Shown here one piece after another: positions 1 to 64,000 of a DNA stretch of 64,000 nt. Under the pieces are notes generated by a model. It was not told where the DNA came from. It worked only from the letters and a program-made list of their open reading frames with translations, and searched no databases. The stretch covers positions 36 through 64,035 of the forward strand of contig JARXAF010000151.1 in NCBI GenBank assembly GCA_029865985.1, read 5' to 3'. The position numbers and the translations under genes were made by a program. Position 1 is the stretch's first letter. Each line of letters opens with the position of its first letter. The DNA is from Verrucomicrobiota bacterium. GTDB lineage: Bacteria > Verrucomicrobiota > Verrucomicrobiia > Limisphaerales > UBA9464.

Positions 1-697
1 CCAGTCTACTCCAAGAGCATTTTTGTGGCAGCCGATTGCTCAGCTGCCGGGCTCTTCACTCATCGTGCATTTCAATTTTCAATGAACCGCTCTCAGTGAG
101 AGCTTATTTCCAGCCCAAGTTTCATTTTCGCTTCAAATGTGAACTTCAGGCTTAATCAACATTTGGTTGATCAATCTGCTGTTTACACTAGTAATTTTCT
201 CACCTTTCGATGAAAAACCACCCTTTCAGGCGACGAAAAATGTGGTTGAAGATTTTTTCAGCTTCAACCTGATTTGCTGATGAACTCAGCGACCTTTTGA
301 ATCGCGTTGTTCGTAAGAACGAGAACAGTTAAGCCCATGCCCTTCAGACTGACAATACCTTTTTGGAAAAAAGTTTAAAATCGCCTCAGGAGAGGTCCGT
401 GAATCACCCCGGGTAATCCCCTTGTTTGTTGAGTTTTTCCTAAGGATTGACGCTGTTTTATAGAGGGGCGTTCGTGTGACCAAAAAATTAGAATTGGGAT
501 GCTTTGCTTTCGCCTGATCATCCAAAGCTTCGCTCTAGAGGACCGTAGAAATCGTGAGGGACCTCCGATTCGGATCCGTGATTGAACCGGTTTACAGCAG
601 CAATCATTGGGTTTTGGCCTGTTTGAAGAAGCTCCAACAGCCGGTCATTCTACAGGCGCGATGAATACCGACTGCGCATGAGGGGTCCCTACCAGCC

Positions 698-1948
698 ATG
701 AAACCTCACCGCTGGCGCGAACTGCTTTTGATTTTTTGGGCCGTTTTGGGGTGGGATTATGCAACGGCCGAAGGTGTTTCAGAGTTGAAGCTTCCAGTTT
801 TGGATTTGCGCTCACTTCAAGAGATTCAATCGACGACGAAGGTTCCGTGCTTGGTTGGCTGGATGCCAACAAATGCGCTGGAAGGCGGGCTTGGACACAC
901 CAACACGGTGGGAACTTTGAAGGCGCAGGTGAAGTTTCATGGAGCGTCGTCCCAAGCGTACGAGAAGAAGTCGTTCGCCTTGAGTTTGGACGCGCCGACA
1001 CCTTGGTTGGGGCTGCATTCAGGGCGCCAGTGGGTTCTGAACGCCGCCTACATCGACTGCTCGATGATGAGGCACAAACTATCCTACGACCTGTTTCAAT
1101 CGCTGGCATCCCCTGGAAACAATCGGCCGGCATCGTCCTCTCGCTTTGTCGAGGTGATGCTGAACGGGCACTACCACGGAGCCTACTTGTTGATGGAGCG
1201 GGTGGACGGCTCGCTCTTGGGATTTGCCCCCAAGGGACGTCCCTCGAAGATTCCGAGCGTCATTTACAAGGCCATCGACCACGAGGCGAATTTCAGGCAG
1301 TCGGGGCACACGGGTTATGAACAACGGGAGCCGAATCCGGAAGAGCGGGAGCTTTGGACCCCTCTCGACGAGTTGAATCAGTTTGTTTCCGAATCAACCG
1401 ATAAGGATTTTTTCAATGAGAAGGTTGGCATCGACTCGCGTTTGGACACTGGCAATGCCATCGATTTCCACCTCTTGGTGCTGTTGACGAGCAACATGGA
1501 TGGCATCGATAAGAACTTTATCTTGGGTCGGGATGCCATCACGGAGGCGCATCCTCATCCGAAGTTTTTCTTTGTGCCGTGGGACTACGACGCAACTTTC
1601 GGCCGCAACTGGGAAGGTTCGCCAGTCGAGCCAACGTTTTGGCTTTCAAACAATCTCTTCGACCGGCTTCTCAGCAACCCGGGCTACCGGCAGAAGTACG
1701 CAGCCCGATGGAACTCCCTTCGGAAGCGGCAGTTTTCGGTCGAGAACCTGCATCGAATGATCGACGAAAATGTCCGCGTTTTCGGACCTGCCGCTCAGCG
1801 CAACGAAAAGCGATGGAGTCCAATTCGCGGAAGCAACTCAGGGTCACTGGCCTTCACTGAGGATGTCGCTCAGATGAAGGAATGGGTGGTCGCTCGGACG
1901 CGATGGCTCGACGCAGCGATTGAGCGTGAGACCCGAACACAGCCATAA
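698..1948 (+). CDS. CotH kinase-family protein, probably secreted
   Basis: 416-aa ORF with ATG at 698 and a hydrophobic N-terminus (LLLIFWAVLGW). CotH-like core strings FVEVMLNGHYHGAYLLMERVD and FFFVPWDYDATFGRNW. Family recognised from memory. Confidence 0.75.
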   Translation: MKPHRWRELLLIFWAVLGWDYATAEGVSELKLPVLDLRSLQEIQSTTKVPCLVGWMPTNALEGGLGHTNTVGTLKAQVKFHGASSQAYEKKSFALSLDAPTPWLGLHSGRQWVLNAAYIDCSMMRHKLSYDLFQSLASPGNNRPASSSRFVEVMLNGHYHGAYLLMERVDGSLLGFAPKGRPSKIPSVIYKAIDHEANFRQSGHTGYEQREPNPEERELWTPLDELNQFVSESTDKDFFNEKVGIDSRLDTGNAIDFHLLVLLTSNMDGIDKNFILGRDAITEAHPHPKFFFVPWDYDATFGRNWEGSPVEPTFWLSNNLFDRLLSNPGYRQKYAARWNSLRKRQFSVENLHRMIDENVRVFGPAAQRNEKRWSPIRGSNSGSLAFTEDVAQMKEWVVARTRWLDAAIERETRTQP

Positions 1949-2064
1949 GCGCAGCGTTGGTTGGAGTCTCCAGTCATCCAGGCTCATGCGTTGGCCGGTG
2001 AGGGTTGAGGACTGGCTTTCGCGAATCCGGTTGCTTTCGGCGTCACCCCATCAACGCTGAATTC

Positions 2065-3759
2065 ATGTCGCGCCTTTTCTGGGGATGCTTCCGGCTGCTC
2101 ATCGCGTTGACCTTCATGGCCGGTGACGAACGGATCTTTGCCGCCGCTTCGTCCAAAACCAATTCGTCCAAAACCATCAAGGTTTTCCTGCTGGCGGGAC
2201 AGTCGAACATGGAGGGTGCTGATGCGCACGCCAACCGCATCGACGATTACCCCGTTTTCAAGGGCGCGGGTGCGCCTCAATCCGATGTTCTGTTCGCTTC
2301 CCTGCCCACGGAGGACTCGAGGGTACCGGCTCTCTGGAGAACGCTGGCACCCGGCGAATCCTTCGGTTCGGAAATCACCTTTGCCCGGAAGCTAAAACGG
2401 TCTGGGGCAGCTCCTCTCGCCATCATCAAGTCGGCCATTGGCGGAACGACGGTGGCTTTCGATTGGAATCCGGCAGCACCCACCAACGGACAAAAACTCT
2501 ACCCCAGAACGCTCAAACTCGTTCGGGAAACTCTGCAGGAGCTGGATCGTCGTGGTGTGCGTTACCAACTGGAGGGAGTCCTGTGGCATCAGGGCGAAAA
2601 CGACATGCTCGACCCGAAGTTAAACCGACAATATGCGCGGGGACTCACAGATCTCATCGCTCGGCTGCGTCAGGACCTTCAGTCGCCCCATCTGAGATGG
2701 TTCATCGCAGAGGTCAGCGAGAAGGGAATTTGGGGCATGGATCATCGGCGCAATTTGGCCATTCTTCGGCAACAGCAGGATGCCGTGCTGAAGGCAGACC
2801 CGCTGCTGCGTTGGGTGCCCACTTCCCACCTTGCCTTTGACGTCATGGACAGTGGGCAACCTCACTACCACTTCGGGACCCAAGGCCAACTGCAGTTGGG
2901 CGAAGCGTTTGCCGACGCCTATCTTGCTACCGTCGGGATTCCGGTTGCTTCCGAGACAGACCGGGTCAAATCCAACCCGCCAGTACTGAGAAAGAAAAGT
3001 CGCGTTCGACTCTTCGTACTGGCTGGCCAGCGCAACATGGAAGGAGAAGACGCCTTCGTCGCACAAATCCCACAGACCCCTGGATTTGAGAATCTGACCC
3101 AGCCCCAAAAGGAGATTTTGTTCCGGTACTCGTTGGGTGGAGGGACTCAATCTTCACAGAACTGGGAAGCGCTGGGTCCGGTGGATCGTCTCGGCAACTT
3201 CGGCCCGGAACTCAGCTTCGGAGCATACCTTCGGCGAACACTCCACACCGAGGACACCATTGCGGTCGTCAAATTTACCCACAGCGGTGCGCAAGGGCCG
3301 GACTGGTCGCCCGATGGCTCACCCGAGGCCCACCGCAACCTCTACCCCAAATTCTCCACCTTCGTTCGTGAAGCCTTGGAGGATTTAGCCCGACGCGGCC
3401 ACGAGTGCACCTTGGAAGGAGTCTTCTGGCACACCGGGGAGAACGACACCTACTTCACCCCCTACCGACAAAACTACGCCGTCTGGATGCAGCGGTGCAT
3501 TTCTCAGGTTCGTCGGGATTTCAAGCCCCCCAACCTACCGTGGTTCATCTCTGAGCAGCATCCCGCAGCCATCTGGAAGAACTCGGATGAAATCAACGGA
3601 GCGCTTCGCGCCATGGCCCAGTCCGAAACCGGGGTCATCATGGTCACCACATCGCAACTCCCCCACCAACGCACGCATTTCGGCACGAAGGGCACACTCC
3701 TGCTTGGAGAGGAATTCGCCAAAGCCTATTGGAAGCAGCTTCGCGCAGATAGACCGTGA
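2065..3759 (+). CDS. tandem-domain SASA/DUF303-type carbohydrate O-acetylesterase
   Basis: ORF 2005..3759, with a likely start at ATG 2065 (MSRLFWGCFRLLIALTFMAG, signal-like). Two homologous halves open with VFLLAGQSNMEG (Ser codon 2203-2205) and LFVLAGQRNMEG (Arg codon 3031-3033). Each half ends with a His block (PHYHFGTQG / RTHFGTKG). Confidence 0.75.
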   Translation: MSRLFWGCFRLLIALTFMAGDERIFAAASSKTNSSKTIKVFLLAGQSNMEGADAHANRIDDYPVFKGAGAPQSDVLFASLPTEDSRVPALWRTLAPGESFGSEITFARKLKRSGAAPLAIIKSAIGGTTVAFDWNPAAPTNGQKLYPRTLKLVRETLQELDRRGVRYQLEGVLWHQGENDMLDPKLNRQYARGLTDLIARLRQDLQSPHLRWFIAEVSEKGIWGMDHRRNLAILRQQQDAVLKADPLLRWVPTSHLAFDVMDSGQPHYHFGTQGQLQLGEAFADAYLATVGIPVASETDRVKSNPPVLRKKSRVRLFVLAGQRNMEGEDAFVAQIPQTPGFENLTQPQKEILFRYSLGGGTQSSQNWEALGPVDRLGNFGPELSFGAYLRRTLHTEDTIAVVKFTHSGAQGPDWSPDGSPEAHRNLYPKFSTFVREALEDLARRGHECTLEGVFWHTGENDTYFTPYRQNYAVWMQRCISQVRRDFKPPNLPWFISEQHPAAIWKNSDEINGALRAMAQSETGVIMVTTSQLPHQRTHFGTKGTLLLGEEFAKAYWKQLRADRP

Positions 3760-3976
3760 TACAGGTCATCCAGCACGCCGCTGGTTGCGTTGGGTGGACG
3801 AATCCGACGAATGGGCCAAGGCGGTGAACTTCTGGTCGTATGTCTCGGGTTGAAAAAAATCGCAGCGCAACACGGACGGGTTGAAGGCGGAAGTCGCTGC
3901 CAAATCTGGGACAGGCACCTTCTTTAGAGTGAAATCCAAGAGCGCAAAAATTAACTGAGCCCTTGATTTCAAAGAG

Positions 3977-3997
3977 TGGAGCCGACTGTCGGGATTG
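3977..3997. repeat. island-distal att-type direct repeat (21-bp copy of the tRNA-Thr 3' end)
   Basis: TGGAGCCGACTGTCGGGATTG at 3977-3997 is identical to 16709-16729, which is the 3' end (including CCA) of the minus-strand tRNA-Thr. Confidence 0.85.
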
Positions 3998-4165
3998 CAC
4001 TATTCAAGCCCTCGGACAGACTCTTTTTAGCCGTTATTGCGGGGTTTTCAACCAATCACTCTCACTTTCCACTCGCCTCTTTCGCACTCTTTAGTGGCAA
4101 AAAGCGTGGCAACCATTTCTCAGACACCCAAACCGGCAAGAGACCTCTCAAGCAACCAGCAACAC

Positions 4166-4199
4166 AGAAAACCCCACCTCAGCCGAAGCTGAAGTGGGG
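4166..4199 (-). terminator. hairpin plus T-tract downstream of the Xis-like gene
   Basis: CCCCACCTCAGC (4172-4183) pairs with GCTGAAGTGGGG (4188-4199) with one mismatch and a 4-nt loop. On the minus strand the hairpin is followed by TTTT (complement of 4167-4170). Confidence 0.45.
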
Positions 4200-4266
4200 C
4201 ATTTAGTCTCTCTGCCAGTTTCCGGTAAACCTCCGAATGAATCGGCGTCAATTCAAGCGACCCAAC

Positions 4267-4632
4267 CTAGGCGTTTTTCTTCGACTTGGCCTTACACCGA
4301 TTTCGCAGATAGATCGCCTCTGTCGCCATCGACAGGCGTTCAACGTTGCCGCCCAAAGCAGCCACGTCCACCAAGGCGAAATACTTCACTGAGTTGTGCG
4401 ACGGACTACCAAGCGGCGACAATAGTTTCTCCCTAACCAAGATCGACATGTCGTCCTCATGGAAACCAAGGATTTCAGCCGCGTCAGTCGCAGAAAGACG
4501 GGCAGGTGGATGGGCGCGGTTCAAAAACCGGTCATGCTGCTTGGCGATGATTTCAACCTGTTGAGCTGCTGCAACACCGCCGAGATGACTTGGGGCTGGG
4601 TGACCAACCACCGTGTTACTGAAAACGCTCAT
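4267..4632 (-). CDS. small HTH DNA-binding protein, AlpA/Xis-like (candidate excisionase or regulator)
   Basis: ORF 4267..4671. The internal ATG at 4632 lies 2 nt after the stop of the upstream radical-SAM gene. HTH-like string LSATDAAEILGFHEDDMSILVREKLLSPLG. Sits next to the distal att repeat. Confidence 0.5.
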   Translation of the reverse strand: MSVFSNTVVGHPAPSHLGGVAAAQQVEIIAKQHDRFLNRAHPPARLSATDAAEILGFHEDDMSILVREKLLSPLGSPSHNSVKYFALVDVAALGGNVERLSMATEAIYLRNRCKAKSKKNA

Positions 4633-4634
4633 GT

Positions 4635-5807
4635 TTAGGCTACCATCCTTTCCTCGTTGGCGCAGGGCCATGCGCTAATCCGTCCCCAGCACCGATCCAA
4701 CCAAGCAGAGTGCTCTGCTCCTCGCTCTCGCCGCTGTTTTTGAGTCCCCAACGACTCATCCGGCCATGGGTGGAAACGGTCCGCGAGACCGAGCAGGTTC
4801 GCTACCTTCTCAGCGGCTCGTAACTGCCCTATCGCATACTCCACCCGACGTTCAGTGTTTTCAAAAACATCACCCCGAAAAGGCAAACCAATCGCCTCTG
4901 CCTCTTTCCGCATGCGGTCGATATTGCCACCTCTTAGGTTGATCGGCTCATGGAAGATGGTGACGGGATTCAAACGACCGACCTCACCAAGAACCGCCGC
5001 TAACTCCGCCTCACCCTGCTCTGGATAAGTCGGGGCCACTGCCGCGTAGACCGGAATCCCCTTCGCAGCTGCCAGCCGCAAAGTTTCCAACCTTCTCGAC
5101 GGGGCCGGAGCTTTCGGCTCGTACAGTCGCGCCAAACGATCATCAAGGGTCGGGATGCTCATCCCAAACAACAGGCGGTTCCCAAACGTTCGGTACAAAT
5201 CAAAGTCCTCCCGCGCTAGCGGACTTCGCGTCAAGATTCGCACGTTCAAGGTCGAGTGATCGCGGATCAGCTCAAGCATCCTTCGAACCATCACCCTAGC
5301 CTGAGAATTTAAGGCTGAGGTCTGAACCGGATTCTCACCCCTCAACGTCTGGTAGGCATCCGTCGTTGTGGACAACATCACTGCCCGATTCCCATCGGCA
5401 TTGAGTTCACCGATTGGCGTCTTCTCGGCGGCCCGAACCGAACTCAGGAATGCCCTCTCATCCCAGACCCGCAGGAAAGCGTACTGCCCCCACTGCTCAT
5501 CTGGGTCATCGACCCCAAGCCCCACCAGCTGCCCCTTGAGCTTGTTGACCGAGACACTGGGCACGTAGCAAAACCTACAGGCATGCTGACACCCCACGAA
5601 CGGATTAATTGACCAACAGCTTAAAGATTTATACTTAAAGCCGTTGCGGTTTATTGTGACTGGATGGTTCCAGATGTTTATTATTTTTTCATTTTTCACA
5701 CTTTTAAGCACTGTTTCACCTGCTGGTTCCTTTCTTGTTTTAGGGTTGCGTTTCTGGTCGGACGAAGCTGTATCTGCCTCGCCTTGGACTTGATTATTAA
5801 TAATCAC
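4635..5807 (-). CDS. radical SAM protein (COG1533 / SplB-like 'DNA repair photolyase' type)
   Basis: 390 aa. CxxxCxxC cluster in INPFVGCQHACRFCYVP (about 5564-5593), the NP(Y/F)xGCxHxCxYC pattern I recall for this family. The Lys/Asn-rich N-terminal 60 aa is encoded in AT-rich DNA. Confidence 0.75.
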   Translation of the reverse strand: MIINNQVQGEADTASSDQKRNPKTRKEPAGETVLKSVKNEKIINIWNHPVTINRNGFKYKSLSCWSINPFVGCQHACRFCYVPSVSVNKLKGQLVGLGVDDPDEQWGQYAFLRVWDERAFLSSVRAAEKTPIGELNADGNRAVMLSTTTDAYQTLRGENPVQTSALNSQARVMVRRMLELIRDHSTLNVRILTRSPLAREDFDLYRTFGNRLLFGMSIPTLDDRLARLYEPKAPAPSRRLETLRLAAAKGIPVYAAVAPTYPEQGEAELAAVLGEVGRLNPVTIFHEPINLRGGNIDRMRKEAEAIGLPFRGDVFENTERRVEYAIGQLRAAEKVANLLGLADRFHPWPDESLGTQKQRRERGAEHSAWLDRCWGRISAWPCANEERMVA

Positions 5808-6130
5808 AAAGAATTAGTATTTAATTCGAGATAACCCCCAATGCAAAATGCACTAGGCACGCCGTGACAATGCGAGACCAAAACACTCGTGCAAGTTTTT
5901 TTTGCGGATAGCGCAACTTTTTATTTTCTATCACAAAAATATTTTAAGTGATATTGTTTTTATATGAGATTGAATTCAACCATTCCACCACAAGCCCACC
6001 AAACCGAATCCAGATTTGTTGCCACCAACATACACATACAAACAAAACACCCCAACTTGTTAGCTGGGGCGGTGGCGCTATATTAGAAAGCAAGTTTTCC
6101 TATTTTTACATATGCATAAACTGCTTTATA

Positions 6131-6439
6131 TTATTTAGAAATCAGGCTTTTGTATATAGAATAAGATTTATTATTATGAATTTCTATTTCCCCCGTTTGC
6201 TCGACGAGACCCTGCGCTAGGAACGGGGCTAAGACAGCTTTCTCGATCGTCTCATAAAAAACCGGGTCCACCATCCGCGCGACGAGATAGGGTTTGACCT
6301 GCGCGAAGCTAAAAGTGGCTTGATTTTTGCAGATTTCGAAGAGCGCTGCGCGGGCAACTTGTTTTGACTTGTATTTTGATAGAATTATTTCCATGTAAAT
6401 ATTTACACGCGAAAAATCAGGTGTGAAATTAATTGACAA
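6131..6439 (-). CDS. hypothetical small protein (divergent partner of the wHTH gene)
   Basis: 102-aa ORF in the AT-rich block with no recognisable motif. Its divergent arrangement with 6610..7155 across a palindrome suggests a regulatory pair. Confidence 0.35.
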   Translation of the reverse strand: MSINFTPDFSRVNIYMEIILSKYKSKQVARAALFEICKNQATFSFAQVKPYLVARMVDPVFYETIEKAVLAPFLAQGLVEQTGEIEIHNNKSYSIYKSLISK

Positions 6440-6519
6440 ACTAGCCCCCGTATTATTGAAAATCTTTTGCGCAATTTGTGGAGAATAGGCGGGGGGAGGG
6501 TCAAATTTATTTCTCCCAC

Positions 6520-6535
6520 GATTATAATTATAATC
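6520..6535. promoter_or_regulatory. perfect 16-bp palindrome GATTATAATTATAATC (candidate operator)
   Basis: The sequence equals its own reverse complement. It lies in the 170-bp divergent intergenic region between 6131..6439(-) and 6610..7155(+). Confidence 0.4.
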
Positions 6536-6609
6536 CTTTCTATCAGATTAAAAACATTATCCCAACATTTACTTGCATCATGCTATAACTCACGCATTTT
6601 TCAAGCCGC

Positions 6610-7155
6610 ATGAGCACAGAATCCAGACAAAACGGCGCAAAAATCAATGAAAATTCTAAACTAGAAGCGCGCTTTGGGGGCGATAATTTTATCCAAGTCC
6701 CCGCGCGGATTATTATTTTAATTAATTCGGGCGCAATCAAACCGCTGGATGTTGTGATTTATATGATTCTACTGAATTACATGAACAGTGAAAAGAAAAC
6801 AGCGTGGCCTAGTATTGCCACTCTGGGAGCGGTCGTTCGGAGAGGCGAAAAAGCTGTAAGCGCGAGCATTGCGCGGCTTATCAAAGCTAAATTAGTTATA
6901 AGATACGGCGAATTAAACTGGAGGACTGCATTTACAGTGCCATTATTAATTATTTCTAAAGGCAAGGTAATTGATCAAACATCAAAATTTATTGATAAGA
7001 TCAAAAAAGACCAAACTGAAATCAATAAGATCGAAGAGATTAAGATTGAAATTAATAAAATAGAAGAGTTGAAAAACAACCAAAAAGCACCTTTTGCCCC
7101 GAATTACCTCCCAAAAGTGGGCGAAAATGGTGAAAATGATGAAATTCCTTTTTGA
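6610..7155 (+). CDS. winged-HTH protein of the phage/plasmid replication-initiator type (HTH_36-like)
   Basis: 181 aa. FIQVPARIIILINSGAIKPLDVVIYMILLNYMNSEKKTAWPSIATLGAVVRRGEKAVSASIARLIKAKLVI matches the 'FxxVPxxl...ls..k.vy..L...cfPS...La...g.s...v...i..L...glI' pattern. C-terminal coiled-coil repeats EINKIEEIK/EINKIEELK. Confidence 0.6.
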   Translation: MSTESRQNGAKINENSKLEARFGGDNFIQVPARIIILINSGAIKPLDVVIYMILLNYMNSEKKTAWPSIATLGAVVRRGEKAVSASIARLIKAKLVIRYGELNWRTAFTVPLLIISKGKVIDQTSKFIDKIKKDQTEINKIEEIKIEINKIEELKNNQKAPFAPNYLPKVGENGENDEIPF

Positions 7156-7355
7156 AGGGTACCCCCTTCGAAAATGACTGGAACCCCCTTCCTTTTCGAG
7201 GGTACTATCCTTCGTTTTTGACTGGCACCCCCCTCTTTATCGAGGGGCCACCCCTTCGAAAACGACATACAATCTATATTTAGTTATTTAGAATTAGTAT
7301 TCAGATTCAGTATTTAGAATAAGTATCTAAACCCAAAATAAAGAATTTAGAAAAT
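7154..7355. repeat. iteron-like repeat array followed by an AT-rich repeat tract (candidate replication origin)
   Basis: CCCCTTCGAAAAYGAC occurs at 7163-7178 and 7251-7266. CCTTCG(A/T)nTGACTGG occurs at 7165-7181 and 7209-7225. A small hairpin is CCCCTCtttatcGAGGGG. Then TATTTAG(AAT)-type units at about 7277, 7285, 7297, 7311, 7323 and 7343. The array starts immediately after the wHTH gene stop (7155). Confidence 0.5.
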
Positions 7356-7726
7356 CCTTGGCGCTAATCGCCGCCAAATGCTTTTCAGCCCTGCGGGCTA
7401 ATTTTGATTATTTTTAAAACTTCAGACTGAGTCTCCTGAGTGTTTTATACTCCCGCCGCTCGTTCTTAGCGTATAGGAGGGTAAAGAAATTAATTACGGG
7501 GGTTTATACTAAGGCTCTTGAGTCAGTGTTTTGGTTAAACTAGTCAAGTTTGTAATAATCTTACAACCTTTGACTTATAATTATGGCGAGTTAAGTACTG
7601 GCGCGCCGCGAAATATTCAAGAGCACATCTTTGATCTTCGGTTAAAACGTTTAAATTATGCGCGCCGAATTTTTCGGCTACAAATTTTTGATAAAATGCC
7701 TCCCCTCGGAATAGGATGTTTCCGAG

Positions 7727-9124
7727 ATGGGGCGAAAATTTACAAACGTGAAAGTCGGTGTTGAATTAGACTCATTATTATCGCGCGAATCATTATTTCA
7801 AGGCGAAGGTTACAAGGGCATTAGCGCATGTCAGGAATTTATGGAGCTAGTGGCTTGGTTTAGCAGTCAGTCCGAGGATAATACAGCAGGCATCGGGCGT
7901 GAGAGAATTGCTGACCTATTCAACCCATACAAAATCAAGTACACATCCGCGATTTCAGTTTTAGATTCTGTAGGGATATTATATAAATGCCGAAATGGAT
8001 TTTATAATAAATTTACTAAAGACGGGAAGGTTTCTCGGTTCAAGATTACTGATTTAGGCATGCGCCTTTTGGTTGATGGCCAGCGAGAGTACCTAAGAAA
8101 ACTTCATAATGACCCTGATGAAGACAGGAGAGTTCGAAACAACAGGAGACTCAAGAAAAAGCGGCAAAAAGATGTTCTTGGACCTGTTGAATCAATTATC
8201 AATAATAATTTATTTGATTTAGAATACAGTAAAGAAGATTTTGCGCGGTTTTGGCGCGAAAAGTGCGTTTATTTTACACCCGGGGAACAATTTAATATTA
8301 ATTATTCAGTAGATAACATCAAGCACGGAAGTTTTAATGATATTATTAAAAATAAAAAAGATGGGCGAATTCATCATATCTGGGTTTTGATGAAAAGCGA
8401 CGCGCGGCCCCTGTTTCGGTTGCGCGGCAAGCCGTATTCTCGGATTTTAGACATTCGCGGCTGTCATCCGACCTTCTGGGCGAGTTTTGTTCTTGATTAT
8501 CTTTGTAAGAAAAAGAAAGACTATGAGTTAATTAATAATACTGTAGATATAACTAATAATGTAATATCTAATATAAGTAATAATACTATATCTCCCATCT
8601 CCTATTCCCTATCCCCTCTAGGATCCCTACATTACTCGTATGGAAATGTCGATGAATTAGTAAATGAGTGGTCAAAATGGACCACCTTGTGGACAAACCC
8701 TGACATCGACCCGCGAAATCTGATAGCCCAAGACCTTGGAAATGGTGAAACCAAGGACACGGTGAAGCTGCTGGTTAACTCCGCCATGAACGGTTATAAG
8801 AACGGAGTTTTTAAGTGGATCTGCAAGAATTATCCTGCCTTGAGCTCAATCTGGCTCCAAACCGACCTCAAGCTCACAGGCGTTCAGATCAGCAAATTTT
8901 ATGAGACCCGACTGATTTTGGATCCCGGGATATTCGAACTCGCAGCAGAGCTTGGGCTCGATATTCTGGCGGAGCATGATGGCTTAGGCATTTTTGCCGC
9001 CGAGGGAGATCCAGACGTTGACCAGAAGGCTCAGGCGTTGGCGGCGCGAATTGGGGATAATTGTCTGAGATTATTTGGCTTTAGGGCCGTGGTGAAGGTA
9101 AAGAGGGTGGGTAGAGGCGATTAG
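7727..9124 (+). CDS. hypothetical protein: N-terminal wHTH-like region plus C-terminal region with family-A polymerase-like motifs
   Basis: 465-aa ORF. Motif strings: KKDGRIHH (aa 210-217), RILDIRGCHPTFWASF (aa 239-254), DPRNLIAQDLGNGETKDTVKLLVNSAMNGYKNG (aa 328-360), LAEHDGLGIF (aa 414-423), FRAVVKVKRVG at the C-terminus. Asn/Ile/Ser low-complexity insert at aa 262-300. Coding is likely and function is speculative. Confidence 0.6.
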   Translation: MGRKFTNVKVGVELDSLLSRESLFQGEGYKGISACQEFMELVAWFSSQSEDNTAGIGRERIADLFNPYKIKYTSAISVLDSVGILYKCRNGFYNKFTKDGKVSRFKITDLGMRLLVDGQREYLRKLHNDPDEDRRVRNNRRLKKKRQKDVLGPVESIINNNLFDLEYSKEDFARFWREKCVYFTPGEQFNINYSVDNIKHGSFNDIIKNKKDGRIHHIWVLMKSDARPLFRLRGKPYSRILDIRGCHPTFWASFVLDYLCKKKKDYELINNTVDITNNVISNISNNTISPISYSLSPLGSLHYSYGNVDELVNEWSKWTTLWTNPDIDPRNLIAQDLGNGETKDTVKLLVNSAMNGYKNGVFKWICKNYPALSSIWLQTDLKLTGVQISKFYETRLILDPGIFELAAELGLDILAEHDGLGIFAAEGDPDVDQKAQALAARIGDNCLRLFGFRAVVKVKRVGRGD

Positions 9125-10278
9125 GGTTGGCCCGGGGGCAAAACACAGCGGAAACCGCTATCGACGGTGCGACTAAAGCTTGGATTTCCACCGTCGTAGC
9201 GGTACCAAACAATGCAGTAGTTTGCATTTATGTACCAACTACCACCGCGCATCACCCGGAACGAACCCGAAGTTGGTCCCCTCGGGTCAATCTGAAGGGC
9301 AGAAGAATACTCTCCCGACCACCAATCCCAGCACCACTCAAAAACATTCCCCGCCATGTCATACAATCCATACCCGTTGGCTTCATATGATCCAACCGGC
9401 ATCGTTCCTTTAATATCTGATGGAGTTTCAGGATAATTTGCTAACCTAGGGCTTCTCTCGTCCGTTCCCCATGGATACAACTTCCCTTCCACTCCTCCAC
9501 GAGCTGCTTTCTCCCACTCTGCTTCTGTTGGCAGTCGATAGCCTACATCCCATTTCACAGCGAGAGGCACCTTCTTGCCACTTCGATATACTTGAATCGT
9601 TGATACATCCTCATAGTAAGCCGCCCCCCGACCTTCCTTCTCTGACCGAGCATTACACCATTTGACTGCATCAAACCAATTAATATTCTTCACCGGATGT
9701 TTCGCGCCCGAACCATCACCCGCTGCTAGATCATAGCCATGTGCATTACCCCATGCTCGCACATTTTCCCACAAATCCAACGAAACCTCCCATTTATCCA
9801 TCGCAAATGCAGACACATTTACGGTGTGCTCTGCGTTGGCGGCTAACCCTGTACTCCCCATCCGGAAGAGGCCAGCTTTGATCAATGACATTCCATCAGG
9901 GGGTGACCATTCATCATTTGCTCCAATCCGATACCGAAACTTTGTTCCATACTGATTCGCCATTTCCTTCCCCGCATCCCAGACCAACTTTTTAGCAGGC
10001 CCCGGAGCAATGTGCTGCCCGACATCACCACTCACCAACTCAACGGGGCCTTTCCACGTTTTACCACCATCCGGCGACACCTTGAGGTAAACTGTCAGGG
10101 TTGGGCTGTCCGGATCTACCACATCATAGGTGATATCCACCAACCGCGATCCCTCGCGCTGTTTCGCCTGCACGTTGGAAACAACAGGGTCCACGGCGAG
10201 TACCTGCCACGCTGAGGCAACCATCAGCCAAATGGCGAGTAGGTTGGCTGGGTGGAATCGGCCTGATCTGGTTGTCAT
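9121..10278 (-). CDS. FGE-sulfatase (SUMF1/formylglycine-generating-enzyme-like) domain protein with N-terminal beta-sandwich domain
   Basis: 385 aa with a signal-like N-terminus. HPVKNINWFDAVKWCNARSEKEG, YRLPTEAEWEKAARGG, NGYGLYDMAGNVFEWCWDWW, RVMRGGSW...GFRCV. Confidence 0.85.
   Translation of the reverse strand: MTTRSGRFHPANLLAIWLMVASAWQVLAVDPVVSNVQAKQREGSRLVDITYDVVDPDSPTLTVYLKVSPDGGKTWKGPVELVSGDVGQHIAPGPAKKLVWDAGKEMANQYGTKFRYRIGANDEWSPPDGMSLIKAGLFRMGSTGLAANAEHTVNVSAFAMDKWEVSLDLWENVRAWGNAHGYDLAAGDGSGAKHPVKNINWFDAVKWCNARSEKEGRGAAYYEDVSTIQVYRSGKKVPLAVKWDVGYRLPTEAEWEKAARGGVEGKLYPWGTDERSPRLANYPETPSDIKGTMPVGSYEANGYGLYDMAGNVFEWCWDWWSGEYSSALQIDPRGPTSGSFRVMRGGSWYINANYCIVWYRYDGGNPSFSRTVDSGFRCVLPPGQP
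9950..10200. repeat. about 250-bp near-identical direct repeat, copy 1 (5' region of FGE paralogue 1)
   Basis: Aligns by eye at about 90% identity with 14655-14905, with the first about 43 nt identical. The rest of the two genes is much more diverged at DNA level. Confidence 0.7.
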
Positions 10279-10329
10279 AGGGTCAAAAGATTCTTGGTGT
10301 CGGGAAACGTTAGAACGGGCTGATTTCGC

Positions 10330-13300
10330 CTATCTGACCCGCACACGCCAGAACTTGGCTTGAACATTGGGGTCCGTCTGCAAGGTCACTTTGACTGGCG
10401 TGCTGGTGCCTTGCCCGGTTACCCGCTCGGTTTCTACCCATGTGTTTAGATCGCCGGTCGTCTCCACTGCGACCGTGGCTCCCTGAGTGGCAAGAATCTC
10501 TAGAGTCATGGATCCGTCCGCTTTGAGCGGCTGGAGGCTGATTTGCGGCGGCGTGTTCACGGTGCCACCACCGCTTTGAATGACCACCGCCACTGGATCC
10601 ACAGGGCGCACATCAAAGCCGCTACCAGTGATCTCCATCTGCTCCAGCTTCAAGGGCCACTCGGCTTGCGCACTGAATCCCGCACTCGGCACGAAGGTCA
10701 GCACTGCGGCCACACCTGTCGCATCTGCCCACGCTGTAGACCGGATCGCCGCCAAACTTACCTGACCCGCGCTTTCATTCCAGAACGGCAGGGCATCGCC
10801 GGGGACCATGGCTCCCACCTGCTTGTCGGTGAGGCTCAGGCTGGCCGGGTACTTCAGGGCAAAGCTCAAACCCGACAAATTGCCCTTCACCCGGTTCAAC
10901 CGCAGTGCCACTCGGTAAGGCTGTCCAACGGTCGCCTTCGGCCCATCCAACAACTCGATTCCCATCGCGTCGTTGGTGTTCACCAAAACCTTGGCAAAGC
11001 CCAAGGCCATTGCCAAACGCTTGCCCTCGCTGCCGGGACTGGGTTGCGGATCCAGACCCACCACCGTGCGGAGAGCTTTAATAACGTCGCCGTTGTCCAA
11101 ACTCAGGGAACCATTCAGATCGTTCAGCCCGACATCCCAGCTGCGCGCCTCCTCCAAGCCAACAAGGAGCCTTGAGACCACCACCGCGTCGCCGATATCG
11201 ATTCGTTGGTTAGCGTTGTTGTCGCCCTTGATCTTGCGCGGGCGAATCCGTCCCTCGCCAGCAACGGCCCCATTCCCTGCAGCCAGCAACGTTCCACTCG
11301 GATTGGCCAGACTGACGATTGAAGGACTCAAGACCACATTCGTCTGCACAGGGACGCTCCTTGCTCTGAAATCTACCCTTCCTAAAGCGGCAGTGCCGGA
11401 TGCCAACGCCGTTCCCGGTAATGAGAACGAACCTGATACCTCGCCAGCCACTAAGGTGTTCACGCTGTTCACGCTCTGGCCAACCACAGCGGACCACTCC
11501 ACTTTAGGATCCGCCAGAAACGCTGCGTTGTAGTTCAGCTTGAAGGTCAATCCACCGACATCACCTGTCGAAACCATGCTTAAGGGGAAGACGATCCGCT
11601 GGCCCTCCTGCACTTCAACCGCCGATCCAGCGATCAGGGTCCGGATTGGTTTCCAGACCACTTCGCGCCGGATGACGGACACATTCCCCGCCGTATCCTC
11701 GGCAGTGACCTCAATGAGATTGGTTCCCACCACCAGATTCAGGTTCCCAACGGAAAAACCTCCACCCGTCAGGTTTAAATCTCCCTGAGAGATGCCATTC
11801 CATGACCACCTAACCCCTCGCAAACTCACAGCATCAGAAGCTGTCCCAGAAAGACTGAAACGCTGGTCTTCCACCGCTCCACTCACCGGCTGCGTCACCG
11901 TTAAGACAGGGGGTTCCCCATCCGTGAACTCAGCCACAATCGCTTCGGTTCGCCCCACCACAACGGAGGTCATGGCGTTGGTTCCACTGGCACCGCCAGA
12001 CCATCGAAGGAATCTCCAACCGGCTTGCGCTTGGGCCGTCAGCGTCACAGTTGTTCCGGGCAAGAACGATTGTCCTTCTGGGGTTCTTGAAACCGTCCCA
12101 GATCCCAGAACCTTGGTCGTCAGAGTTCCAAGGCGCGCAAACTCGGCGATCACTCGCTTGGGCGCATCTACAGTCACCCCAGCCTCTTGGGTGGTTGTCA
12201 AAATATCTCCAGACCACTGCACGAAACCCCAACCCTCGGCGGGCTTGGCGGTCAAGGCCACGGCCGTGCCCTCCGGGTAATTTGCATCCGGTGGGCTCAA
12301 AAGAATTTGACCTTCTCCTCTTACCTCGGTCGCCACTGGATAGACTGCCTTGAATGTCGCTGTCGCAGACACAGGACCAGCTACTGTGATGCGGACCCTC
12401 TTTTGTGAACTGCTCACCGCACCAGTCCAACCCGCGAAAAGAGCACTGCCGGTAGTTTCAGCGACGAGTTCCACATCGGATCCTGCTTCGTAAGCCCCCA
12501 GATCCGGTACTCGACGCACTGTTCCGGGACCAGCGGTCGCAACCGTAACCGGATAACTGGCCACGCCAACCTTCCGAAAACCAGCTTTTACGGTCTTGCT
12601 GGAATCGAGAACCACCGTCAGCGGATTCTCTGATCCACTCGCATCCCCGCTCCAGTTGGTGAATTCGTATCCAGCTTCAGCAACTGGCGTAAGAACCACC
12701 GAGGTGCCTTTGGCGTAGATCCCATCCACTGCTAATTGAGTCACTCGACCGCCTAACGTGCTCTGAGCGGTCAGCACGGCCTTGTCGGTGGCAAGAGATT
12801 GAAACAGCGCGGTAATCTTCGGCGTGGCGTTGGTCACTTTCAGGATCCATTCACTCTTCGGCTGCCCCGTTCCCACACCACCCCAAAGGGCTAGGGCAAA
12901 ACCCGCGTTGGGTGCAGGAATCACTCGAACCTCTGTGCCATACGGATACACCGCCAGTGCTGGTTCCAAGATGATCTGGCCGCTGCCGGTGGCTACGTTG
13001 CTGATCGTGGTGCCAAAGTTCGCCACGAAGGAGGCGGGCGACTCGACAGTCCACGAAAAACTGGAGTCCGTTCCTACAAAGTCTCCAGCCCACCCGAGAA
13101 AACTCCATCCGGTTGAAGGCGTGGCCTGAAGCTGCACCGTGGACCCTTGATAGTAAGACCCGCTCCCAGTCACCGATCCCCCCTTAGCTGTCGCGGCCAA
13201 CGTGTATCGGGGAATTGCCTCAAAAACCGCTCCCACCGTCTTGTCTCGGCTCATCGCCACATTTCGATCCGGGAACGCACCGGACAAATCCACTTCCCAC

Positions 13301-13800
13301 CGCGCAAACCGCCATCCACTAGCTGGAACGGCTTTGACCCCGACAACCTCATCTTGCAGATAGCGGGCATTTGCGGGCGTCCGTTCAACTTGACCGCTGC
13401 CGGTCACCGGCGTGGACAGTGTGAAAGTCGGGACGATTTGGAGGCTCACCGGCTCAACCGTTCCTGTTTCGGTGAAATCTTCGCTCAAGAAAAACTGCCG
13501 CACCACGGAACTGCGCGTGATCGTGAAGGGCACCGTGTAGGGCGTCGAATTGAGAGACGGTTCAGAACCATCCAAGGTGTAGAAAAGCTGCCCGTTGGCA
13601 AAACGGTTCACCAACTGAACCACCGCCTTGTCGCCGATGCGGGTCGCGCTATCTATTTCGGCTCCATTTGCTATTAATTTGGGGTATGTGTCTAGAGTGA
13701 TTTCAGTGGAGTCAGCTTCGTGAATTCCAGCGAAAGCTAGAGGCGCGAATAGCGCAATAAGAATCGCATCGAAAAACCAGTGTTTAGACATGTAACACAT
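10330..13800 (-). CDS. giant secreted surface protein: CHB_HEX_C-like domain, 7 divergent InlB B-repeats, Ig-like domain, cohesin-like, dockerin-like, cohesin-like, C-terminal beta-sandwich
   Basis: 1156 aa with a signal-like N-terminus. QLFYTLDGSEPSLNSTPY. Seven about 68-aa repeats end in GWRFARWEVDLSG / GWSFLGWAGDFVG / GYEFTNWSGDASG / GWGFVQWSGDI / GWRFLRWSGGASG and similar (about 11923-13422). Dockerin-like DNNANQRIDIGDAVVVSRLLVG...NDLNGSLSLDNGDVIKALRTVVG (about 11045-11235). Cohesin-like GGLTFKLNYNAAFL and LSGLSFALKYPASLSL. Confidence 0.85.
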   Translation of the reverse strand: MCYMSKHWFFDAILIALFAPLAFAGIHEADSTEITLDTYPKLIANGAEIDSATRIGDKAVVQLVNRFANGQLFYTLDGSEPSLNSTPYTVPFTITRSSVVRQFFLSEDFTETGTVEPVSLQIVPTFTLSTPVTGSGQVERTPANARYLQDEVVGVKAVPASGWRFARWEVDLSGAFPDRNVAMSRDKTVGAVFEAIPRYTLAATAKGGSVTGSGSYYQGSTVQLQATPSTGWSFLGWAGDFVGTDSSFSWTVESPASFVANFGTTISNVATGSGQIILEPALAVYPYGTEVRVIPAPNAGFALALWGGVGTGQPKSEWILKVTNATPKITALFQSLATDKAVLTAQSTLGGRVTQLAVDGIYAKGTSVVLTPVAEAGYEFTNWSGDASGSENPLTVVLDSSKTVKAGFRKVGVASYPVTVATAGPGTVRRVPDLGAYEAGSDVELVAETTGSALFAGWTGAVSSSQKRVRITVAGPVSATATFKAVYPVATEVRGEGQILLSPPDANYPEGTAVALTAKPAEGWGFVQWSGDILTTTQEAGVTVDAPKRVIAEFARLGTLTTKVLGSGTVSRTPEGQSFLPGTTVTLTAQAQAGWRFLRWSGGASGTNAMTSVVVGRTEAIVAEFTDGEPPVLTVTQPVSGAVEDQRFSLSGTASDAVSLRGVRWSWNGISQGDLNLTGGGFSVGNLNLVVGTNLIEVTAEDTAGNVSVIRREVVWKPIRTLIAGSAVEVQEGQRIVFPLSMVSTGDVGGLTFKLNYNAAFLADPKVEWSAVVGQSVNSVNTLVAGEVSGSFSLPGTALASGTAALGRVDFRARSVPVQTNVVLSPSIVSLANPSGTLLAAGNGAVAGEGRIRPRKIKGDNNANQRIDIGDAVVVSRLLVGLEEARSWDVGLNDLNGSLSLDNGDVIKALRTVVGLDPQPSPGSEGKRLAMALGFAKVLVNTNDAMGIELLDGPKATVGQPYRVALRLNRVKGNLSGLSFALKYPASLSLTDKQVGAMVPGDALPFWNESAGQVSLAAIRSTAWADATGVAAVLTFVPSAGFSAQAEWPLKLEQMEITGSGFDVRPVDPVAVVIQSGGGTVNTPPQISLQPLKADGSMTLEILATQGATVAVETTGDLNTWVETERVTGQGTSTPVKVTLQTDPNVQAKFWRVRVR

Positions 13801-13831
13801 TTTAATTTAACAATTTAATATCAAAACTAAA

Positions 13832-14980
13832 TTAAATCCCCGGAGGCAAGACACAACGAAAACCATAAGCTGTATTATCCCTCCAGCCCGGTGGATCTGT
13901 AACACGGTATCGTATGGCCAAACGACAATTTGTAACAGGGGTGATCCAACTGCCACCGCGAAAAACGCGCCCTGTTTTATACTGGTCTTGTATCGGACTG
14001 TTTGGACCATGCGGATCATTTTGAGGCACAAGAGGATAATTATCGTACCAATCCCAACACCATTCAAACAAGTTTCCAGCCACATCATACAACCCATAGC
14101 CGTTTGCAGGATATGTGCCAATAGGCGTTGTTTTATTTGTTCCACAAGTTAAATTTCCTAGGGCGATTGCTTCGTCACCCCACGGGTATAATTTACCATT
14201 TAAACCACCGCGCGCCGCTTTTTCCCACTCTGCCTCGGTCGGTAGTCTATAACCGCTTCGCCATCTAACTTGTGGTGAAACTGCCTCTCCACGTCGAAAA
14301 ACCTGAGTTAAACCAGTGTCTAAATAATATGCCGGAACCAGTCCAGACTTTTCACTTCTCGCATTATTCCACTTAACGGCCTCTGACCAAGATACAGAAT
14401 TAACCGGGTGCCTTGGTCCGTAGCTTTCGCCTTGAATAATATCATAGCCATGAGAATTACCCCAGCGTCTTACTTCTTCCCATAACTCAATCGAAACCTC
14501 CCACTTGTCTATAGCATACGATGAGAGCGTTACCTGACGGACGGAGGTATCAAGACGGTCATCACCCATTTGAAAACGCCCAGCAAGGATGAGAACCATA
14601 CCAGACGGAACCTGCCAATCGTTCGCCCCAACTTTATACCGAAAATTTGCGCCGTACTGATTCGCCATTTCCTTCCCCGCATCCCAGACCAACTTTTTAG
14701 CAGTCCCGGGTGCAATGTGCTGTCCGACATCCCCACTCACCAACTCAACCGGACCTTTCCAAGTTTTACCACCGTCCGGCGACACCTTCAGGTACACCGT
14801 TAGGGTCGGGCTGTCCGGATCCGCCACGTCATAGGTGATATCCACCAACCGTGATCCCTCGCGTTGCTTGGCCTGCACGTTTGAGACAATCGGGTCCACC
14901 GCCAGTGCTTGAATGGCCCCCATCAGGCAGCATGCAGTTCTTAGAATCTTCCGCAGAGAAAGGGGCAGACAGGTTGTCAT
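13832..14980 (-). CDS. FGE-sulfatase domain protein, paralogue 2
   Basis: ORF 13832..15034, with a likely start at ATG 14980 (MTTCLPLSLRKIL..., signal-like). YRLPTEAEWEKAARGG, NGYGLYDVAGNLFEWCWDWY, RVFRGGSW...YGFRCVLPPG. The N-terminal about 85 aa is nearly identical to paralogue 1. Confidence 0.85.
   Translation of the reverse strand: MTTCLPLSLRKILRTACCLMGAIQALAVDPIVSNVQAKQREGSRLVDITYDVADPDSPTLTVYLKVSPDGGKTWKGPVELVSGDVGQHIAPGTAKKLVWDAGKEMANQYGANFRYKVGANDWQVPSGMVLILAGRFQMGDDRLDTSVRQVTLSSYAIDKWEVSIELWEEVRRWGNSHGYDIIQGESYGPRHPVNSVSWSEAVKWNNARSEKSGLVPAYYLDTGLTQVFRRGEAVSPQVRWRSGYRLPTEAEWEKAARGGLNGKLYPWGDEAIALGNLTCGTNKTTPIGTYPANGYGLYDVAGNLFEWCWDWYDNYPLVPQNDPHGPNSPIQDQYKTGRVFRGGSWITPVTNCRLAIRYRVTDPPGWRDNTAYGFRCVLPPGI
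14655..14905. repeat. about 250-bp near-identical direct repeat, copy 2 (5' region of FGE paralogue 2)
   Basis: See 9950-10200. Same orientation, about 4.7 kb apart, bracketing the giant gene. Confidence 0.7.
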
Positions 14981-15451
14981 CGGGTTGGGACTTGAAATTT
15001 GCGATGCAACGCCAAACGGTTGCTGGGCGGACATTTGTGGGAGTCTCTCACCCCTTTCTTGCCCTGAATAGGGGGGAAATCTGGTTAAACCAGAAAATAT
15101 TTCGTAACGGGCAACGGGCGAAAAGGAGGGGCGCGAATGGTTACAGATGTAATTTTTGGAAAGGCCGCCTGCACTCAGGTGGCGAACATCGGGGACTTGT
15201 ATACTCTCACTTGCATACTCCGCGCCGAAAACTGGGTCACTTGGTGTCCAAGTCTGTCCAAGAGGTAACGGTTATAATCCTTTGAAATGGGCCTGAAATG
15301 GCACTTTTGACCGAGGGAGAGGAAATCTGTCTGAGGAGGGGAAAACAATTTCGAGATGTGATCCGCTGAGTCTTCCGGCTGACAGAGATGTGGGAATTTA
15401 CCCACCTCCCTCTCGGCTAGTTGCCGCCTCCACGGAATTAAGGCGTCTCTC

Positions 15452-16531
15452 TTAGGCAGCAATCCTGATCTCTTGAACTCCTGCTTCAATCCTTGCCCTA
15501 GCAATGGTCAACCGCCGCACCTCGGTCAGTTCCTCAAGGCATGGAACATGGAGTTCTGCACGTCTTGCGTATGCTCGATGGACTGCTTTGCTGCCATGGC
15601 CCAGCGCAGCTTGGGCAAATCTCTCAGGCATTCCCGCGATTGCTGCCCTCTCTGCCCATGCATAGCGATGACTATGGATCGTAACTCCTTCGATCCCAAG
15701 GCCTGAACAGCGCTGCTTGAATACCGTAGCCCTGTCGCATGCGCGCAGTTTTACTAGGTAAGGAAACAGCGGGCCACTAGTTGGCAAGGTTTTCAGGACT
15801 TCTGCGCACTCGCGACCAAAGGCTTGATGGCAGAGGGCCTTGGTTTTTCGACGGATGAACGTGACCGTCCCACGCTCCCAATCGATATTTTCTGCGCGAA
15901 GATGAGCCATGTCCGAATTGCTTCCGCCAAAAAACCAACAGAGTTGGTAGTAGGCGCGCCTCTCAGGGTGAGTCTCCTGACTCATGATCATCTCATGCTG
16001 TTCTGAGGTGATCGCAATTTTCGGGCTGAAAACCACTTTGGGCCAGTAAGACTTCGTTAGAATCGGCTTGTGAATCCAGCTCAACTCCAGAGCGAAGTTA
16101 TGGAATCGGCGGAGAAAGACGTTGGTGGCGACGCCACCGTTTCGGATCACCTCGAAGATCTCTGTGGCCTTGGTCTCTCCAACGGCGCGATCCAGCAGGG
16201 GAAGCAGGGCCTTGTCCTTCGCTGCATTTTCAATTCGCTCTTGCGTTGATTTGCCGCGCTTTTTGCAGATGAGACACTCTTCAATAACCCTGCGCCATGT
16301 GTGGCTTTTGGCCTCGGGATCACCTTCCCGCAGGTAGGCGTTCCCCACCTCTTTGGCCATTGCAGGCAGGGTCCTGCCCATAATTCTTGCGTCCAGAATT
16401 CGCTGGGCCTGCTGGGGATCCTTGGTCTTGAGGCTGGTGTGCTTGGGTTTTCCTTGGGTTTCGTCCACAAAGTAGAAGTACCCTGAGGCTTGGCGGCGGT
16501 AGATGCGGTAGGAGTTTGGAATGACCTTCAT
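15452..16531 (-). CDS. tyrosine-type site-specific recombinase/integrase
   Basis: ORF 15452..16651, with a likely start at ATG 16531 (MKVIPNSYRIYRR). C-terminal catalytic signature HSHRYAWAERAA...LGHGSKAVHRAYAR (HxxR ... H ... Y). Adjacent to tRNA-Thr. Confidence 0.9.
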   Translation of the reverse strand: MKVIPNSYRIYRRQASGYFYFVDETQGKPKHTSLKTKDPQQAQRILDARIMGRTLPAMAKEVGNAYLREGDPEAKSHTWRRVIEECLICKKRGKSTQERIENAAKDKALLPLLDRAVGETKATEIFEVIRNGGVATNVFLRRFHNFALELSWIHKPILTKSYWPKVVFSPKIAITSEQHEMIMSQETHPERRAYYQLCWFFGGSNSDMAHLRAENIDWERGTVTFIRRKTKALCHQAFGRECAEVLKTLPTSGPLFPYLVKLRACDRATVFKQRCSGLGIEGVTIHSHRYAWAERAAIAGMPERFAQAALGHGSKAVHRAYARRAELHVPCLEELTEVRRLTIARARIEAGVQEIRIAA

Positions 16532-16708
16532 AATGTCGGTCCAAAGGCTAGAGTAGCCAACCCCGCACTCCTTACCCCTGAGTAAGAGGTGACTGAAGGA
16601 GAGTGGCGGCAAGTGATCCCGACCCGTCTCCAGTGGCAATTTCCGTGGCACTGCTTGAGACAGTTTCTAGAAAATCGCCGTTTTCCTGAGGAAAACCGCA
16701 AAAAAAAT

Positions 16709-16729
16709 TGGAGCCGACTGTCGGGATTG
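16709..16729. repeat. tRNA-proximal att-type direct repeat (within tRNA-Thr)
   Basis: Identical to 3977-3997. Confidence 0.85.
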
Positions 16730-16783
16730 AACCGACGACCCACGGTTTACAAAACCGTTGCTCTGCCGCTGAGCTAAGCCGGC
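16709..16783 (-). tRNA. tRNA-Thr (anticodon UGU), CCA encoded
   Basis: The reverse complement folds as a cloverleaf: GCCGGCT TA GCTC AGCGGC AGAGC A ACGGT TTTGTAA ACCGT GGGTC GTCGG TTCAATC CCGAC AGTCGGC T CCA. The anticodon loop is TT-TGT-AA. Confidence 0.92.
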
Positions 16784-16968
16784 CCGATGTACTCCGATGT
16801 GGAGTGCGGGAATGGCACCTAACGGCGCTTACTCCCGGTGGGCATTGAGCCTTGCTTGCAGAGACTCCAAAGCCAAGAGGAAGTTTTTCTCGACCTCACC
16901 AGCCTATGATCTACCTCCAAAGGTCACGCCGGTGAATCGGAGTTTCCGCGAAATCCGCCCTTCTCAGG

Positions 16969-18258
16969 ATGGCCGCCAGGGGCATGCTGGTGGGCATGAC
17001 CTCCCTGAAGAACACACTCCTGATGCTTGGCCTCGCCGCCTGGGTCGCTCACGCCGAGAACTGGCCGCAATTCCGTGGTCCGGACGGTCAGGGCCACTCC
17101 AAGGAGAGCTCGGTTCCCACCACTTGGTCAGCAACCGACCACTTGGCGTGGACGACCGAGATCCCGGGCGAGGCGTGGTCTTCGCCGATCGTGCACGGGA
17201 ACCGGGTCTTCGTGACCACCACCACGGACAATGGCGAGTCGTGCCGAATCATCGGGCTGGAGCGCAAGACCGGACGCATCCTCTGGAACACCGAAGTGTT
17301 CCGCCAGGTGCCACGACGCAAGGAGACCCGCAATTCGTACGCGACACCCACGCCGGCGACCGACGGCAGGCGTGTCTACGCGTGCTTCGGTGATGGCAGT
17401 TTCGCTGCGGTAGACTTCGACGGCAAACCTCTCTGGATCAACCGCGAACACCCCTTCTACAGCCAACACGGGTTGGGCACCGCGTTGGTCCTCCACGACG
17501 GATTGCTCATCATGTCGAGGGATGCCAGCAGCGAGGGAGCCGACAAGAAGGTGGGCTGGCAGATACCTTGGGAAAAATCCTACGTGGTGGCGCTCGATGC
17601 CAAGACCGGGAAGCAGCAATGGCGCACCGGACGCGGAAGGTCGCGTATTTCGCATGGCACACCCGTGCTGTGGAGCGATCCAACAGGACGTCGTCAATTG
17701 GTGACCGAAGCGGGCGACGTGCTGCAGGGATTCGACCTCAAATCGGGCACACTTCTGTGGACCAGCGATGTGCCCGGTGAAGGCAAGGTGCCGTCGGTGG
17801 TCATCGGTGGCGGCATGGCATTCTGCTCAGGTGGATGGGGAGGCAAGGATGGCATCAAGGCGTTCCGATTGGGAGGCGAGGGATCACTCAAGCAATCCAA
17901 CCTTGTGTGGGAGCAGAAGCGCGGTGAACCGAAGGTTCCCTCGCTCATTCACCTGGATGGCCTTGTCTACGCCATGACCGATACCGGCATGGCGACCTGC
18001 TACGAGGCCTCCACCGGGGCCATCGTCTGGCAGGAGCGGGTCGGTGGAAACTTCTCGGCGTCGCCTGTGTCAGCAGCCGGGCGGATCTACTTCGTCGGAG
18101 ACAACGGGCAGACGACTGTGCTTGATGCCTCGAAGACCTTCCGTGTGGTGGCGCGCAATCCCTTGGTCGAGGGCGAAGAGGTCCAAGCGTCCCCGGCGAT
18201 CTCGCAAGGTTTGTTCCTGCTGCGGACGCGCCGAACGCTTTGGGCTTTCAAGAAGTGA
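16969..18258 (+). CDS. PQQ-like beta-propeller repeat protein (BamB/PQQ-binding-like), secreted
   Basis: 429 aa with a signal-like N-terminus, then ENWPQFRGPDGQGHS and repeated W-containing blade units (LWTSDV, IVWQERVGG). Confidence 0.8.
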   Translation: MAARGMLVGMTSLKNTLLMLGLAAWVAHAENWPQFRGPDGQGHSKESSVPTTWSATDHLAWTTEIPGEAWSSPIVHGNRVFVTTTTDNGESCRIIGLERKTGRILWNTEVFRQVPRRKETRNSYATPTPATDGRRVYACFGDGSFAAVDFDGKPLWINREHPFYSQHGLGTALVLHDGLLIMSRDASSEGADKKVGWQIPWEKSYVVALDAKTGKQQWRTGRGRSRISHGTPVLWSDPTGRRQLVTEAGDVLQGFDLKSGTLLWTSDVPGEGKVPSVVIGGGMAFCSGGWGGKDGIKAFRLGGEGSLKQSNLVWEQKRGEPKVPSLIHLDGLVYAMTDTGMATCYEASTGAIVWQERVGGNFSASPVSAAGRIYFVGDNGQTTVLDASKTFRVVARNPLVEGEEVQASPAISQGLFLLRTRRTLWAFKK

Positions 18259-18518
18259 AAGGACCGCGCTCCAACACCTCGGCGATCCGGCGTTCTCCAG
18301 CAAAAGTAGCATCAGCACGTTACTACTGTCGGTACTGACGGGCGTTCGCTCGGACAACGGCTCGCAGTTGGCAAAACCCGTGTCTAGGCCAGGGAATCCC
18401 CCCAAATTCCTGTCGAACCCTGACCACAATGGCGCTATGACGAAGACTGCGTCTACCAGTGTCATGTGAATTCGTGCAATCTTTCGACTCATCCACCCAT
18501 TCCTCAAGCAGGCCTGCC

Positions 18519-19199
18519 ATGCAGCAGACTTGGGCGAATCTGTTTTTCCAGCATTGGGAAGTGGATGAGTCGATGCTTCAAAGCCACCTGCCCAACGGCT
18601 TGACGGTCGACACCTTCAGGGGAAAGGCATACCTGGGAATTTGCGGTTTATCCATGAAGTCGGTTCGGCCGCAGGGTCTGCCTGCATTGCCTTGGCTGTC
18701 CAACTTCGCGGAACTGAATGTCCGAACCTACGTTCGAGATCCAGACGGCAATCCGGGCGTCTATTTCTTTTCCCTCGACTGCGATCGGGCTATCGCCGTT
18801 CTAGCTGCCCAGGCCTTTTTCTCCCTACCCTTCCGTTACGCTCAGGTGTCATTGGGGGCCACCGATCAAGACTTTACTCTTTCCTGCAGTCGATTCGGGA
18901 AACGGGGCACCGCTGAATACGCTTGGCGTCCCATTTCCAATCCCAAGGTCTCAAAACCGGGGACGTTGGAATTTCACCTGCTGGAACGGTACGTTTTCTT
19001 CACGCATCGCAACGGCAAACTCCACCAAGGGCGGGTTCACCATCCCCCCTACGAGGTATCGCGCGCTGAATCCACAGAATGGAGCACCCTACCGCTGGCT
19101 TGGAATGGCTTCATTATCCATTCCCGACCTCCGGATCTGGCCCACTGCTGCAGCGGAGTCTCGGTTGCGGCGTACCCCTTGACTCCAGTCGGAGCTTAG
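18519..19199 (+). CDS. DUF2071 (COG3361) family protein
   Basis: Start at ATG 18519 (MQQTWANLFFQHWEV). NFAELNVRTYVRDPDGNPGVYFFSLDCDRAIAVLAAQAFFSLPFRYAQV matches the family pattern as I recall it. Confidence 0.7.
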   Translation: MQQTWANLFFQHWEVDESMLQSHLPNGLTVDTFRGKAYLGICGLSMKSVRPQGLPALPWLSNFAELNVRTYVRDPDGNPGVYFFSLDCDRAIAVLAAQAFFSLPFRYAQVSLGATDQDFTLSCSRFGKRGTAEYAWRPISNPKVSKPGTLEFHLLERYVFFTHRNGKLHQGRVHHPPYEVSRAESTEWSTLPLAWNGFIIHSRPPDLAHCCSGVSVAAYPLTPVGA

Positions 19200-19203
19200 A
19201 AGC

Positions 19204-20115
19204 TCAACGGTTTACCAACCATCGCGCCGCATTGCCTACGATCCGGAGGGCGTTCGGGTTGAAGAAGACCGGGTAGGTTTCGTGACCGGGACGGAAATAA
19301 AAGATCCGCCCCCGACCCAAACGCCACACCGATCCGCTGCGAAACCACTCGCCCGAAGCCCAATGCTCTTCAAGCACCACCTCGTCCGGAGCCGGCACGT
19401 GGAAGGGTTCGTCATACATCTCGGTCTGCTCGATCGCGAAAGACTCCGGCAAGCCTTGGGCAATCGGATGATGCGGCAGACGGATCCGGACTTCGCTCGG
19501 TTTCCCGTCACCCCGATAGGCCGGGAAGCAGCAATTGGCCCGGAGCAACCGCACCTCGACGGGGCCCTGCGGCGGGCGACGGTATTGAACCTCCGGCGAC
19601 AATCGTTCCTTGTAGCTCGGGGCCATCCACGGCCGGGGCAACAAGTCGCTTTCGACCATCACCGCACAGGCGCGCTCTGCCTCAGGCAGGGCCGCCAACG
19701 CCCTATCGCGGGCCACGGCGTTCATGGATTCGACGAAGGGGCGGGACCAGTGCGCCGAATGAAGGGCCAGCAAAGAGAGCTTCCCAGAGCGAATCCGCTC
19801 AACAATCCGCGCGGCGGTCGAGGGCTCGATCTCGGCGTGGCGGACATGGCCCCACCAAACCAGAACGTCGACCGAATCCAAATCCCGGAGACCCTGCTCT
19901 GCATCATCGATGCAAACCGAATCGACGGACAGGCCTGGTAGTGTCTGCAGGTGGTCCGCGATCTGGTTTCCGAGCCAATTTGGGTAAGCCTTCTTCTGGG
20001 CTGGCTGGCGCTCGTCCCAGACACGCACGCGAATCCGGGAAGATTGCGGAGTCTTGCAGCCCGCGGCCGCCACAACAGCAGCACCGCCTACTAACCAATC
20101 GCGTCGGGAAATCAT
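19204..20115 (-). CDS. ThuA-like (trehalose-utilisation-type) domain protein
   Basis: ORF 19204..20154, with a likely start at ATG 20115 (MISRRDWLVGGAAVVAAAGC, Tat/lipoprotein-like). VRVWDERQP...DVLVWWGHVRH. Confidence 0.6.
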   Translation of the reverse strand: MISRRDWLVGGAAVVAAAGCKTPQSSRIRVRVWDERQPAQKKAYPNWLGNQIADHLQTLPGLSVDSVCIDDAEQGLRDLDSVDVLVWWGHVRHAEIEPSTAARIVERIRSGKLSLLALHSAHWSRPFVESMNAVARDRALAALPEAERACAVMVESDLLPRPWMAPSYKERLSPEVQYRRPPQGPVEVRLLRANCCFPAYRGDGKPSEVRIRLPHHPIAQGLPESFAIEQTEMYDEPFHVPAPDEVVLEEHWASGEWFRSGSVWRLGRGRIFYFRPGHETYPVFFNPNALRIVGNAARWLVNR

Positions 20116-20325
20116 GGGGTGGATCGTCCGGTGAAACCACGCCTCAGGCAACACCGTCCCACCGAGTTCGACGTTGCAGTGGCAACTCGATGAACCCTTT
20201 TCCGGAACATGGTTCGACAGTTTTTATGAATGACTGACCCCTTTTGTGTAAATATGCGGGACCGACCCCTTTTGGACTACCGGATTGCTTAGAGGGGGAG
20301 GATCTCGCCATGATCAGGGTCTTAT

Positions 20326-23058
20326 ATGTCGAGGCGGCAATACCCGTTTCATTTGATTGAACCCCAGTGGCAGCGGCACTGGGCGGCAGAACAAACTTTC
20401 CGGGCGTGGAACCCGGGGGACCGCATTCCGGAATCCCACCCCTTCGGGCTGCGCCATGGGCTGGACGGGCGAGCTGCGTCGGCGTCGGAATTGCCACCGA
20501 AGTTCTACATCCTCGACATGTTCCCCTACCCCTCCGGGGCCGGCTTGCATGTCGGGCATCCCGAGGGGTACACGGCGACGGACATCCTGGCGCGCTATCG
20601 CCGGGCCCAGGGCTTCAACGTGCTGCACCCGATGGGTTGGGACTCGTTCGGTCTTCCTGCAGAGCAGTATGCCGTGAAAACGGGCCAGCACCCGCGGATC
20701 ACCACCGAGACCAACATCGCGAATTTCACCCGCCAGATCCAATCGCTGGGCTTCAGCTATGACTGGACGCGCGAAGTAGCCACGACCGATCCAGAATACT
20801 TCCGCTGGACGCAGTGGATTTTCCTGAAGATTTACAACTCGTGGTTCAACCCGGCCACGAACAAGGCCGAACCCATCGACACGCTGTCCTACCCGGCCGA
20901 CTGCCAGACCGAGGCCCAGCAGCGTGCCTTCCGAGATTCCAAGCGACTGGCTTATGTCAGCGAGGCTCCGGTGAATTGGTGCCCCGAGCTGGGCACCGTG
21001 CTGGCCAACGAAGAAGTCATCGACGGCAAGAGCGAGGTGGGCGGCTTCCCGGTGATTCGCAAGCCGATGCGCCAGTGGATGCTGCGCATTACCGCCTATG
21101 CCGAAAAGCTCCTGGCCGACCTGAACACCATTGAGTGGTCCGACTCGCTCAAGGAGATGCAACGCAACTGGATCGGTCGCAGCGAGGGGGCCGAGGTTGA
21201 TTTCCAAGTGGACGGACAGCCCGAGAAGATCCGGGTGTTCACCACGCGGCCCGATACCCTGTTCGGGGCCACTTACATGGTTCTGTCGCCGGAGCACCGA
21301 CTCGTGGCAGGCCTCACCACACCGGCGCAATCCGCCGCGGTGAAGCAATATCAGGAATTCGCGGCCACCAAGTCCGATTTGGAACGCACCGAGTTGGCCA
21401 AAGACAAAACCGGTGTCTGGACCGGCGCCTTTGCCATCAATCCGGTGACTGGCGGCCAGATCCCCATTTGGATCGCCGACTACGTCCTCGCGAGCTATGG
21501 CACCGGGGCCATCATGGCCGTGCCTGCCCACGATGAGCGGGATTTCGAGTTCGCCCAGAAGTTCGGGCTGCCTGTGGTGCAGGTGGTTCAGCCGCCCGAT
21601 GCGAAGACCGAGTGGCAGGGCTTCTGCGACGAGGGCACGGCCGTGAATTCGGGCAACGCCGAGCTCGCGCTCGACGGGCTGCCCACCGCGGAGGCCAAGC
21701 GGCAAATCACCGTCTGGCTGGAGTCGAAGGGGCTCGGCCAGAAGACGGTGAACTTCAAGCTGCGGGACTGGCTCTTCAGCCGTCAGCGCTACTGGGGAGA
21801 ACCGTTCCCGATCCTTTGGCGCAAGGACGCCGATGGAAATTTGTACCACGAGGCATTGCCCGAGACGGCCCTGCCGCTGATGCCGCCGACGCTCGAGGAC
21901 TACAAGCCGACGGCCGACGGACAACCGCCTCTGGCCCGCGCTCAAGACTGGCTGCACCTGCCGGACGGCGCCATTCGCGAGACCAACACCATGCCTCAGT
22001 GGGCGGGTTCGTGCTGGTATTACCTGCGCTACCTCGATGCGAAGAATGCTCAGGGCTTCGTGGGCCGCGAGGTTGAGAACTACTGGATGAAATCCGGTGG
22101 CAAGACGCCCGGAGTAGACCTCTACGTGGGCGGTACCGAGCACGCCGTGCTGCATCTGTTGTACGCCCGTTTCTGGCACAAGGTGCTGTTCGACTTGGGA
22201 CAGGTGTCGACTGCAGAACCCTTCTTCAAGCTGGTCAACCAGGGCCTGATCCTCGGTGAAGACGGCCAGAAGATGTCCAAATCCCGCGGCAACGTGGTCA
22301 ACCCAGATGACGTGCTGGTGGAATATGGTGCCGACGCGTTCCGCCTGTATGAGATGTTCATGGGACCGCTGCAGGACACCAAGCCGTGGAACACTCAGGG
22401 CGTCGAAGGCGTGTACCGCTTCCTCGGCCGGGTGTGGCGTCTCTTTGTCGACGAAAAGGCCGAGACGGATTACGAGCAAGCCTCGACCGTCGCCAGCGGA
22501 ACCGATTCCGCCGCCGAGTCTGCCCGGCTGCTCGACCTGATCCGCCTCTCGCCGCTCATCCGCGACGACGCACCGACCCCGGCCCAGCTCAAGCTGTTGC
22601 ACGAGTGCATCCGCAAGGTGACCCACGACCTGGAACACCTCCAGTTCAACACGGCCATCTCGGCCATGATGGTGTTCATCAATGGGGCCATGACCTGGGA
22701 AAATCGACCGTCGACCGTGCTCGGATCCTTCCTGCAATTGTTGGCGCCGTTTTCACCGCACCTGGCCGAAGAACTTTGGCAGCGGCTGCACCAGCACCGG
22801 GACGCCGCAGTGCCATCGCTAACCTATGCACCCTGGCCTGCGTTCGATCCGGCTCTCTTGGTCGAGACCGACATGGAGCTGCCCGTGCAGGTCAACGGCA
22901 AGCTGCGCGATGTGATCCGGATGCCCGTGGACGCCACCGCCGCGGAAATCGAAGCCGCCGCGCTGAAGGCCGAAAAGGCGCAACAGTTCATCGTGGGCAA
23001 GACCGTGAAGAAGGTCATCGTCGTACCGCGCAAGATGGTCAACGTGGTGGTGGCCTGA
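20326..23058 (+). CDS. leuS: leucine--tRNA ligase
   Basis: 910 aa. [23 protein letters not shown] (HIGH-type), KMSKSRGN (KMSKS), and LeuS-typical blocks WFNPATNK...[16 protein letters not shown]. Confidence 0.97.
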
Positions 23059-23080
23059 TCCATTGCTCGGCATCCAGCCC

Positions 23081-23248
23081 ATGAAATCGCTCACAAAACA
23101 CCTCACTGCAGACGAACTCCGGATCGTCTGGATTTTGACGGCGGTGTTGCTCATGGGCATCGGCGGCAAAATTTGGATCTCCAGCCACCGCGGGACCGAT
23201 TCCACGAGCACTCCCCACGCCAGTTCAGCCTCCGTACCGACTCCCTGA
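23081..23248 (+). CDS. small membrane protein (hypothetical)
   Basis: ATG at 23081, one hydrophobic segment (IVWILTAVLLMGIGG). Its stop at 23246-23248 directly abuts the ATG at 23249 of the next gene. Confidence 0.35.
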   Translation: MKSLTKHLTADELRIVWILTAVLLMGIGGKIWISSHRGTDSTSTPHASSASVPTP

Positions 23249-23644
23249 ATGGAACTTCCCCGCCCCAAAGATCCGATCGCCGATCTGGTGGCCACTGATG
23301 GCCGTTATCACCGCGACGCCTACCTCTTTTTGAGGGACGCCTTGGAATACACGCAGCGCACCTTGAAACGGGAGGTCGGTGGAAAGACCCGTCACATCAC
23401 CGGACAGGAATTGCTGGAAGGCATTCGGGAACATGCCCTGAAGGAATACGGCCCGATGGCGCTGACGGTGCTGGCGGAGTGGGGCATCCAGCGTTCGGAG
23501 GATTTTGGAGAAATCGTCTTCAACATGGTCGAACACGGGATCCTTTCCAAGACGGAGACCGACACGCGGAAGGACTTTCAGGACGGCTACGATTTCGAGA
23601 AGGCCTTCCGCACTCCATTCAAGCCATCCAACCGGGTGGCCTGA
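23249..23644 (+). CDS. conserved hypothetical protein (resembles a small PVC-restricted family)
   Basis: 131 aa with DGRYHRDAYLFLRDALEYTQ. The family name (Minf_1886-like) is recalled from memory and unverified. Confidence 0.55.
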   Translation: MELPRPKDPIADLVATDGRYHRDAYLFLRDALEYTQRTLKREVGGKTRHITGQELLEGIREHALKEYGPMALTVLAEWGIQRSEDFGEIVFNMVEHGILSKTETDTRKDFQDGYDFEKAFRTPFKPSNRVA

Positions 23645-23734
23645 TCTCCCCGCAGTCACCGATACAAACGGCACGACTCTGGCTTCCAACGTCTGCAGGG
23701 TCCGGCCTTTGCCGGAGCCAGAACCTGAACCCGC

Positions 23735-24658
23735 TTGAAACCCACCGCACCGCGCCCTGCCCCTTCTGACATCCTGTTCATGCTCACGGTGGGAGCCATG
23801 TGGGGACTTCATGGTCCGCTCCTGAAGCTCGCCTACCGGGCCGGACTGAACTTCGCTCTGGTTTCGGTGGGCGAATACGCCATCGCGACCCTGGCCTTCG
23901 GTGTGGCCTGTTGGATCGGTCGGGTGAAATGGCCCGCGGAGGATCGAGGATTCTGGTTGCGGATGTTCTTGGGCGGACTGGTGGGAAGCGGTGTGGTGCT
24001 CTTCCTGTTCTGGTCCTACCAACTCGGCCCCATTCCGGTCGGAGCCACGTTGCTCTTCTTGTATGTCCCCTTCACCTCGATCCTGGCTGCCCTGGTGCAT
24101 CGGCGCTGGCCACCGGTCCGTGAGATCTTTTCCGTCTGCCTTGTGACGGCGGGAGCCGTTCTGGCCACCGATTTCATGGGGTCCACCGGTCCTGACAGTT
24201 TGAAAGGTGCCCCGCAGGCCATCTTGGCAGCGCTGTGTTTCGCCGGATTTTTCATGATCTCCGAAGGGCTCGGAAATCGATCAACACCGTTGTTTCGCTC
24301 CTTTTTCTTCTCGGCCTTGTCCGGACTGATCCTGCTCGGGGTGACCTGGTTGGTCGGTTGGCCCCTGAGCGTCGTGGGAACAAGCCTCGGTGGAACCCTG
24401 CTGTGGCTCACAGTGCTCAGTGCGGTCGGACAACTGGTCCCAGTGTTCCTCATGATGAAGTCGGCCCATCGTCTCGGCGGCGGTCTGGGAAGCATCCTGA
24501 CTTCGCTGGAGCTTCCGGTGGCCGTAGGACTCTCCGCCTTGCTGCTCGGAGACCCGCTGCGACTGTCCCAACTGGGCGGCATCGGGCTTATTCTCGCTGG
24601 CATCGCTCTGCCCCACTTGCGGTTGGGTCCGGTTCCTGCTTCCGGATCTCCGGAATGA
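23735..24658 (+). CDS. DMT/EamA-family transporter
   Basis: Highly hydrophobic 307-aa ORF with a TTG start at 23735 (alternative ATG at 23780). Its stop overlaps the next start (ATGA at 24655-24658). Confidence 0.7.
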   Translation: MKPTAPRPAPSDILFMLTVGAMWGLHGPLLKLAYRAGLNFALVSVGEYAIATLAFGVACWIGRVKWPAEDRGFWLRMFLGGLVGSGVVLFLFWSYQLGPIPVGATLLFLYVPFTSILAALVHRRWPPVREIFSVCLVTAGAVLATDFMGSTGPDSLKGAPQAILAALCFAGFFMISEGLGNRSTPLFRSFFFSALSGLILLGVTWLVGWPLSVVGTSLGGTLLWLTVLSAVGQLVPVFLMMKSAHRLGGGLGSILTSLELPVAVGLSALLLGDPLRLSQLGGIGLILAGIALPHLRLGPVPASGSPE

Positions 24659-25587
24659 GCGACTTGATTCCTCTCATCGATTTCTCCCCCTTCTTCAGCG
24701 GGCCTGCAGGCCGACAGAGCGTCGGAGCCGCGGTGTTCCGGGCGGCCCACGAAACCGGGTTCATGTACCTCAAGGGGCACGGGATTCCATTCGACCATGT
24801 GAGTGAAACCTTCGGACTCGCTCAGGATTTCTTCAGACTGCCCAGCGAAACCAAGGTCCAGCACCTCCGCACTGCGGGCAATTTCGGCTATCAGTCACTC
24901 GCCCAAGAGGCCTTGGATCCCACACAACCTCCCGACCTGAAGGAGGATTTCACCATGCGCAACGCCTTGGCCATTGACGCCTCGGATCCGCGCTGGCCCT
25001 CCGAAGCCTTCCGATGGAAAGCCACGGGATTCTACGACGAATGCCGCAAGCTCGCCGCGCAAGTCATGCAGGCCTTTGCCCTGGCCTTGCGATTGCCGGA
25101 GGGGTTTTTCGACGACAAGCACACGGGCAAGACACAGACCTTGAGATTCCTACACTACCCGCCCAGCCGAAGTGTGCGACCGGGTCAATTGGGGGCCGGA
25201 GCCCACACCGACTACGGGACACTCACGCTCTTGTTCCAAGACAACGCCGGCGGATTGGAGGTGCAAAATACGAATGGCCTCTGGGTACCGGCTCCACCCA
25301 TGCCCGGGACGGTGGTGGTCAACACCGGTGACTTGCTAGCCCGGTGGAGCAACGACGTTCTGCGTTCGACTCCGCATCGGGTTCAGGTGCGGCCGGAGTC
25401 GGCGGCAGCAGGGCGGCTCTCCATCGCGTTCTTCAGTGATCCCGATCCTGAGGTGCTGGTGGAAACCATCCCCTCCTGCATCACCGCCGATAGACCCGCC
25501 CGCCATGCTGCCATCCTGGCTGGTGCACACATCGAAGAACGCATCCGCATCTCCATGCAACAGGCGGCCCACGCCGCTCAGGCTTGA
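24655..25587 (+). CDS. 2-oxoglutarate/Fe(II)-dependent oxygenase (isopenicillin-N-synthase-like)
   Basis: Start at ATG 24655 (MSDLIPLIDFSPFF). GAHTDYGTLTLLFQD ... RSTPHRV (HxD...H plus RxS). Confidence 0.85.
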   Translation: MSDLIPLIDFSPFFSGPAGRQSVGAAVFRAAHETGFMYLKGHGIPFDHVSETFGLAQDFFRLPSETKVQHLRTAGNFGYQSLAQEALDPTQPPDLKEDFTMRNALAIDASDPRWPSEAFRWKATGFYDECRKLAAQVMQAFALALRLPEGFFDDKHTGKTQTLRFLHYPPSRSVRPGQLGAGAHTDYGTLTLLFQDNAGGLEVQNTNGLWVPAPPMPGTVVVNTGDLLARWSNDVLRSTPHRVQVRPESAAAGRLSIAFFSDPDPEVLVETIPSCITADRPARHAAILAGAHIEERIRISMQQAAHAAQA

Positions 25588-25617
25588 ATCGGTCCCCACT
25601 GTCCTTTCTCTAATCCC

Positions 25618-26958
25618 ATGCTCGACTGCTCCTCGATGGATTCATTGCCCGATTACTCCAGCCTCGGCCTTCCGACCGAACGCGATGGCCTGGAGCAGTT
25701 TGATCACCTCCAGGCCTATCGACGCCTGGGCCCCATTTACCAACTGCAGTTCCGAGGCGAGCGTCATGTGGTCATCGCCGGGATGGAGGCCAACGAGGCG
25801 GCCTGGCGCAACCCAGACCAATGGTCCTACCACGAAGCGCTGGTCCCTTTTCGTGAGATTATGGGGCCGAGCCATGTGACCCAACTGGACGGCGACCCGC
25901 ACCGACGCAAGCGGCGCAACTTGCGCAATGGGTTTGCCATGAGCGCCGTCGCTCGCCACCTGCCGGTGATCGATGCAGTCCTTCGGAAGGAATTCGCGCG
26001 GGCTTGCGGACAACCGGTCCGCTTGCACGACTTCTTCATGACGGCCCTCACCCAGGCCAACAGCAAGACCGTGCTGCACTGCGAACTCAATACCGAGGCG
26101 CTGGCGCACTTCATCGCTTTCGAAGAGGAGTTCATCTCGGGCACCATTTTGGGGGAAGCTCGCCATGGCCATTACGCGCGACCGTCGTTCGTGGCCCATC
26201 GGGAGTTCGTTTTCGGATTTCTGCGGGAACTGGTCTCCGGGCGGCTCGCCGGTGAAACTCAACCCGACAGCTTCCAAGACATGATCAACGATCGCCGGGA
26301 ACGTGGCGAACCGGTCGAACTCGACGAACTCATTCCAGAAGCCTACTTGCTGCTGATGGCCGGCACCGGCAACACGGCGAAGATGCTCAACTGCGGCCTG
26401 CAACACCTGCTGGCCAACCCGAGCTGGCTCGGATTGCTGGAAGAAGAACTGTCCGGCTACCGGGTGGATCAATTCATGGCGGGGATGGGTGCCTTTCCCC
26501 GGCTCAAGGCCACGCTCATGGAAATGGAACGCATGTTCCCCGCCGCGCCGGTCCTTTCGCGGGTGGTGGAAATCCCCTTCCAGTTCTCCGGATTCGAACT
26601 GCCTCGCGGAACCCGGGTTCTACACCTGCAGACGCTCCCGCATTTCCTCGAGGAGGTGTATGACGAGCCTTATCGATTCGATCCCTCTCGTTGGATCGAT
26701 CGTGAATACCCCAAGAAGGCCCACGGCACCTTCGGCGGCAGCACCCACATCTGCCTCGGCATGAACCTGGTCCGCATCCACTCTCCGGTGGCCATCGCCA
26801 ACCTGCTCCGCGATTACCGAGTGAGCCTGGGTGGCGACCCCGATATCGTCGTAAACCTCAATTACGGTGTACCCCAAACCGCCCACCTCACGGCCCATTG
26901 GACCCGTCGCATTCTGACCAACCCCTTGGCCGCTCCTGCACCGGTTGCCCAAACTTAG
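25618..26958 (+). CDS. cytochrome P450
   Basis: 446 aa. I-helix LMAGTGNTA, ExxR in EMERMFP, heme-thiolate loop FGGSTHICLGMNL (26731-26760). Confidence 0.85.
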   Translation: MLDCSSMDSLPDYSSLGLPTERDGLEQFDHLQAYRRLGPIYQLQFRGERHVVIAGMEANEAAWRNPDQWSYHEALVPFREIMGPSHVTQLDGDPHRRKRRNLRNGFAMSAVARHLPVIDAVLRKEFARACGQPVRLHDFFMTALTQANSKTVLHCELNTEALAHFIAFEEEFISGTILGEARHGHYARPSFVAHREFVFGFLRELVSGRLAGETQPDSFQDMINDRRERGEPVELDELIPEAYLLLMAGTGNTAKMLNCGLQHLLANPSWLGLLEEELSGYRVDQFMAGMGAFPRLKATLMEMERMFPAAPVLSRVVEIPFQFSGFELPRGTRVLHLQTLPHFLEEVYDEPYRFDPSRWIDREYPKKAHGTFGGSTHICLGMNLVRIHSPVAIANLLRDYRVSLGGDPDIVVNLNYGVPQTAHLTAHWTRRILTNPLAAPAPVAQT

Positions 26959-26960
26959 CC

Positions 26961-28049
26961 ATGGGCCATCCTTCCCACCTTCCGAACTCCATGCGCATTC
27001 CTCATTACACTGCCTCCGCCGATTTCACCCGCTTCGTCCGGTCGTTGCCCAAGACCGAAACCCATTTGCATCTCGAAGGTTCCACCCCCATCGAACTGCT
27101 TCGGGATCTGGAGCCGGAACGCTACACGAATCCGCCGCCGTTCTGGCAGCCGGATTTCAGATACGAGAGCTTCGACCAGTTCATGGCCTTGTACGATGAG
27201 TACTGCATGAACTTCTACCAGTCGGCCCAGCGTTATCATGATGCGGCCAAGATCGTTCTGGCCACGTGTGCCGAACAAGGCACGCGGTACGTGGAAACCA
27301 GCATCCACCTGCCCGGGTTGGCCGCGGTGAAAGACTCCGGCCCGGAGGTGCTGGCCGCGATCCGCGAAGCCGCACCTCCCGGACTGGAACTGCGGATTTT
27401 CGCTGGCATGTGCCACAACGACTACGCCGCCCATGGTTCGCTCATCGAGGCGGCGCTCGGCTGGGACGACCTAGCGGGTATCGATTTGCACGGGCCTGAA
27501 TACTGGCGGATGGAAACCTGGAGCATCGACATTTGGCGGCGCGCACAAGCGGCCGGCAAGATGACCAAGGCCCACGCGGGCGAGTTCATGCCGGCCCCCT
27601 TCGTACGCTGGATCCTCGACAACCTCGGCGTCCGACGCATCGAGCACGGAGTGAGGTCGGTGGAAGATCCGGAGTTGGTCCGTCACCTCGCCCGCGAACG
27701 CATCACCTTGGACGTGTGCCCGATCAGCAATGTGAAACTGGCTGTCCAGGGAGTCACCTCCATGGCCGAGCATCCCATCCGGGCATTCTTCGATGCGGGA
27801 GTACCGGTGACCATCAACTCCGACGACACCTTCTTCTTCGGCAACCGGCTCGAGGAAGAGTATTTCGCGCTGAATCAGGAACTCGGATTCTCAAAGGCCG
27901 AGCTGGCCCGCATCGCTCTCAATGGCATTGAGATCGCCCTGCTGAGTCCGGAGAAAAAGCAGGCCCTCGTGGCCGAATGGCGGGATTTCGTGGTCGCAGA
28001 GAATTTGGATCTCGCCGTGGCCGAAGGATCAAACCGCTTCGTGGGATGA
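26961..28049 (+). CDS. adenosine/adenine-deaminase-family amidohydrolase
   Basis: ATG at 26961, 2 nt after the P450 stop. KTETHLHLEGS, KAHAGEF, RIEHGVR and TINSDD correspond to the ADA metal and catalytic motifs (HxH, HAGE, H, SDD/TDD). Confidence 0.8.
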   Translation: MGHPSHLPNSMRIPHYTASADFTRFVRSLPKTETHLHLEGSTPIELLRDLEPERYTNPPPFWQPDFRYESFDQFMALYDEYCMNFYQSAQRYHDAAKIVLATCAEQGTRYVETSIHLPGLAAVKDSGPEVLAAIREAAPPGLELRIFAGMCHNDYAAHGSLIEAALGWDDLAGIDLHGPEYWRMETWSIDIWRRAQAAGKMTKAHAGEFMPAPFVRWILDNLGVRRIEHGVRSVEDPELVRHLARERITLDVCPISNVKLAVQGVTSMAEHPIRAFFDAGVPVTINSDDTFFFGNRLEEEYFALNQELGFSKAELARIALNGIEIALLSPEKKQALVAEWRDFVVAENLDLAVAEGSNRFVG

Positions 28050-29612
28050 TTTCTCCATGAACACCGGCACCGCGAGCATGACTGCCGACATGGATAGGTA
28101 ACCGATCACCCATTTCCAGCCCGGTTTGAGAACCCCGACGATGTCGGCGGTGATGAAACCGAAGCTGTGAATGAAACCCAGGCCCGCCAAAAACGCCCCG
28201 GCCGCGAACCACACGGCTGCCTGACGGAATTTCTGATCGATAATGCACACGGTGGCCGCGGACAGGATGAGGCAACTGAGGAAATAACCCTGCTCGAGGG
28301 CGAACATGCCCTCCGCATGGAAGCTGCGGGCCTTGAGGATGCGATCGAGCAATTCCTGTCGGAACGGGTTGCCCGGAGTCCCCACACCCACTCCGGACAT
28401 GACGTTCTTGGCCACCAGCGCGCAGTAACCAGCGATGGCCGGGAACAGTCCGACGATCACCGCGGGAATGTGCCGCCGCGGGATGGCGTCCATGGCCTGG
28501 GTACCCATGGAAATACCGATCCAAATGAGGATGGCCATGCCGGCTTCCACCGGGATGGACCAAGCCAGGAGGCTGAGCGATCCCGTCAGGCACACGAGGG
28601 TCACGAAGATGGCATTGAGGGTCGAATAACCAGCCCGCGAACCAATGGCCTTCCAACCGGGATGGCCGATGTAAAGGGTCGTGGGATACGGTGAACCGAA
28701 GACCGCCGAGATCAACGTCCCGATGCCGTTGATCAACAGGGACGGCTTCGTCTCGTAGCAATCGCCCGCCGCCTCGGCCGATCCGAGCACTTGCATGGAT
28801 CCCACCACATTCACCACGCCCATGGGCAGGATGATGCTGAAGAAGGGCAACAAGTATGGCAGACTGTCCCGGAGTGCCTGAAAGGCCGGTGTCGGCAAGT
28901 GCAACCCCAAGTGACTCAAGTTCAACGGATAGGCCGGTGCCGGTGAGGGTAAACCAGCCCAGTTCAACCCCCAGGCTCCCAGAGTTCCGAGCGCAACGAT
29001 CACCAGTCCGCCCGGAATGCCGCCCTTGAATCGGTATCCCCCATAGTAAACCACCAACGCGATAGCCAAGGTTCCCATGCCGATGAGCGGATAAACCCAG
29101 GCCCGGAACAGGAAATCCATGGCGATGAAGAACACACCGATGCCTGCCAATGCGGCCAACAGGGCCGCCAGAGGCGTGACCCGCCGCAAGTGATGGAGGA
29201 AAAACGAACCCGCAAACTCGATGAGTCCGGAGCCTACGCAGGCGGCGATTCCGGCCAACCAAGCAACCTCGTCGGCCTTCGGCTTGGGCAGGCCTTGGGC
29301 CAGGGCCATTTGCTGCGCGGGGTACATCACCAGCAACGAATAGATGATCACCGTGACCAGGTTGAACCCATACGGGAGCGCGCACACGTCGTCTCGCCCC
29401 TCGCGGGCCGCCAAGCGCAAGGCCTGACGGGCATACATCAAATTGCCAAAAACCAATCCCACTGCGGAAGCTGGCAGGATACGGCCGAAATACAGCTCCG
29501 GAGAAAACCCGAGCAACCCCAGACAGAAACCGGTCATCAGCAATAAGTTCACCAAGCTGTCGAGGCCTAGGGCGAAGAAGCCGTCCAGGTCGCCTTTGAC
29601 AAAGGGTTTCAT
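28029..29612 (-). CDS. AzgA/NCS2-like purine (adenine/guanine/hypoxanthine-type) permease
   Basis: ORF 28029..30104, with a plausible start at ATG 29612 (MKPFVKGDLDGFFALGLDSLVNLL). An upstream ATG near 29687 is possible. Polytopic hydrophobic protein. It overlaps the deaminase gene convergently by 21 nt. Confidence 0.75.
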   Translation of the reverse strand: MKPFVKGDLDGFFALGLDSLVNLLLMTGFCLGLLGFSPELYFGRILPASAVGLVFGNLMYARQALRLAAREGRDDVCALPYGFNLVTVIIYSLLVMYPAQQMALAQGLPKPKADEVAWLAGIAACVGSGLIEFAGSFFLHHLRRVTPLAALLAALAGIGVFFIAMDFLFRAWVYPLIGMGTLAIALVVYYGGYRFKGGIPGGLVIVALGTLGAWGLNWAGLPSPAPAYPLNLSHLGLHLPTPAFQALRDSLPYLLPFFSIILPMGVVNVVGSMQVLGSAEAAGDCYETKPSLLINGIGTLISAVFGSPYPTTLYIGHPGWKAIGSRAGYSTLNAIFVTLVCLTGSLSLLAWSIPVEAGMAILIWIGISMGTQAMDAIPRRHIPAVIVGLFPAIAGYCALVAKNVMSGVGVGTPGNPFRQELLDRILKARSFHAEGMFALEQGYFLSCLILSAATVCIIDQKFRQAAVWFAAGAFLAGLGFIHSFGFITADIVGVLKPGWKWVIGYLSMSAVMLAVPVFMEKSSHEAV

Positions 29613-29916
29613 CGGGGGTGTTTGGGGATCGGAACCAAGCTCGTCGGCAGGGTCAAAACCGACGCTCATCCCGGGAGCAATTGACATGCCGCTTGCCCGG
29701 CCACGCCCGATCCCGCAGTCATCCCGAATGGATTGAGTATCTGCACGATAGCCGCATACACTCCTCTCATCGCAGTCGAACCCGCCAGGCCGCTGCGCGC
29801 AGTATCCCGGACAGATCGAGCCCGGATGGTACCGACCATCGTGGATATTTTCTGACTCACAGCGCCCGCCCGACGGCGTCTTGTGATGTGAGGAATCGGA
29901 GTCTAGCGTTTGCTTC

Positions 29917-32900
29917 ATGCACCTCCGTGGATGGATCGCGGGCCTTGTCGTGGCGTTGATCTGCCTCTTCCAAGCCTCCGCGCAAGACGCCCGGTTCATC
30001 CGCCTGCGCAATGCCACGGTCACGACCCCACCGGCACCCGATGCCAAAGCGCGGTCCGCAGCGGTCAGCGCCAACAAACCACCCGTCTCAGGTCTTTTTC
30101 TCATCCAACTGGAGGGGCCTCTCTCAGCGGATCAACGCGACACCCTTCAAGCGAAACGACTGGCCCTTCTAAACCCCATTCCGGATCACGCCTATGTTTG
30201 CCACCTCGACACCGCATCGGCTGCCGAGATCCGGGCCATCCCCTTCGTACGTTGGCTCGGGGAATACCGGCCCGAGTGGCGCTTGGACCGTCGACTGACC
30301 GCGGCTATGGCCGAACAGCCCAATGTGCCCCGGGAAATCCGCCTCATGCTGCGCCCACAGACACCACCGGGAGTCTTGATAGCGGCCCTACGTCAGTTCA
30401 GCGGATCGGTGCACCGGACCGAGACAACCTTCGGCATTTTCATCGGGGGCAAGACCACCCCGCGCCGCATCTTGGAATTGGCTCGATCGGAGTCCGTGCT
30501 GTGGATGGAACCGGCCGGTCGCATGAAGTTGGTGGACGAAATCGCCACGGAAATCCTGATGGGCGACGACGGGGCTCCGGGAAAGCAGGCCGAAGTCCAA
30601 CGCCTCGGTTTCGATGGGCGCGGGGTCACAGTGGCCGTCGCCGATTCCGGCCTGGACACGGGCGAGGCCGAGACGATGCACCGCGACTTGCAAGGCCGGG
30701 TCGACGCCTTCTTTGCCTACGGCGGCCTTGAAGACGCTTCCGACGAGCACAGTCACGGCACACACTGCGCGGGCATCGTGGCCGGCAGCGGCGCCATCGG
30801 AACCAAGGATGACAACGGTTACCTCTGGGGATTGGGCGTGGCTCCCGGGGCTCATCTGGTGGCCCAGCGCATGTTCGATGGAGCCGGCGACTACTTCGCT
30901 CCACCCAGTTACGAGACGTTGACACGGGACGCTGTGAGCAGTGGCGCCTACGTCGGATCCAACTCCTGGGGTGACGACACTCAAGGACGCTACGACCTGA
31001 GCGCCGCAGAATTTGACGCCCTGGTGCGAGACGCCGATGCCCGGACCCCAGGAGAACAGCCTTACATTCTCGAATTCAGCGCCGGCAATTCGGGTCCGGG
31101 CGAGCAAACCATCGGTTCCCCGGCCGTCGCCAAAAACGTCATCGCGACGGCGGCCTGCCAAAACGACCGGTTCGACCTGGCCCTCTACGCTGAAGGAGCC
31201 GAGACCATGGCGGATTTCTCCAGCCGCGGCCCCGCGGAAGACGGCCGCATCAAACCCGACATCACTGCTCCCGGCACCTGGATCGCCTCGCTGAAAAGTC
31301 AAATAGCCAGCGACGCCAACGCCTGGCTGGGTATCGACGAGAACTACCTGTTCCAGGGCGGCACATCGCAGGCCGGCCCGCACGTGAGCGGTGCCTGCGC
31401 CGTGTTCGTGCAATGGTACCGGGAGACTCAAGGCGGACTGACTCCGTCACCCGCCTTGGTGAAAGCCGCGCTCATCAATTCGGCCGTGGACATGACTTCC
31501 GCCGAAGTGCCCGTGGACACCGATGACGAGGAAGCCGGGACCATGCTGGTGGTCGGCGGCACGCCTCCGGTTCCCAATGGCGACGAAGGATGGGGGCGTT
31601 GCGATTTGGCCGCGTTGATCGCCGGAGAACGCCGCTTCAATTTCACCGATCAAGGCATCGGCCTGAAAACCGGGACCCTCTCGGAAAAGAGGATCGTCGT
31701 GGGAGCCGATGACGCGCTCAAAGTGACCCTGACTTACACCGATGTCCCCGGACTACCCGCGGCCATCCCCGCCTTGGTCAACGACCTCGACCTGGAGGTG
31801 ATTTCTCCCGATGGGCGTGTCTTCCGTGGCAATGCCTTCCTCGACGGTGAATCCGTGGCCGACACCGCCGAAGGGGATCGCATCAACAATGTCGAGGGGG
31901 TGTTGATCAGCAACCCCACTGCGGGCGAATGGGTTCTCCGCATCCGGGCACAACGGGTGATCCAAGATGTCCACGGGCGAACCAATACCGCTCCCGAACA
32001 AGACTTCGCCCTCGTGGTTTCAGGTCAAATTCCGTTCCCCGGCGAAGGCGTGGTTTCTTGGGACAAGGAAACCTATCCGGCCCCATCCATCGCCCAGCTT
32101 CGATTGGTGGACACCGATTTGCGCAATCAGGCGAGTGCCTCGGTCACCGTGACCTCCGATTCACAACCGGCCCCGCTGACCCTCACCCTCCTGCGCAGCG
32201 GAACGGGAGGAACCTTCACGGGAGCCGTGTCACTGGTCACCTCGCCCAAGGCCGGCAGCCTGACGGTGGCCAACGGTGACACGTTGTCCCTCTCCTACTC
32301 GGATGCCTCGCCAGCAGGCCTCCGCACCCGGACCGCCACCATCGACTTGGATCCGCCAGGCATCGATTCGGTGCGGGCCGTCCAGCGCTTCGGTCGGACG
32401 AGCCTGCGTTTCAACGCCAGCGAACCCGTGCGATCAGTGGCCATGGTCAACCCGGTCAACGGCCCGGCCTTCACCGTAACCAACGCCTCCCTGCGAACCT
32501 CGCCCGAGCTCTTCCTGCCCGAATTGGTGCCCGACCAAGTTTACCGCTACTTCATCGTGGCAACCGATGGCGCGGGCAACGTGCGCACCAACGACAACGC
32601 GGGACGGTACTACTTCTTCACCGCAACCCGGCCAGCCAAGGCCCTTCTGCTGTACTCCCCGGAGTCCACCTTTGAGCAACTGAACCTCCCCTTCCCCGGG
32701 ATCGAACATTGGACCCAACCCCTCGACTCCCTTGGCATCGATTACGAATTCTGGAACTTCGCCGAAACCAACACAGTCCCCTCCGCGGCCTTGCTCTCCG
32801 GATACCGTATCGTGATCTGGAGGCCCGAGGATCTGGCGACGTTGCCGGCGGGTTTGGCTAACGGGCTCTCGTCTTATGTGGCCGGTGGTGGAGCGCTCTT

Positions 32901-35094
32901 CGTGGCCTCCTCCGAGGTCTTGAGTCGCCTGTCGCCCGCGGAGCAATCCTTCCGCACCAATGTTCTGCACGTGGCCGACTTCACCGAGGATGTCGGCGCC
33001 ACGATCGCCAACGGCGTCCATGGCGATCCCATCAGCAACGGCCTAGCCATCGGCCTCGATTATCAGGAGTTTCCCGATCTGGGATCGTTGCTCGATTTTT
33101 CCACCTTTCCGGATGCCCTGCGTCCCACTGCGGATGCGGCGACTATCCTGACCCAGGATGAAGGCCGGATCATCGGCCTGCGCTACCCGCGCACCGGCAA
33201 CGACAGCCAAGGTCGCGTGGTCTTCTTGTCCATCCCCTGGGAGTCCATCCCGACGGACGCGGAGGCTCCGGACAACAAGGTCACCCTTCTTGGCCGAGCC
33301 TTGGATTTCCTGGTGCCCGGATTGCGAGGAGGTTCGAGTGTGACCTTCCACCAACCGGCCTACACGCTGCCCTCGGCCGCTATGATCGAGGTGAACGACG
33401 CGGCTCGCTCCGGCCAGAAACGAGTCACCTTACAAATCACCAGCTCCACCGATCCGAAGGGGTTGGAACTGCCACTGGTGGAAACCCCATTGAAGGGCGT
33501 TTTTCGGGGTCGGGTCACTCTCGGCAGCGCCGCGACCGACACCAACTCCGCGCGCCTCCGTTGCGCCCAGGGTGATGTGCTCACGGCGGCGTATAACAAC
33601 GCCTCGGGCATCGCTTTGTCCGCCGAGGTGATCATCGACACAGTTCTACCGGTGATCAGCGGAGTGGCGACCGATCCTGCCTACAATGAAGCGGTGATCA
33701 CCTGGAACACCGACAAACCGACCGACACGCTGGTGCGATTCGGCGAGAGCGGCGGCGACGACACACTCCTCACCCGAACGGCTTATTCGGCGGACTTGAC
33801 CACCGAACACGAAATCCAGATCTCGGGCCTGCAACCCGACCGGGACTACTACTTCCTGCCGGTCAGTCAAGATGAGGCAGGCAACACGGCAACGGCACGC
33901 TTGGCCGGACGATCATTCCGCCTGCGCACGCTCCGACCGCTGGACGCCCCATGGAAAGACTCCCTGGAGAAGGGGCGTTCCGGATGGGCCACCTTCGACG
34001 ACGACGCCTTCGATGAGGAGACGGGCCAAAACCTGCTCAACACCACCTGGCAGTTCGGGACTCCATCCAACCGCCATGGCATTCAGGCCCATAGCGGAAC
34101 CCACTGCTGGGCCACAAATCTCGAAGGTCAACCGGTCGATACAGCCATCGCCGACCTGCTCAGTCCGGCCATTGATTTACGAGGCGGCAACTCCGCCCGC
34201 CTGAAGTTCCGCACCTGGTACGACACCACCGAACGGAGCGACCTGCTGGACTTTGAATTGTGCCAGGTGGCCATCAGCACGAACAACGGAGCGCAATGGA
34301 GTGACTTGGCGGGTTTTGGTTATGGCGATGTTTCAGCGGATTGGGAAGAGGTGGATGTCGACATCAGCCGCTTCACGGGGCACGTCGTCCGCATCCGTTT
34401 CAACTACCAGTTGATAAGCTTCGAGACGACCGATCGTCCCGGATGGTTTGTGGACGACCTGGAGATTTCACTCACCCAGAATCAGCCCTCGTCATTCTCC
34501 ATCACCAACAACTTGTCGCAGGCCAGCTTCAGCATCCGCGGCCCCACGAATTTCGGAACGGTCATCGGATCCGGCCGATGGTTCAATGTGTCCAATGCGG
34601 TCCCCGGCGAGTACGTGGTGCGCTGGTCTCCCGTGGAGCATTATCTCACACCGCCCGCGGTGACCCACCAAGTGGGTACCAATGTGCTGGTACTGGCCGG
34701 TCGCTACGAATTCCCCGATTCCAACACCAACGGAATCTCGGACCTTTGGGAAAAAAACTTTTTCGGCCGGATTCTCGGAGCCGATTCCGCTCCGGGCACC
34801 GATTCCGACGAAGATGGATTCTCGAACTTCGCCGAATTCCAGGCCGGAACCGCACCCAATGACCCAGCCTCCAGCCTCCGGCTGAACCTGCCCTCAGGCG
34901 GAGTCAACGCACCGATCCTGGTCTCTTGGCCCAGCACCCCTCTTCGGGAATACTCGCTGGAAATCAGCGACGATCTTCAACGTTGGACCATCGCCAGTGA
35001 TCCCCGTCGCGGAACAGGGGGCCTGCTCACCAACACCATCCCGGCACTGCTGGGGCGAGGCGGCTATTACTTCCGGGTACGCGTCCAACCCTGA
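29917..35094 (+). CDS. giant secreted subtilisin-like (S8) serine protease with multiple beta-sandwich domains
   Basis: 1725 aa with signal peptide MHLRGWIAGLVVALICLFQASA. Catalytic triad blocks VAVADSGLDTG, HGTHCAGIVAG, GGTSQAGPHVSG. TSP3-like DSDEDGFSNFAEFQAGTAPNDP near the C-terminus. Confidence 0.9.
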   Translation: MHLRGWIAGLVVALICLFQASAQDARFIRLRNATVTTPPAPDAKARSAAVSANKPPVSGLFLIQLEGPLSADQRDTLQAKRLALLNPIPDHAYVCHLDTASAAEIRAIPFVRWLGEYRPEWRLDRRLTAAMAEQPNVPREIRLMLRPQTPPGVLIAALRQFSGSVHRTETTFGIFIGGKTTPRRILELARSESVLWMEPAGRMKLVDEIATEILMGDDGAPGKQAEVQRLGFDGRGVTVAVADSGLDTGEAETMHRDLQGRVDAFFAYGGLEDASDEHSHGTHCAGIVAGSGAIGTKDDNGYLWGLGVAPGAHLVAQRMFDGAGDYFAPPSYETLTRDAVSSGAYVGSNSWGDDTQGRYDLSAAEFDALVRDADARTPGEQPYILEFSAGNSGPGEQTIGSPAVAKNVIATAACQNDRFDLALYAEGAETMADFSSRGPAEDGRIKPDITAPGTWIASLKSQIASDANAWLGIDENYLFQGGTSQAGPHVSGACAVFVQWYRETQGGLTPSPALVKAALINSAVDMTSAEVPVDTDDEEAGTMLVVGGTPPVPNGDEGWGRCDLAALIAGERRFNFTDQGIGLKTGTLSEKRIVVGADDALKVTLTYTDVPGLPAAIPALVNDLDLEVISPDGRVFRGNAFLDGESVADTAEGDRINNVEGVLISNPTAGEWVLRIRAQRVIQDVHGRTNTAPEQDFALVVSGQIPFPGEGVVSWDKETYPAPSIAQLRLVDTDLRNQASASVTVTSDSQPAPLTLTLLRSGTGGTFTGAVSLVTSPKAGSLTVANGDTLSLSYSDASPAGLRTRTATIDLDPPGIDSVRAVQRFGRTSLRFNASEPVRSVAMVNPVNGPAFTVTNASLRTSPELFLPELVPDQVYRYFIVATDGAGNVRTNDNAGRYYFFTATRPAKALLLYSPESTFEQLNLPFPGIEHWTQPLDSLGIDYEFWNFAETNTVPSAALLSGYRIVIWRPEDLATLPAGLANGLSSYVAGGGALFVASSEVLSRLSPAEQSFRTNVLHVADFTEDVGATIANGVHGDPISNGLAIGLDYQEFPDLGSLLDFSTFPDALRPTADAATILTQDEGRIIGLRYPRTGNDSQGRVVFLSIPWESIPTDAEAPDNKVTLLGRALDFLVPGLRGGSSVTFHQPAYTLPSAAMIEVNDAARSGQKRVTLQITSSTDPKGLELPLVETPLKGVFRGRVTLGSAATDTNSARLRCAQGDVLTAAYNNASGIALSAEVIIDTVLPVISGVATDPAYNEAVITWNTDKPTDTLVRFGESGGDDTLLTRTAYSADLTTEHEIQISGLQPDRDYYFLPVSQDEAGNTATARLAGRSFRLRTLRPLDAPWKDSLEKGRSGWATFDDDAFDEETGQNLLNTTWQFGTPSNRHGIQAHSGTHCWATNLEGQPVDTAIADLLSPAIDLRGGNSARLKFRTWYDTTERSDLLDFELCQVAISTNNGAQWSDLAGFGYGDVSADWEEVDVDISRFTGHVVRIRFNYQLISFETTDRPGWFVDDLEISLTQNQPSSFSITNNLSQASFSIRGPTNFGTVIGSGRWFNVSNAVPGEYVVRWSPVEHYLTPPAVTHQVGTNVLVLAGRYEFPDSNTNGISDLWEKNFFGRILGADSAPGTDSDEDGFSNFAEFQAGTAPNDPASSLRLNLPSGGVNAPILVSWPSTPLREYSLEISDDLQRWTIASDPRRGTGGLLTNTIPALLGRGGYYFRVRVQP

Positions 35095-35102
35095 ACAAGG
35101 CA

Positions 35103-35133
35103 AGACCCCGATCCGGTGAAGGAATCGGGGTCT
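35103..35133. terminator. hairpin between convergent genes (possible bidirectional terminator)
   Basis: AGACCCCGAT (35103-35112) pairs with ATCGGGGTCT (35124-35133). There is no clear T-tract. Confidence 0.4.
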
Positions 35134-35244
35134 AAGATTGGGGCCTGAAAGGCGTCGACTCAGGCTGCAAACGAAGTCCGCCGAGGGGCCACCCGCGGAG
35201 TGATTCTTAAACCACTCCGTTCAAGGAATCTTGAAGTTCGAAGG

Positions 35245-36237
35245 TTACTTCTTCGGCTCTTCCTTCTTGGCCTCGTCCTTCTTTTCAACCGGCGGTGCCA
35301 CCCAACCGGTGTTGATGTCCACACCCGGCAAAGCGGCTTGAAGTTTCTTAACGCCCTCCGGGGTGACTTGGGTCTGCCAGAGGTAGAGATTACGCAAGTG
35401 CGTAAGGCCGGTGAGCTTGGCCAATCCGGCATCGGTCACTTTGGTGCCATACAAGTTCAGGTACACCAGATTCTGGAGCCCTTGGATGTGCTCAAGTCCA
35501 GCGTCGGTGATGCCCGTCAACTCCAAGCCCAGTGTCTGCAAGTGGGTCAGGCCAGAGAGTTGCTTGAGTCCGGCGTCGGTGATCTTGGTGTTGCCCAGAC
35601 GCAACTCGACCAAACTGTTGATCCCAGAAACTGGGCTGAGAGTGGCATCGGTCACCTCGGGCCCTTTCAAGCGGAAGTTGGCTTCCTTCCAGGGTACTCC
35701 CAGAGCGATCGGGCGGGCTTCGACGCCGGCTTTGGACAAGGCCGTGATACCGGCTGCCTCGGACGAGGCCGGCTGGAATTCCTTGGGCAACTGCGGCAAC
35801 GGGGGCACCGGACGCGCAGGTCGGGCCGGCTGGGCTGAGGACGGAGCAGGTGCAGCCACGGCAGCGGCCAAAACCACGCCATCCGGCCACTTGGCACCCT
35901 CCTTGATCCATTCCTTGAGTTTGGCTCGGAGCGGTTCCGCCAAGGGGCCGCCCTCGGGGGGCATGAGTTCGTCGTTGTCCTTGGCGAGGAACACACGGTG
36001 GATCATCTCGCTCTTGTCCGGATCACCGGCCACCACGGCGGTCTTGTCGCTCTTGCCTCCCTTGAAGGCGGCGTCTTTGGAGTCCAAGCGGTATTTGCCC
36101 TTTTGCTTCTCCGTGCCGTGGCACTTGAGACAGTGCTCGGTGAGAATCGGGGCGATGTCCTTGGAGAAATCGACGGCGGACTGAGCAGCGAAAGCCGTGA
36201 GGCTGGCCGCAGCAATGGTGGAAGAAAGGATCTTCAT
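35245..36237 (-). CDS. PSCyt1 (planctomycete cytochrome c) domain fused to leucine-rich repeats
   Basis: 330 aa with a signal-like N-terminus. FSKDIAPILTEHCLKCHGTEKQKGKYRLD...MPPEGGPL...WIKEGAKWP. Then LRRs (LRLGNTKITDAGLKQLSGLTHLQTLGLELTGITDAGLEHIQGL...). Confidence 0.8.
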   Translation of the reverse strand: MKILSSTIAAASLTAFAAQSAVDFSKDIAPILTEHCLKCHGTEKQKGKYRLDSKDAAFKGGKSDKTAVVAGDPDKSEMIHRVFLAKDNDELMPPEGGPLAEPLRAKLKEWIKEGAKWPDGVVLAAAVAAPAPSSAQPARPARPVPPLPQLPKEFQPASSEAAGITALSKAGVEARPIALGVPWKEANFRLKGPEVTDATLSPVSGINSLVELRLGNTKITDAGLKQLSGLTHLQTLGLELTGITDAGLEHIQGLQNLVYLNLYGTKVTDAGLAKLTGLTHLRNLYLWQTQVTPEGVKKLQAALPGVDINTGWVAPPVEKKDEAKKEEPKK

Positions 36238-36383
36238 ACGAAGTGGGTGGACGTACGGTTCTGGTGAAGCTTCACCGGAGTTTCACTGCACCCGCCGGCA
36301 AAGGGAATCCCAAAGAAGGGGGAAAACTCGGCACAAGCGATCATTGCCCCGCGATCGGCAGCATGGTTTTTTCCCCAACGTGA

Positions 36384-37279
36384 ATGTCCACCATCTGGAG
36401 CTCTTCTACTATGTAGCGCGATACGGCGGCATCATGGAAGCGGTGCGCAATATGCCCTATGGGATCCAGCAACCCGCCATCAGCGGCCAGTTGCTCCAAC
36501 TCGAGTCCTGCCTGGGAGTGAAGCTCTTCCGGCGGCGGCCCTTCGAACTCCTCCCGGCTGGCACCGAACTCTTCAACTTCATCCGACCCTTTTTTGGTGA
36601 ACTCAATACCATCGAGAAACAAATACGCGAAGGATCCCAGCAAACCTTGAGGGTCGCCGCTCCGGTCATGGCGCTCCGGGATCATTTGCCACGGGTGCTG
36701 CAGGAGGTACGCAAACGGTTTCCCAACCTCCAACTGACGCTGCGAGCCGGTCAACAACCTCAGGTGGAAGCCTGGCTGGAGCGGCATGAACTGGACTTCG
36801 CCATCACACTGCTGGAAGGCCATTGCGCCAAAGGACTCAATCACCTGCCCCTGTTGGAACTGCCGCTGGTGCTGTTGGTTCCCAAGGCTTCCCGGTTCCG
36901 CAACGCCGGGGAAATTCTCGAAGCATTGGCCTCGGAGAGTTTGGAAGAGCCCCTGATCTCCGTCACCGCCGCCGAATTGGCTCCCCGGCGCTTCCGGGAA
37001 TTTCTGGAAAGCCGTTCGCTGGAATGGCCCGCTCGGGTCGAGGTCACCGACCTGGAGTTGGTGGACGTTTATGTGCGCAACGGCTTCGGAATCGGGCTCA
37101 GTCTCGCCATTCCTGGAAACCCCATCGCCCAGGATTTGAAAGCGTTTCCCATCGCCGACATCGCCCCGCTGCGTTTGGGAGCTGTCTGGCAGGGGGCTCC
37201 CAGCGCGGTCATGAGCGCCCTCATCGAAACGCTCCAATCCTACATGAAGCAGGTCGCTGGAACCCTGCCCCATCATTGA
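36384..37279 (+). CDS. LysR-family transcriptional regulator
   Basis: ATG at 36384. HTH N-terminus MNVHHLELFYYVARYGGIMEAVRNMPYGIQQPAISGQLLQLE, followed by a substrate-binding-type C-terminal domain. Confidence 0.85.
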
Positions 37280-37289
37280 TCCGAGGCCC

Positions 37290-38282
37290 GTGCGGTGCCA
37301 CCCTGTCCGGGTGAGCCATTTGAAACTCGCTCGGCAGGTCTTCGACATTGAATTGGCCGCACTGCGCTCGGTGAAGGGTTCCTTGGACGAGTCCTTCGAT
37401 CGCGGAATCGATTTGATCTGCGCCACCTTGGCAGCCCGCCGGAAAATCGTCGTCCTGGGCGTCGGCAAGTCCGGCAACATCGGTCGGAAAATCGCGGCCA
37501 CCCTGAGCAGCACGGGTTCGACGGCCGTGGTGCTCAATCCGGTCGATGCCTTGCATGGCGACCTCGGCATCGTGCAAGACGGCGACCTCATCCTCGCCCT
37601 CAGCTACTCGGGAGAGTCGTCCGAGTGGACGGACCTGCTTCCGGCACTGCGACGTTTTTCGGTCCAGATCATCGCCCTCACCGGCAACCCCAAATCCACG
37701 TTGGCTCAGCACAGTGATGTGATTCTCGATATCCGCGTTCCCCGGGAAGCCTGTCCCTTCAATCTGGCTCCGACGGCTTCGACCACCGCGACCTTGGTGA
37801 TGGGAGACGCCTTGGCCATCGCGGTGATGACCGCGCGCGGATTCCGGAAACAGGATTTTGCCCAACGCCATCCGGCTGGGGCCATCGGGCGAGCCTTGCT
37901 CTACAAGGTCGGTGACATCATGCGGCGCGACCAACGCAATGCCGTGGCGCGTCAGGATCAGACGGTTCAAGACGGATTGCTCACGATGACCCACGCCAAA
38001 ACCGGATCCGTCAGTGTGGTCGACGGCAAGGGGCGACTGGTGGGCGTATTCACCGATGGCGACCTCCGCCGACGGCTAGCGGCCCACGAAGACATTCTCC
38101 AGCGCCCGCTGAAGGAGGTCATGACCCGCAACCCCATCACCCTTCGCGACGACGCCCTCGCCGTGGACGCCTTACGCATCTTCAATGATCGCAATATCGA
38201 CGATCTGATCGTGGTCAACGCGCGCAAGGAACCCGTCGGATTGGTGGACTCCCAAGACCTGCCCAAGCTCAAGCTGATGTGA
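37290..38282 (+). CDS. kdsD: arabinose-5-phosphate isomerase (KpsF/GutQ/KdsD family; SIS plus 2 CBS)
   Basis: [24 protein letters not shown] (SIS), LSYSGES, and C-terminal CBS pair. GTG start at 37290 (alternative GTG at 37311). Confidence 0.85.
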
Positions 38283-38370
38283 TCCACACGATCGGATGAG
38301 ACGCCGGTTCCTCGAATGCCGGACGTTTTCGGCATTCCCGCCGAGCACTGCCGGACGTAGACTCACCGGC

Positions 38371-38859
38371 ATGGTACACGTCGGCATCGGTTACGATGTC
38401 CATTGTCTGGTTCCCGACCGCAAGTTGGTCTTGGGGGGCGTCGAGATTCCGCACAGCAAGGGCTTGGACGGTCATTCGGACGCGGACGCTCTGCTGCACG
38501 CCATCACGGATGCGGTCCTCGGAGCGATCGGCGAGGTCGACATCGGCCACCTCTTCCCAAACACCGATCCTGCCTGGCGCAACGCCCCCAGCCGCATCTT
38601 CCTGGAAGAAGCCGCTCGTCGCGTCCAAGCACGGGGCGGTCGGATCGTGAACATCGACGCCACCCTCATCGCCGAACAACCGAAGATCTACCCCCACATC
38701 ACCGCCATGAAGGCCCACATCGCCACCGCATTGGGTATCCCTCCGGGCAAGGTGGGCGTCAAGGCCACGACCAACGAAACCATGGGGTTTGTCGGTCGCC
38801 AAGAAGGCATCGCCGCCATGGCGGTGGCCTCGGTCAACCTGCCCGAAACCGAAGAATAA
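38371..38859 (+). CDS. ispF: 2-C-methyl-D-erythritol 2,4-cyclodiphosphate synthase
   Basis: ATG at 38371. VGIGYDVH...[19 protein letters not shown]...[11 protein letters not shown]. Confidence 0.92.
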
Positions 38860-38867
38860 CAGCAACC

Positions 38868-39152
38868 ATGGGAGCCAAAGCGGACATCGGATGGACCACC
38901 CCGGGACCCGACGGGATCAAACGCCACGTCTACGCCCAACATGTGGGTGATCAGTGGAAATTCTTCGAACGCCCCAAGCGACGCGGCTCGGACATCGAAT
39001 GGGTACCCATGCCCGAACCGCCGCTGGAAGATTGGCTGGAACTGCTCGACGCCCTGGAGCGGGGCTACGTGCGCCGACGCTACCCGCCGGAGCACATCGA
39101 AGCGGTGCGCAAACGCATCCGGGAAGTCTTCCCGGAACACCGCTTCCGGTGA
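38868..39152 (+). CDS. hypothetical small protein
   Basis: 94-aa ORF starting 8 nt after the ispF stop, with no recognised motif. Confidence 0.45.
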   Translation: MGAKADIGWTTPGPDGIKRHVYAQHVGDQWKFFERPKRRGSDIEWVPMPEPPLEDWLELLDALERGYVRRRYPPEHIEAVRKRIREVFPEHRFR

Positions 39153-39207
39153 TCCGCACAGGGTTTCCCCTTTTGAATGATCGCGGTTTCGGGACACAGT
39201 AACCGTC

Positions 39208-39963
39208 ATGAGCCGCCCGATCATTCTGGTGACGCCCAGCACCCACGCCGCCGGCGCGGAGTTTCCCGATCATTCCATCAGCGTCAGCAGCCGCTATCTG
39301 GAAGCGGTTCTCGATGCCGGAGGACTGCCTCTGGCTCTGCCTCAACTCACCCATCGAGGTCGGTTGGCCGAGTATCTGGAGCGAGCCGATGGCGTCTTGC
39401 TGACTGGCGGAGACGACATCCACCCGAAGCTCTACTGGCCGGAGGTTCCCCAGGAGTTGGTGGAACGCTGCGAGTTCCCGGAGCCCGATCGCGACGTGAT
39501 GGAACTCACCCTTTTGGACGAGCTCTTTCGACGTCCCAAGCCGCTGTTGGCCATTTGTCGCGGGCATCAACTGGTGAACGTGGCCCTCGGCGGATCGTTG
39601 TATGTCGATCTCCCCACCCAGCGGCCCGGCGATATCCCGCATGCTCAGATGGACCGCCGATTCGAACCGGTTCATGCGGTGGATATCGCTCCGGACAGTC
39701 AAGCGGCGGCCATCTACCGAGCCAAAACTTTGGGTGTGAACAGCACACACCATCAAGCCATCCACCGACTGGCTGATCCGCTGAAGATCACCCTCAGTGC
39801 GGCTGATGGTGTCATCGAGGGCACCGAGCTCCGGGCTGAAAGTTCCGGGCTGCTGCCGTGGTTTGCCTCGGTGCAGTTCCATCCCGAACGCCTTTATGCG
39901 GCCCACCCCGAACACGCCCGGATGTTCCGTGCCTTCGTTCAAGCCTGCTCACCCAAGCCATGA
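39208..39963 (+). CDS. class-I glutamine amidotransferase / peptidase C26 (gamma-glutamyl-GABA hydrolase-like)
   Basis: LAICRGHQLVNVALGG (nucleophile Cys) and SVQFHPE. Confidence 0.85.
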   Translation: MSRPIILVTPSTHAAGAEFPDHSISVSSRYLEAVLDAGGLPLALPQLTHRGRLAEYLERADGVLLTGGDDIHPKLYWPEVPQELVERCEFPEPDRDVMELTLLDELFRRPKPLLAICRGHQLVNVALGGSLYVDLPTQRPGDIPHAQMDRRFEPVHAVDIAPDSQAAAIYRAKTLGVNSTHHQAIHRLADPLKITLSAADGVIEGTELRAESSGLLPWFASVQFHPERLYAAHPEHARMFRAFVQACSPKP

Positions 39964-40748
39964 AACCCGGCCGCTACGTCATGAATCATTTCCTGCCGTT
40001 CCTCCTCCTCAGTGTGGTCTGTACAGCACTGCTGGGCGCAGAACCTGCATCACCCACAACGCGCCCCACACCGCCGGCCTACGAATATCGCCCCGGTTCC
40101 TTCGACGGGACCGGCAAGTGGTTTCTGGGCAGAGAAATCGCCCACTTCATGTCCCATCAAGGGGCACCGTGGCTCGAACGCGATGAGCGTGAAACAGAGG
40201 AAGCTCCCAATCGGTTGGTCAGCGCCCTGGGCCTCAAGCTGGGCGATCAGGTCGGTGACGTCGGAGCCGGGAGCGGATACCTGACCTGGCGCATGGCGCG
40301 GGTGGTGGGACCCATGGGCAAGGTTTATGCGAACGACATCCAACCAGAGATGATCGCCATCCTACGCACCAACTTGCTGGCGCGCGGCATCACCAATGTG
40401 ATCCCGGTGCTGGGCACCACCACCGACCCCAAACTTCCGAACAACACTCTCGACCTCATCATCCTCGTGGACGTTTACCACGAATGCGACCACCCGATGG
40501 AGATGGCCCGGCGCATGACCGACGCACTCAAACCCGGAGGCCGACTGGTGTTCGTGGAGTACCGAGGCGAAGAGCGGTGGATCCCGATCAAGCCCCTGCA
40601 CAAAATGACCGCTGCCCAGGTCCGCTCAGAAATGGCAGTCCATCCGAGTTTGGAGTTCGTGGAGAACCTGACGAACCTTCCACGCCAGCACATCCTCATC
40701 TTCCGGAAAAAGCCGGGAAGACAGGAACCTGGAACTGACAAACCTTGA
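39960..40748 (+). CDS. class I SAM-dependent methyltransferase with N-terminal signal/TM segment
   Basis: ATG at 39960 overlaps the upstream stop (ATGA). Motif I is VGDVGAGSGYLT. DLIILVDVYHE. Confidence 0.8.
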   Translation: MKPGRYVMNHFLPFLLLSVVCTALLGAEPASPTTRPTPPAYEYRPGSFDGTGKWFLGREIAHFMSHQGAPWLERDERETEEAPNRLVSALGLKLGDQVGDVGAGSGYLTWRMARVVGPMGKVYANDIQPEMIAILRTNLLARGITNVIPVLGTTTDPKLPNNTLDLIILVDVYHECDHPMEMARRMTDALKPGGRLVFVEYRGEERWIPIKPLHKMTAAQVRSEMAVHPSLEFVENLTNLPRQHILIFRKKPGRQEPGTDKP

Positions 40749-40804
40749 ACTGACAATTGACGCCCCCTCGGAAAACCGCCTACCGTCACGGCTCATTTCG
40801 GTGT

Positions 40805-40879
40805 TCCAGAGTAGCTCAATGGTAGAGCAATCGGCTGTTAACCGATGGGTTGAAGGTTCGAGCCCTTCCTCTGGAGCCA
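40805..40879 (+). tRNA. tRNA-Asn (anticodon GUU), CCA encoded
   Basis: TCCAGAG TA GCTC AATGGT AGAGC A ATCGG CTGTTAA CCGAT GGGTT GAAGG TTCGAGC CCTTC CTCTGGA G CCA. Confidence 0.92.
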
Positions 40880-41010
40880 TCTTTCCTCTTCGTCAATTCA
40901 CTGGTCCTTTCCCCCTGCGAATGGCCCGTCGTTCTCTCCGTTCGTCCTTTCAACCGTCATCGCCTGACAGACGTGTCTCCGCGGTTTTCCGTTCCTAGTC
41001 CTTGGCTGTT

Positions 41011-41706
41011 TCAGGCTAGGTCGAAAACCAGCACCTGAGACTCCGAAATCCCCTCAAGTTGCAGAACTTCAATCTCCGTCAGCGCCGCAGCATCGCCTGC
41101 CGACAAAACCTCCCCGTTGAGACGCAGTTGCCCTTCGGCCACATGAACCCAAGCGTGACGGCCCGGGGCCAAGCCATGACTCAGGCAATCTCCCGGCGAC
41201 AGTTTCCCAAGCCAAAGGTCGGCATCCTGATGCATGGCAATGGATCCGTTGCGACCCTCTCGATTGGCAATGAGGTGCAAAACTCCAGATGCGGCCCTGG
41301 CCATGGATTTCTCTTCATACCGGGGCGAGACCCCGCGGCGCTCCGGCACGATCCAAATTTGAAGCAACTGCACCCAATCCTGGGCTGAAGGATTCACCTC
41401 GCTGTGATGCACCCCGGTGCCGGCGGCCATATATTGAACGTCACCCGCTTGAATCACCCGTCCATTGCCCATGGAGTCCCGATGCTCCAGGGAGCCCTTC
41501 AGCACATAGGTGAGGATTTCCATGTCCCGGTGCGGATGCATTCCGAACCCCATCTCCGGGGCCACCCGATCATCATTGATGACGCGCAAACTTCGGAAAC
41601 CCATCCAACGGGGGTCGTGGTAATCGGCAAAACTGAAGGTGTGGAACGAATCCAACCAACCGTGGTTGGCGTGCCCGCGTTCTTGGCCCCGGCGGATCAG
41701 CATCAT
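41011..41706 (-). CDS. pirin-family protein
   Basis: ORF 41011..41985, with a realistic start at ATG 41706 (MMLIRRGQERGHANHGWLDSFHTFSFADY). HPHRDMEILTYVLKGSLEHRDSMGNG. Confidence 0.9.
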   Translation of the reverse strand: MMLIRRGQERGHANHGWLDSFHTFSFADYHDPRWMGFRSLRVINDDRVAPEMGFGMHPHRDMEILTYVLKGSLEHRDSMGNGRVIQAGDVQYMAAGTGVHHSEVNPSAQDWVQLLQIWIVPERRGVSPRYEEKSMARAASGVLHLIANREGRNGSIAMHQDADLWLGKLSPGDCLSHGLAPGRHAWVHVAEGQLRLNGEVLSAGDAAALTEIEVLQLEGISESQVLVFDLA

Positions 41707-41830
41707 GGGCCTCAAGGTGACCGAGCCCGCCCCGACGGGCAACTCGTGTGCCGCCCGACAAAGGCTGTTGAATTGTCCGTAGACCAGAGCCTGTCCCCAT
41801 GACAATTTCCACGGGAGAAATCCCCGAGCC

Positions 41831-43246
41831 ATGAATGCGTCCCAACCCCTCTGCAACGGCCCCTGGAGCAGCCGGCGCGAATGGCTTCGAGTGGGCGGGC
41901 TGGGGGCGTTTGGCCTCTCCCTTTCAAGCCTGCTGAACCCCGGAATCCAGGCCTGGGGATCGCCTGCCTCAACGGGCGCAGGCAACCGATTCGGTCAGGC
42001 CAAGTCGTGCATTCTCATCTTTCTGGCTGGTGGCCCGCCGCAACACGAGACTTTCGACCCCAAGCCCGATGCTCCGTCGGAAATTCGCGACAACTTCCGT
42101 TCCATCGCCACCCGAATTCCGGGCGCTCATTTCTGCGAGACATTGCCCTACACCGCCAAGGTGGCCCATCGACTGAGTGTCATCCGCTCGATGACCACGG
42201 AGATCGACGCCCATTCGACCAGCGGCGCCTTCATGCTCACGGGCTACGAACCCCAGACCAAGGCGGAGAATGTGCCTCCGGGCCCGCAAGATTGGCCCAG
42301 CATCGCCTCCGTAGTGGGCATGCTCAAACCCAGCACCCGCTCCCCCATGACGTCGGTGGTGCTACCGGAACCCCTGGCCAATGACGGCAACATCCTTTGG
42401 CCCGGACAAAATGGCGGATTCATGGGGCCTGCGTGGCATCCGATGCTCATGCGGTGCGACCCCACTCAGCTCCCGATGCAAATCGAGGGTTTGAGCCGGC
42501 AGGCGGGCGTCTCAGACCTGCGCCTTCAAGAGCGACGGAATTTGCTCGAGCAACTCGACGCCCATTTCCGTCAAGGCGTGGGCAGCGGGTCGGTTGCCTC
42601 TTGGGAGCAATCCCATCAGAAGGCCTTCGAACTCCTGCATGCCGACGCCAGCCGACGCGCCTTCGAACTCGAACGGGAACCCGCCTCGGTCCGTGAGGCC
42701 TATGGTCCCCACAAGTTCGGCCAGAGCCTCCTGCTGGCTCGTCGATTGGTGGAAGCCGGCACCCGATTGGTCCAAGTGAACTGGCCCCGCGAAGGCAAGG
42801 CCGAGGTCGCGGGCAGCCCCCTGTGGGATACCCATGCCAGCAACGCCAGCCGTGTCCGGGATGTGCTTTGCCCCCAATTCGACCGCTCCTTCGCCACCTT
42901 GATCGAAGACCTTTCAAGCCGCGGACTCCTCGACGAAACCTTGGTGGTCGCCATGGGTGAATTTGGTCGGTCCCCGAAGATCAACGCCGTGGGCGGACGC
43001 GACCATTGGGGAGCGTGCTTCTCGGTGGCTTTGGCCGGCGCCGGAGTGCCCGGCGGACAAATCATCGGCTCCAGTGACCGCATCGGTGCCTACCCGGATT
43101 CGCGCCCGGTCCGGCCAAGGGATTTTTCAGCGACGTTGTTTCACCTGTTGGGGTTGTCTCCGAGCGCCGAATTCCTCGATCCGCTGGGACGCCCCCGCAG
43201 CCTCACCGATGGCGGCGTGGCCCTCCGGGAAATCATCGGAACCTGA
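41831..43246 (+). CDS. DUF1501 domain protein (sulfatase-like fold, Tat signal)
   Basis: SRREWLRVGGLGAFGLSL Tat-like N-terminus. GGRDHWGACFSVALAGAGVPGG. Confidence 0.85.
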   Translation: MNASQPLCNGPWSSRREWLRVGGLGAFGLSLSSLLNPGIQAWGSPASTGAGNRFGQAKSCILIFLAGGPPQHETFDPKPDAPSEIRDNFRSIATRIPGAHFCETLPYTAKVAHRLSVIRSMTTEIDAHSTSGAFMLTGYEPQTKAENVPPGPQDWPSIASVVGMLKPSTRSPMTSVVLPEPLANDGNILWPGQNGGFMGPAWHPMLMRCDPTQLPMQIEGLSRQAGVSDLRLQERRNLLEQLDAHFRQGVGSGSVASWEQSHQKAFELLHADASRRAFELEREPASVREAYGPHKFGQSLLLARRLVEAGTRLVQVNWPREGKAEVAGSPLWDTHASNASRVRDVLCPQFDRSFATLIEDLSSRGLLDETLVVAMGEFGRSPKINAVGGRDHWGACFSVALAGAGVPGGQIIGSSDRIGAYPDSRPVRPRDFSATLFHLLGLSPSAEFLDPLGRPRSLTDGGVALREIIGT

Positions 43247-44190
43247 TCCACCCTCGACGCCACAGCGGTCCGCGAAATATCCGCATCCTCAAAGGGTGTT
43301 GGACGACGATTGCGCCCCGGTCGACGGAGCTCGGTCTGAAACCGTGATGGGGTCGCTGCGAACACACCTCGTCCCTGATTGGTGACCGATTCGACCAGTT
43401 CCAGCCGTCGATTTTGTATCCACTGCAACAACCCGTCTCGTTCCTTTTTGGACAGCGTTTCATCGCCCTTCCTACGAAGGAATCGGGAAAGGAGAAAGAG
43501 ATCGTGGTCTTCGCCGAGGTTTGCTCCCAGTCGGTCCAGCTTTGGGGTCCAAGTCGCCAATGACGACGGCAGCGAGTTCTGCACCGGAACCAGCTGATGC
43601 CACAAGCGCTTCGTGCACCGACGCCAACTGTGGAGATTCCGAGTCGATGGGTTACTGTGAACCCGGCGCAACGCACGACGGGCCTTGCGGTAAGAAGACA
43701 CGATCCCTGCCAGCACCCTCTGCCCCTCTCCGGCGCAAACGGGCGTTGATTGAAAACGCCGATCGAAGCTCTTCAGACGACGACGGATTTTCTGCGGACT
43801 CCTGCCGTGAACCAACTGCCTGATGTGCCCAAGGGACCCCTCACGGAGCTGGCGAGTCAGCGCCACCCAATGCTGGGTCGCTATCGCCGGACGCCCCGCC
43901 GCTGCAATGAGGGACAGGCTCTCCAGCCGAACCCTAGCATCCCGGGAATCGGACAACTCGGCTGAACATCGGCGCAGACAGCGCCTCTGTTGCCGAAATT
44001 TTCCGGGCCGCACCATCGGTCGGACCAAAGCCAACAATGCCCGCAACCGTTTCAACTCTTGTCGCACCTCGTGGATGACGGCGTCATCGAACTTCCCAGC
44101 CAATTCCGAACGGGCCCGGCGAACACGCACGTGCAACAACCGACGGACACCCTGATCGATGGTTTCCCCATTTTGGATGCGGTATGGCAT
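43141..44190 (-). CDS. CHAD domain protein
   Basis: 349 aa. VIHEVRQELKRLRALLALVRP and repeated helical RRxLK/R blocks typical of CHAD. The 3' 106 nt overlaps the DUF1501 gene convergently. Confidence 0.7.
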   Translation of the reverse strand: MPYRIQNGETIDQGVRRLLHVRVRRARSELAGKFDDAVIHEVRQELKRLRALLALVRPMVRPGKFRQQRRCLRRCSAELSDSRDARVRLESLSLIAAAGRPAIATQHWVALTRQLREGSLGHIRQLVHGRSPQKIRRRLKSFDRRFQSTPVCAGEGQRVLAGIVSSYRKARRALRRVHSNPSTRNLHSWRRCTKRLWHQLVPVQNSLPSSLATWTPKLDRLGANLGEDHDLFLLSRFLRRKGDETLSKKERDGLLQWIQNRRLELVESVTNQGRGVFAATPSRFQTELRRPGRNRRPTPFEDADISRTAVASRVDQVPMISRRATPPSVRLRGRPSGSRNSALGDNPNR

Positions 44191-44476
44191 GGATCCAGTC
44201 TCGCCTGAACCCCAGTCGGTGACCTGTCAGATTTCAGGCACCTTGCCACCCCGTGGAATCCCTGCAGAAATGGAATGGGCCCCAGTTCATTCTGGAACCA
44301 TCGCCCGTTGATGCCTTCGAAACCCGTCCACTGCGTTCCAGCCATGCCTGCGTTACGTTTTCGTGGCATGACTCTCCCACCAACACGATCTCGGCGACGA
44401 TCTCTCTTGGCTTGAACTTGGGTTTCGCGATCTCCTTATCCATCTATCGGGACGATCCCGTCCCAGCCCTCATTCC

Positions 44477-45043
44477 ATGAACCCGTCCGAAGCCAATCAG
44501 GTCGTCAGTGAAATCTACCGAATCTTCGGAGCCAAAGGGCATCGCAGCTACGGGGAAGACGTCACTGAACTTCAGCATGCGCTTCAGTGCGCCACCTTCG
44601 CCCAGCAAGCCGGCGAGACGCCCGAAGTGATTGTAGCCAGCCTCCTTCATGACTACGGCCATCTGGTCCACGACTTGGGTGAAGACATCGCCGATCGCGG
44701 AATCGATGCCCGACATGAACGAGTCGGCGCCAACCAACTGGAGAAGTGGTTCGGATCCGAAGTGGTCGAACCAATCCGCATGCATGCCGATTCCAAGCGG
44801 TACCTCTGCTGGAAAGAGGCTGGTTATTTTGAGGACCTGTCGACCGCGTCCAAGCAAAGCCTAGCCCTGCAAGGCGGACCCATGGAAGAACCGGAGGCCC
44901 GGGAATTCGAAAAGCGACCCCAGTTCGACCGAGCCATTCGCGTCCGGCGTTTTGACGATCAGGGAAAAGTGCCCGACATGAAAACTCCGACGTTGGAGGA
45001 ATTTAGGCCTTTGGTCGAGTCGCTGGTCCGCCTGCGCCCCTGA
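44477..45043 (+). CDS. HD-domain metal-dependent phosphohydrolase/oxygenase (PhnZ-like)
   Basis: 188 aa. YGEDVTELQHALQCATFA...ASLLHDYGHLV. Confidence 0.7.
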   Translation: MNPSEANQVVSEIYRIFGAKGHRSYGEDVTELQHALQCATFAQQAGETPEVIVASLLHDYGHLVHDLGEDIADRGIDARHERVGANQLEKWFGSEVVEPIRMHADSKRYLCWKEAGYFEDLSTASKQSLALQGGPMEEPEAREFEKRPQFDRAIRVRRFDDQGKVPDMKTPTLEEFRPLVESLVRLRP

Positions 45044-45227
45044 TTGACTGACAGTCTTTGGATCTCCGCATGGGCCCCTTGCTGGATGCGCTTCGAGACA
45101 TCCAGCCTCTGGGATTTAACGGACCCGCCTGCGAGAAAAAAGCCGCTGCATTGACAGCGGCCGATTCACGGCCAATTCACGGCCAAACGGCGGCTGAAAC
45201 CGCCCTGCACCAACACCGCAGCCCCGA

Positions 45228-46028
45228 TCAAAGTCGGAACTTGGGGTTCTGCTGCAGGAATCGCACCGGGTTTTGATAAATGACCTGGTCAATCGCATCG
45301 GCGGTCCATCCGCGACGACGCATTTCCAAGGCCGTCTTGGGGATTGCCAACGGCACGCTCTCACCCCAGTCGCAGGCGGAATTCATCCACAACCGGTCAC
45401 TGCCATGCACATCCAGAATATCCACCGCGCGCGCCGGAGTACACTTGCTGATGGGATAAAGCGTCATGCCGGCCCAATGCCCCCGATCAAGGACCATCCG
45501 AACCGTGTGTTCTTCGACGTGATCAATGAGAACCCGCTCCGGGCGGATTCGGGAATCGCTGGCCAGCAAGTCCAGAATCAGTCGTGTGCCCTTGAGCTTG
45601 TCTTCGAGATGGGGGGTGTGCACCAAGATCATCTGGCCGGTCTTGGCCGCGAGATCCACATGCATCTCCAACACCTTCAGCTCGTTCCGCGAATTCTTGT
45701 TCAGGCCAATCTCGCCGATTCCCAACACATTGGGGCGATCCAAGAACTCCGGGATCAGCGCCAGAACGTCTGATGCCAGAGCCACATCCTCCGACTCCTT
45801 GGGGTTGATGCACAACCAGCAGAAATGAGGCAACCCATAGCGGGCCGCGCGGGCGGGCTCGTACTCGGTCAACTGCCGGAAATAGTCTCGGAAACCATCG
45901 GCGGAGGAACGGTCGAAACCGGCCCAAAAAGCAGGTTCGCAAACCGCCTCACAGCCGGCGGTGACCATGTCAACATAGTCATCCGTCGTCCGGCTGACCA
46001 TGTGACCGTGTGGTTCAATGTAGCGCAT
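45228..46028 (-). CDS. TatD-related metal-dependent hydrolase
   Basis: 266 aa. [10 protein letters not shown]..., [21 protein letters not shown] (amidohydrolase-type His/Asp ligand blocks). Confidence 0.7.
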
Positions 46029-46213
46029 TGGATTCTCCCATGATCAAAACCCCGAAAGCCTTGAATCACAAGCCGCAACCCCAAATCGCCAAAAAAGCCC
46101 CGTGGGTTATCCCCATCGAGGCTTCTCTGAAGGTGCTGCATCTTCTGAGCTGGAAAGACCAGCTCAGCCAGAATGCGCGATCCCATTGAATCGTTCCGAC
46201 TGAGAGAGGAACC

Positions 46214-46711
46214 TCAGTTATTCATTCGGGCGAACACGATCACCCGCACCGGCTCGTCGGAACCGGCCAACTTGAACGAATTCATCGTTCCGAAGGTGAA
46301 CCCCTGCGAAGTGATGTGCATGTCACGACCACGAATGAACGTGGGGATCGTCAACTTCAGCACGATGTTCAATCGGTCCAGCCGGTTTTTCAGACCGCCG
46401 GCAACCATGTTGGTCAACTCACCCACGGCATCGCGCATCTCGGCATCGCCGAACTGCGAGGAACCCAGCATTCCGCCGACGACCTTCTGTGCCACCTGGG
46501 AACCGAACACCAAATGGACATTGGCCGTCAGGCCACCGGTCATCCCAACGACTGCCGCCACTCCATCAACGTCGAAAGATTCAGGAGCGGGCTCATTCGC
46601 AGACGACTCGATCTGACTTCCGGTCATCATCGACAAGACATCCCGGGTCACTGCGTCAACCATCGGTGCTATTTGGGGCGGTTCGTTGTTCATTTGTTGA
46701 GAAGGGTCCAT
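46214..46711 (-). CDS. cheX: chemotaxis phosphatase CheX-like protein
   Basis: 165 aa. VAAVVGMTGGLTANVHLVF...DAVGELTNMVAGGLKNRL. Confidence 0.75.
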   Translation of the reverse strand: MDPSQQMNNEPPQIAPMVDAVTRDVLSMMTGSQIESSANEPAPESFDVDGVAAVVGMTGGLTANVHLVFGSQVAQKVVGGMLGSSQFGDAEMRDAVGELTNMVAGGLKNRLDRLNIVLKLTIPTFIRGRDMHITSQGFTFGTMNSFKLAGSDEPVRVIVFARMNN

Positions 46712-46865
46712 TTATCGACCCCATTTTTCAAACCATATCGGGAGTAAAGCCGTAATCATTTAGCTAAATTAACCCTGGATTAGAAACAAAACAGCCACCC
46801 CACCCACTTCGAAATCGCATCGAAATCAGGAACAGGCTCTTTCAAGTCTCCGCCATGAACCAAAA

Positions 46866-46957
46866 ACAGCCTGTCCCTTGTGTCCTTTGTGCCTCGACAG
46901 CCTGTCCCTCGGTATTTCTTCGAGCCCATCCCCATGCCCGTGCACTGGGGACAGGCT
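46866..46957. repeat. cluster of the AGCCTGTCCC motif upstream of the BFN nuclease gene
   Basis: ACAGCCTGTCCCT at 46866-46878 and 46897-46909. An inverted copy GGGACAGGCT at 46948-46957. A partial copy TCCTGTCCCC at 47018-47027, just before ATG 47029. Confidence 0.8.
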
Positions 46958-47028
46958 CTCCAAACTCGGCAAGTCCCCTATGGGACGCTGGCTTGCGTTG
47001 GCAGGTCCGCCGTTCCTATCCTGTCCCC

Positions 47029-47508
47029 ATGGCGAATGACGTCATCCCGGTGAAGGTTCGTGGCATCCTGCCCGCAAACAGCGGCTGTGCCTTGTTCATC
47101 GGTAACGATGAAAAGGTGTTCGTCATCCAGGTCGAACAAAACATGGGCTTGGTGATCGGGATGGCCATTCGAGGCACCCCAAAGGATCGCCCCCTCACTC
47201 ACGACTTGATGGGGTTGGTGTTCCAAGGGTTTGGCATCGAATTGGAGCGGGTCGTGATCACGGCTCTCAAGAATTCCACTTTTTTTGCCCGGCTCATCTT
47301 GCGCCAGCAAAACGAGTTGGGGACCAAACTTGTGGAAATAGACGCCCGCCCAAGTGATTGCCTGGCACTGGCCAGCGCCCTCAAACGCCCCATTTTTGTC
47401 ACGCGCAGCCTTTTCCGAGAGGTGGAAGACATGAGCGAACACCTGGCCGGCGCCAATGATCAGGAAGAGGACAGTGCCGAAGGCGGAGACCTCGGTGAAC
47501 AGGCTTGA
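47029..47508 (+). CDS. bifunctional nuclease (BFN/DUF151) family protein
   Basis: ATG at 47029 (MANDVIPVKVRGI). PLTHDLM and VEIDARPSDCLALA. Confidence 0.85.
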   Translation: MANDVIPVKVRGILPANSGCALFIGNDEKVFVIQVEQNMGLVIGMAIRGTPKDRPLTHDLMGLVFQGFGIELERVVITALKNSTFFARLILRQQNELGTKLVEIDARPSDCLALASALKRPIFVTRSLFREVEDMSEHLAGANDQEEDSAEGGDLGEQA

Positions 47509-48674
47509 TGGCAGCACGATCCACTCCATCACCGACTCCCGGGCCCACCACTCCGGCACCGATGGTCTTGGTTTGTGGGGACGATGATTTTTCGGTCAAA
47601 CAGCGGGCTAGGGCCCTTTATGAGCAATGGTGCGCCGAACTAGGCGGGATGGACCACGAAGTCGTGGATGCCACCGCCAGCAATGCTGGCGACGCTCAAC
47701 AGAAGATCGCCAAACTCCACGCAGCCCTGAACACCCTGCCCTTTTTCGGCGGAGCCAAGGTGGTGTGGTTTCAGAACTGCAATTTTCTGGGGGAAGATCG
47801 CACGGCCAGTTCCGCATCCGTGACATCGGCACTCGGCGAGTTGGCCGAGACCCTCAAGTCCTTCCGATGGGACGGTGTCCGTCTGCTGGTCTCGGCCGGC
47901 AAGCCCGATAAACGCCGTTCCCTCATCAAAACCTTCGAGAAACAAGGAACTCTGGAAGTCTTTGAAGCGCTCTCCCAAGACGACAAGGACTGGGCCGGCA
48001 AGGCCGAATCGGAAGCCATTCGGATTTTGCGCGAATCGGGCAAGGAAACCGACGACGAGGCCTTGGCCGAATTGGTCAATCGAGTGGGTCCCAACTTACG
48101 GATGCTGGCTTCGGAGTGCGAGAAACTCGCCCTCTACACCGGCTCCCGAAACACCATCACCTTGGGCGATGTGCAATTGTGCGTCTCCCGGCAGAAACTG
48201 GCCCGGGCCTTCGCTCTGGCCGAAGCGCTCGGCGACCGGAATCTGGCCAAATTGCTCCGCACGCTGGATGAAGAGCTCTGGGAAATCCGGGTGGGCACCG
48301 ACAAACGCAAGTCCGAGATCGGACTGCTGTATGGACTGATCACCAAGGTTCGCTCCCTATTGATGCTCAAGGAGCTTCTGGCCAACGGATCGCTGAAACC
48401 GGCCCGCGATTACAATTCCTTCAAGTCCCAACTGGACCGGATACCACCTTCTTCAATGCCGGCCGACCGTCGCTTTAACCCGCTGGCTTCCCACCCCTTC
48501 GTCCTTTTTCAAGCTATGAAACAGGCCGCCAATTACCGGACTGAAGAATTGGTTGAGGCCATGGAGGTCTTGTTGGACGCCAACAGAAAACTGGTCAGTG
48601 CCGATCTCGACGAAGCGTTGGTCCTCCAGCAGGCAGCCTTTCGCATCGTGGGTATTCGTCGCAAGGCGGCTTGA
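47508..48674 (+). CDS. holA: DNA polymerase III delta subunit
   Basis: ATG at 47508 overlaps the BFN stop (TGATG), and an internal ATG at 47562 (MVLVCGDDDF) is possible. The pattern VLVCGDDDFSVKQRA...LNTLPFFGGAKVVWFQNCNFL is typical of HolA N-termini. Confidence 0.7.
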   Translation: MAARSTPSPTPGPTTPAPMVLVCGDDDFSVKQRARALYEQWCAELGGMDHEVVDATASNAGDAQQKIAKLHAALNTLPFFGGAKVVWFQNCNFLGEDRTASSASVTSALGELAETLKSFRWDGVRLLVSAGKPDKRRSLIKTFEKQGTLEVFEALSQDDKDWAGKAESEAIRILRESGKETDDEALAELVNRVGPNLRMLASECEKLALYTGSRNTITLGDVQLCVSRQKLARAFALAEALGDRNLAKLLRTLDEELWEIRVGTDKRKSEIGLLYGLITKVRSLLMLKELLANGSLKPARDYNSFKSQLDRIPPSSMPADRRFNPLASHPFVLFQAMKQAANYRTEELVEAMEVLLDANRKLVSADLDEALVLQQAAFRIVGIRRKAA

Positions 48675-48794
48675 TTTACCCCAAATAGTGAGGCCCGCAG
48701 ATTTTAGGTCGCGGAAATCCAATGTTGTGGAAACCTGAAGTCCTTCAGCGGTCGCTCTGAATAGCGAACGCCCATAAAAGTCTCTCTAAAAACC

Positions 48795-49460
48795 ATGGAA
48801 ATTCAGAAATCGATTTCAATCGCAGCGCTGGCATCCGCCCTTCTGACCCCCAGCCTCTCGGCAGGCACCAACGGCTTCTATGCCCCGTATTTCCGCGGCG
48901 TGGCCGGCACCGAAGTCGCGGGATGGGAGCGTTTCACCTCCGGCTACAACGTCGCCAACCAACCCGACATGAGCGGGTCCAACACGGGAACCCGGGCCAC
49001 ACTCACCCAACTGGATCCGGTGGGTGCCGTGCTCGGCAGCGGCAACATCTATGTCGGTGTCGGCGGCGCGGGCAATTTCAGCCTCCGCTACACCGGCTTG
49101 GAACCCATCGCCCAGATTTCCTTCCAGGTTCGGACGCTCGGGACTGAAATGGACTATTCCGGCCTCCGACTCAACTACCTCTCGGCAGATCAACCGTTTT
49201 CCATCGGCGGCACTCCCACCACGTTGGCGATCACTCCGTCTCAGGGTTTCCCCGGCAACAATATCTCGTTGGCCTACACCTGGCACCTCACCGATCCCGG
49301 AGTGAAAGACTTCACCCTCAACTTCAAGGCCACCGGAGAGCATCTGAGCTTGGATGCCATCACACTCGATGTGATGCCTTCGACGGTTCCTGAACCCGGA
49401 ACCTGGGCTTTGGCCGGGCTCGGTTTGGCCGCTTGGGCCATGGTTGCCCGCCGGCGCTGA
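48795..49460 (+). CDS. PEP-CTERM sorting-domain protein
   Basis: Signal peptide plus C-terminal VPEPGTWALAGLGLAAWAMVARRR. Confidence 0.85.
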   Translation: MEIQKSISIAALASALLTPSLSAGTNGFYAPYFRGVAGTEVAGWERFTSGYNVANQPDMSGSNTGTRATLTQLDPVGAVLGSGNIYVGVGGAGNFSLRYTGLEPIAQISFQVRTLGTEMDYSGLRLNYLSADQPFSIGGTPTTLAITPSQGFPGNNISLAYTWHLTDPGVKDFTLNFKATGEHLSLDAITLDVMPSTVPEPGTWALAGLGLAAWAMVARRR

Positions 49461-49509
49461 TTCCTCGGCCCACGGTCCATCGAAGCCTTCATCCTAAAAA
49501 GATTAGCCC

Positions 49510-49541
49510 AATCCCCGCACCTCGGTGTCGGGGATTTTTTG
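49510..49541 (+). terminator. Rho-independent terminator
   Basis: AATCCCCG (49510-49517) pairs with CGGGGATT (49529-36), followed by a T-run through 49540. Lies 50 nt after the PEP-CTERM gene stop. Confidence 0.7.
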
Positions 49542-49599
49542 TATTACCTGTCAGCGGTCGCTTGCTTCAAGCGACGACCCTCATACCTTCTGGTGCTTT

Positions 49600-52500
49600 A
49601 TGCCTGTCCCGTCCGCCACCCTGCGCCGTCGTCTGGCCGCCATCACTCTGGGAGTCGCCACCACTGCGATTCCTGCCCTTGCCCAACACAAGTTGGGCCC
49701 ACAACAAACCTCCTTCAAAGCACCGGCCATCGCCGCTGCATCCGACGAGGCCGAGCGAGCCATCAAACGCTTCACCTATCCTGCGGGATGGAAGGCTGAA
49801 CTCTGGGCCGCCGAACCCGATGTCGCCCACGGTGTCGCGTTTGACGTCGCCGACGATGGCCGGGTCTTCGTCGCGGAAAGTTTCCGAGCCTGGAGGGGCG
49901 TTCCGGACATCCGGGGCATCATGGACTGGCTCGACGAAGACTTGGCCTGCAAATCAGTGGACGACCGTTTGGCGATGATGCGTCGGCACCTGAAGCCCGA
50001 CCAGATGGCCGGCTACTACACGAACACCGAACGAATCCGCCTGCTGCGCGATACCCGGGGCGCTGGCAAGGCCACGGTGTCCACAGTGTTCGCCGAAAAT
50101 TTTGCCACTCCGCTCGACGGCGTCGCCGCCGGTGTGCTGGCCCGCGGCCAGGATGTGTTCTTCGCCAACATCCCGAACGTCTGGCGCCTGCGCGACGCCG
50201 ACGGGGATGGCGTCGCCGACGAACGTCGCAGCATCAGTTATGGCCACGGAATCCGAGTCGGCTTCCTGGGCCACGATCTCCATGGCCTGGTCTTCGGACC
50301 GGACGGTCGACTTTACTTCTCGATCGGTGACCGCGCCTCGATGATCCAGACGGAAGGACACACGGTCGGAACTCCGGACAGTGGGGCTGTCTTCCGTTGC
50401 GAGCCCGATGGATCTCACCTCGAAATGGTCTATCAGGGACTCCGCAATCCGCAGGATCTGGTCTTTGATGCCTGGGGCAACTTGTTCACCGGCGACAACA
50501 ACTCCGACGGCGGCGACCAAGCCCGTTGGACCTGGTTGGTCGAAGGGGGCGACAGCGGTTGGCGCATCGGTTGGCAATTCCTCGAAGGTCGCAGCGCACC
50601 CAACCCGCGCGGCCCATGGAATTCGGAGAAAATGTGGCATCCCCAAAACAATGCCCAACCGGCCTACCTGACCCCTCCGATCAAGAACATCTCCTCCGGC
50701 CCCAGCGGCGTGAGCCACTACGAGGGCACCGGCAGCGGTCCCGAATGGAACGACACCTTCACCTTGTGCGATTTCCGGGGCAGCTCAAGCGGCTCCGGTT
50801 TGTGGAAGTTCAAGCACAAGGCCAAGGGCGCAGGCTTCGAGATCGTGGATGACCAGAAGTTCATCTGGTCGGTCAACGCCACCGACGGCCATTGGGGGCC
50901 GGATGGTTCCTTCTGGGTGCTCGACTGGTTCGACGGTTGGGAACCCGTGGGCAAGGGACGGATTTATCGTTTCTCGGATCCCCGCCATTCACAGTCGGAG
51001 CTCGTGCGCGAAACCAAGGCCATTCTGGCCGAAGGCTTCGCCAAGCGATCGGTCGGTGATTTGTCCAAGTGGCTCAACCACGCCAACTATCGGGTGCGCC
51101 TCGGAGCCCAGTTTGAATTGGCGGCCCGTCAGGACGACAAGGCGCTCCTCAAGGCAGCGCTTTCTGCCAAGACACTCCACGCCCGCATCCATGGCATTTG
51201 GGGCGTTGGACAAGTGGCCCGCGCCCAGCGCAATACCGCGGTTTCAGGAGCACGGGTCGACTCTCTGGAGCGGCTGATCCCTCTCTTGGCCGACACCGAT
51301 GCGAAGGTCCGCGCCGTGGCCGCCACCGTTCTGGGTGATGCCCGCTATGGTCGTTCCTACGAGGCCCTGATCCGCCTGACCCGCGACAGCGATCCGCACA
51401 CCCGCGCGCTGGGCACGATCGCCTTGGGCAAACTGGGCCGTCGGGAATCCATCCCGGCTGTCTTTGATCTACTGGCCGACAACGCCGACAAAGATCCTTA
51501 CCTGCGACATGCCGCGGTGACGGCCTTGCTGGGAGCCAATGACATCGACGCCCTGGTCAACCACGTGCGCCATGCCAATGCCTCGGTTCGGATGGGCATC
51601 CTGCTGGCGATGCGGAAACTCGAGCGCAACGAAATCGCTGCCTTCCTCGCGGATGCGTCCCCGGCGATCGTCACCGAGGCAGCACGAGCCATCAACGACC
51701 AGCCCATCCCTGGCGCCATGGAAGCCATGGCCCGCTTGATCGAGCGACCGGGGCTGACAGAGGCCCCGCTCCTGCGCCGGGTGCTCAACGCCAACTACCG
51801 CTTCGGCACCGAGGCCACCGCTCGGGCGCTCGCCGCCTACAGCACACGTGAAGACGCGCCCGTGAACTTCCGTGTAGAAGCCATCGACGCCCTCACTGAG
51901 TGGCCCGCCAATTCCGGTCGGGACCGCATCACTGGACTTTGGCGTCCCACCGCCTTCGCCCGTTCCGAGAAGGTGCCCGGCGAAGCATTGAAGCCACTTG
52001 CCAACGGGCTCTTGGCTGCAGCGCCGGCCCCGGTCCGGGCCGCAACAGCCCGAGCAGCCGGAACACTCAAACTCACTGAAGCCTCCCCGGCCCTGGCAGC
52101 ATTGATCATCCAGGGTGCCGCCGACGGCGCCGCGCGCTCCGACGCCCTGCGTTCCTTGTCGCTCTTGAAAACCCCCGAATACGCTGCCGCGCTGGCCGCC
52201 GCCCGTGACGACAAGGATGAGAAGGTCCGCAGTTTGGCCACTCAACTGGCCGTCGAAGTGCCGCCCATCGCTGCTCGCAATGGTGGATCCGGTAGCAACT
52301 CCGGTGGCGGTGGATCGACTGGCCCACTGGAGAAGGCCCTGGCCAGCGGATCCCTGACGGAAAAGCAATCGGCACTATCCACGTTGGCATCGGTCAAAGG
52401 TGCTGACGCCGACGCGCTGCTGAAGCACTGGCTGGACGGAGTCCTCGCCGGCACCGTCGCCGCAGAATTGGAACTGGATGTCTTGGAGGCCGCCGGCCAG

Positions 52501-53007
52501 CGCGAGTCGCTCAAGCCGTTGCTCACCCAATACAAGAGCCGCTTGGATGCCAAGGATCCCTCCGCGGCCTGGAAGGCCTGCTTGGTCGGTGGCAATGCAG
52601 AAGCAGGGAAGAAGGTCTTCGCCGAACGGGCCGAAGTCAGCTGCGTCCGCTGCCACAAGGTTCAAGGCGAAGGCGGCGAAGTCGGCCCGGAACTCACGGG
52701 CTTGGGCAAGAAAAACGGTCGTTCCTACTTGCTCACGAGCATCCTCTATCCCAACGCAGCCATTGCCGTAGGCTTCGAAAACGTCTTGGTCAACCTCAAG
52801 GGCGGACAAAGCTACGCCGGAGTCATCAAGTCAGAGTCGGCGACCGAGCTGGTGATCAATTCGGCTGAAGACGGCCTGATCACCGTCAAGAAGTCGGAAA
52901 TCACCAGTCGCGAGAAGGGGCTTTCCGGCATGCCTGAAGGATTCGGTGACCTGCTCTCCAAACAGGACATCCGCAACCTCATCGAATACCTCGCCACCGC
53001 AGAATAA
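49600..53007 (+). CDS. giant PVC-type 'membrane-bound dehydrogenase domain' / HEAT-repeat / C-terminal heme-binding (CxxCH) protein
   Basis: ATG at 49600 (MPVPSATLRRRLAAITLGVA). N-terminal FTYPAGWKAELWAAEPDVAHGVAFDVADDGRVFVAE. HEAT-like repeats (DAKVRAVAATVLG, DPHTRALGTIALG). C-terminal GNAEAGKKVFAERAEVSCVRCHKV. Confidence 0.85.
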   Translation: MPVPSATLRRRLAAITLGVATTAIPALAQHKLGPQQTSFKAPAIAAASDEAERAIKRFTYPAGWKAELWAAEPDVAHGVAFDVADDGRVFVAESFRAWRGVPDIRGIMDWLDEDLACKSVDDRLAMMRRHLKPDQMAGYYTNTERIRLLRDTRGAGKATVSTVFAENFATPLDGVAAGVLARGQDVFFANIPNVWRLRDADGDGVADERRSISYGHGIRVGFLGHDLHGLVFGPDGRLYFSIGDRASMIQTEGHTVGTPDSGAVFRCEPDGSHLEMVYQGLRNPQDLVFDAWGNLFTGDNNSDGGDQARWTWLVEGGDSGWRIGWQFLEGRSAPNPRGPWNSEKMWHPQNNAQPAYLTPPIKNISSGPSGVSHYEGTGSGPEWNDTFTLCDFRGSSSGSGLWKFKHKAKGAGFEIVDDQKFIWSVNATDGHWGPDGSFWVLDWFDGWEPVGKGRIYRFSDPRHSQSELVRETKAILAEGFAKRSVGDLSKWLNHANYRVRLGAQFELAARQDDKALLKAALSAKTLHARIHGIWGVGQVARAQRNTAVSGARVDSLERLIPLLADTDAKVRAVAATVLGDARYGRSYEALIRLTRDSDPHTRALGTIALGKLGRRESIPAVFDLLADNADKDPYLRHAAVTALLGANDIDALVNHVRHANASVRMGILLAMRKLERNEIAAFLADASPAIVTEAARAINDQPIPGAMEAMARLIERPGLTEAPLLRRVLNANYRFGTEATARALAAYSTREDAPVNFRVEAIDALTEWPANSGRDRITGLWRPTAFARSEKVPGEALKPLANGLLAAAPAPVRAATARAAGTLKLTEASPALAALIIQGAADGAARSDALRSLSLLKTPEYAAALAAARDDKDEKVRSLATQLAVEVPPIAARNGGSGSNSGGGGSTGPLEKALASGSLTEKQSALSTLASVKGADADALLKHWLDGVLAGTVAAELELDVLEAAGQRESLKPLLTQYKSRLDAKDPSAAWKACLVGGNAEAGKKVFAERAEVSCVRCHKVQGEGGEVGPELTGLGKKNGRSYLLTSILYPNAAIAVGFENVLVNLKGGQSYAGVIKSESATELVINSAEDGLITVKKSEITSREKGLSGMPEGFGDLLSKQDIRNLIEYLATAE

Positions 53008-53062
53008 CCGGTACAGGCTCCGCCCGCTGAAAGTCCGATCGGCGGGCGGAGCCCATCCCTTC

Positions 53063-53971
53063 ATGCTGCCCAACGATTACATCCAACAGCTCCGATCCGT
53101 GGAGGTTCGAGCTCGTTTGGTCAGCGAGCAGCTCATGGGGGGACGTCTGGGGAGTGTCTTCAAAGGCCGCGGCATGGATTTTGCCGACGTACGCGAATAC
53201 GTGCCGGGCGACGACGTCCGACGGATCGATTGGAATGTCACCGCGCGCCTGCGCAAGCCCTTCATCAAGCGCCACGTCGAGGAGCGCGAGTTGGTGGTCA
53301 TGCTATTGGTCGACATATCGGCCAGCGGCGATTTCGGATCCGAACCAAACCCATCAGCCGGCGTGACCTCGCAACGGGAGATGGCCGCCATCCTGGCGGG
53401 CTCCTTGGCCTTCAGCGCCGTACGGGATGGAGACCGGGTGGGAGCCATCCTCTTCTCGGATCGGGTCGAGCGCTACATTCCGCCTCGCAAGACTCGGGCC
53501 CACGTGACCCGCCTGCTGCACGAGTTGCTCTTCACCACTCCGAAGCATTCGGGAACTTCGATCAGCGCCGGTTTGCGGTTCCTCAACAACCTGTTTCGCC
53601 GACCGACCTTGAGTTTCGTAGTGTCGGATTTCCATGATCCCGACACCGATGGTTGGACTCGGGCGATCAAGGCCTCCAATCAGCGCCACGAAATGATGGC
53701 CTTGCGGATGAGCGACCGCCGAGAACTCGAGCTTCCTGATGTCGGCTGGGTGCTGCTGCAAGACCCAGAAACCGGCGAAGTGCTCGAAGTCGACACGGGC
53801 GATCCCCTCGTCCGAGACGGTTGGCGTGAGTCGGGACAAGCCCGACGAGACCAACTCCTCGCCACCTTCCGCTCCGGTCGCATTCCGGAACTGGAAGTCC
53901 GCACCGACCAACCCTGGACCCAACGCTTGCAAGGGTTCCTCGACCACGCTGCGCGACGACGCATCGCATGA
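53063..53971 (+). CDS. DUF58 domain protein (Bat/MoxR-operon type)
   Basis: ATG at 53063. GMDFADVREYVPGDDVRRIDWNVTARL. Confidence 0.85.
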   Translation: MLPNDYIQQLRSVEVRARLVSEQLMGGRLGSVFKGRGMDFADVREYVPGDDVRRIDWNVTARLRKPFIKRHVEERELVVMLLVDISASGDFGSEPNPSAGVTSQREMAAILAGSLAFSAVRDGDRVGAILFSDRVERYIPPRKTRAHVTRLLHELLFTTPKHSGTSISAGLRFLNNLFRRPTLSFVVSDFHDPDTDGWTRAIKASNQRHEMMALRMSDRRELELPDVGWVLLQDPETGEVLEVDTGDPLVRDGWRESGQARRDQLLATFRSGRIPELEVRTDQPWTQRLQGFLDHAARRRIA

Positions 53972-53990
53972 GCCTCTTACGGATTCACCC

Positions 53991-54524
53991 ATGAAACCCG
54001 ATCGGCTCATCGAGGACCTCACGCTCGTTCCCCTGCCTCAGTGGTGGGAGAGTCCTTGGTTTCTCCTGAGCTTGCCGGTCGTGATCGGGATTCTGGCCTA
54101 CTGGCTCCGCCATGGGTGGCTCAAACGCCAACCGGCGGCATCGGCTCGTATCGTCCCGGAAGGCCCGGCTGCCCACGAATCGTTCCTCCAGCGTCTGGCC
54201 GCATTGCGGGCCGATCGTTCCCGCTGGGTCGCCTATCCCTTCGGAATCGAAGTCAGCGACATCCTGCGCGGTTATCTCGAAGCCCGCTACGCCTTCTCGG
54301 TTCAGTTTCAAACGTCACGCGAGTTTCTCGAATCGGCAGTCCATGACGCCCGATTCAACCCGATCCATCGGGCGACCCTCACGGGTTTTCTCGGTCAATG
54401 CGACTTGCTCAAATTCGCACAAGGCAAAGCCACTGAAGCCGAACTGACCGCACTCATCGACACGGCCGAGCGGTTCATTCGGGAATGTGCCGGACTTCCG
54501 AGCTCTGAAGGAGGTCCACCTTGA
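53991..54524 (+). CDS. small membrane protein (DUF4381-like position in the Bat operon)
   Basis: ATG at 53991. One TM segment (WFLLSLPVVIGILAYWL). Its stop overlaps the next start (TTGA at 54521-54524). Confidence 0.5.
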   Translation: MKPDRLIEDLTLVPLPQWWESPWFLLSLPVVIGILAYWLRHGWLKRQPAASARIVPEGPAAHESFLQRLAALRADRSRWVAYPFGIEVSDILRGYLEARYAFSVQFQTSREFLESAVHDARFNPIHRATLTGFLGQCDLLKFAQGKATEAELTALIDTAERFIRECAGLPSSEGGPP

Positions 54525-55474
54525 AGGATCTTCTGGCCATCGAGTTCCTCTACCGTTGGGTCTTACTGGGCCTGCTGGTGCTGCCGGTGCTTGCATGGTT
54601 CCATCGCAAACCCAGAGCCGTGCCCTCACTCGTTGTGCCGTCGCTTTTCGGCCGGAGCCATCTGGGTCATATCCCGGCTCGTCAGCGGGCGATGACCCAC
54701 GCGCTGTGGACTCTCATCCCGCTGGCGCTGCTCATCGTCGGACTGGCCCGCCCCCGCATGCCGCGGGGTGATTTGCCCGATCCCAGTAAGGGCATCGACA
54801 TCATGCTCGCCCTCGACTTCAGCCGCTCGATGGCCGAGACCGATTTCCGGCTAGAGCGCAAGCGGGTCACCCGCCGTGCAGCCCTGGAATATGTCACCGA
54901 GAAATTCATCCTGGGCCGACCCAATGACCGGATTGGCATCGTTTGTTTCGCGCGAAACCCCTTTTTGGTCAGCCCATTGACCTTGGATCACCGCTGGGCC
55001 ATCGAATCCATGCATCAAACCGATTTGGCCACCGGAACCGGCATCGGTTGGGCAGTGATGGCCGCTGGAAACTTCCTACGCAAAGACAGCGATCGCAGCA
55101 AGGTGGTCATCCTGGTGACCGATGGTGACAATTCGTCCGGCCCTCGCGCCTCGGAGATCATCGGGCAACTGGCCCGCGACAAGGTCAAACTCTACTCCGT
55201 CCTGATCGGACCTGAGATGGTGGTTCCTTCCGTCGCCGCCAATCACGACCTCAACCGTGCCGCCCGAATCACTGGCGGACAATTCTTCCAAGCCAACGAC
55301 ACGCGGGCCCTGCAAGGCATCTACAACCTCATTGACCAATTGGAAAAGCGGGACTTGATCCAGAAGCGTTTCGTGTTGTGGCAGGAACTCTTCGCCTGGC
55401 CTGTGGCCATCGGATCGCTGCTCTGGCTGGGTGGATGGATCTGGAAATCGCTCCTGCGGAGGCAACTGCCATGA
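54521..55474 (+). CDS. VWA-domain membrane protein, BatA-like
   Basis: TTG start. N-terminal TM segments. MIDAS DFSRSM, and VVILVTDGDNSSG. Confidence 0.85.
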   Translation: MKDLLAIEFLYRWVLLGLLVLPVLAWFHRKPRAVPSLVVPSLFGRSHLGHIPARQRAMTHALWTLIPLALLIVGLARPRMPRGDLPDPSKGIDIMLALDFSRSMAETDFRLERKRVTRRAALEYVTEKFILGRPNDRIGIVCFARNPFLVSPLTLDHRWAIESMHQTDLATGTGIGWAVMAAGNFLRKDSDRSKVVILVTDGDNSSGPRASEIIGQLARDKVKLYSVLIGPEMVVPSVAANHDLNRAARITGGQFFQANDTRALQGIYNLIDQLEKRDLIQKRFVLWQELFAWPVAIGSLLWLGGWIWKSLLRRQLP

Positions 55475-56526
55475 GATTTGCCCACCCCGCCCTGCTGCTG
55501 CTCATTCCGGTCCTGATCGCACTGATCCTCGGAACCCGAATTCTCCAGGCACGGCGCGACCGGCGTCGGATCGCAGACTTCTCAGGTTCCACCGATCGGC
55601 CGTGGTCGGCTCCGGGTTGGGTGCCGTGGCGTCAACGGGTTGACTATGTGATGGTCATGGCTGTGGCCATCCTGCTGCCGTTGGCACTGGCCCGTCCCTT
55701 GGCCTTCCGCATGAACGAGCAGTCGGAACTGCGCGGCGTGCCCTACATGATCGCGCTCGATCTTTCCCGATCCATGCTGGCAACGGACGTCCGCCCCAAC
55801 CGTTGGTTTGCTGCCACCAACGCATTGTCCCGTTTTCTCGATTCCGGCCGAGCCGACCGGGTGGGGCTGATCACCTTCAGCGGAGTCGCCTACCTCAACG
55901 CTCCGCTTAGCTTCGATACCCGAGCCATCCAAGCGATGTTGCGCTATGCCTCGCCTTACACGGTGGAAATGGACGGTGAAACCGCAGGATCCAACCTGGG
56001 TTCGGCCATTGAGCGGGCAGGACGGTATTTCCAGACCAACAACATCCAACCCCGAGTCGTCATTCTAGTCACCGACGGCGAGGATTCGGGCGAGCAGTTG
56101 CTGGAATTTACCCGACGTTGGGCCCGACAGGGCGTCAAGGTTTGCGCCGTTGGAGTCGGGACTCGGGGTGGTTCCAAGGTTCCACGGATCCAATGGGGTG
56201 GCGTGGCCAAGAACAATTCCGGCCAGGAAGTTGTCTCCCGACTCAACGAAGCCAACCTCAAACGCATCACAGCATTGACCGGAGGCCGTTACGTCCCGCT
56301 GGGAGACCAAGGAGAAGGGTTCACCACCCTCCGCCAGGAATTTCTCGCCCCACTGGCCGAGAGCGCGGCTCGGGAAGACACCAAGAATTACATCGAGGCT
56401 TATCCGGTTCCGCTATCCTTGGCCATCGCCGCGCTGATCACCCAGGTCATCATCGGAGCCCGCCGCCACCAGCGTCCCCGCAGCCTCTCGGCCATTCGAA
56501 CCACACCGCCTCCTGTCGTCCCATGA
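55471..56526 (+). CDS. VWA-domain membrane protein, BatB-like
   Basis: ATG at 55471 overlaps the upstream stop (ATGA). MIDAS DLSRSM, and VVILVTDGEDSG. Confidence 0.85.
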   Translation: MRFAHPALLLLIPVLIALILGTRILQARRDRRRIADFSGSTDRPWSAPGWVPWRQRVDYVMVMAVAILLPLALARPLAFRMNEQSELRGVPYMIALDLSRSMLATDVRPNRWFAATNALSRFLDSGRADRVGLITFSGVAYLNAPLSFDTRAIQAMLRYASPYTVEMDGETAGSNLGSAIERAGRYFQTNNIQPRVVILVTDGEDSGEQLLEFTRRWARQGVKVCAVGVGTRGGSKVPRIQWGGVAKNNSGQEVVSRLNEANLKRITALTGGRYVPLGDQGEGFTTLRQEFLAPLAESAAREDTKNYIEAYPVPLSLAIAALITQVIIGARRHQRPRSLSAIRTTPPPVVP

Positions 56527-58220
56527 TCAACCTCCCAAGACGACCCACACTCCAACAGCGCCCCCCATTGGGGAGCCTGTCCCTTACCCAGGCTCAGCCC
56601 CGGAAATCCCAGAGCCTGTCCCTAGTTTCACTCTTTCGGAGCCTGTCCCTAGTCCTTGCGGTTCTGGCCGCAGTCTTGGCTGTTACAGCGGTCATTACAG
56701 GGTCGGCTCTCGCCGATAATGGCCCACTCAAGATCGCGCTATTTCAACAACAGTTGACCAACGGTGCGCCTCAGGTCGTTGCCGACGCCCTCGCTCTGGA
56801 AGCCGAACAAAACCCAACAAGCCCCCATATCCAATACAACGCCGGTGTTGCCGCCTATGCAGCCCACCGCTGGGAAGACGCCTTGGTGGCATTCGACCGG
56901 GTGGAAACCCTGGGCCATCGAGGTTTGGCTCAGTTGGCGCGTTTCCAACGCGGCAACGCAGAATATCAATTGGGGGTCGAATCCAAAGCTGCCAACCTGG
57001 ACGAAACGGTCTCCCGATGGCGGGCTGCTTTGGAGGCGTATCAAGCCATCCTCAAAGAACAGCCCAACGACCTTCGCTCCACTGAGAACGACGCGTTCGT
57101 GCGGGGTAAACTTTTGGATCTACTCCTCGAAGAGGCCCGCAAGGCTGCCGATCAGGCCAATCAACCCGCCAAGACACCCGCGCAGCGAATTCCGGACCTT
57201 CGCAATGCACACGAAAAATACTCCGATGCGCACCAACTAAGCCCGAATCATTCAGAGGCTCAAAAAGGTGAGGCTGAAACCAAAGACCGCCTCGCTGAGG
57301 CGCTCAAACAGGAAGGTCTACGAAATGTTCAGCATCCTTTATCGTTGAAGGCTAGTCGTAGAGAACCACGCCTTCCGGAGGTAGACGCCTCGAAGCTAGA
57401 ACAAGGCATCTCACAACTGGAAGAAAGTCAGCAACTACGTCCCGGTGATCCCCAGGTCGACGAAGCGCTCAAGAAAGCCAAGGACCGTTTGGCAGACGCC
57501 AAAGTCAAACAAGCGGAGACCTTTTTGGCGCTGGAAGAGCAAATACCCATCACCAAAGAGAAATTGGCCCTCCTGAGAATGGCGCGCGAACAAATCGATC
57601 ATGCACTGGAACAATCGCCTCAACATCAGGAGGCCCAACGCACCGGTGAAGAAATCGATCGCCGCATGGCTCAAGTGCATGAAGACGAGGGAGACTTCCA
57701 AGAACAGCAAGCGGCCTTTTCCCAACCGGAGCAGCAGGCCATGCAATTGAGTCAAGCGCTGGACCATTTTCAGCAAGCCTCTGAACTTCGACCCAACCAA
57801 CCGCAGTTGCAGGCCAAACAGGAAAAGGCCCAACAGAAATTGGCTCAAACCCTCGATAAACTGGCCGACAAGCTCATGCAATCGCCCGCGGGACAAGAAC
57901 CCACGGAAGCCAAAGCAGCCCGCCTAGAAGGTGCTGAGCAGGCGCTCAATGAACTGCAAGCCATCCAACCCAGCGACCGCACCTCCCAACGGGCTGAGCA
58001 AGTCGGCAAAGAGCTCGATGGGTTACGCCAAATGCTCGCAGACAAAAGCAAGGAACCCTCGGAAAGCCCCGGCCAGGGTGATCCAAAAAACGGAGCCCAA
58101 CCCATACCGGCTCCGCCTCAGTGGATGACCCCTCCCCTGGACGGACCGCCACGCATCAACCAACCCGGCAACAAGGGACAGGCTCCCAAAAGCGCCGGTC
58201 GGAATATTCGCGACTACTGA
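56523..58220 (+). CDS. TM plus TPR plus long Gln/Glu-rich coiled-coil protein (BatC/BatD-like position)
   Basis: ATG at 56523 overlaps the upstream stop (ATGA). TM segment LVLAVLAAVLAVTAVI. TPR-like YNAGVAAYAAHRWEDALVAFDRV. The longer track ORF (from 56118) overlaps BatB and was rejected. Confidence 0.7.
   Translation: MINLPRRPTLQQRPPLGSLSLTQAQPRKSQSLSLVSLFRSLSLVLAVLAAVLAVTAVITGSALADNGPLKIALFQQQLTNGAPQVVADALALEAEQNPTSPHIQYNAGVAAYAAHRWEDALVAFDRVETLGHRGLAQLARFQRGNAEYQLGVESKAANLDETVSRWRAALEAYQAILKEQPNDLRSTENDAFVRGKLLDLLLEEARKAADQANQPAKTPAQRIPDLRNAHEKYSDAHQLSPNHSEAQKGEAETKDRLAEALKQEGLRNVQHPLSLKASRREPRLPEVDASKLEQGISQLEESQQLRPGDPQVDEALKKAKDRLADAKVKQAETFLALEEQIPITKEKLALLRMAREQIDHALEQSPQHQEAQRTGEEIDRRMAQVHEDEGDFQEQQAAFSQPEQQAMQLSQALDHFQQASELRPNQPQLQAKQEKAQQKLAQTLDKLADKLMQSPAGQEPTEAKAARLEGAEQALNELQAIQPSDRTSQRAEQVGKELDGLRQMLADKSKEPSESPGQGDPKNGAQPIPAPPQWMTPPLDGPPRINQPGNKGQAPKSAGRNIRDY
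56574..56653. repeat. three direct copies of AGCCTGTCCCT inside the 5' end of the BatC/D-like gene
   Basis: Copies at 56574-56584, 56613-56623 and 56640-56650. A 15-mer GAGCCTGTCCCTAGT occurs at 56612-56626 and 56639-56653. Each copy is read in frame as S-L-S-L. Confidence 0.85.
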
Positions 58221-58396
58221 CACACTGTCGGAAACTCACCACTCAGCCGACCTCAGCCAACCTATCGTCATCGAGGGTAGCCTGTCCCTCCGCTCCTTTC
58301 ATCCCCCCTTTCCTGAACTCTATCTGATCCTGCTGCATTCTGTTTCCGGAAGAAGCCTGTCCCCAACTTGGCCCACGCTCGTCATAGCCTGTCCCT
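58175..58396. repeat. four further copies of the motif at the 3' end of and downstream from the BatC/D-like gene
   Basis: GGGACAGGCT at 58175-58184 (inverted). AGCCTGTCCCT at 58279-58289, AGCCTGTCCCC at 58354-58364 and AGCCTGTCCCT at 58386-58396. Confidence 0.85.
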
Positions 58397-58625
58397 TCGC
58401 CTCTTCATTCGGGCTGAGAATTGGAGAGCGAAAAACAGATAATAACGATATCGAAAGCTATTTGGATAGACTTGAAGCGGTGTTCGGCACCTGAAAACCA
58501 ACAAACTGCCAACACCGTCTCTTCCCCGGTACGTCGTTTTAGCAAATCAAAGGGGCACGAGAACCCGCAGAGGAACTTCAGCCCACAGGTGGGGTGTAAC
58601 GACACAATCCAACCGCTGCGGTGAT

Positions 58626-59618
58626 TCAAACCAGACAATCCACCATCCCCGGAAGACGCTGGGCGGTCTTTTCCAGAGATTTGAGAACTTTACGGCGACT
58701 GGCCTCGCTTCCTTCTGGGAAGAGCAGGTTCCAGCCTGATGCGTTCATCCAGTCTTGGGGGGAACGCAATGGGGGATCACCGGGATGCCCTAGACCAATG
58801 GAAAGAGCAAACTGGTCGGCAATCTGGACCGCTCCAGCCAAGCGCGCATCACGGGTTGTTCCAGACGGAGTATGATGGTAGCGGGTCGTGAACTCCAACG
58901 ACTCACCCAATTGCTGAGCCTTGAGGTACATGGCCCCCAGATGAGCGTGATCACATCCAACACTGTCCAACTCGATGAGCCGAACCGGGAGGGAAGAAGT
59001 CTTCAGTTGGTCTAAAATGCTGGCATGGTGTTCGGGAAAGACCGTGGCGAAGACAATCCAACCCACATCATGAACCAAACCCGCTACATAATCCAGATCT
59101 TCACCCGAATCTGGGGTCGCCATCATGAGATCCTTGGTGACCATCGCCACCGCGATACTGTGTTTCCATAGATTCCGCCACAGCGTTTCGGCCGCTCCCC
59201 GCTGGGATCCGGTGATCCGTTTGAAGTCATCAATGACCGGGGTCATGGTGGCCAATTCCCTCACCTGCCGAACCCCGACATAGAAAACAGCCTCTTCCAA
59301 GCTCGTCACTTGTTGCCCCAAACCGTAGTGGACTGAGTTTACGAGCTTGAGAAGACGTGACGTGAGGCCCGGATCGCGTCGGATGACCTCAGAAATCTGT
59401 CCAGCATACCGCTGTTCAGCAGCCAGCAACTCGCGCAGCGCCCCTTGGATGCTCTTGAGAGAGGGGATAGGCGGGCACGACTGAAGACGACGGTTGATCT
59501 CCGCCAGCGACAGTGCCTTCGGGGAAGCCCCCGCAGTTACCGTGGAATTCACGGACATTGTGAGCTCTATCGGCAGAAAGGGAGTTCTCCTGAAAGGCTT
59601 TGTTGGATAACCCGTCAT
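58626..59618 (-). CDS. HDOD-domain signalling protein
   Basis: 330 aa. Layout and strings (LPSLKSIQGALRELL, HDVGWIVF, CDHAHLGAMYLK, RYHHTP) resemble HDOD proteins. The start may be an internal ATG. Confidence 0.75.
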   Translation of the reverse strand: MTGYPTKPFRRTPFLPIELTMSVNSTVTAGASPKALSLAEINRRLQSCPPIPSLKSIQGALRELLAAEQRYAGQISEVIRRDPGLTSRLLKLVNSVHYGLGQQVTSLEEAVFYVGVRQVRELATMTPVIDDFKRITGSQRGAAETLWRNLWKHSIAVAMVTKDLMMATPDSGEDLDYVAGLVHDVGWIVFATVFPEHHASILDQLKTSSLPVRLIELDSVGCDHAHLGAMYLKAQQLGESLEFTTRYHHTPSGTTRDARLAGAVQIADQFALSIGLGHPGDPPLRSPQDWMNASGWNLLFPEGSEASRRKVLKSLEKTAQRLPGMVDCLV

Positions 59619-59847
59619 CCCTCCAAAAACCCTTCAAGCAATCCGCCCTCAAGTTCTGAAACCAAAATGCCGATCCTACTACGACGATGTGTGTTCCAAT
59701 CCATTCCGCTGACCGAAGCCCACGACGGGCAGGCGCGCCTGGAGGAACCGCTACAAAGCCCATTAAAAGGCTCGCCGCTCAGCCTGCCGATCCCTCGAGG
59801 ATGGAAGGTTCATCGCGCCCACCTGCACTGCTGACCTCTCAATTTCA

Positions 59848-60978
59848 ATGAAACCGAAGATTCTGACTGTCGATGACAGCAAGACAATCCGCCTGATTGT
59901 CACCAAGGCGCTGAAACCCTTCGATGTGGACGTTCTTGAAGCCTCCAACGGCGTCGAGGGTGTCGCAGTGGCCATGCGCGAAAAGCCCGACCTGATCCTT
60001 CTGGACCTGACAATGCCCATCATGGACGGCTCAGAGTGTCTGGCGAAGCTCAAGTCCCACGCCGACCTGAAGAATATCCCGGTGATCATGCTCACGGCCG
60101 AATCTGGTCGGGACAACGTCACCAAGATCGCCAAAATGGGTGTTCGCGACTACCTCGTGAAGCCCTTCAAAGAGGACATGCTCGTTGAGCGTGCAGGGCG
60201 CATCATCGAACTGAAGGCCAAAGGCGGCGGGGTCAAAAAGGTCAAACGTTACGATGACCCCCTCAATATTTTGGTCGTCGATGACAAGCCAGCCATCATC
60301 GATCAAATCAAGGCGGCCGTCTCCGATACTCCATGGCAAGTTCATGGGCGCACCCAGACCGGCGAAGCCCTTGATTACTGTTCCCAAAACGTTCCCGACG
60401 CCATTTTGGTCAGCCTTTCGCTTCCCGATGGAGCCGGATTTACTCTTTTCCAGATGTTTCGGGCCAGCACCCGAACCAAGAGCGCACCGATTTTCGGTCT
60501 CTCCGTCAAAACAGCCACCGAAGACCAGGCCCGGGCCACACAGGTGGGCTTCATGGGTGTGATCACCAAGCCTTTGGATCCGGACGATCTGAAAACCAAG
60601 GTTTGTCGATCCCTCAGCCTCGATACTTCCTACAAATACTTCCAGCAACGCGATGGTGTTCTGGCGGTCATCCTGCCCCCCAACCTCACTCCCAACATTG
60701 CCAACGAGATCTCCGGGCAAATGCGCAACAAGGTCTCCGAAGCGGTTGATTCTGGCTTGGGCAAGATGATCATCGATATGAGCCAGGTCCGAACCCCAGA
60801 CATCAACCTAGTAAAGCTGGGGATCACCACCATCCAAATGTGCAATGACTTGTCCCTCCAACAACGCTTGGTGGGTTCATCAACGGTTCAAGCCGAGTGT
60901 CGGAACTACGAAGAAACCAAAGATTGGGTCTTTGTGACTTCGTACGAAGACGCCATCCGAGATCTCAGTCGCAAGTAA
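59848..60978 (+). CDS. response regulator: receiver, degenerate receiver and STAS-like C-terminal domain
   Basis: REC1: KILTVDDSKTIR...DLILLDLTMPIMDG...K. The second REC-like unit NILVVDDKPAI...AILVSLSLPDGAG has Ser at the expected phospho-Asp position. The C-terminus MIIDMSQVRTPDINLVKLG...LVGSS is STAS-like. Confidence 0.75.
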   Translation: MKPKILTVDDSKTIRLIVTKALKPFDVDVLEASNGVEGVAVAMREKPDLILLDLTMPIMDGSECLAKLKSHADLKNIPVIMLTAESGRDNVTKIAKMGVRDYLVKPFKEDMLVERAGRIIELKAKGGGVKKVKRYDDPLNILVVDDKPAIIDQIKAAVSDTPWQVHGRTQTGEALDYCSQNVPDAILVSLSLPDGAGFTLFQMFRASTRTKSAPIFGLSVKTATEDQARATQVGFMGVITKPLDPDDLKTKVCRSLSLDTSYKYFQQRDGVLAVILPPNLTPNIANEISGQMRNKVSEAVDSGLGKMIIDMSQVRTPDINLVKLGITTIQMCNDLSLQQRLVGSSTVQAECRNYEETKDWVFVTSYEDAIRDLSRK

Positions 60979-61041
60979 CAACAGTGACTCCAGAACCTCG
61001 AAAAGAGGTGTTCAGGAAAACAACCGATTCACAAGGACGTG

Positions 61042-61599
61042 ATGAAACGTGTTCACATGATAGTGGGAGGAGCCATCTTTATGGTTCCGGCACTCGCGGC
61101 GCCAAATGCCTACCTGACTCGGGTGGGTCCAAAGCCGCTGAATTTCAGCGCTCCAACGCGTCCGCTGGAAGAGGTTGTGGCCAAACTACCCCCGCTGCTC
61201 AACGGCCTTCCTGAGAAACCCGCTCCCGAATCGGACCCAAAACTTGAGCAAACGCTCGTTGAACCAGGACCTCTCGGCCCGGTATTTCCCGAGACAGAGC
61301 CCTCCGAGATCCTCCGACTCCCAGATAATTGGCCAACCACCTCTCAGGGAACAGCGACTACGGGAGAAACCCCTCCGAACACGCTTCCGTCCTCAAAAGG
61401 AGGAACCTCACCCGGCCAGAACCAGATCTCACTGAGCCCGGAAAATCTCATCCGGTTCTTCACAAGGTCCGGTTCCCAGCCAAACTCGGGGCAAACCAAC
61501 ACCGGTCAACAAAGCACCACCATCGCCATCCCGGTCCCGTTCATTCCTGGCAACCCCTCCACCCCCACCTCTAGCCGCGTTGAATTCCGGCAGGAATGA
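61042..61599 (+). CDS. secreted Pro/Thr/Ser-rich protein (hypothetical)
   Basis: Signal-like MKRVHMIVGGAIFMVPALAAP followed by low-complexity sequence. Sits 3 nt before the next gene. Confidence 0.5.
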   Translation: MKRVHMIVGGAIFMVPALAAPNAYLTRVGPKPLNFSAPTRPLEEVVAKLPPLLNGLPEKPAPESDPKLEQTLVEPGPLGPVFPETEPSEILRLPDNWPTTSQGTATTGETPPNTLPSSKGGTSPGQNQISLSPENLIRFFTRSGSQPNSGQTNTGQQSTTIAIPVPFIPGNPSTPTSSRVEFRQE

Positions 61600-61602
61600 C
61601 CC

Positions 61603-63168
61603 ATGCAGCTACTTCTCTTAATCAACCGATGGGGTCGACGCTGGATAGCCTGGATGGTGATGGGGGCAGGAATCTTGGTTGCGGAGGTGGCCACTTCCAC
61701 CGCAAGCCCGACAAACCGCAAAGCCTCCCCTAGCCAGCGACCGGTTCCCAATGTTCAGGCCACCAATGCCGTGCGCGTCACGGATGAGCTTGCCGATTCG
61801 TTGGAGCAGAGGTTTCGATTACCACCAAAGGAACAAGGAGCTTCTTTCGAATCTGACAACGTGCTCAGGCGCCAGGTCAAAAAAATCGTGGTCGATGAGA
61901 CCAAGGTCTGGCGCGACATGATGGAAGGGGCCACCAACAACTATGCCCGCAGCATTAAGGCGGCGGACAAGCACACGGCCGAAAGTTTGTTGGTAAGCAT
62001 TGTCGAAAACCCGGATTCCCCCACTGAGATCAAGCGAGAGTGCATGAAACACCTCGCCCAAATCGCTTTAGACGGACGGTTTTATAGTAGGGCCCAACAA
62101 ATCTACTCCCAATTGGTCAGCAGATTTCCCCTGGATCCAGACACCCCGGCCGTACTGTACCGGCAGGGAATTCTCTACCGGCAAATTGGCGCCACGGAAT
62201 TGGCTTTGTCCAAATTCCACGCCGTGATGTCGACGGTCATCAGCCTTCAAGAAAAGGACCTCTCCGCTTACAAATCTCTGGTTCTTTTGGCTCAGACCGA
62301 AATCGCGGACACCTTTTTCATGGCTGGCCAGTTTGGTCGTGCTGCGGATTATTTTAGGAGGGTCCTCAAGCTTGCGGACACCAATCTGAACGAATCTCTG
62401 GTGCGGTTGAAACTGGTCAAAGCTGTTTTCGAATTACAGGACTGGAAAGGAGTGGTCGTCGAAGGTCAGCTATCCCTCGATAAAGTACCCCAATCACCGT
62501 ACACTGCCGAGGTTCGCTTCCTGATCTCTGAGGCTTACAAGAAGCTGGGCATGCAAAACGAGGCACTCCAACAAACCATGGAACTCCTCAATACCGAGCA
62601 GGAGCGATCCAACACAGATCCCGAAAATTGGGCCTATTGGCAAAAGCGCACGGGCAACAAGTTGGCAAACGAACTCTACCAGCAAGGAGACTATGTCAAT
62701 GCACTGCTCATCTATGAGGCGCTCGACAAACTTCCCGGAAACGATGAATGGCATTCTCAGGCGCTGTACCAAATCGGGTTGATGTACGAACGTTTGTTTC
62801 AGCCGGATCGAGCTTCGGCAGCCTACAACAAGGTCCTATCCTTATCAACCAACTCGGTGCCTCCCGCTTTGGCTACTGCGGGTTCGACCAATACCGCAGC
62901 CATGGTGTCCAGTGGCGTTTCCGCTGGCGGCGCTACCAACGGACCCAACACCACCCAATCAGGAACGATGACCAAAACCAATGGACCGACTCAGGCTCAG
63001 CCCGCGATCACACCTCCCGGGCTGAAGTTGATTCGTGAAATGGCTCAATGGCGTCTCAACAACCTGCGCTGGGATCAAAATGTCCATCAGGAGATGCAAA
63101 AACTCTTCGTGCCCAACGCAGCCTCCACCAACAGCAGCGTCTCCAGCTTGAAGAGCTCGACCCCATGA
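61603..63168 (+). CDS. TPR-repeat protein
   Basis: 521 aa with an N-terminal TM segment. Multiple TPR-like units (YSRAQQIYSQLVSRFP, AVLYRQGILYRQIG, ALYQIGLMYERLFQPDRASAAYNKVL). Confidence 0.7.
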   Translation: MQLLLLINRWGRRWIAWMVMGAGILVAEVATSTASPTNRKASPSQRPVPNVQATNAVRVTDELADSLEQRFRLPPKEQGASFESDNVLRRQVKKIVVDETKVWRDMMEGATNNYARSIKAADKHTAESLLVSIVENPDSPTEIKRECMKHLAQIALDGRFYSRAQQIYSQLVSRFPLDPDTPAVLYRQGILYRQIGATELALSKFHAVMSTVISLQEKDLSAYKSLVLLAQTEIADTFFMAGQFGRAADYFRRVLKLADTNLNESLVRLKLVKAVFELQDWKGVVVEGQLSLDKVPQSPYTAEVRFLISEAYKKLGMQNEALQQTMELLNTEQERSNTDPENWAYWQKRTGNKLANELYQQGDYVNALLIYEALDKLPGNDEWHSQALYQIGLMYERLFQPDRASAAYNKVLSLSTNSVPPALATAGSTNTAAMVSSGVSAGGATNGPNTTQSGTMTKTNGPTQAQPAITPPGLKLIREMAQWRLNNLRWDQNVHQEMQKLFVPNAASTNSSVSSLKSSTP

Positions 63169-63620
63169 ACTCGGAGTCCCAGATGTTGGTGGATCTCCGC
63201 TCTCAACTAGCCATCAACACGGATCTACTGGGCCACCTAGAGCGAGAGTCCCAACACCTTCGTCAAGTGGATGCGCCGCAATCCTCTGCGGCGTCGGAAG
63301 CCCGAAAACAAGCACTACCCAAGCTTGATGCGGCTCTGCAACGGATACGTCAGCACCGCAACTTTTGGCTTTCACTGAGTCCGGAAGTACGCTCAACCAA
63401 GCATGAAATCCGGGAGCTTCTGCGCCAGAATCAGGACCTTATCATGCGATTGATCATTCTGGACCGGGAAAACGAACAATTACTCCTGAGGCGAGGACTC
63501 ATTCCTCCAAAGCACCTACCGCCGGCCCAACGTCAACGTCCCCATTACGTCGCGGACATGTACCGGCGAAATCACTCCACCGGCAATCCAGCCGGAACAA
63601 AGCCGGACGAAGATCGCTGA
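63165..63620 (+). CDS. coiled-coil protein, possibly FlgN-like chaperone
   Basis: ATG at 63165 overlaps the upstream stop (ATGA). 151 aa, with a helical Leu/Gln/Arg-rich pattern reminiscent of FlgN. Weak assignment. Confidence 0.4.
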   Translation: MNSESQMLVDLRSQLAINTDLLGHLERESQHLRQVDAPQSSAASEARKQALPKLDAALQRIRQHRNFWLSLSPEVRSTKHEIRELLRQNQDLIMRLIILDRENEQLLLRRGLIPPKHLPPAQRQRPHYVADMYRRNHSTGNPAGTKPDEDR

Positions 63621-63789
63621 CCTGTGGGCTTTTTCGGAAGCAGCTTTATTTGATTGTGACCGATAGCCCACCGGGAAGCATCGCGGGGTATCGCGGTCAG
63701 GAATTAAATTCCAAACCCGCTCGAAACCACCCGTGTTTCCAGCAGTGAAGATTGCCCAGTTGGCGGAACCCTATACCCTCCCTGTCGAC

Positions 63790-64000
63790 ATGATCCGACC
63801 GACAGCGTGGTTGATGCTGGCAACGTGGGTAAGTTTACTTTCCGCGGCAGAGCGGCAGTTCGATTTTTCCTCAACGCGGCCCGGGGCCCTTCCCGACGGA
63901 TGGAAAGCTGAACTCGCTGGCTCAGGAAAACCCGGCGATTGGCGGGTACTTGAAGAAGATATCCCTCCAGTGCTGCCACCTCTATCTCCGCAGGCTCCCA
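63790..64000 (+). CDS. 5' fragment of a secreted protein (runs off the window)
   Basis: ATG at 63790, open to the window end (70 codons, no stop). Signal-like MIRPTAWLMLATWVSLLSAA, then FDFSSTRPGALPDGWKAELAGSGKPGDWRV. Not in the ORF track because it has no stop. Confidence 0.45.
   Translation, partial: MIRPTAWLMLATWVSLLSAAERQFDFSSTRPGALPDGWKAELAGSGKPGDWRVLEEDIPPVLPPLSPQAP

Follow-up and report, generated by a model that had tools for sequence, protein, structure and literature searches.

A compact polymerase homologue, very probably of the TV-Pol type, on a tRNA-targeting island of a Verrucomicrobiota bacterium

Almost all primases are of the DnaG or AEP type. Primases derived from family-A polymerases have only recently been recognized as an exception, and biochemistry is available for just one of them, the two-protein complex CcPol-MP of SCCmec. 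CcPol-MP is a dNTP-using primase that needs both catalytic Asp residues; no other TV-Pol, and none with an N-terminal domain, has been characterized biochemically (Bebel et al. 2020, eLife 9:e55478, PMC7581432). Mobile elements probably use TV-Pols to initiate replication of their own DNA. The TV-Pol class contains an integrase-, resolvase- or transposase-linked subset with an N-terminal domain, including members from verrucomicrobia and planctomycetes (Iyer, Abhiman and Aravind 2008, Biol Direct 3:39, PMC2579912). Another divergent group, divPolA2, occurs in barbaviruses, ICP1, and related phages (Yutin et al. 2024, Virol J 21:200, PMC11348598).

Here, we discuss a 465-aa ORF in a contig of a Verrucomicrobiota bacterium (JARXAF010000151.1), of which a stretch of 64,000 nt (the window) was analyzed. 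The ORF starts with ATG and is present exactly as an earlier sequence-only reading had given it, and the motifs quoted there were found at the residues named. The gene and its parts are as follows.

7727–9124, plus strand: TV-Pol-type (minimal family-A-like) polymerase gene (ORF, family, AF2, Foldseek, hhalign)
7754–8101, plus strand: N-terminal domain, aa ~10–125, probable winged helix-turn-helix (separate AF2 model)
8114–8326, plus strand: helical region, aa ~130–200, candidate thumb (both AF2 models)
8354–8377, plus strand: KKDGRIHH segment with the proposed hairpin Arg R214 (R214 in 70/70; hhalign)
8441–8476, plus strand: putative motif A, ILDIRGCHPTFW, with D242 and R244 (conservation; AF2; divPolA2 alignment)
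8510–8641, plus strand: variable Asn/Ile/Ser-rich linker in the fingers, aa 262–305 (AF2; alignment; DNA repeats)
8708–8797, plus strand: fingers segment D328-P-R ... K343xxxK347xxxN351xxxN355-G356, proposed pre-motif B and motif B (conservation; hhalign)
8860–9124, plus strand: GC-rich 3' segment common to otherwise divergent homologues, a recombination mosaic (protein and DNA comparison)
8867–8917, plus strand: helix aa 381–397 (TGxxISKxYET) with the invariant E393 (conservation)
8966–8995, plus strand: motif C, LAEHDGLGIF, with D418 at a beta-hairpin turn (conservation; AF2; hhalign)

The ORF is a real gene in a large unannotated family, whose members fall into 404 clusters at 50% identity and are all full-length and share one architecture. 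Scans of the protein against Pfam, NCBIfam, PHROGs, and PADLOC gave no match, nor did sequence searches of the PDB with the protein alone or as a profile; the polymerase was likewise not matched by tblastn in PLSDB plasmids or INPHARED phages, or by relatives in IMG/VR, and a search of GTDB representatives returned one locus only. We used two alignments, A1 with 27 homologues and A2 with 70 (identity down to 18%). A Pfam scan of the 70 members yielded no match, including to DNA_pol_A (PF00476), and HMMER linked the family to no named one. The family HMM was not linked by HMMER to the ORFs of Vibrio phage 1.063.O or Ma-LMM01 either, and kinship to the proteins of these phages, as suggested by the profile comparisons below, appears to lie beyond HMM-to-sequence range. 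With more than 400 clusters (50% identity), the family has no Pfam or NCBIfam model and is unnamed in any source; the annotation of such genes should read TV-Pol-like polymerase, not hypothetical protein.

Structure prediction and fold search, which the sequence-only reading had proposed as a check on its claim of a compact Pol-A-like palm and fingers, returned family-A polymerases. The AF2 model (pLDDT 81, pTM 0.66) was recognized by Foldseek as a palm (RRM-like) and fingers fold, with family-A DNA polymerases making up 50 of the 50 top PDB matches (best E 3e-4, prob ~1.0). Better still were the best BFVD matches, ~400-aa phage PolA-like proteins (TM 0.57–0.67, E down to 9e-11), in a match list that also holds divPolA2-type and virophage TV-Pol replication proteins. 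In profile–profile comparison with hhalign, the family scored 44.0 against divPolA2 (null 14.7 ± 2.7, z 10.8) and 28.5 against canonical PolA (null 13.2 ± 2.3, z 6.5), and neither score was reached by any of the 32 shuffles that formed the null. Comparisons with single sequences brought the motifs into line, with unusable statistics. Since the fold search and the calibrated profile–profile comparison both recover family-A polymerases, the resemblance to family A goes beyond chance, and the protein is very probably a family-A-fold, TV-Pol-like polymerase homologue. It is extremely unlikely that the resemblance is a coincidence hiding an unrelated fold or function: although Foldseek against the PDB gives no E-value better than a modest 3e-4, polymerases of the PDB match with low global TM-scores (0.2–0.38), and no HMMER-level match to polymerase families exists, the top PDB matches come without exception from one enzyme family, BFVD matches reach E 1e-10 and TM 0.6 in round figures, profile scores stand 6–11 SD above the shuffled nulls, and the conserved blocks fall on the right Pol I motifs.

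The positions proposed as catalytic are conserved in A1 and A2 alike. In A2, R214, D242, K347, N355, and E393 occur in 70/70 sequences and D418 in 69/70, and the close homologue P0003 has Gly at 418; next come E314 (68/70, the other two having Asp), R244 (67/70), G356, G419, and I388 (64/70 each), G385 (63/70), and D328 (53/70). The positions D242, K347, Y357, and D418 had been put forward for such a check, and all but Y357 stood: this supposed motif-B Tyr is unconserved, and the conserved pair there is N355-G356. Compared directly with E. coli Pol I by hhalign, the hairpin block and the motif-C/C-terminal block fall on the canonical motifs. The KKDGRIHH block lands on Pol I 646–661, exactly where it had been likened to KTGRVHTSY by eye, and R214 is aligned to the GGR of divPolA2, itself mapped to Pol I R668; we propose R214 as the hairpin Arg, matching one or the other of two Arg residues in Pol I, while noting that the AF2 model has no clean hairpin at this block. 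LAEHDGLGIF lands on Pol I 877–886 (QVHDELVF), and this block and the C-terminus fall just where they had been compared with MQVHDELVF and the terminal helix and strand; D418 lies between strands E412–415 and E419–423 in the AF2 model, and the motif reads HDG, with the second carboxylate replaced by Gly.

The registers of motifs A and B, by comparison, are supported through intermediates and not in direct alignment. By hhalign, divPolA2 is collinear with Pol I via R668, D705, D732, R754/K758, and D882. D242, at the end of strand E235–243 in the AF2 model, aligns with the Asp that divPolA2 has in motif A and that corresponds to Pol I D705, and the spacing from the hairpin Arg to the motif A Asp is 28 residues in the family and divPolA2 alike; the motif A block alone is misplaced by hhalign on Pol I, off motif A, and the equivalence of D242 with the motif A Asp would thus come only through divPolA2. 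K347 would correspond to Pol I K758 by transitivity through both divPolA2 and the putative Ma-LMM01 TV-Pol, whereas direct hhalign instead puts the fingers block on Pol I 771–798, with aa 332–373 on helices O1/O2 and not on the O-helix. Read against the motif B O-helix pattern R-x3-K-x3-F/Y-x3-Y-G, the segment shows K347 in 70/70 with G356 at +9 and an invariant Asn355 at the Tyr position; of the RxxxK motif, the basic residue at −4 of K347 is present in 31/70 members. Between motifs B and C, where the sequence-only reading had noted an unusually short spacing, there are indeed 71 residues versus 124 in canonical enzymes; helix aa 381–397 within this interval is possibly the counterpart of Pol I helix Q.

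Altogether, R214, D242, D418, and K347 stand where the hairpin Arg, the metal-binding Asp pair, and the fingers Lys would be expected. A catalytically dead polymerase fold that serves as a DNA-binding initiator or scaffold is conceivable in view of the missing motif-B Tyr and second motif-C carboxylate, the Gly at 418 of P0003, and the vestigial RRM-only relatives described by Rice 2023 (PMC10061031). This reading is nevertheless very unlikely, as an invariant metal Asp pair, hairpin Arg, and fingers Lys over 70 sequences down to 18% identity would be hard to explain without catalysis.

The nucleotide pocket departs further from that of Pol I. His247 stands at the position of the steric-gate Glu (E710) and Asn351 at that of F762, and these changes, with Asn at the motif-B Tyr, make substrate and template dependence uncertain. 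One could suppose a single-subunit RNA polymerase or an RNA-primer primase whose winged helix reads a promoter or origin, as T7-type RNAPs do. The motif C HDG has one carboxylate, like the HDS of T7 RNAP and unlike the HDE of Pol I, and His247 and Asn351 leave no obvious barrier to a 2'-OH. T7 RNAP, however, selects ribose with its motif-B Tyr, Y639, which is absent here (Asn355), no RNA polymerase is among the top-50 PDB Foldseek matches, and hhalign detects no similarity to T7 RNAP. RNA synthesis was raised as a possibility for divPolA2 by Yutin et al. (PMC11348598) and T7 RNAP finds its promoters via an N-terminal DNA-binding domain (PMC10061031), but the sole characterized relative uses dNTPs (PMC7581432); we consider an RNA-synthesizing enzyme unlikely.

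The first 200 residues model as a winged helix followed by helices, not as a DEDD fold, which agrees with the earlier claim that an exonuclease is lacking, and no nuclease gene is conserved beside the polymerase gene. Modeled separately, the N-terminal domain (pLDDT 82) matched only winged-helix folds (MarR, PadR, GntR, and TFE). All of these matches were weak (best E 0.055), and the wHTH domain suggested from the letters alone is retained as a probable winged-helix domain at aa ~10–125. Both AF2 models place long helices at H130–150, H153–163, H169–182, and H185–200; by position, they are a candidate thumb, so the statement that the protein has no obvious thumb is not established. The Asn/Ile/Ser-rich insert pointed out earlier is real: it is disordered in the model (pLDDT <50), varies in length among homologues in A1 to the point of being nearly absent in P0060, and is overlapped by short tandem DNA repeats at 8547–8617.

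How, then, does the protein compare with the described systems? With canonical family-A enzymes (E. coli Pol I Klenow, Taq, T7 gp5, and the apicoplast Pol) it shares the palm and fingers fold and the order of hairpin Arg, motif A Asp, fingers Lys, motif C Asp, and C-terminal helix and strand. It differs in having neither a 3'-5' nor a 5'-3' exonuclease, in the apparent absence of beta10–beta11, in the replacement of the motif-B Tyr by Asn, of the second motif-C carboxylate by Gly, and of the steric-gate Glu by His, and in its N-terminal winged-helix-like domain. The sequence-only reading called such an enzyme unusual; its type is not without precedent and matches the TV-Pol class of 2008 (PMC2579912). 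Like TV-Pols, it has a minimal core without a fused or linked exonuclease, a conserved hairpin Arg, palm Asp pair, and fingers Lys, and an extra N-terminal domain, and its gene is a mobile-element gene near lambda-type integrases or resolvases. The acidic fingers residue of TV-Pols may be represented by E314 (68/70), whereas the first basic residue of RxxxK is kept in 31/70; the TV-Pol thumb, two antiparallel helices N-terminal to the palm, could find its equivalent in the modeled helices 130–150/153–163 and 169–182/185–200. TV-PolN, in contrast, was predicted to be all-helical (PMC2579912), while the N-terminal domain modeled here is a winged helix that includes a beta wing. The linkage to a D5-type helicase seen in another TV-Pol subset is absent, although it is not required in the integrase-linked subset. 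Most TV-Pols have a helicase or SSB partner nearby, whereas none is encoded near this gene. In the island, the gene is paired with a Rep-like initiator and iterons.

The putative Ma-LMM01 TV-Pol MAP_030, which from its context would be the protein of that phage assigned to the class in PMC2579912, has near-identical signatures (D..KCHAT, K..L..ING, and QHDG). In hhalign against a Ma-LMM01 profile of five sequences, the four motifs were collinear (score 26.7, P 0.018), and 1/32 shuffles reached this score; taken alone, the match is not significant, and no significant sequence match to an established TV-Pol was obtained. The 465-aa protein nonetheless fits an unannotated member of the TV-Pol class rather than a new kind of enzyme. 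divPolA2, at ~430 aa, is of similar size; it too lacks an exonuclease and a canonical thumb, has apparently active palm motifs, and carries an unrelated globular domain at its N-terminus. The two match significantly in profile–profile comparison over ~50 residues from the hairpin Arg to the motif A region (P 7e-5, z 10.8). Beyond this N-terminal part of the palm, similarity is not significant; motif B reads R..K....NC in divPolA2 versus K...N...NG in the family, and divPolA2 is the second polymerase of large lytic phages, not of integrative islands. The divPolA2 protein AUR84708 was not found by the family HMM with HMMER, and tblastn against phages gave nothing. As judged by sequence profiles, the family is related to divPolA2 but is not a member of it. 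CcPol-MP, finally, resembles the protein in placing an A-family core on an integrative element, and de novo priming is a CcPol-MP feature; HMMER against PDB or Pfam detected no sequence similarity between the two. CcPol keeps the sugar-selecting Glu (E710) and Phe (F762) where His and Asn stand here, and CcPol-MP-type PolA-SSB primases have an OB-fold SSB and a helicase in the operon, neither of which is seen at this gene.

The gene lies within an island of 12.75 kb whose borders both carry the last 21 bp of the tRNA-Thr, as a perfect direct repeat at 3977–3997 and 16709–16729 (blastn-short, E 4e-6). Its other features are listed below.

3977–3997, no strand: distal att-type repeat of 21 bp, identical to the tRNA-Thr 3' end (blastn-short)
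4267–4671, minus strand: 134-aa ORF, homologue of a small integrase-adjacent gene in the L003 element (41% identity, E 3e-17)
6131–6439, minus strand: 102-aa ORF conserved in related elements (L003_84, L030_94)
6610–7155, plus strand: gene for a 181-aa HTH_36/phage-O-like replication initiator (Pfam; PHROG)
7145–7266, no strand: iteron array of 22-nt units with a 44-nt super-period (repeats; kept in L031)
7285–7336, no strand: 13-nt AT-rich tandem repeats, a candidate unwinding element by presumed role (repeats; also in L031)
15452–16651, minus strand: tyrosine integrase, 399 aa (PF00589, E 7.6e-9)
16709–16783, minus strand: tRNA-Thr(tgt), the integration target, whose 3' 21 nt are the proximal att repeat

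Relatives reside in similarly bounded or recombinase-flanked elements. The integrase is 33% identical (E 3e-56) to that of the L003 element, which is bounded by a 29-bp repeat at a tRNA-Leu and shows the same order of modules; the relatives P0057, P0056, and L007 are flanked by serine recombinases or resolvases, and L030 has an integrase-like gene. These loci outline a set of ~12-kb tRNA-targeting islands with their own replication module, one relative being in a Verrucomicrobiota MAG. No helicase domain occurs in the 70 members or in the neighborhoods examined, and no OB-fold/SSB or helicase neighbor was seen in related loci, the small neighbors having been searched with Pfam and PHROGs only. 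No circular (excised) contig was found. A small plasmid is rejected for the present copy, which has no plasmid matches and no circular contig and is integrated between att repeats.

The polymerase gene is followed by a convergently oriented FGE-sulfatase gene and preceded by the Rep-like gene, whose 181-aa product matches HTH_36 (Pfam, E 8e-6) and PHROGs of primosomal and O-like initiators. The repeats described earlier beside the gene are real, at 7145–7266 and 7285–7336, but they form part of a neighboring Rep-like module, from which the polymerase can be separated: the array and the Rep-like gene are conserved together in L031, which has an 81% identical initiator at the same position, and are absent in L030. 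In L001, L003, L007, L009, and L011 the gene has no comparable array next to it, and with the block missing from L030 as well, we reject the idea that iterons generally accompany the polymerase.

With a probable winged helix at aa ~10–125, thumb-like helices at ~130–200, and a shortened palm and fingers at ~205–465, we judge it reasonably probable that the protein is a divergent TV-Pol-type enzyme acting as the primase-polymerase of the excised element. The excised circle would have to replicate or become double-stranded; by analogy with a CcPol-MP-like primase-polymerase, the enzyme may bind DNA via its N-terminal domain and, like CcPol-MP, may start DNA synthesis on the element, after which the host replisome would take over. 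Within the island, the adjacent HTH_36 initiator and the iteron/AT-rich origin are probably its partners, exchangeable and not obligatory for the family. A bolder version, which we regard as doubtful, is a self-contained primase-polymerase whose winged-helix domain recognizes an element-specific site, which starts de novo without the SSB or helicase needed by the characterized TV-Pol, and whose remodeled pocket takes an unusual substrate, such as ribonucleotides or mixed primers. For such questions, the family offers a compact single-chain test case, with a Pol I-type active site and a fused DNA-binding domain and without the motif-B Tyr.

The sharp GC shift remarked upon earlier is real, with GC at 31–40% up to ~8600 and then at 45–57% to the stop codon. 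It had been read as a possible fusion of unrelated pieces, an explanation we reject because all homologues are full-length with one architecture; sequence comparison explains the shift by recombination between homologous genes. Residues 421–462 are 88–95% identical to those of P0010, P0011, and P0013, versus 35–57% elsewhere, DNA similarity to L031 resumes at 8860, and the polymerase body is swapped in situ between near-identical flanks. Such a swap resembles arms-race-driven swapping and might be taken to indicate anti-phage or anti-plasmid defence or exclusion, for example by untemplated or aberrant DNA synthesis on infection. Integrative islands often carry defence genes, a putAbiC lies near the gene in the P0057 element, and a defence role was raised for PolA-SSB primases by Rice 2023 (PMC10061031). 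PADLOC, however, matched neither the protein nor its neighbors nor two distant homologues, the immediate neighbors of the gene in the island are a Rep-like initiator and iterons, and what is conserved alongside it across the family is recombinases and not known defence effectors; a defence role is therefore quite unlikely, and we retain replication of the element as the preferred function. In these islands, the body of the polymerase gene is exchanged as a cassette, as is the Rep/iteron block, recalling the polymerase swapping described in phages.

The ORF at 7727-9124 (plus strand, 465 aa, ATG start) encodes a previously unannotated, divergent TV-Pol-like minimal family-A polymerase of integrative elements, and is a putative TV-Pol in the strict sense. 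By sequence, the protein had no match in Pfam, NCBIfam, PHROGs, or PDB, and none of 70 diverse family members (0/70) contained a Pfam domain. A large-database search nevertheless returned 60 full-length homologues, all unnamed, and an exhaustive profile search extended the family to 404 representatives of 50%-identity clusters, of which 139 scored E <= 1e-30 and most are 400-560 aa long. GTDB species representatives gave a single match, a Verrucomicrobiota MAG; no relatives were found in PLSDB, INPHARED, or IMG/VR, and no circular contigs were found.

We built an AlphaFold2 model on a 27-sequence alignment (mean pLDDT 81, pTM 0.66), in which disorder was confined to residues 263-305. The 50 best PDB matches by Foldseek were all family-A DNA polymerases, including apicoplast Pol, Aquifex Pol I, KlenTaq, Klenow, T7 gp5, and the M. 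smegmatis Pol1 POL domain, with modest E-values (3e-4 to 4e-2) and low global TM-scores. Predicted viral structures matched much better: two phage proteins of about 400 aa, one annotated as "putative DNA polymerase I", aligned at TM 0.57-0.67 (E ~1e-10), and others included Vibrio and Aeromonas phage proteins of ~400-450 aa and virophage replication proteins. In the model, D242 ends beta strand 235-243, D418 lies where strand 412-415 turns into strand 419-423, and eight helices separate the two Asp, an order that by comparison with the Klenow helices is the palm-fingers-palm topology of family A.

The family profile was compared by hhalign with three profiles: canonical PolA (polymerase domains of E. 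coli Pol I, residues 520-928, T7 gp5, and a diverse set of seven phage PolAs), the phage PolA-like group divPolA2 (AUR84708 and five relatives), and a Ma-LMM01 group, in which four homologues join the putative TV-Pol of this Microcystis phage. No shuffle reached the observed score against canonical PolA or divPolA2, and the Ma-LMM01 score was not significant alone.

Table. hhalign scores of the family profile, calibrated against column-shuffled nulls (32 shuffles per target)
Target; observed score; null; shuffles >= observed
divPolA2; 44.0; 14.7 +/- 2.7; 0/32
Canonical PolA; 28.5; 13.2 +/- 2.3; 0/32
Ma-LMM01 group; 26.7; mean 19.0, one outlier 134.6; 1/32

The outlier came from one column-shuffled version of the five-sequence Ma-LMM01 alignment and lay far beyond all other shuffles; it is probably a composition artefact of this shallow alignment, and the Ma-LMM01 null is thus unreliable.

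Motif blocks were then placed freely, one at a time, on the PolA profile. The KKDGRIHH block fell on Pol I 646-661 (KTGRVHTSY), and motif C with the C-terminal block on 876-919 (QVHDELVF, helix R, and the last strand), both exactly where the sequence-only reading had put them. The motif A block by itself was misplaced, and the proposed pre-B/B block preferred Pol I 771-798 (helices O1/O2). Indirect alignments bear on the latter register: divPolA2 and Pol I were collinear along 199 columns that include R668, D705, D732 (DIH), R754/K758, and D882; the fingers block placed DPR over DPY and K347 over the motif-B Lys of divPolA2; and K..LAVING of the Ma-LMM01 protein aligned to Pol I K758..LIYG767. 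By transitivity, these favour the motif B register originally proposed. The proposed equation of K347 with Pol I K758 is in our view more likely than the alternative register, because the invariant Lys and the Asn-Gly pair are functionally sensible only there. The spacing from hairpin Arg to motif A Asp, 28 residues, is identical in the family and divPolA2.

In a 70-sequence alignment with identities down to 18%, R214, D242, K347, N355, and E393 were each invariant (70/70), followed by D418 (69/70), E314 (68/70), R244 (67/70), and G356 and G419 (64/70 each). Among the four catalytic residues suggested from sequence alone, D242, K347, and D418 are thus conserved like an active site, whereas Y357 is not; the conserved pair at the proposed motif-B Tyr position is N355-G356. 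Residue 419 is Glu in five of the 70 members, whose motif C thus reads DE, the canonical Pol I form, and the second motif C carboxylate may have been lost inside the family. The closest NCBI/JGI homologue (P0003, 88% identical) has Gly at residue 418 (EHGGLG), so that either the sequence is in error or this copy is inactivated. Overall, fold, calibrated profiles, and conservation bear out in substance the by-eye inference of a minimal Pol A-like polymerase.

The active site is atypical. The dNTP-selecting positions of Pol I and CcPol (E710 and F762) are here His247 (49/70) and Asn351 (46/70), Asn355 (70/70) replaces the universal motif-B Tyr, and HDG is the usual motif C sequence. These substitutions make sugar specificity uncertain and RNA synthesis by the family possible, but no RNA polymerase occurred among the 50 best PDB structural matches, and hhalign found no similarity to T7 RNAP. 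The TV-Pol family, as defined by Iyer, Abhiman and Aravind in 2008, groups minimal proteins that are related to family-A DNA polymerases and to T7-type RNA polymerases and occur in mobile elements and small viruses. Nucleases are never present; the thumb has two helices, the hairpin an invariant Arg, the palm two Asp, and the fingers an acidic residue and RxxxK (PMC2579912). In one subset, linked to lambda-type integrases, resolvases, or transposases, the protein has an additional N-terminal domain; the hosts include verrucomicrobia and planctomycetes, and primase-polymerase activity was predicted (PMC2579912). CcPol, the sole characterized TV-Pol as of Bebel et al. 2020, forms with the SSB-like protein MP a dNTP-using primase that requires both predicted catalytic Asp (PMC7581432), and Rice 2023 extended this work to PolA-SSB pairs in Bacillota (PMC10061031). 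The divPolA2 proteins of phages combine an apparently active palm with a globular N-terminal domain of unrelated origin and lack both an exonuclease and a canonical thumb; repair polymerase and RNA polymerase are their candidate roles (Yutin et al. 2024, PMC11348598). The putative Ma-LMM01 TV-Pol signatures GLRVYE, YDVVKCHATI, VKTAVLAVING, and QHDGA are strikingly similar to our family's motifs. The family fits this TV-Pol-like class, and functional likeness to TV-Pol-like enzymes is well supported. The protein belongs to an already described class and is not a new kind of enzyme; what stands out is a large uncharacterized clade, the atypical active-site residues, a putative DNA-binding domain that is fused to the polymerase and takes the place of an SSB partner, and the exchange of the polymerase body in the manner of a cassette.

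The N-terminal region, modelled separately (pLDDT 82), matched only winged-helix structures over residues ~10-125 (MarR, PadR, GntR, TFE, and a plasmid initiator), all weakly (best E 0.055), with long helices over residues 109-200. This model can plausibly be read as a wHTH DNA-binding domain and, after it, a helical thumb-like element.

The gene lies in an integrated island, with these features:

4635-5807, minus strand, radical-SAM gene (PHROG 13321, E 4e-28; weak match to the "radical SAM mobile pair protein B" model)
7145-7266, 22-nt iteron array upstream of the polymerase gene
7285-7336, 13-nt AT-rich repeats upstream of the polymerase gene
15452-16651, minus strand, tyrosine integrase ORF (PF00589, E 7.6e-9)

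The integrase gene directly adjoins tRNA-Thr (16709-16783), whose 3'-terminal 21 nt are repeated perfectly and in the same direction at 3977-3997, delimiting an island of 12.75 kb (3977-16783). From left to right it carries a 134-aa ORF, the radical-SAM gene, a 102-aa ORF, an HTH_36/phage-O-like initiator gene, the iterons, the polymerase gene, an FGE-sulfatase gene, a 1156-aa repeat protein (an InlB-B-repeat/cohesin-like surface protein), a second FGE-sulfatase gene, and the integrase. The integrase is 33% identical over 350 aa (E 3e-56) to one adjoining a distant family member. The same module order surrounds a 41% identical polymerase (P0041) at locus L003 (also L004 and L005), namely tRNA-Leu, integrase, homologues of the 134-aa and 102-aa ORFs, polymerase, and an FGE-sulfatase gene; this element (4656-16736) is bounded independently by a 29-bp repeat of the tRNA-Leu 3' end, 12.05 kb apart. 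The shared FGE-sulfatase-domain (sulfatase-maturase-like) genes therefore look like recurrent cargo. More distant members likewise adjoin recombinases. The polymerase gene of one (P0057, loci L010-L015) has a resolvase on one side and a large serine recombinase on the other; its element of ~12 kb recurs on at least 20 contigs from bog/peat metagenomes and also bears HTH_17 (excisionase-like), HTH_3, and putAbiC genes. The polymerases of P0056 and L007 adjoin serine recombinases, and L030 has an integrase-like gene. PADLOC gave no support for a defence role.

Given the family-A-type fold, the invariant putative active site, and the location in integrase-bounded islands, we infer that, like CcPol-MP, the enzyme initiates DNA synthesis on the element once this has excised, and perhaps also extends it. 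In place of the separate SSB partner of CcPol it would rely on its fused N-terminal domain, and in this island the polymerase would cooperate with the Rep-like initiator and the iteron/AT-rich origin of that initiator. The initiator/iteron module is a separable cassette that the polymerase does not require as a partner, because the Rep-like HTH_36 gene and iteron block (~6513-7671), present here and in the related locus L031, are missing from L030 (2263-2317), where the whole polymerase gene is 84% identical, and five other loci showed no comparable iteron arrays beside the polymerase gene.

The ORF, internal GC shift, low-complexity insert, and nearby iteron array noted earlier were all found. 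GC content is 39-41% at ~5800-9100 versus ~60% in surrounding sequence, and finer profiling resolved a step within the gene, from 31-40% up to ~8600 to 45-57% until the stop. Against L031, DNA identity is 85% over 5800-7831, a span that runs from the end of the radical-SAM gene through the 102-aa ORF, the Rep-like gene (81% at protein level), and the iterons and takes in ~100 nt at the start of the polymerase gene. Positions 7831-8860 are essentially unalignable with L031 3086-4136, and similarity returns at 8860-9158 (78%). The two polymerases are ~51% identical overall and 88-95% over aa 421-462. From this comparison, an unalignable body between 78-85% identical flanks, the gene body has been exchanged in situ between related elements for a ~50%-identical version, which accounts for the GC step and removes the caveat that the ORF might be a fusion of unrelated pieces. 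Such replacement resembles the "polymerase swapping" reported in phages. The radical-SAM gene is 80% identical in L031, and thus travels with the element. The Asn/Ile/Ser-rich linker (aa 262-305) coincides with short tandem DNA repeats of 12-, 24-, and 7-nt units (8547-8617), which suggests growth and shrinkage by slippage; its length differs widely among homologues, and it is nearly missing from one of them (P0060) in the 27-sequence alignment.

Follow-up and report, generated by a model that had tools for sequence, protein, structure and literature searches.

The window, a 64,000-nt stretch of DNA from a Verrucomicrobiota bacterium, contains 13 exact copies of the 10-mer AGCCTGTCCC, ten on the plus strand and three on the minus strand. 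All of them lie where the original prediction had located them. The copies, and two near-matches, are distributed as follows:

37748..37757, plus strand: solo copy inside kdsD (SIS+CBS gene, 37311-38282), translated E-A-C-P
41788..41797, plus strand: solo copy between the divergent Pirin (41011-41805, minus strand) and DUF1501 (41831-43246, plus strand) genes, 34 nt before the DUF1501 ATG
43911..43920, minus strand: solo copy inside the CHAD-domain gene (43141-44190, minus strand), frame S-L-S
46829..46838, minus strand: copy with one mismatch, AGCCTGTTCC, bordering the 46.9-kb cluster
46868..46957: three clustered copies (46868 plus, 46899 plus, 46948 minus) between the divergent CheX (46214-46693, minus strand) and BFN-domain (46993-47508, plus strand) genes
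49601-49610, plus strand: 9/10 match TGCCTGTCCC overlapping the ATG of a 1135-aa gene
56574..56649, plus strand: three in-frame copies (56574, 56613, 56640) in the TPR (BatC/D-like) gene (56523-58220), in the part encoding its N-terminal tail
58175..58184, minus strand: copy in the TPR gene, within its C-terminal codons (K-G-Q-A)
58279..58395, plus strand: three copies (58279, 58354, 58386) between the convergent TPR and HDOD (58626-59558, minus strand) genes

The intergenic placements proposed earlier (Pirin/DUF1501, CheX/BFN and downstream of the VWA-TPR, or Bat-like, genes) are correct, as are the coding ones (E-A-C-P in KdsD, S-L-S in the CHAD and TPR genes), and the signal is indeed one of DNA rather than protein, crossing coding and non-coding boundaries.

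The copy number is well beyond chance: dinucleotide-preserving shuffles of the window give a mean of 0.21 exact copies (maximum 2). Genome-wide (3.6 Mb) the word occurs 210 times, at about 58 copies or 31 loci per Mb, and is the second-commonest 10-mer. Since Markov models of order 3-4 predict ∼5 copies, the enrichment suggested for checking amounts to ∼45-fold. Each of the 30 one-mismatch variants occurs near its expected count in the genome, and the window contains seven one-mismatch copies, with 5.4 matches of zero or one mismatch expected. The 9/10 copy reported at a start codon does exist, but one-mismatch copies are near chance in the window, and its variant TGCCTGTCCC is found 13 times in the genome against 5.4 expected; we left it out of the word family as probably a chance match. 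With the preceding base included, the word reads (A/G)GGGACAGGCT, where GGGACAGGCT is the other strand of AGCCTGTCCC, and conservation in the sequence logo ends beyond about 13 nt.

The copies in the genome form 113 clusters, almost always head-to-tail. Intergenic DNA holds 76% of the copies, and the non-coding share of the genome is 13%. Words stand alone, in loose clusters of direct repeats, in head-to-tail arrays and, in a few cases, as inverted pairs; direct repeats account for 86 of the 92 close pairs. The tandem arrays have units of 11, 12 or 18 bp with spacers that vary from array to array; in the 18-bp arrays the entire unit is repeated, spacer included, and spacers resemble micro-duplications of the word (e.g. 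TAGCCTCT and TCCCGAGC). Most copies are located in promoter-bearing intergenic DNA (24 clusters in divergent, 33 in co-directional and 4 in convergent regions), and a few lie in-frame within genes. The flanking genes are functionally unrelated housekeeping genes (nuoA, an Rrf2 regulator, rpsO, purD, deoC, thrC, hsp20 and others), and the words show no orientation bias relative to them (sense/antisense 46:42). No word is found in 151 of the 216 contigs, and copies are missing from 60% of assembly bases.

In eight species the window clusters are found at orthologous positions, in differing copy numbers, which answers the earlier question of conservation at orthologous loci; exact words are kept at these sites even where the intergenic DNA around them cannot be aligned. 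Word arrays occupy the CheX/BFN site in G001, G002, G003, G005, G007, G009, G014, G015 and G031 and are absent from it in G006, G010, G011, G016, G017 and G018. These arrays contain 1-10 copies in units of 11, 12 or 18 bp, share their orientation where both flanks could be anchored, and in nine species stop about 25 nt upstream of the BFN SD and ATG. In the window, the 46899 and 46948 copies form an inverted pair with a 39-nt spacer, and the neighbouring one-mismatch copy, which reads GGAACAGGCT-CTTTC on the plus strand, is probably a decayed member of the cluster: it resembles GGGACAGGCT-CTTTTTC, the left end of the Y1 genes described below.

Each N-terminal copy in the TPR gene is translated S-L-S-L and precedes a signal-anchor helix. 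Orthologues carry 1-5 in-frame copies, with all spacings multiples of 3 (24-48 nt); in G011 and G016 the gene is present without the word, and at the corresponding site G011 has the near-match AGCCacTCCCT. At the other end of the gene, G011 and G016 encode the same C-terminal tail with GGGACAGGCc, and eight inner-subclade species have GGGACAGGCT. The 58175 copy is an ancestral coding near-match that became exact through one synonymous change. The TPR/HDOD region has 2-4 words in G001-G004, G009, G014 and G015, within a spacer of 200-430 nt, and spacers of 132 nt (G011) and 26 nt (G016) have none.

The solo kdsD copy falls on the same orthologous codons in G015 and G009, within a conserved protein motif, and may be maintained by protein constraint. 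The Pirin/DUF1501 copy is intact at the same position in G009 but decayed to AGtCTGTtCC in G015, indicating turnover. The segment of the CHAD-domain gene around the 43911 copy does not align to G015, G009 or G016: it measures about 1230 nt here, against 175-513 nt between the flanking alignments in the relatives, whose counterpart contains no word in a flank-anchored comparison.

A RAYT-like HUH/Y1 gene family has inverted ends whose conserved core is this word. A 340-aa Y1_Tnp protein (Pfam E=4e-11) is encoded at 2938-3957 on the minus strand of contig C32 in the same genome (G000), with GGGACAGGCT twice about 52 nt before the ATG and AGCCTGTCCC four times after the stop. Homologues of at least 60% identity from 12 congeners likewise have GGGACAGGCT before the ATG and AGCCTGTCCC after the stop, at all loci whose flank was present in the fetched sequence, and the same arrangement occurs in two paralogous Y1 lineages, each at a syntenic locus. 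The box lies at a fixed distance of about 45-60 nt from the ATG and is contiguous with the conserved left end, GGGACAGGCT-CTTTTTCTGAAAGAA. Paralogues of ∼40% identity in G000 have their own box, GTGACAGGTTCA, at the same place before the gene, and this sequence is found in G000 essentially only next to them. Distant family members have (A)AGGGACAGGT at that place: in other genomes, those of 42-47% identity show (A)AAGGGAC(A/G)GGT there, one of them with an inverted copy downstream too; the box of these distant members is not amplified in their own genomes (5 and 16 copies, versus 7 and 9 for controls). The Y1 genes occupy syntenic positions across species rather than varied word sites, are present in more than one copy per genome, and break assemblies. 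A hairpin overlaps the start codon of the Y1 gene.

The Y1 protein is intact and under purifying selection (dN/dS 0.13-0.22), with a HuH motif (H62-F-H64) and a Y174-I-D-L-N-P motif that are invariant among homologues. Its best NCBIfam match is the REP-associated tyrosine transposase (E=1.8e-15; 57 bits, under the 80-bit RAYT cut-off), and the IS200 family matches only at E=0.006. The AlphaFold2 (AF2) model (pLDDT 84.6) matches Y1 transposases only, the best being the E. coli RAYT 4er8 (TM 0.72, rmsd 3.3 Å). The C-terminus has no detectable HTH domain and no DnaA-C/HTH Pfam match. The protein belongs to TnpA-REP class 2 and is TIRYT-like.

Words and Y1 genes are linked both physically and evolutionarily, with a proximity effect, a switch of dialect, and positions that persist while copy numbers turn over. 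Within 30 kb of type a/b Y1 genes (2.6% of the genome) lie 26 of the 113 clusters, an 8.9-fold enrichment (p=1e-17); stated as a range, cluster enrichment within this distance is 9-12-fold. Another Y1 gene starts at C55:64999, about 960 bp beyond the end of the window and so out of sight of the original prediction, and every window copy is 6.6-27 kb from it. G011 and G016 lack the three window clusters. In G015 the Y1 gene follows a neighbour gene; after that neighbour neither of the two genomes has a Y1 gene, and no type-a homologue of at least 60% identity was found in either. All 17 genomes with at least 73 words have a Y1 homologue of at least 60% identity and all six with at most 24 words have only relatives of at most 52%, an association confounded by phylogeny because the motif-poor species are more distant. 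Words are present in G005 (39 copies) and G016 (57 copies), both incomplete MAGs in which no close Y1 homologue was detected. The Y1 genes of G017 and G008 are flanked by GGACGTGTCCC, which is found 60, 45, 27 and 20 times in exactly the four congeners without AGCCTGTCCC and 0-4 times in the 20 others.

Several other readings of the word can be weighed against these data. A host-selected site, operator or architectural, bound by a domesticated Y1 protein or an unrelated factor, would fit the preference for promoter-bearing regions, the arrays ending just before the BFN SD and ATG, the persistence of exact words amid unalignable DNA, and the 11-bp periods, which would set sites on one face of the DNA. 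We consider this reading, in which arrays would tune adjacent genes and selection rather than a transposase would drive amplification, unlikely: the neighbours are unrelated, sense and antisense orientations are balanced, a single locus can have anything from 0 to 10 copies with periods of 11-18 bp, which is hard to square with a tuned operator, some copies lie in-frame within genes and others in a convergent spacer, one-mismatch variants stay near background, unlike typical transcription-factor site collections, and the clusters concentrate strongly near Y1 genes. The global-regulator site offered originally meets the same objections of unrelated neighbours and absent bias. Alternatively, Y1 elements could insert into or next to a pre-existing repeat by target preference, which would explain the word flanking them. 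REP-targeting IS elements are documented (for example ISPpu9, PMC8450116), and the flanking word is the host genome's dialect in both subclades. We find this very unlikely given the fixed position and contiguity of the box, its presence in distant members without amplification, the confinement of GTGACAGGTTCA to its paralogues, and the synteny of the Y1 genes.

It is highly improbable that the copies are ordinary minisatellite or slippage products, scattered by chance from a few seeds with no dedicated enzyme and only incidentally linked to Y1 genes. Whole 18-bp units and word-like spacers do look like slippage, but this process cannot make 113 loci that share only an exact 10-mer with unrelated flanks and spacers, and it leaves the Y1-flank architecture, the dialect switch and the proximity effect unexplained; the logo also gives no support for loci being fragments of a longer dispersed element. 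A DNA-uptake sequence, a DUS/USS-like self-recognition tag for natural transformation, would likewise be sharply defined with variants near background, lineage-specific with a different dialect in the sister clade, and present on both strands. This suggestion is barely credible for a word of such low density, mostly intergenic, in direct pairs and tandem arrays, missing from most contigs, concentrated near transposase genes and part of their inverted ends. To a strand-polar architecture motif (KOPS- or Chi-like) oriented with replication we give next to no credence. GGGACAGG resembles GGGNAGGG, and in 48 of 69 non-coding clusters the locally C-rich strand carries the C-rich form of the word (Fisher p=4e-4), but the word has four more C than G and skew values alone give an estimated 60-64% concordance, so that the observed 70% is uninformative. 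KOPS and Chi sites occur one by one and mainly within genes, rather than as tandem arrays between genes, and the word is missing from 60% of assembly bases.

We therefore favour, with a probability of roughly 0.7, the reading of the word as the TIR core of a lineage-specific RAYT-like Y1 gene, amplified to a REP-like family. On this reading it is not a regulator site or a DNA-uptake signal but an unusual variant of a known bacterial repeat type. Among the four explanations offered originally, only the miniature repeat element came close; the remaining three agree poorly with the data. The word has left the gene flanks in one subclade of the genus, a freshwater lineage of Verrucomicrobiota, and multiplied there to roughly 70-275 copies per genome. 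The Y1 enzyme would recognise single-stranded DNA at the word and probably nick and rejoin it, acting preferentially close to where it is made and so seeding new copies nearby. Arrays may grow and shrink by replication slippage or by enzymatic cutting and rejoining between neighbouring words, with individual copies decaying and clusters persisting at the same loci across species. We infer binding or cleavage of the word by the protein, a driving role in its spread, and any effect on neighbouring genes. Against the amplified-TIR reading, exact intergenic conservation in eight species and arrays abutting ribosome-binding sites also fit a host-selected function, and some coding copies are accounted for by protein constraint (KdsD E-A-C-P, TPR K-G-Q-A). 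The words of G005 and G016, the phylogenetic confounding, the NCBIfam score under the RAYT cut-off and the missing HTH domain also count against it. To our knowledge, every characterised Y1/RAYT substrate differs from this non-hairpin word of 10-12 nt.

Among known systems, the TIRYT genes or 'TIRtrons' (Di Nocera et al. 2013, PMC3733652) are RAYT-like Y1 genes that have short inverted repeats, not REP hairpins, on either side. As here, a fixed distance separates repeat and gene, the repeats have a G-rich motif in common (GGGGWSAS, versus (A/G)GGGACAGGCT) and in some genomes they form dispersed families in dimers or clusters, with several distinct genes per genome each having its own repeat. 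The present family differs in the short shared part (10-12 nt), the 70-275 copies per genome, the head-to-tail 11-18-bp arrays and in-frame coding insertions, the Verrucomicrobiota host, and an A, in about 70% of copies, where GGGGWSAS has its first G. Within TnpA-REP class 2, with which the protein shares the HuH and Y---NP signatures, N-H-F-H fits the NH[YF]H of subclass 2.1 (RAYT group 1 of Bertels et al. 2017, PMC5581495) and not the NHYH of subclass 2.3. The length of 340 aa, a ∼53-aa insertion between beta3 and alphaC, several copies per genome and Y-I-D-L-N-P (YVDLNP in 2.3) recall subclass 2.3 (Quentin et al. 2018, PMC6006769). Both subclasses lack REP hairpins, as does our family, and are listed as 'REP: no' (PMC6006769), whereas the cognate word is amplified to hundreds here; the 16-mers flanking RAYT group 1 genes average ∼12 copies (PMC5581495). 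The missing DnaA-C/HTH match and the host phylum also set our protein apart from both.

The REP/REPIN-RAYT systems of Enterobacteria and Pseudomonas (Nunvar 2010; Bertels & Rainey 2011, PMC3116915) similarly combine a vertically inherited Y1 gene, an inverted flanking repeat and hundreds of intergenic copies, in long-lived repeat populations whose type co-varies with the gene lineage, and 4er8 (PMC3479197) is the closest structure to our model. REPs, however, are imperfect palindromes of 20-40 nt that have a GTAG/GTGG foot and mostly form inverted doublets, whereas our word is non-palindromic, mostly in direct pairs and commonly in tandem arrays, and its gene is multicopy. With IS200/IS605 elements (IS608, ISDra2) the family shares the HUH/Y1 fold, a presumed single-stranded DNA substrate and a start-codon hairpin reminiscent of IS200 translational control, but it has Y---NP instead of Y---Q, no subterminal hairpin ends, no tnpB and the IS200 match noted above. 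Neisseria DUS and Pasteurellaceae USS resemble the word as sharply defined exact 10-mers with lineage-specific dialects; its density, intergenic tandem and direct clustering, transposase proximity and membership in inverted ends distinguish it from them.

The 13 exact copies of the 10-mer AGCCTGTCCC (the word; other-strand form GGGACAGGCT) that the original prediction had read in the window, ten on the + strand and three on the − strand, were all recovered in place. Dinucleotide-preserving shuffles of the window contain 0.21 copies on average and two at most. In the MAG from which the window comes (G000; 3.6 Mb, 216 contigs, 61% G+C) we counted 210 copies, 96 on the + strand and 114 on the − strand, where Markov models of order 3–4 predict ∼5. 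This ∼45-fold excess confirms the enrichment genome-wide, and AGCCTGTCCC ranks second among all 10-mers of G000 by frequency, behind a GC triplet repeat. Other top 10-mers (GGCCAAGGCC, GCCTTGGCCA, CAAGGCCAAG and similar; 110–190 copies) look like a GGCCAA-type coding repeat. The 30 one-mismatch variants of the word are each near expectation, the highest with 27 observed against 9.7 expected. A sequence logo of 208 copies confines the information to rG-AGCCTGTCCC-Y(T)tg, with none further out; the conserved core is ∼11–13 nt long and non-palindromic, and CTTTTTCTGAAAGAA is an extension of the word. The signal is real and very sharp. Because the logo is bare outside this core, the word is not part of a longer dispersed element, and a longer mobile element or MITE was ruled out by the lack of conservation past ∼13 nt and by array-specific spacers. 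The inverted pair at 58175/58279 was also rejected as a mini-element, its left word being ancestral coding sequence.

The 210 copies form 113 clusters, among them 74 singles, 18 doubles and 11 triples, the largest holding 14 copies. Neighbours within 200 nt share orientation in 86 of 92 pairs and are inverted in six. At four loci of G000 the word is repeated head to tail with an 18-bp period (12, 14, 7 and 7 units); within these arrays the 10-mer never varies, and the 8-nt spacer is specific to the array (TTGGAAAG, TTGTGAGC, TCCCGAGC or TTGGGGGG). According to a home-made codon-usage gene caller, non-coding DNA, which makes up 13% of G000, holds 160 of the copies (76%). Intergenic clusters lie between divergent (24), co-directional (33) and only rarely convergent (4) genes. 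About 15 of the 50 'coding' copies fall right at the 5′ start of called genes, and roughly 30 copies, with all frames represented, are truly intragenic. All copy numbers are lower bounds, as the MAGs are fragmented and their contigs broken by the arrays and by the transposase genes described below. A GTDB-wide scan for paired copies (596 Gb) found multi-locus matches only in freshwater Verrucomicrobia MAGs; the matches in many other phyla are singletons, as expected from chance tandem repeats containing the word in 596 Gb. A literature search for the word returned nothing beyond unrelated eukaryotic primers, scans for Rfam families, promoters and terminators turned up nothing relevant in the window clusters or at the transposase locus, and a metagenome scan returned no contigs of the same species.

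One word cluster neighbours a gene for a 340-aa Y1_Tnp protein (Pfam E=4e-11; contig C32 of G000, 2938–3957, − strand). On its coding strand, two copies of GGGACAGGCT lie ∼52 nt before the ATG and four of AGCCTGTCCC 250–370 nt past the stop codon. Homologues of at least 60% identity were compared from 12 congeners and represent two paralogous lineages (type a and type b), each at a syntenic position across species. Wherever the fetched locus includes the flank, these genes show the same inverted arrangement, with GGGACAGGCT ∼52 nt before the ATG and AGCCTGTCCC 230–370 nt beyond the stop. At the left, all share the conserved end sequence GGGACAGGCT-[C/G]TTTTT(C)TGAAAGAA, after which comes a hairpin overlapping the start codon. 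In eight loci (L141–L148) this hairpin just upstream of the ATG reads TCATGAGG-cagacg-CTTCATGA and is conserved, with the start codon in the 3′ arm; it recalls the IS200 hairpin involved in translational control. Between the stop codon and the right-end words lie ∼240 nt of conserved non-coding DNA (C32 ∼2940–3190, L141, and two further loci, L143 and L144) with a GGCCT-N8-AGGCC hairpin; the G000 stretch also includes a 22-nt direct repeat (ccagaaggcctacctttggacc, twice). The conserved stretch, which matches nothing in Rfam, might be a small RNA or else belong to the right end. No tnpB was adjacent to the Y1 gene in the loci read.

The window (C55:36-64035) lies on a contig that breaks off inside a repeated type-a Y1 gene, with the first codons of the gene at its very end.

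Features on contig C55
C55:64999-65076 (∼window 64964-65041): Y1 type-a fragment, first 26 codons (residues 100% identical), ∼960 bp past the window end
C55:64938-64947: word in the form GGGACAGGCT, 61 nt upstream of the type-a fragment
Window 40805-40876, + strand: tRNA gene (Rfam RF00005)
Window 16712-16783, − strand: tRNA gene (Rfam RF00005)

The Y1 family was found in 24 of 24 genomes in a genus-wide search, often as contig-end fragments. A second group of paralogues (∼40% identity) carries a box of its own, GTGACAGGTTCA, at the same place, ∼45–60 nt before the ATG; this box occurs ∼10–15 times in G000, mostly just upstream of paralogue gene copies. The group is itself multi-copy (∼10–15, mostly at contig ends: C67, C69, C78, C80, C86, C92, C118, C177, C203) and behaves more like an ordinary IS. 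More distant relatives (42–47% identity) in unrelated large genomes have (A)AAGGGAC(A/G)GGT ∼50–75 nt ahead of the ATG, and one also has an inverted copy downstream. In their genomes the box is unamplified (5 and 16 copies against 7 and 9 for controls). The end box is thus family-wide and in the same place across Y1 relatives, which makes the window's word a lineage-specific version, or dialect, of it. In a distant genome, two family Y1 genes separated by ∼9 kb share a 21-kb locus (L194; GCA_942490575.1, CALNYA010000038.1) with a long poly-C tract in which C10 occurs as 69 overlapping words.

The word belongs to the ends of this RAYT-like gene family and co-varies with its lineages.

Copies of AGCCTGTCCC and best type a/b Y1 homologue by genome
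G000 and 16 congeners (17 genomes): 73–275 copies; at least 60% identity
G006, G008, G017, G018: 4–8 copies (background); 35–50%
G010, G012: 22–24 copies; 44–52%
G005, G016 (incomplete MAGs): 39 and 57 copies; ∼40%
12 other families of the order: copies at background

In G017 and G008 the Y1 genes are flanked by AAGGGACACGTCC and GGACGTGTCCCTT instead of the word, and GGGACACGTCC is the presumed matching dialect of the G017-type protein. GGACGTGTCCC occurs 60 times in G006, 45 in G017, 27 in G018 and 20 in G008, and 0–4 times in the other 20 genomes. The variant predicted for G010 and G012, AACCTGTCCC, is amplified nowhere. The association of word and gene is perfect by count, yet confounded by phylogeny, the motif-poor species being also the more distant ones (66–72% against 78–83% coding identity).

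Within G000 the word is concentrated near Y1 genes. The DNA within 30 kb of five type a/b gene pieces (2.6% of the genome) contains 26 of the 113 clusters, an 8.9-fold enrichment (p=1e-17) that rises to 11.5-fold within 10 kb. All 13 window copies lie 6.6–27 kb from the contig-end Y1 gene and the first 37 kb of the window hold none, so the local density of the window reflects the closeness of this gene. In G011 and G016 no Y1 gene follows the neighbour that precedes it in G015, no type-a homologue of at least 60% identity was found, and the three window clusters are also missing; in this comparison the synteny downstream of the type-a site differs.

No variation occurs at H62-F63-H64 or at Y174-I-D-L-N178-P179 among 52 aligned family members (41–89% identity), which also share a conserved C-terminal extension. 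HuH together with Y---NP is the signature of class 2 (TnpA-REP/RAYT; PMC6006769). The best NCBIfam match is NF047646, 'REP-associated tyrosine transposase' (E=1.8e-15), at 57.1 bits, below its curated cut-off of 80 bits. The AlphaFold (AF2) model (pLDDT 84.6, pTM 0.84) contains the HUH core and ∼53 extra helical residues, forming three helices (72–124) between β3 and αC. Its best 30 matches in the PDB are all Y1 transposases, with the best geometry for 4er8_A (TM 0.72, rmsd 3.3 Å), the E. coli RAYT–REP complex; a PDB search by sequence gave only weak IS200-type matches. The Y1 protein is a divergent relative that carries an insertion and is extended at the C-terminus. The type-a orthologues are intact, with dN/dS of 0.13–0.22, as befits a constrained HUH/Y1 enzyme.

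Subclass 2.1 has the motifs NH[YF]H and YIELNP, subclass 2.3 has 325 aa, a 55-aa β3:αC insertion, YVDLNP, NHYH and several copies, and both are entered as 'REP: no' (PMC6006769, Table 1). The protein studied here is like subclass 2.3 in its 340 aa, helical β3/αC insertion and several copies per genome, and near it in YIDLNP, but has NHFH rather than NHYH and another host phylum. Unlike subclass 2.1 (RAYT group 1), its C-terminus has no detectable similarity to Bac_DnaA_C, HTH_23 or HTH_28, with no such C-terminal Pfam match at E≤10 and none across the 52 members at E≤0.05. Its motifs and architecture fall between subclasses 2.1 and 2.3.

Conservation at orthologous loci, which the original prediction had raised as a check, was found for the clusters at 46.9, 56.6 and 58.3 kb, present in G001–G004, G007, G009, G014 and G015. 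They keep their orientation wherever both flanks can be anchored, while the surrounding intergenic DNA is unalignable. The array upstream of the BFN-domain gene ends ∼25 nt before the Shine–Dalgarno sequence and ATG, and has 1–10 units across species, of 11 bp (AGCCTGTCCCT), 12 bp or 18 bp. The 56.6-kb cluster lies inside a TPR gene (ATG at 56523) as 1–5 in-frame copies, each encoding S-L-S-L, with every spacing a multiple of 3. The TPR/HDOD spacer is 26 nt (G016) or 132 nt (G011) long without words, and 200–430 nt with 2–4 words in the inner subclade. The TPR tail K-G-Q-A is encoded by GGGACAGGCc in outgroups and by the exact word in the inner subclade. G009 retains the solo copy at 41788 intact, G015 has it with two substitutions, and the E-A-C-P of KdsD, a coding coincidence, is conserved in three species. 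The picture is one of clusters that persist as local populations while single copies are gained, duplicated and lost.

A peptidase-like gene of G000 (C85:676-2742) has two exact words in its signal-peptide region (S-L-S-P, S-L-S-L); among its orthologues (L184–L187) there are near-matches, AGCCTCTCCC in G011 and TGCCTGTCCC in G016. Such hydrophobic N-termini (L-S-L-S-L) seem to act as natural seeds of near-cognate sequence, or as landing sites that tolerate the word. A ∼1.2-kb segment of the window (43247-44476) with a CHAD-domain gene (43141-44190, − strand) has no aligned counterpart in the syntenic regions of G015, G009 and G016, in which just 175–513 nt remain between the flanking alignments. 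The segment resembles a lineage-specific insertion or a gene that evolves fast.

Several other readings of the word had been proposed or can be considered. As sites of a global regulator, the copies would be expected to serve related genes; the genes whose starts face clusters are unrelated housekeeping genes (among them nuoA, an Rrf2 regulator, yicC, rpsO, purD, deoC, thrC, a SUF component and hsp20), the word is sense to 46 and antisense to 42, and one-mismatch variants stay near background. A regulon was rejected on this basis; host selection of binding sites more generally, which need not exclude amplification by the Y1 enzyme, is possible at low probability. That the word is merely a preferred target site of the Y1 element is unlikely, as its spacing from the gene is fixed and genomes that have not amplified the family-wide box have it too. 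Pure slippage fits poorly and is very unlikely.

Uptake sequences (DUS/USS) occur every ∼1–2 kb across core genes, on both strands, as singles or inverted pairs. The word has one locus per 32 kb, is 76% intergenic, forms direct arrays and is absent from 151 of 216 contigs, so that the uptake function once suggested for it is highly improbable. A KOPS- or Chi-like polar motif fits poorly and has hardly any probability. A strand bias is there and significant (48:21 concordance with local GC skew), but composition alone predicts ∼60–64%. As compositional bias explains the concordance, this test, made at contig level in a MAG without an origin/terminus map, is uninformative.

By analogy with IS608, ISDra2 and the E. 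coli RAYT, the Y1 protein would bind, nick and rejoin single-stranded DNA at the word, and may prefer to act in cis, which would seed copies nearby. Arrays could then grow and shrink by slippage or by enzyme-mediated joining of neighbouring words. The main weakness of this explanation is the recognition and movement of a non-hairpin unit of 10–12 nt. To the boldest reading, in which a RAYT-like HUH enzyme recognizes a 10-nt non-hairpin word and propagates it in units down to 11 nt, we give a probability of roughly one in five. If so, no smaller repeat unit would have been linked to a dedicated transposase. By seeding hypervariable arrays beside ribosome-binding sites and inserting S-L-S-L in frame into N-terminal tails, the system would be a built-in generator of variation in regulation and protein termini.

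To our knowledge, no substrate has been identified for the largest RAYT groups (group 1 of Bertels, subclasses 2.1 and 2.3 of Quentin), and the same mechanism would give these enzymes a defined DNA target. Large surveys list group 1 and subclasses 2.1 and 2.3 as repeat-less, partly because screens seeded with words of at least 16 nt miss a 10-nt core with variable flanks. The word is a concrete candidate oligonucleotide for binding and cleavage by the Y1 protein. The genus amounts to a natural experiment, with one protein family, at least three end-box dialects, amplification in only some lineages, a proximity effect and persistence at orthologous loci. It offers a case study of a transposase end sequence that becomes a repeat across the whole genome and remodels promoters, intergenic spacers and protein N-termini. 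In practice, word arrays break short-read assemblies of such MAGs and could wrongly pass for uptake sequences or regulator sites.

Among the ideas in the original prediction, the miniature repeat element came nearest, the word being a Y1 end box amplified as REP-like repeats. We file the system as a variant of the REP/RAYT (TIRYT) system, as it follows the same logic of a Y1 gene with a cognate inverted-end word. IS200/IS605 elements have a Y---Q motif, subterminal hairpin ends and often tnpB; here the motif is Y---NP, the loci read have no adjacent tnpB, and the NCBIfam IS200 match reaches only E=0.006. RAYT (TnpA-REP) genes are single or low copy and vertically inherited. The two Y1 lineages are syntenic across species, yet G000 has at least two near-identical Y1 N-termini and many contig-end fragments. 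As in RAYT systems, the gene is flanked by inverted copies of a genome-abundant repeat (210 in G000; 57–275 in congeners), but the repeat is not a 20–40-nt palindromic hairpin with a GTAG-type foot, and only 6 of 92 close pairs are inverted.

The inverted repeats flanking TIRYT genes share GGGGWSAS, and some of these repeats are moderately abundant families found in dimers or clusters (Di Nocera et al. 2013, PMC3733652). TIRYTs correspond to subclass 2.1, for which Quentin et al. found no REP-like structures (PMC6006769), and the 16-mers flanking group 1 genes reach only ∼12 copies (Bertels et al., PMC5581495). The present system is like a TIRYT/TIRtron in having a Y1 gene with terminal inverted repeats at a fixed distance and no REP hairpins. 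Read together with the base before it, the word gives (A/G)GGGACAG, which matches GGGGWSAS at 8/8 positions in 25% of copies (G) and at 7/8 in 70% (A); the box of distant Y1 members compared with this consensus is AAGGGACAGG. The system differs from the known TIRYT and RAYT cases in its extremely short conserved unit and high copy number, in the dominance of direct repeats and 11–18-bp tandem arrays, and in its in-frame coding insertions, the switch of dialect within a genus and a different host phylum.
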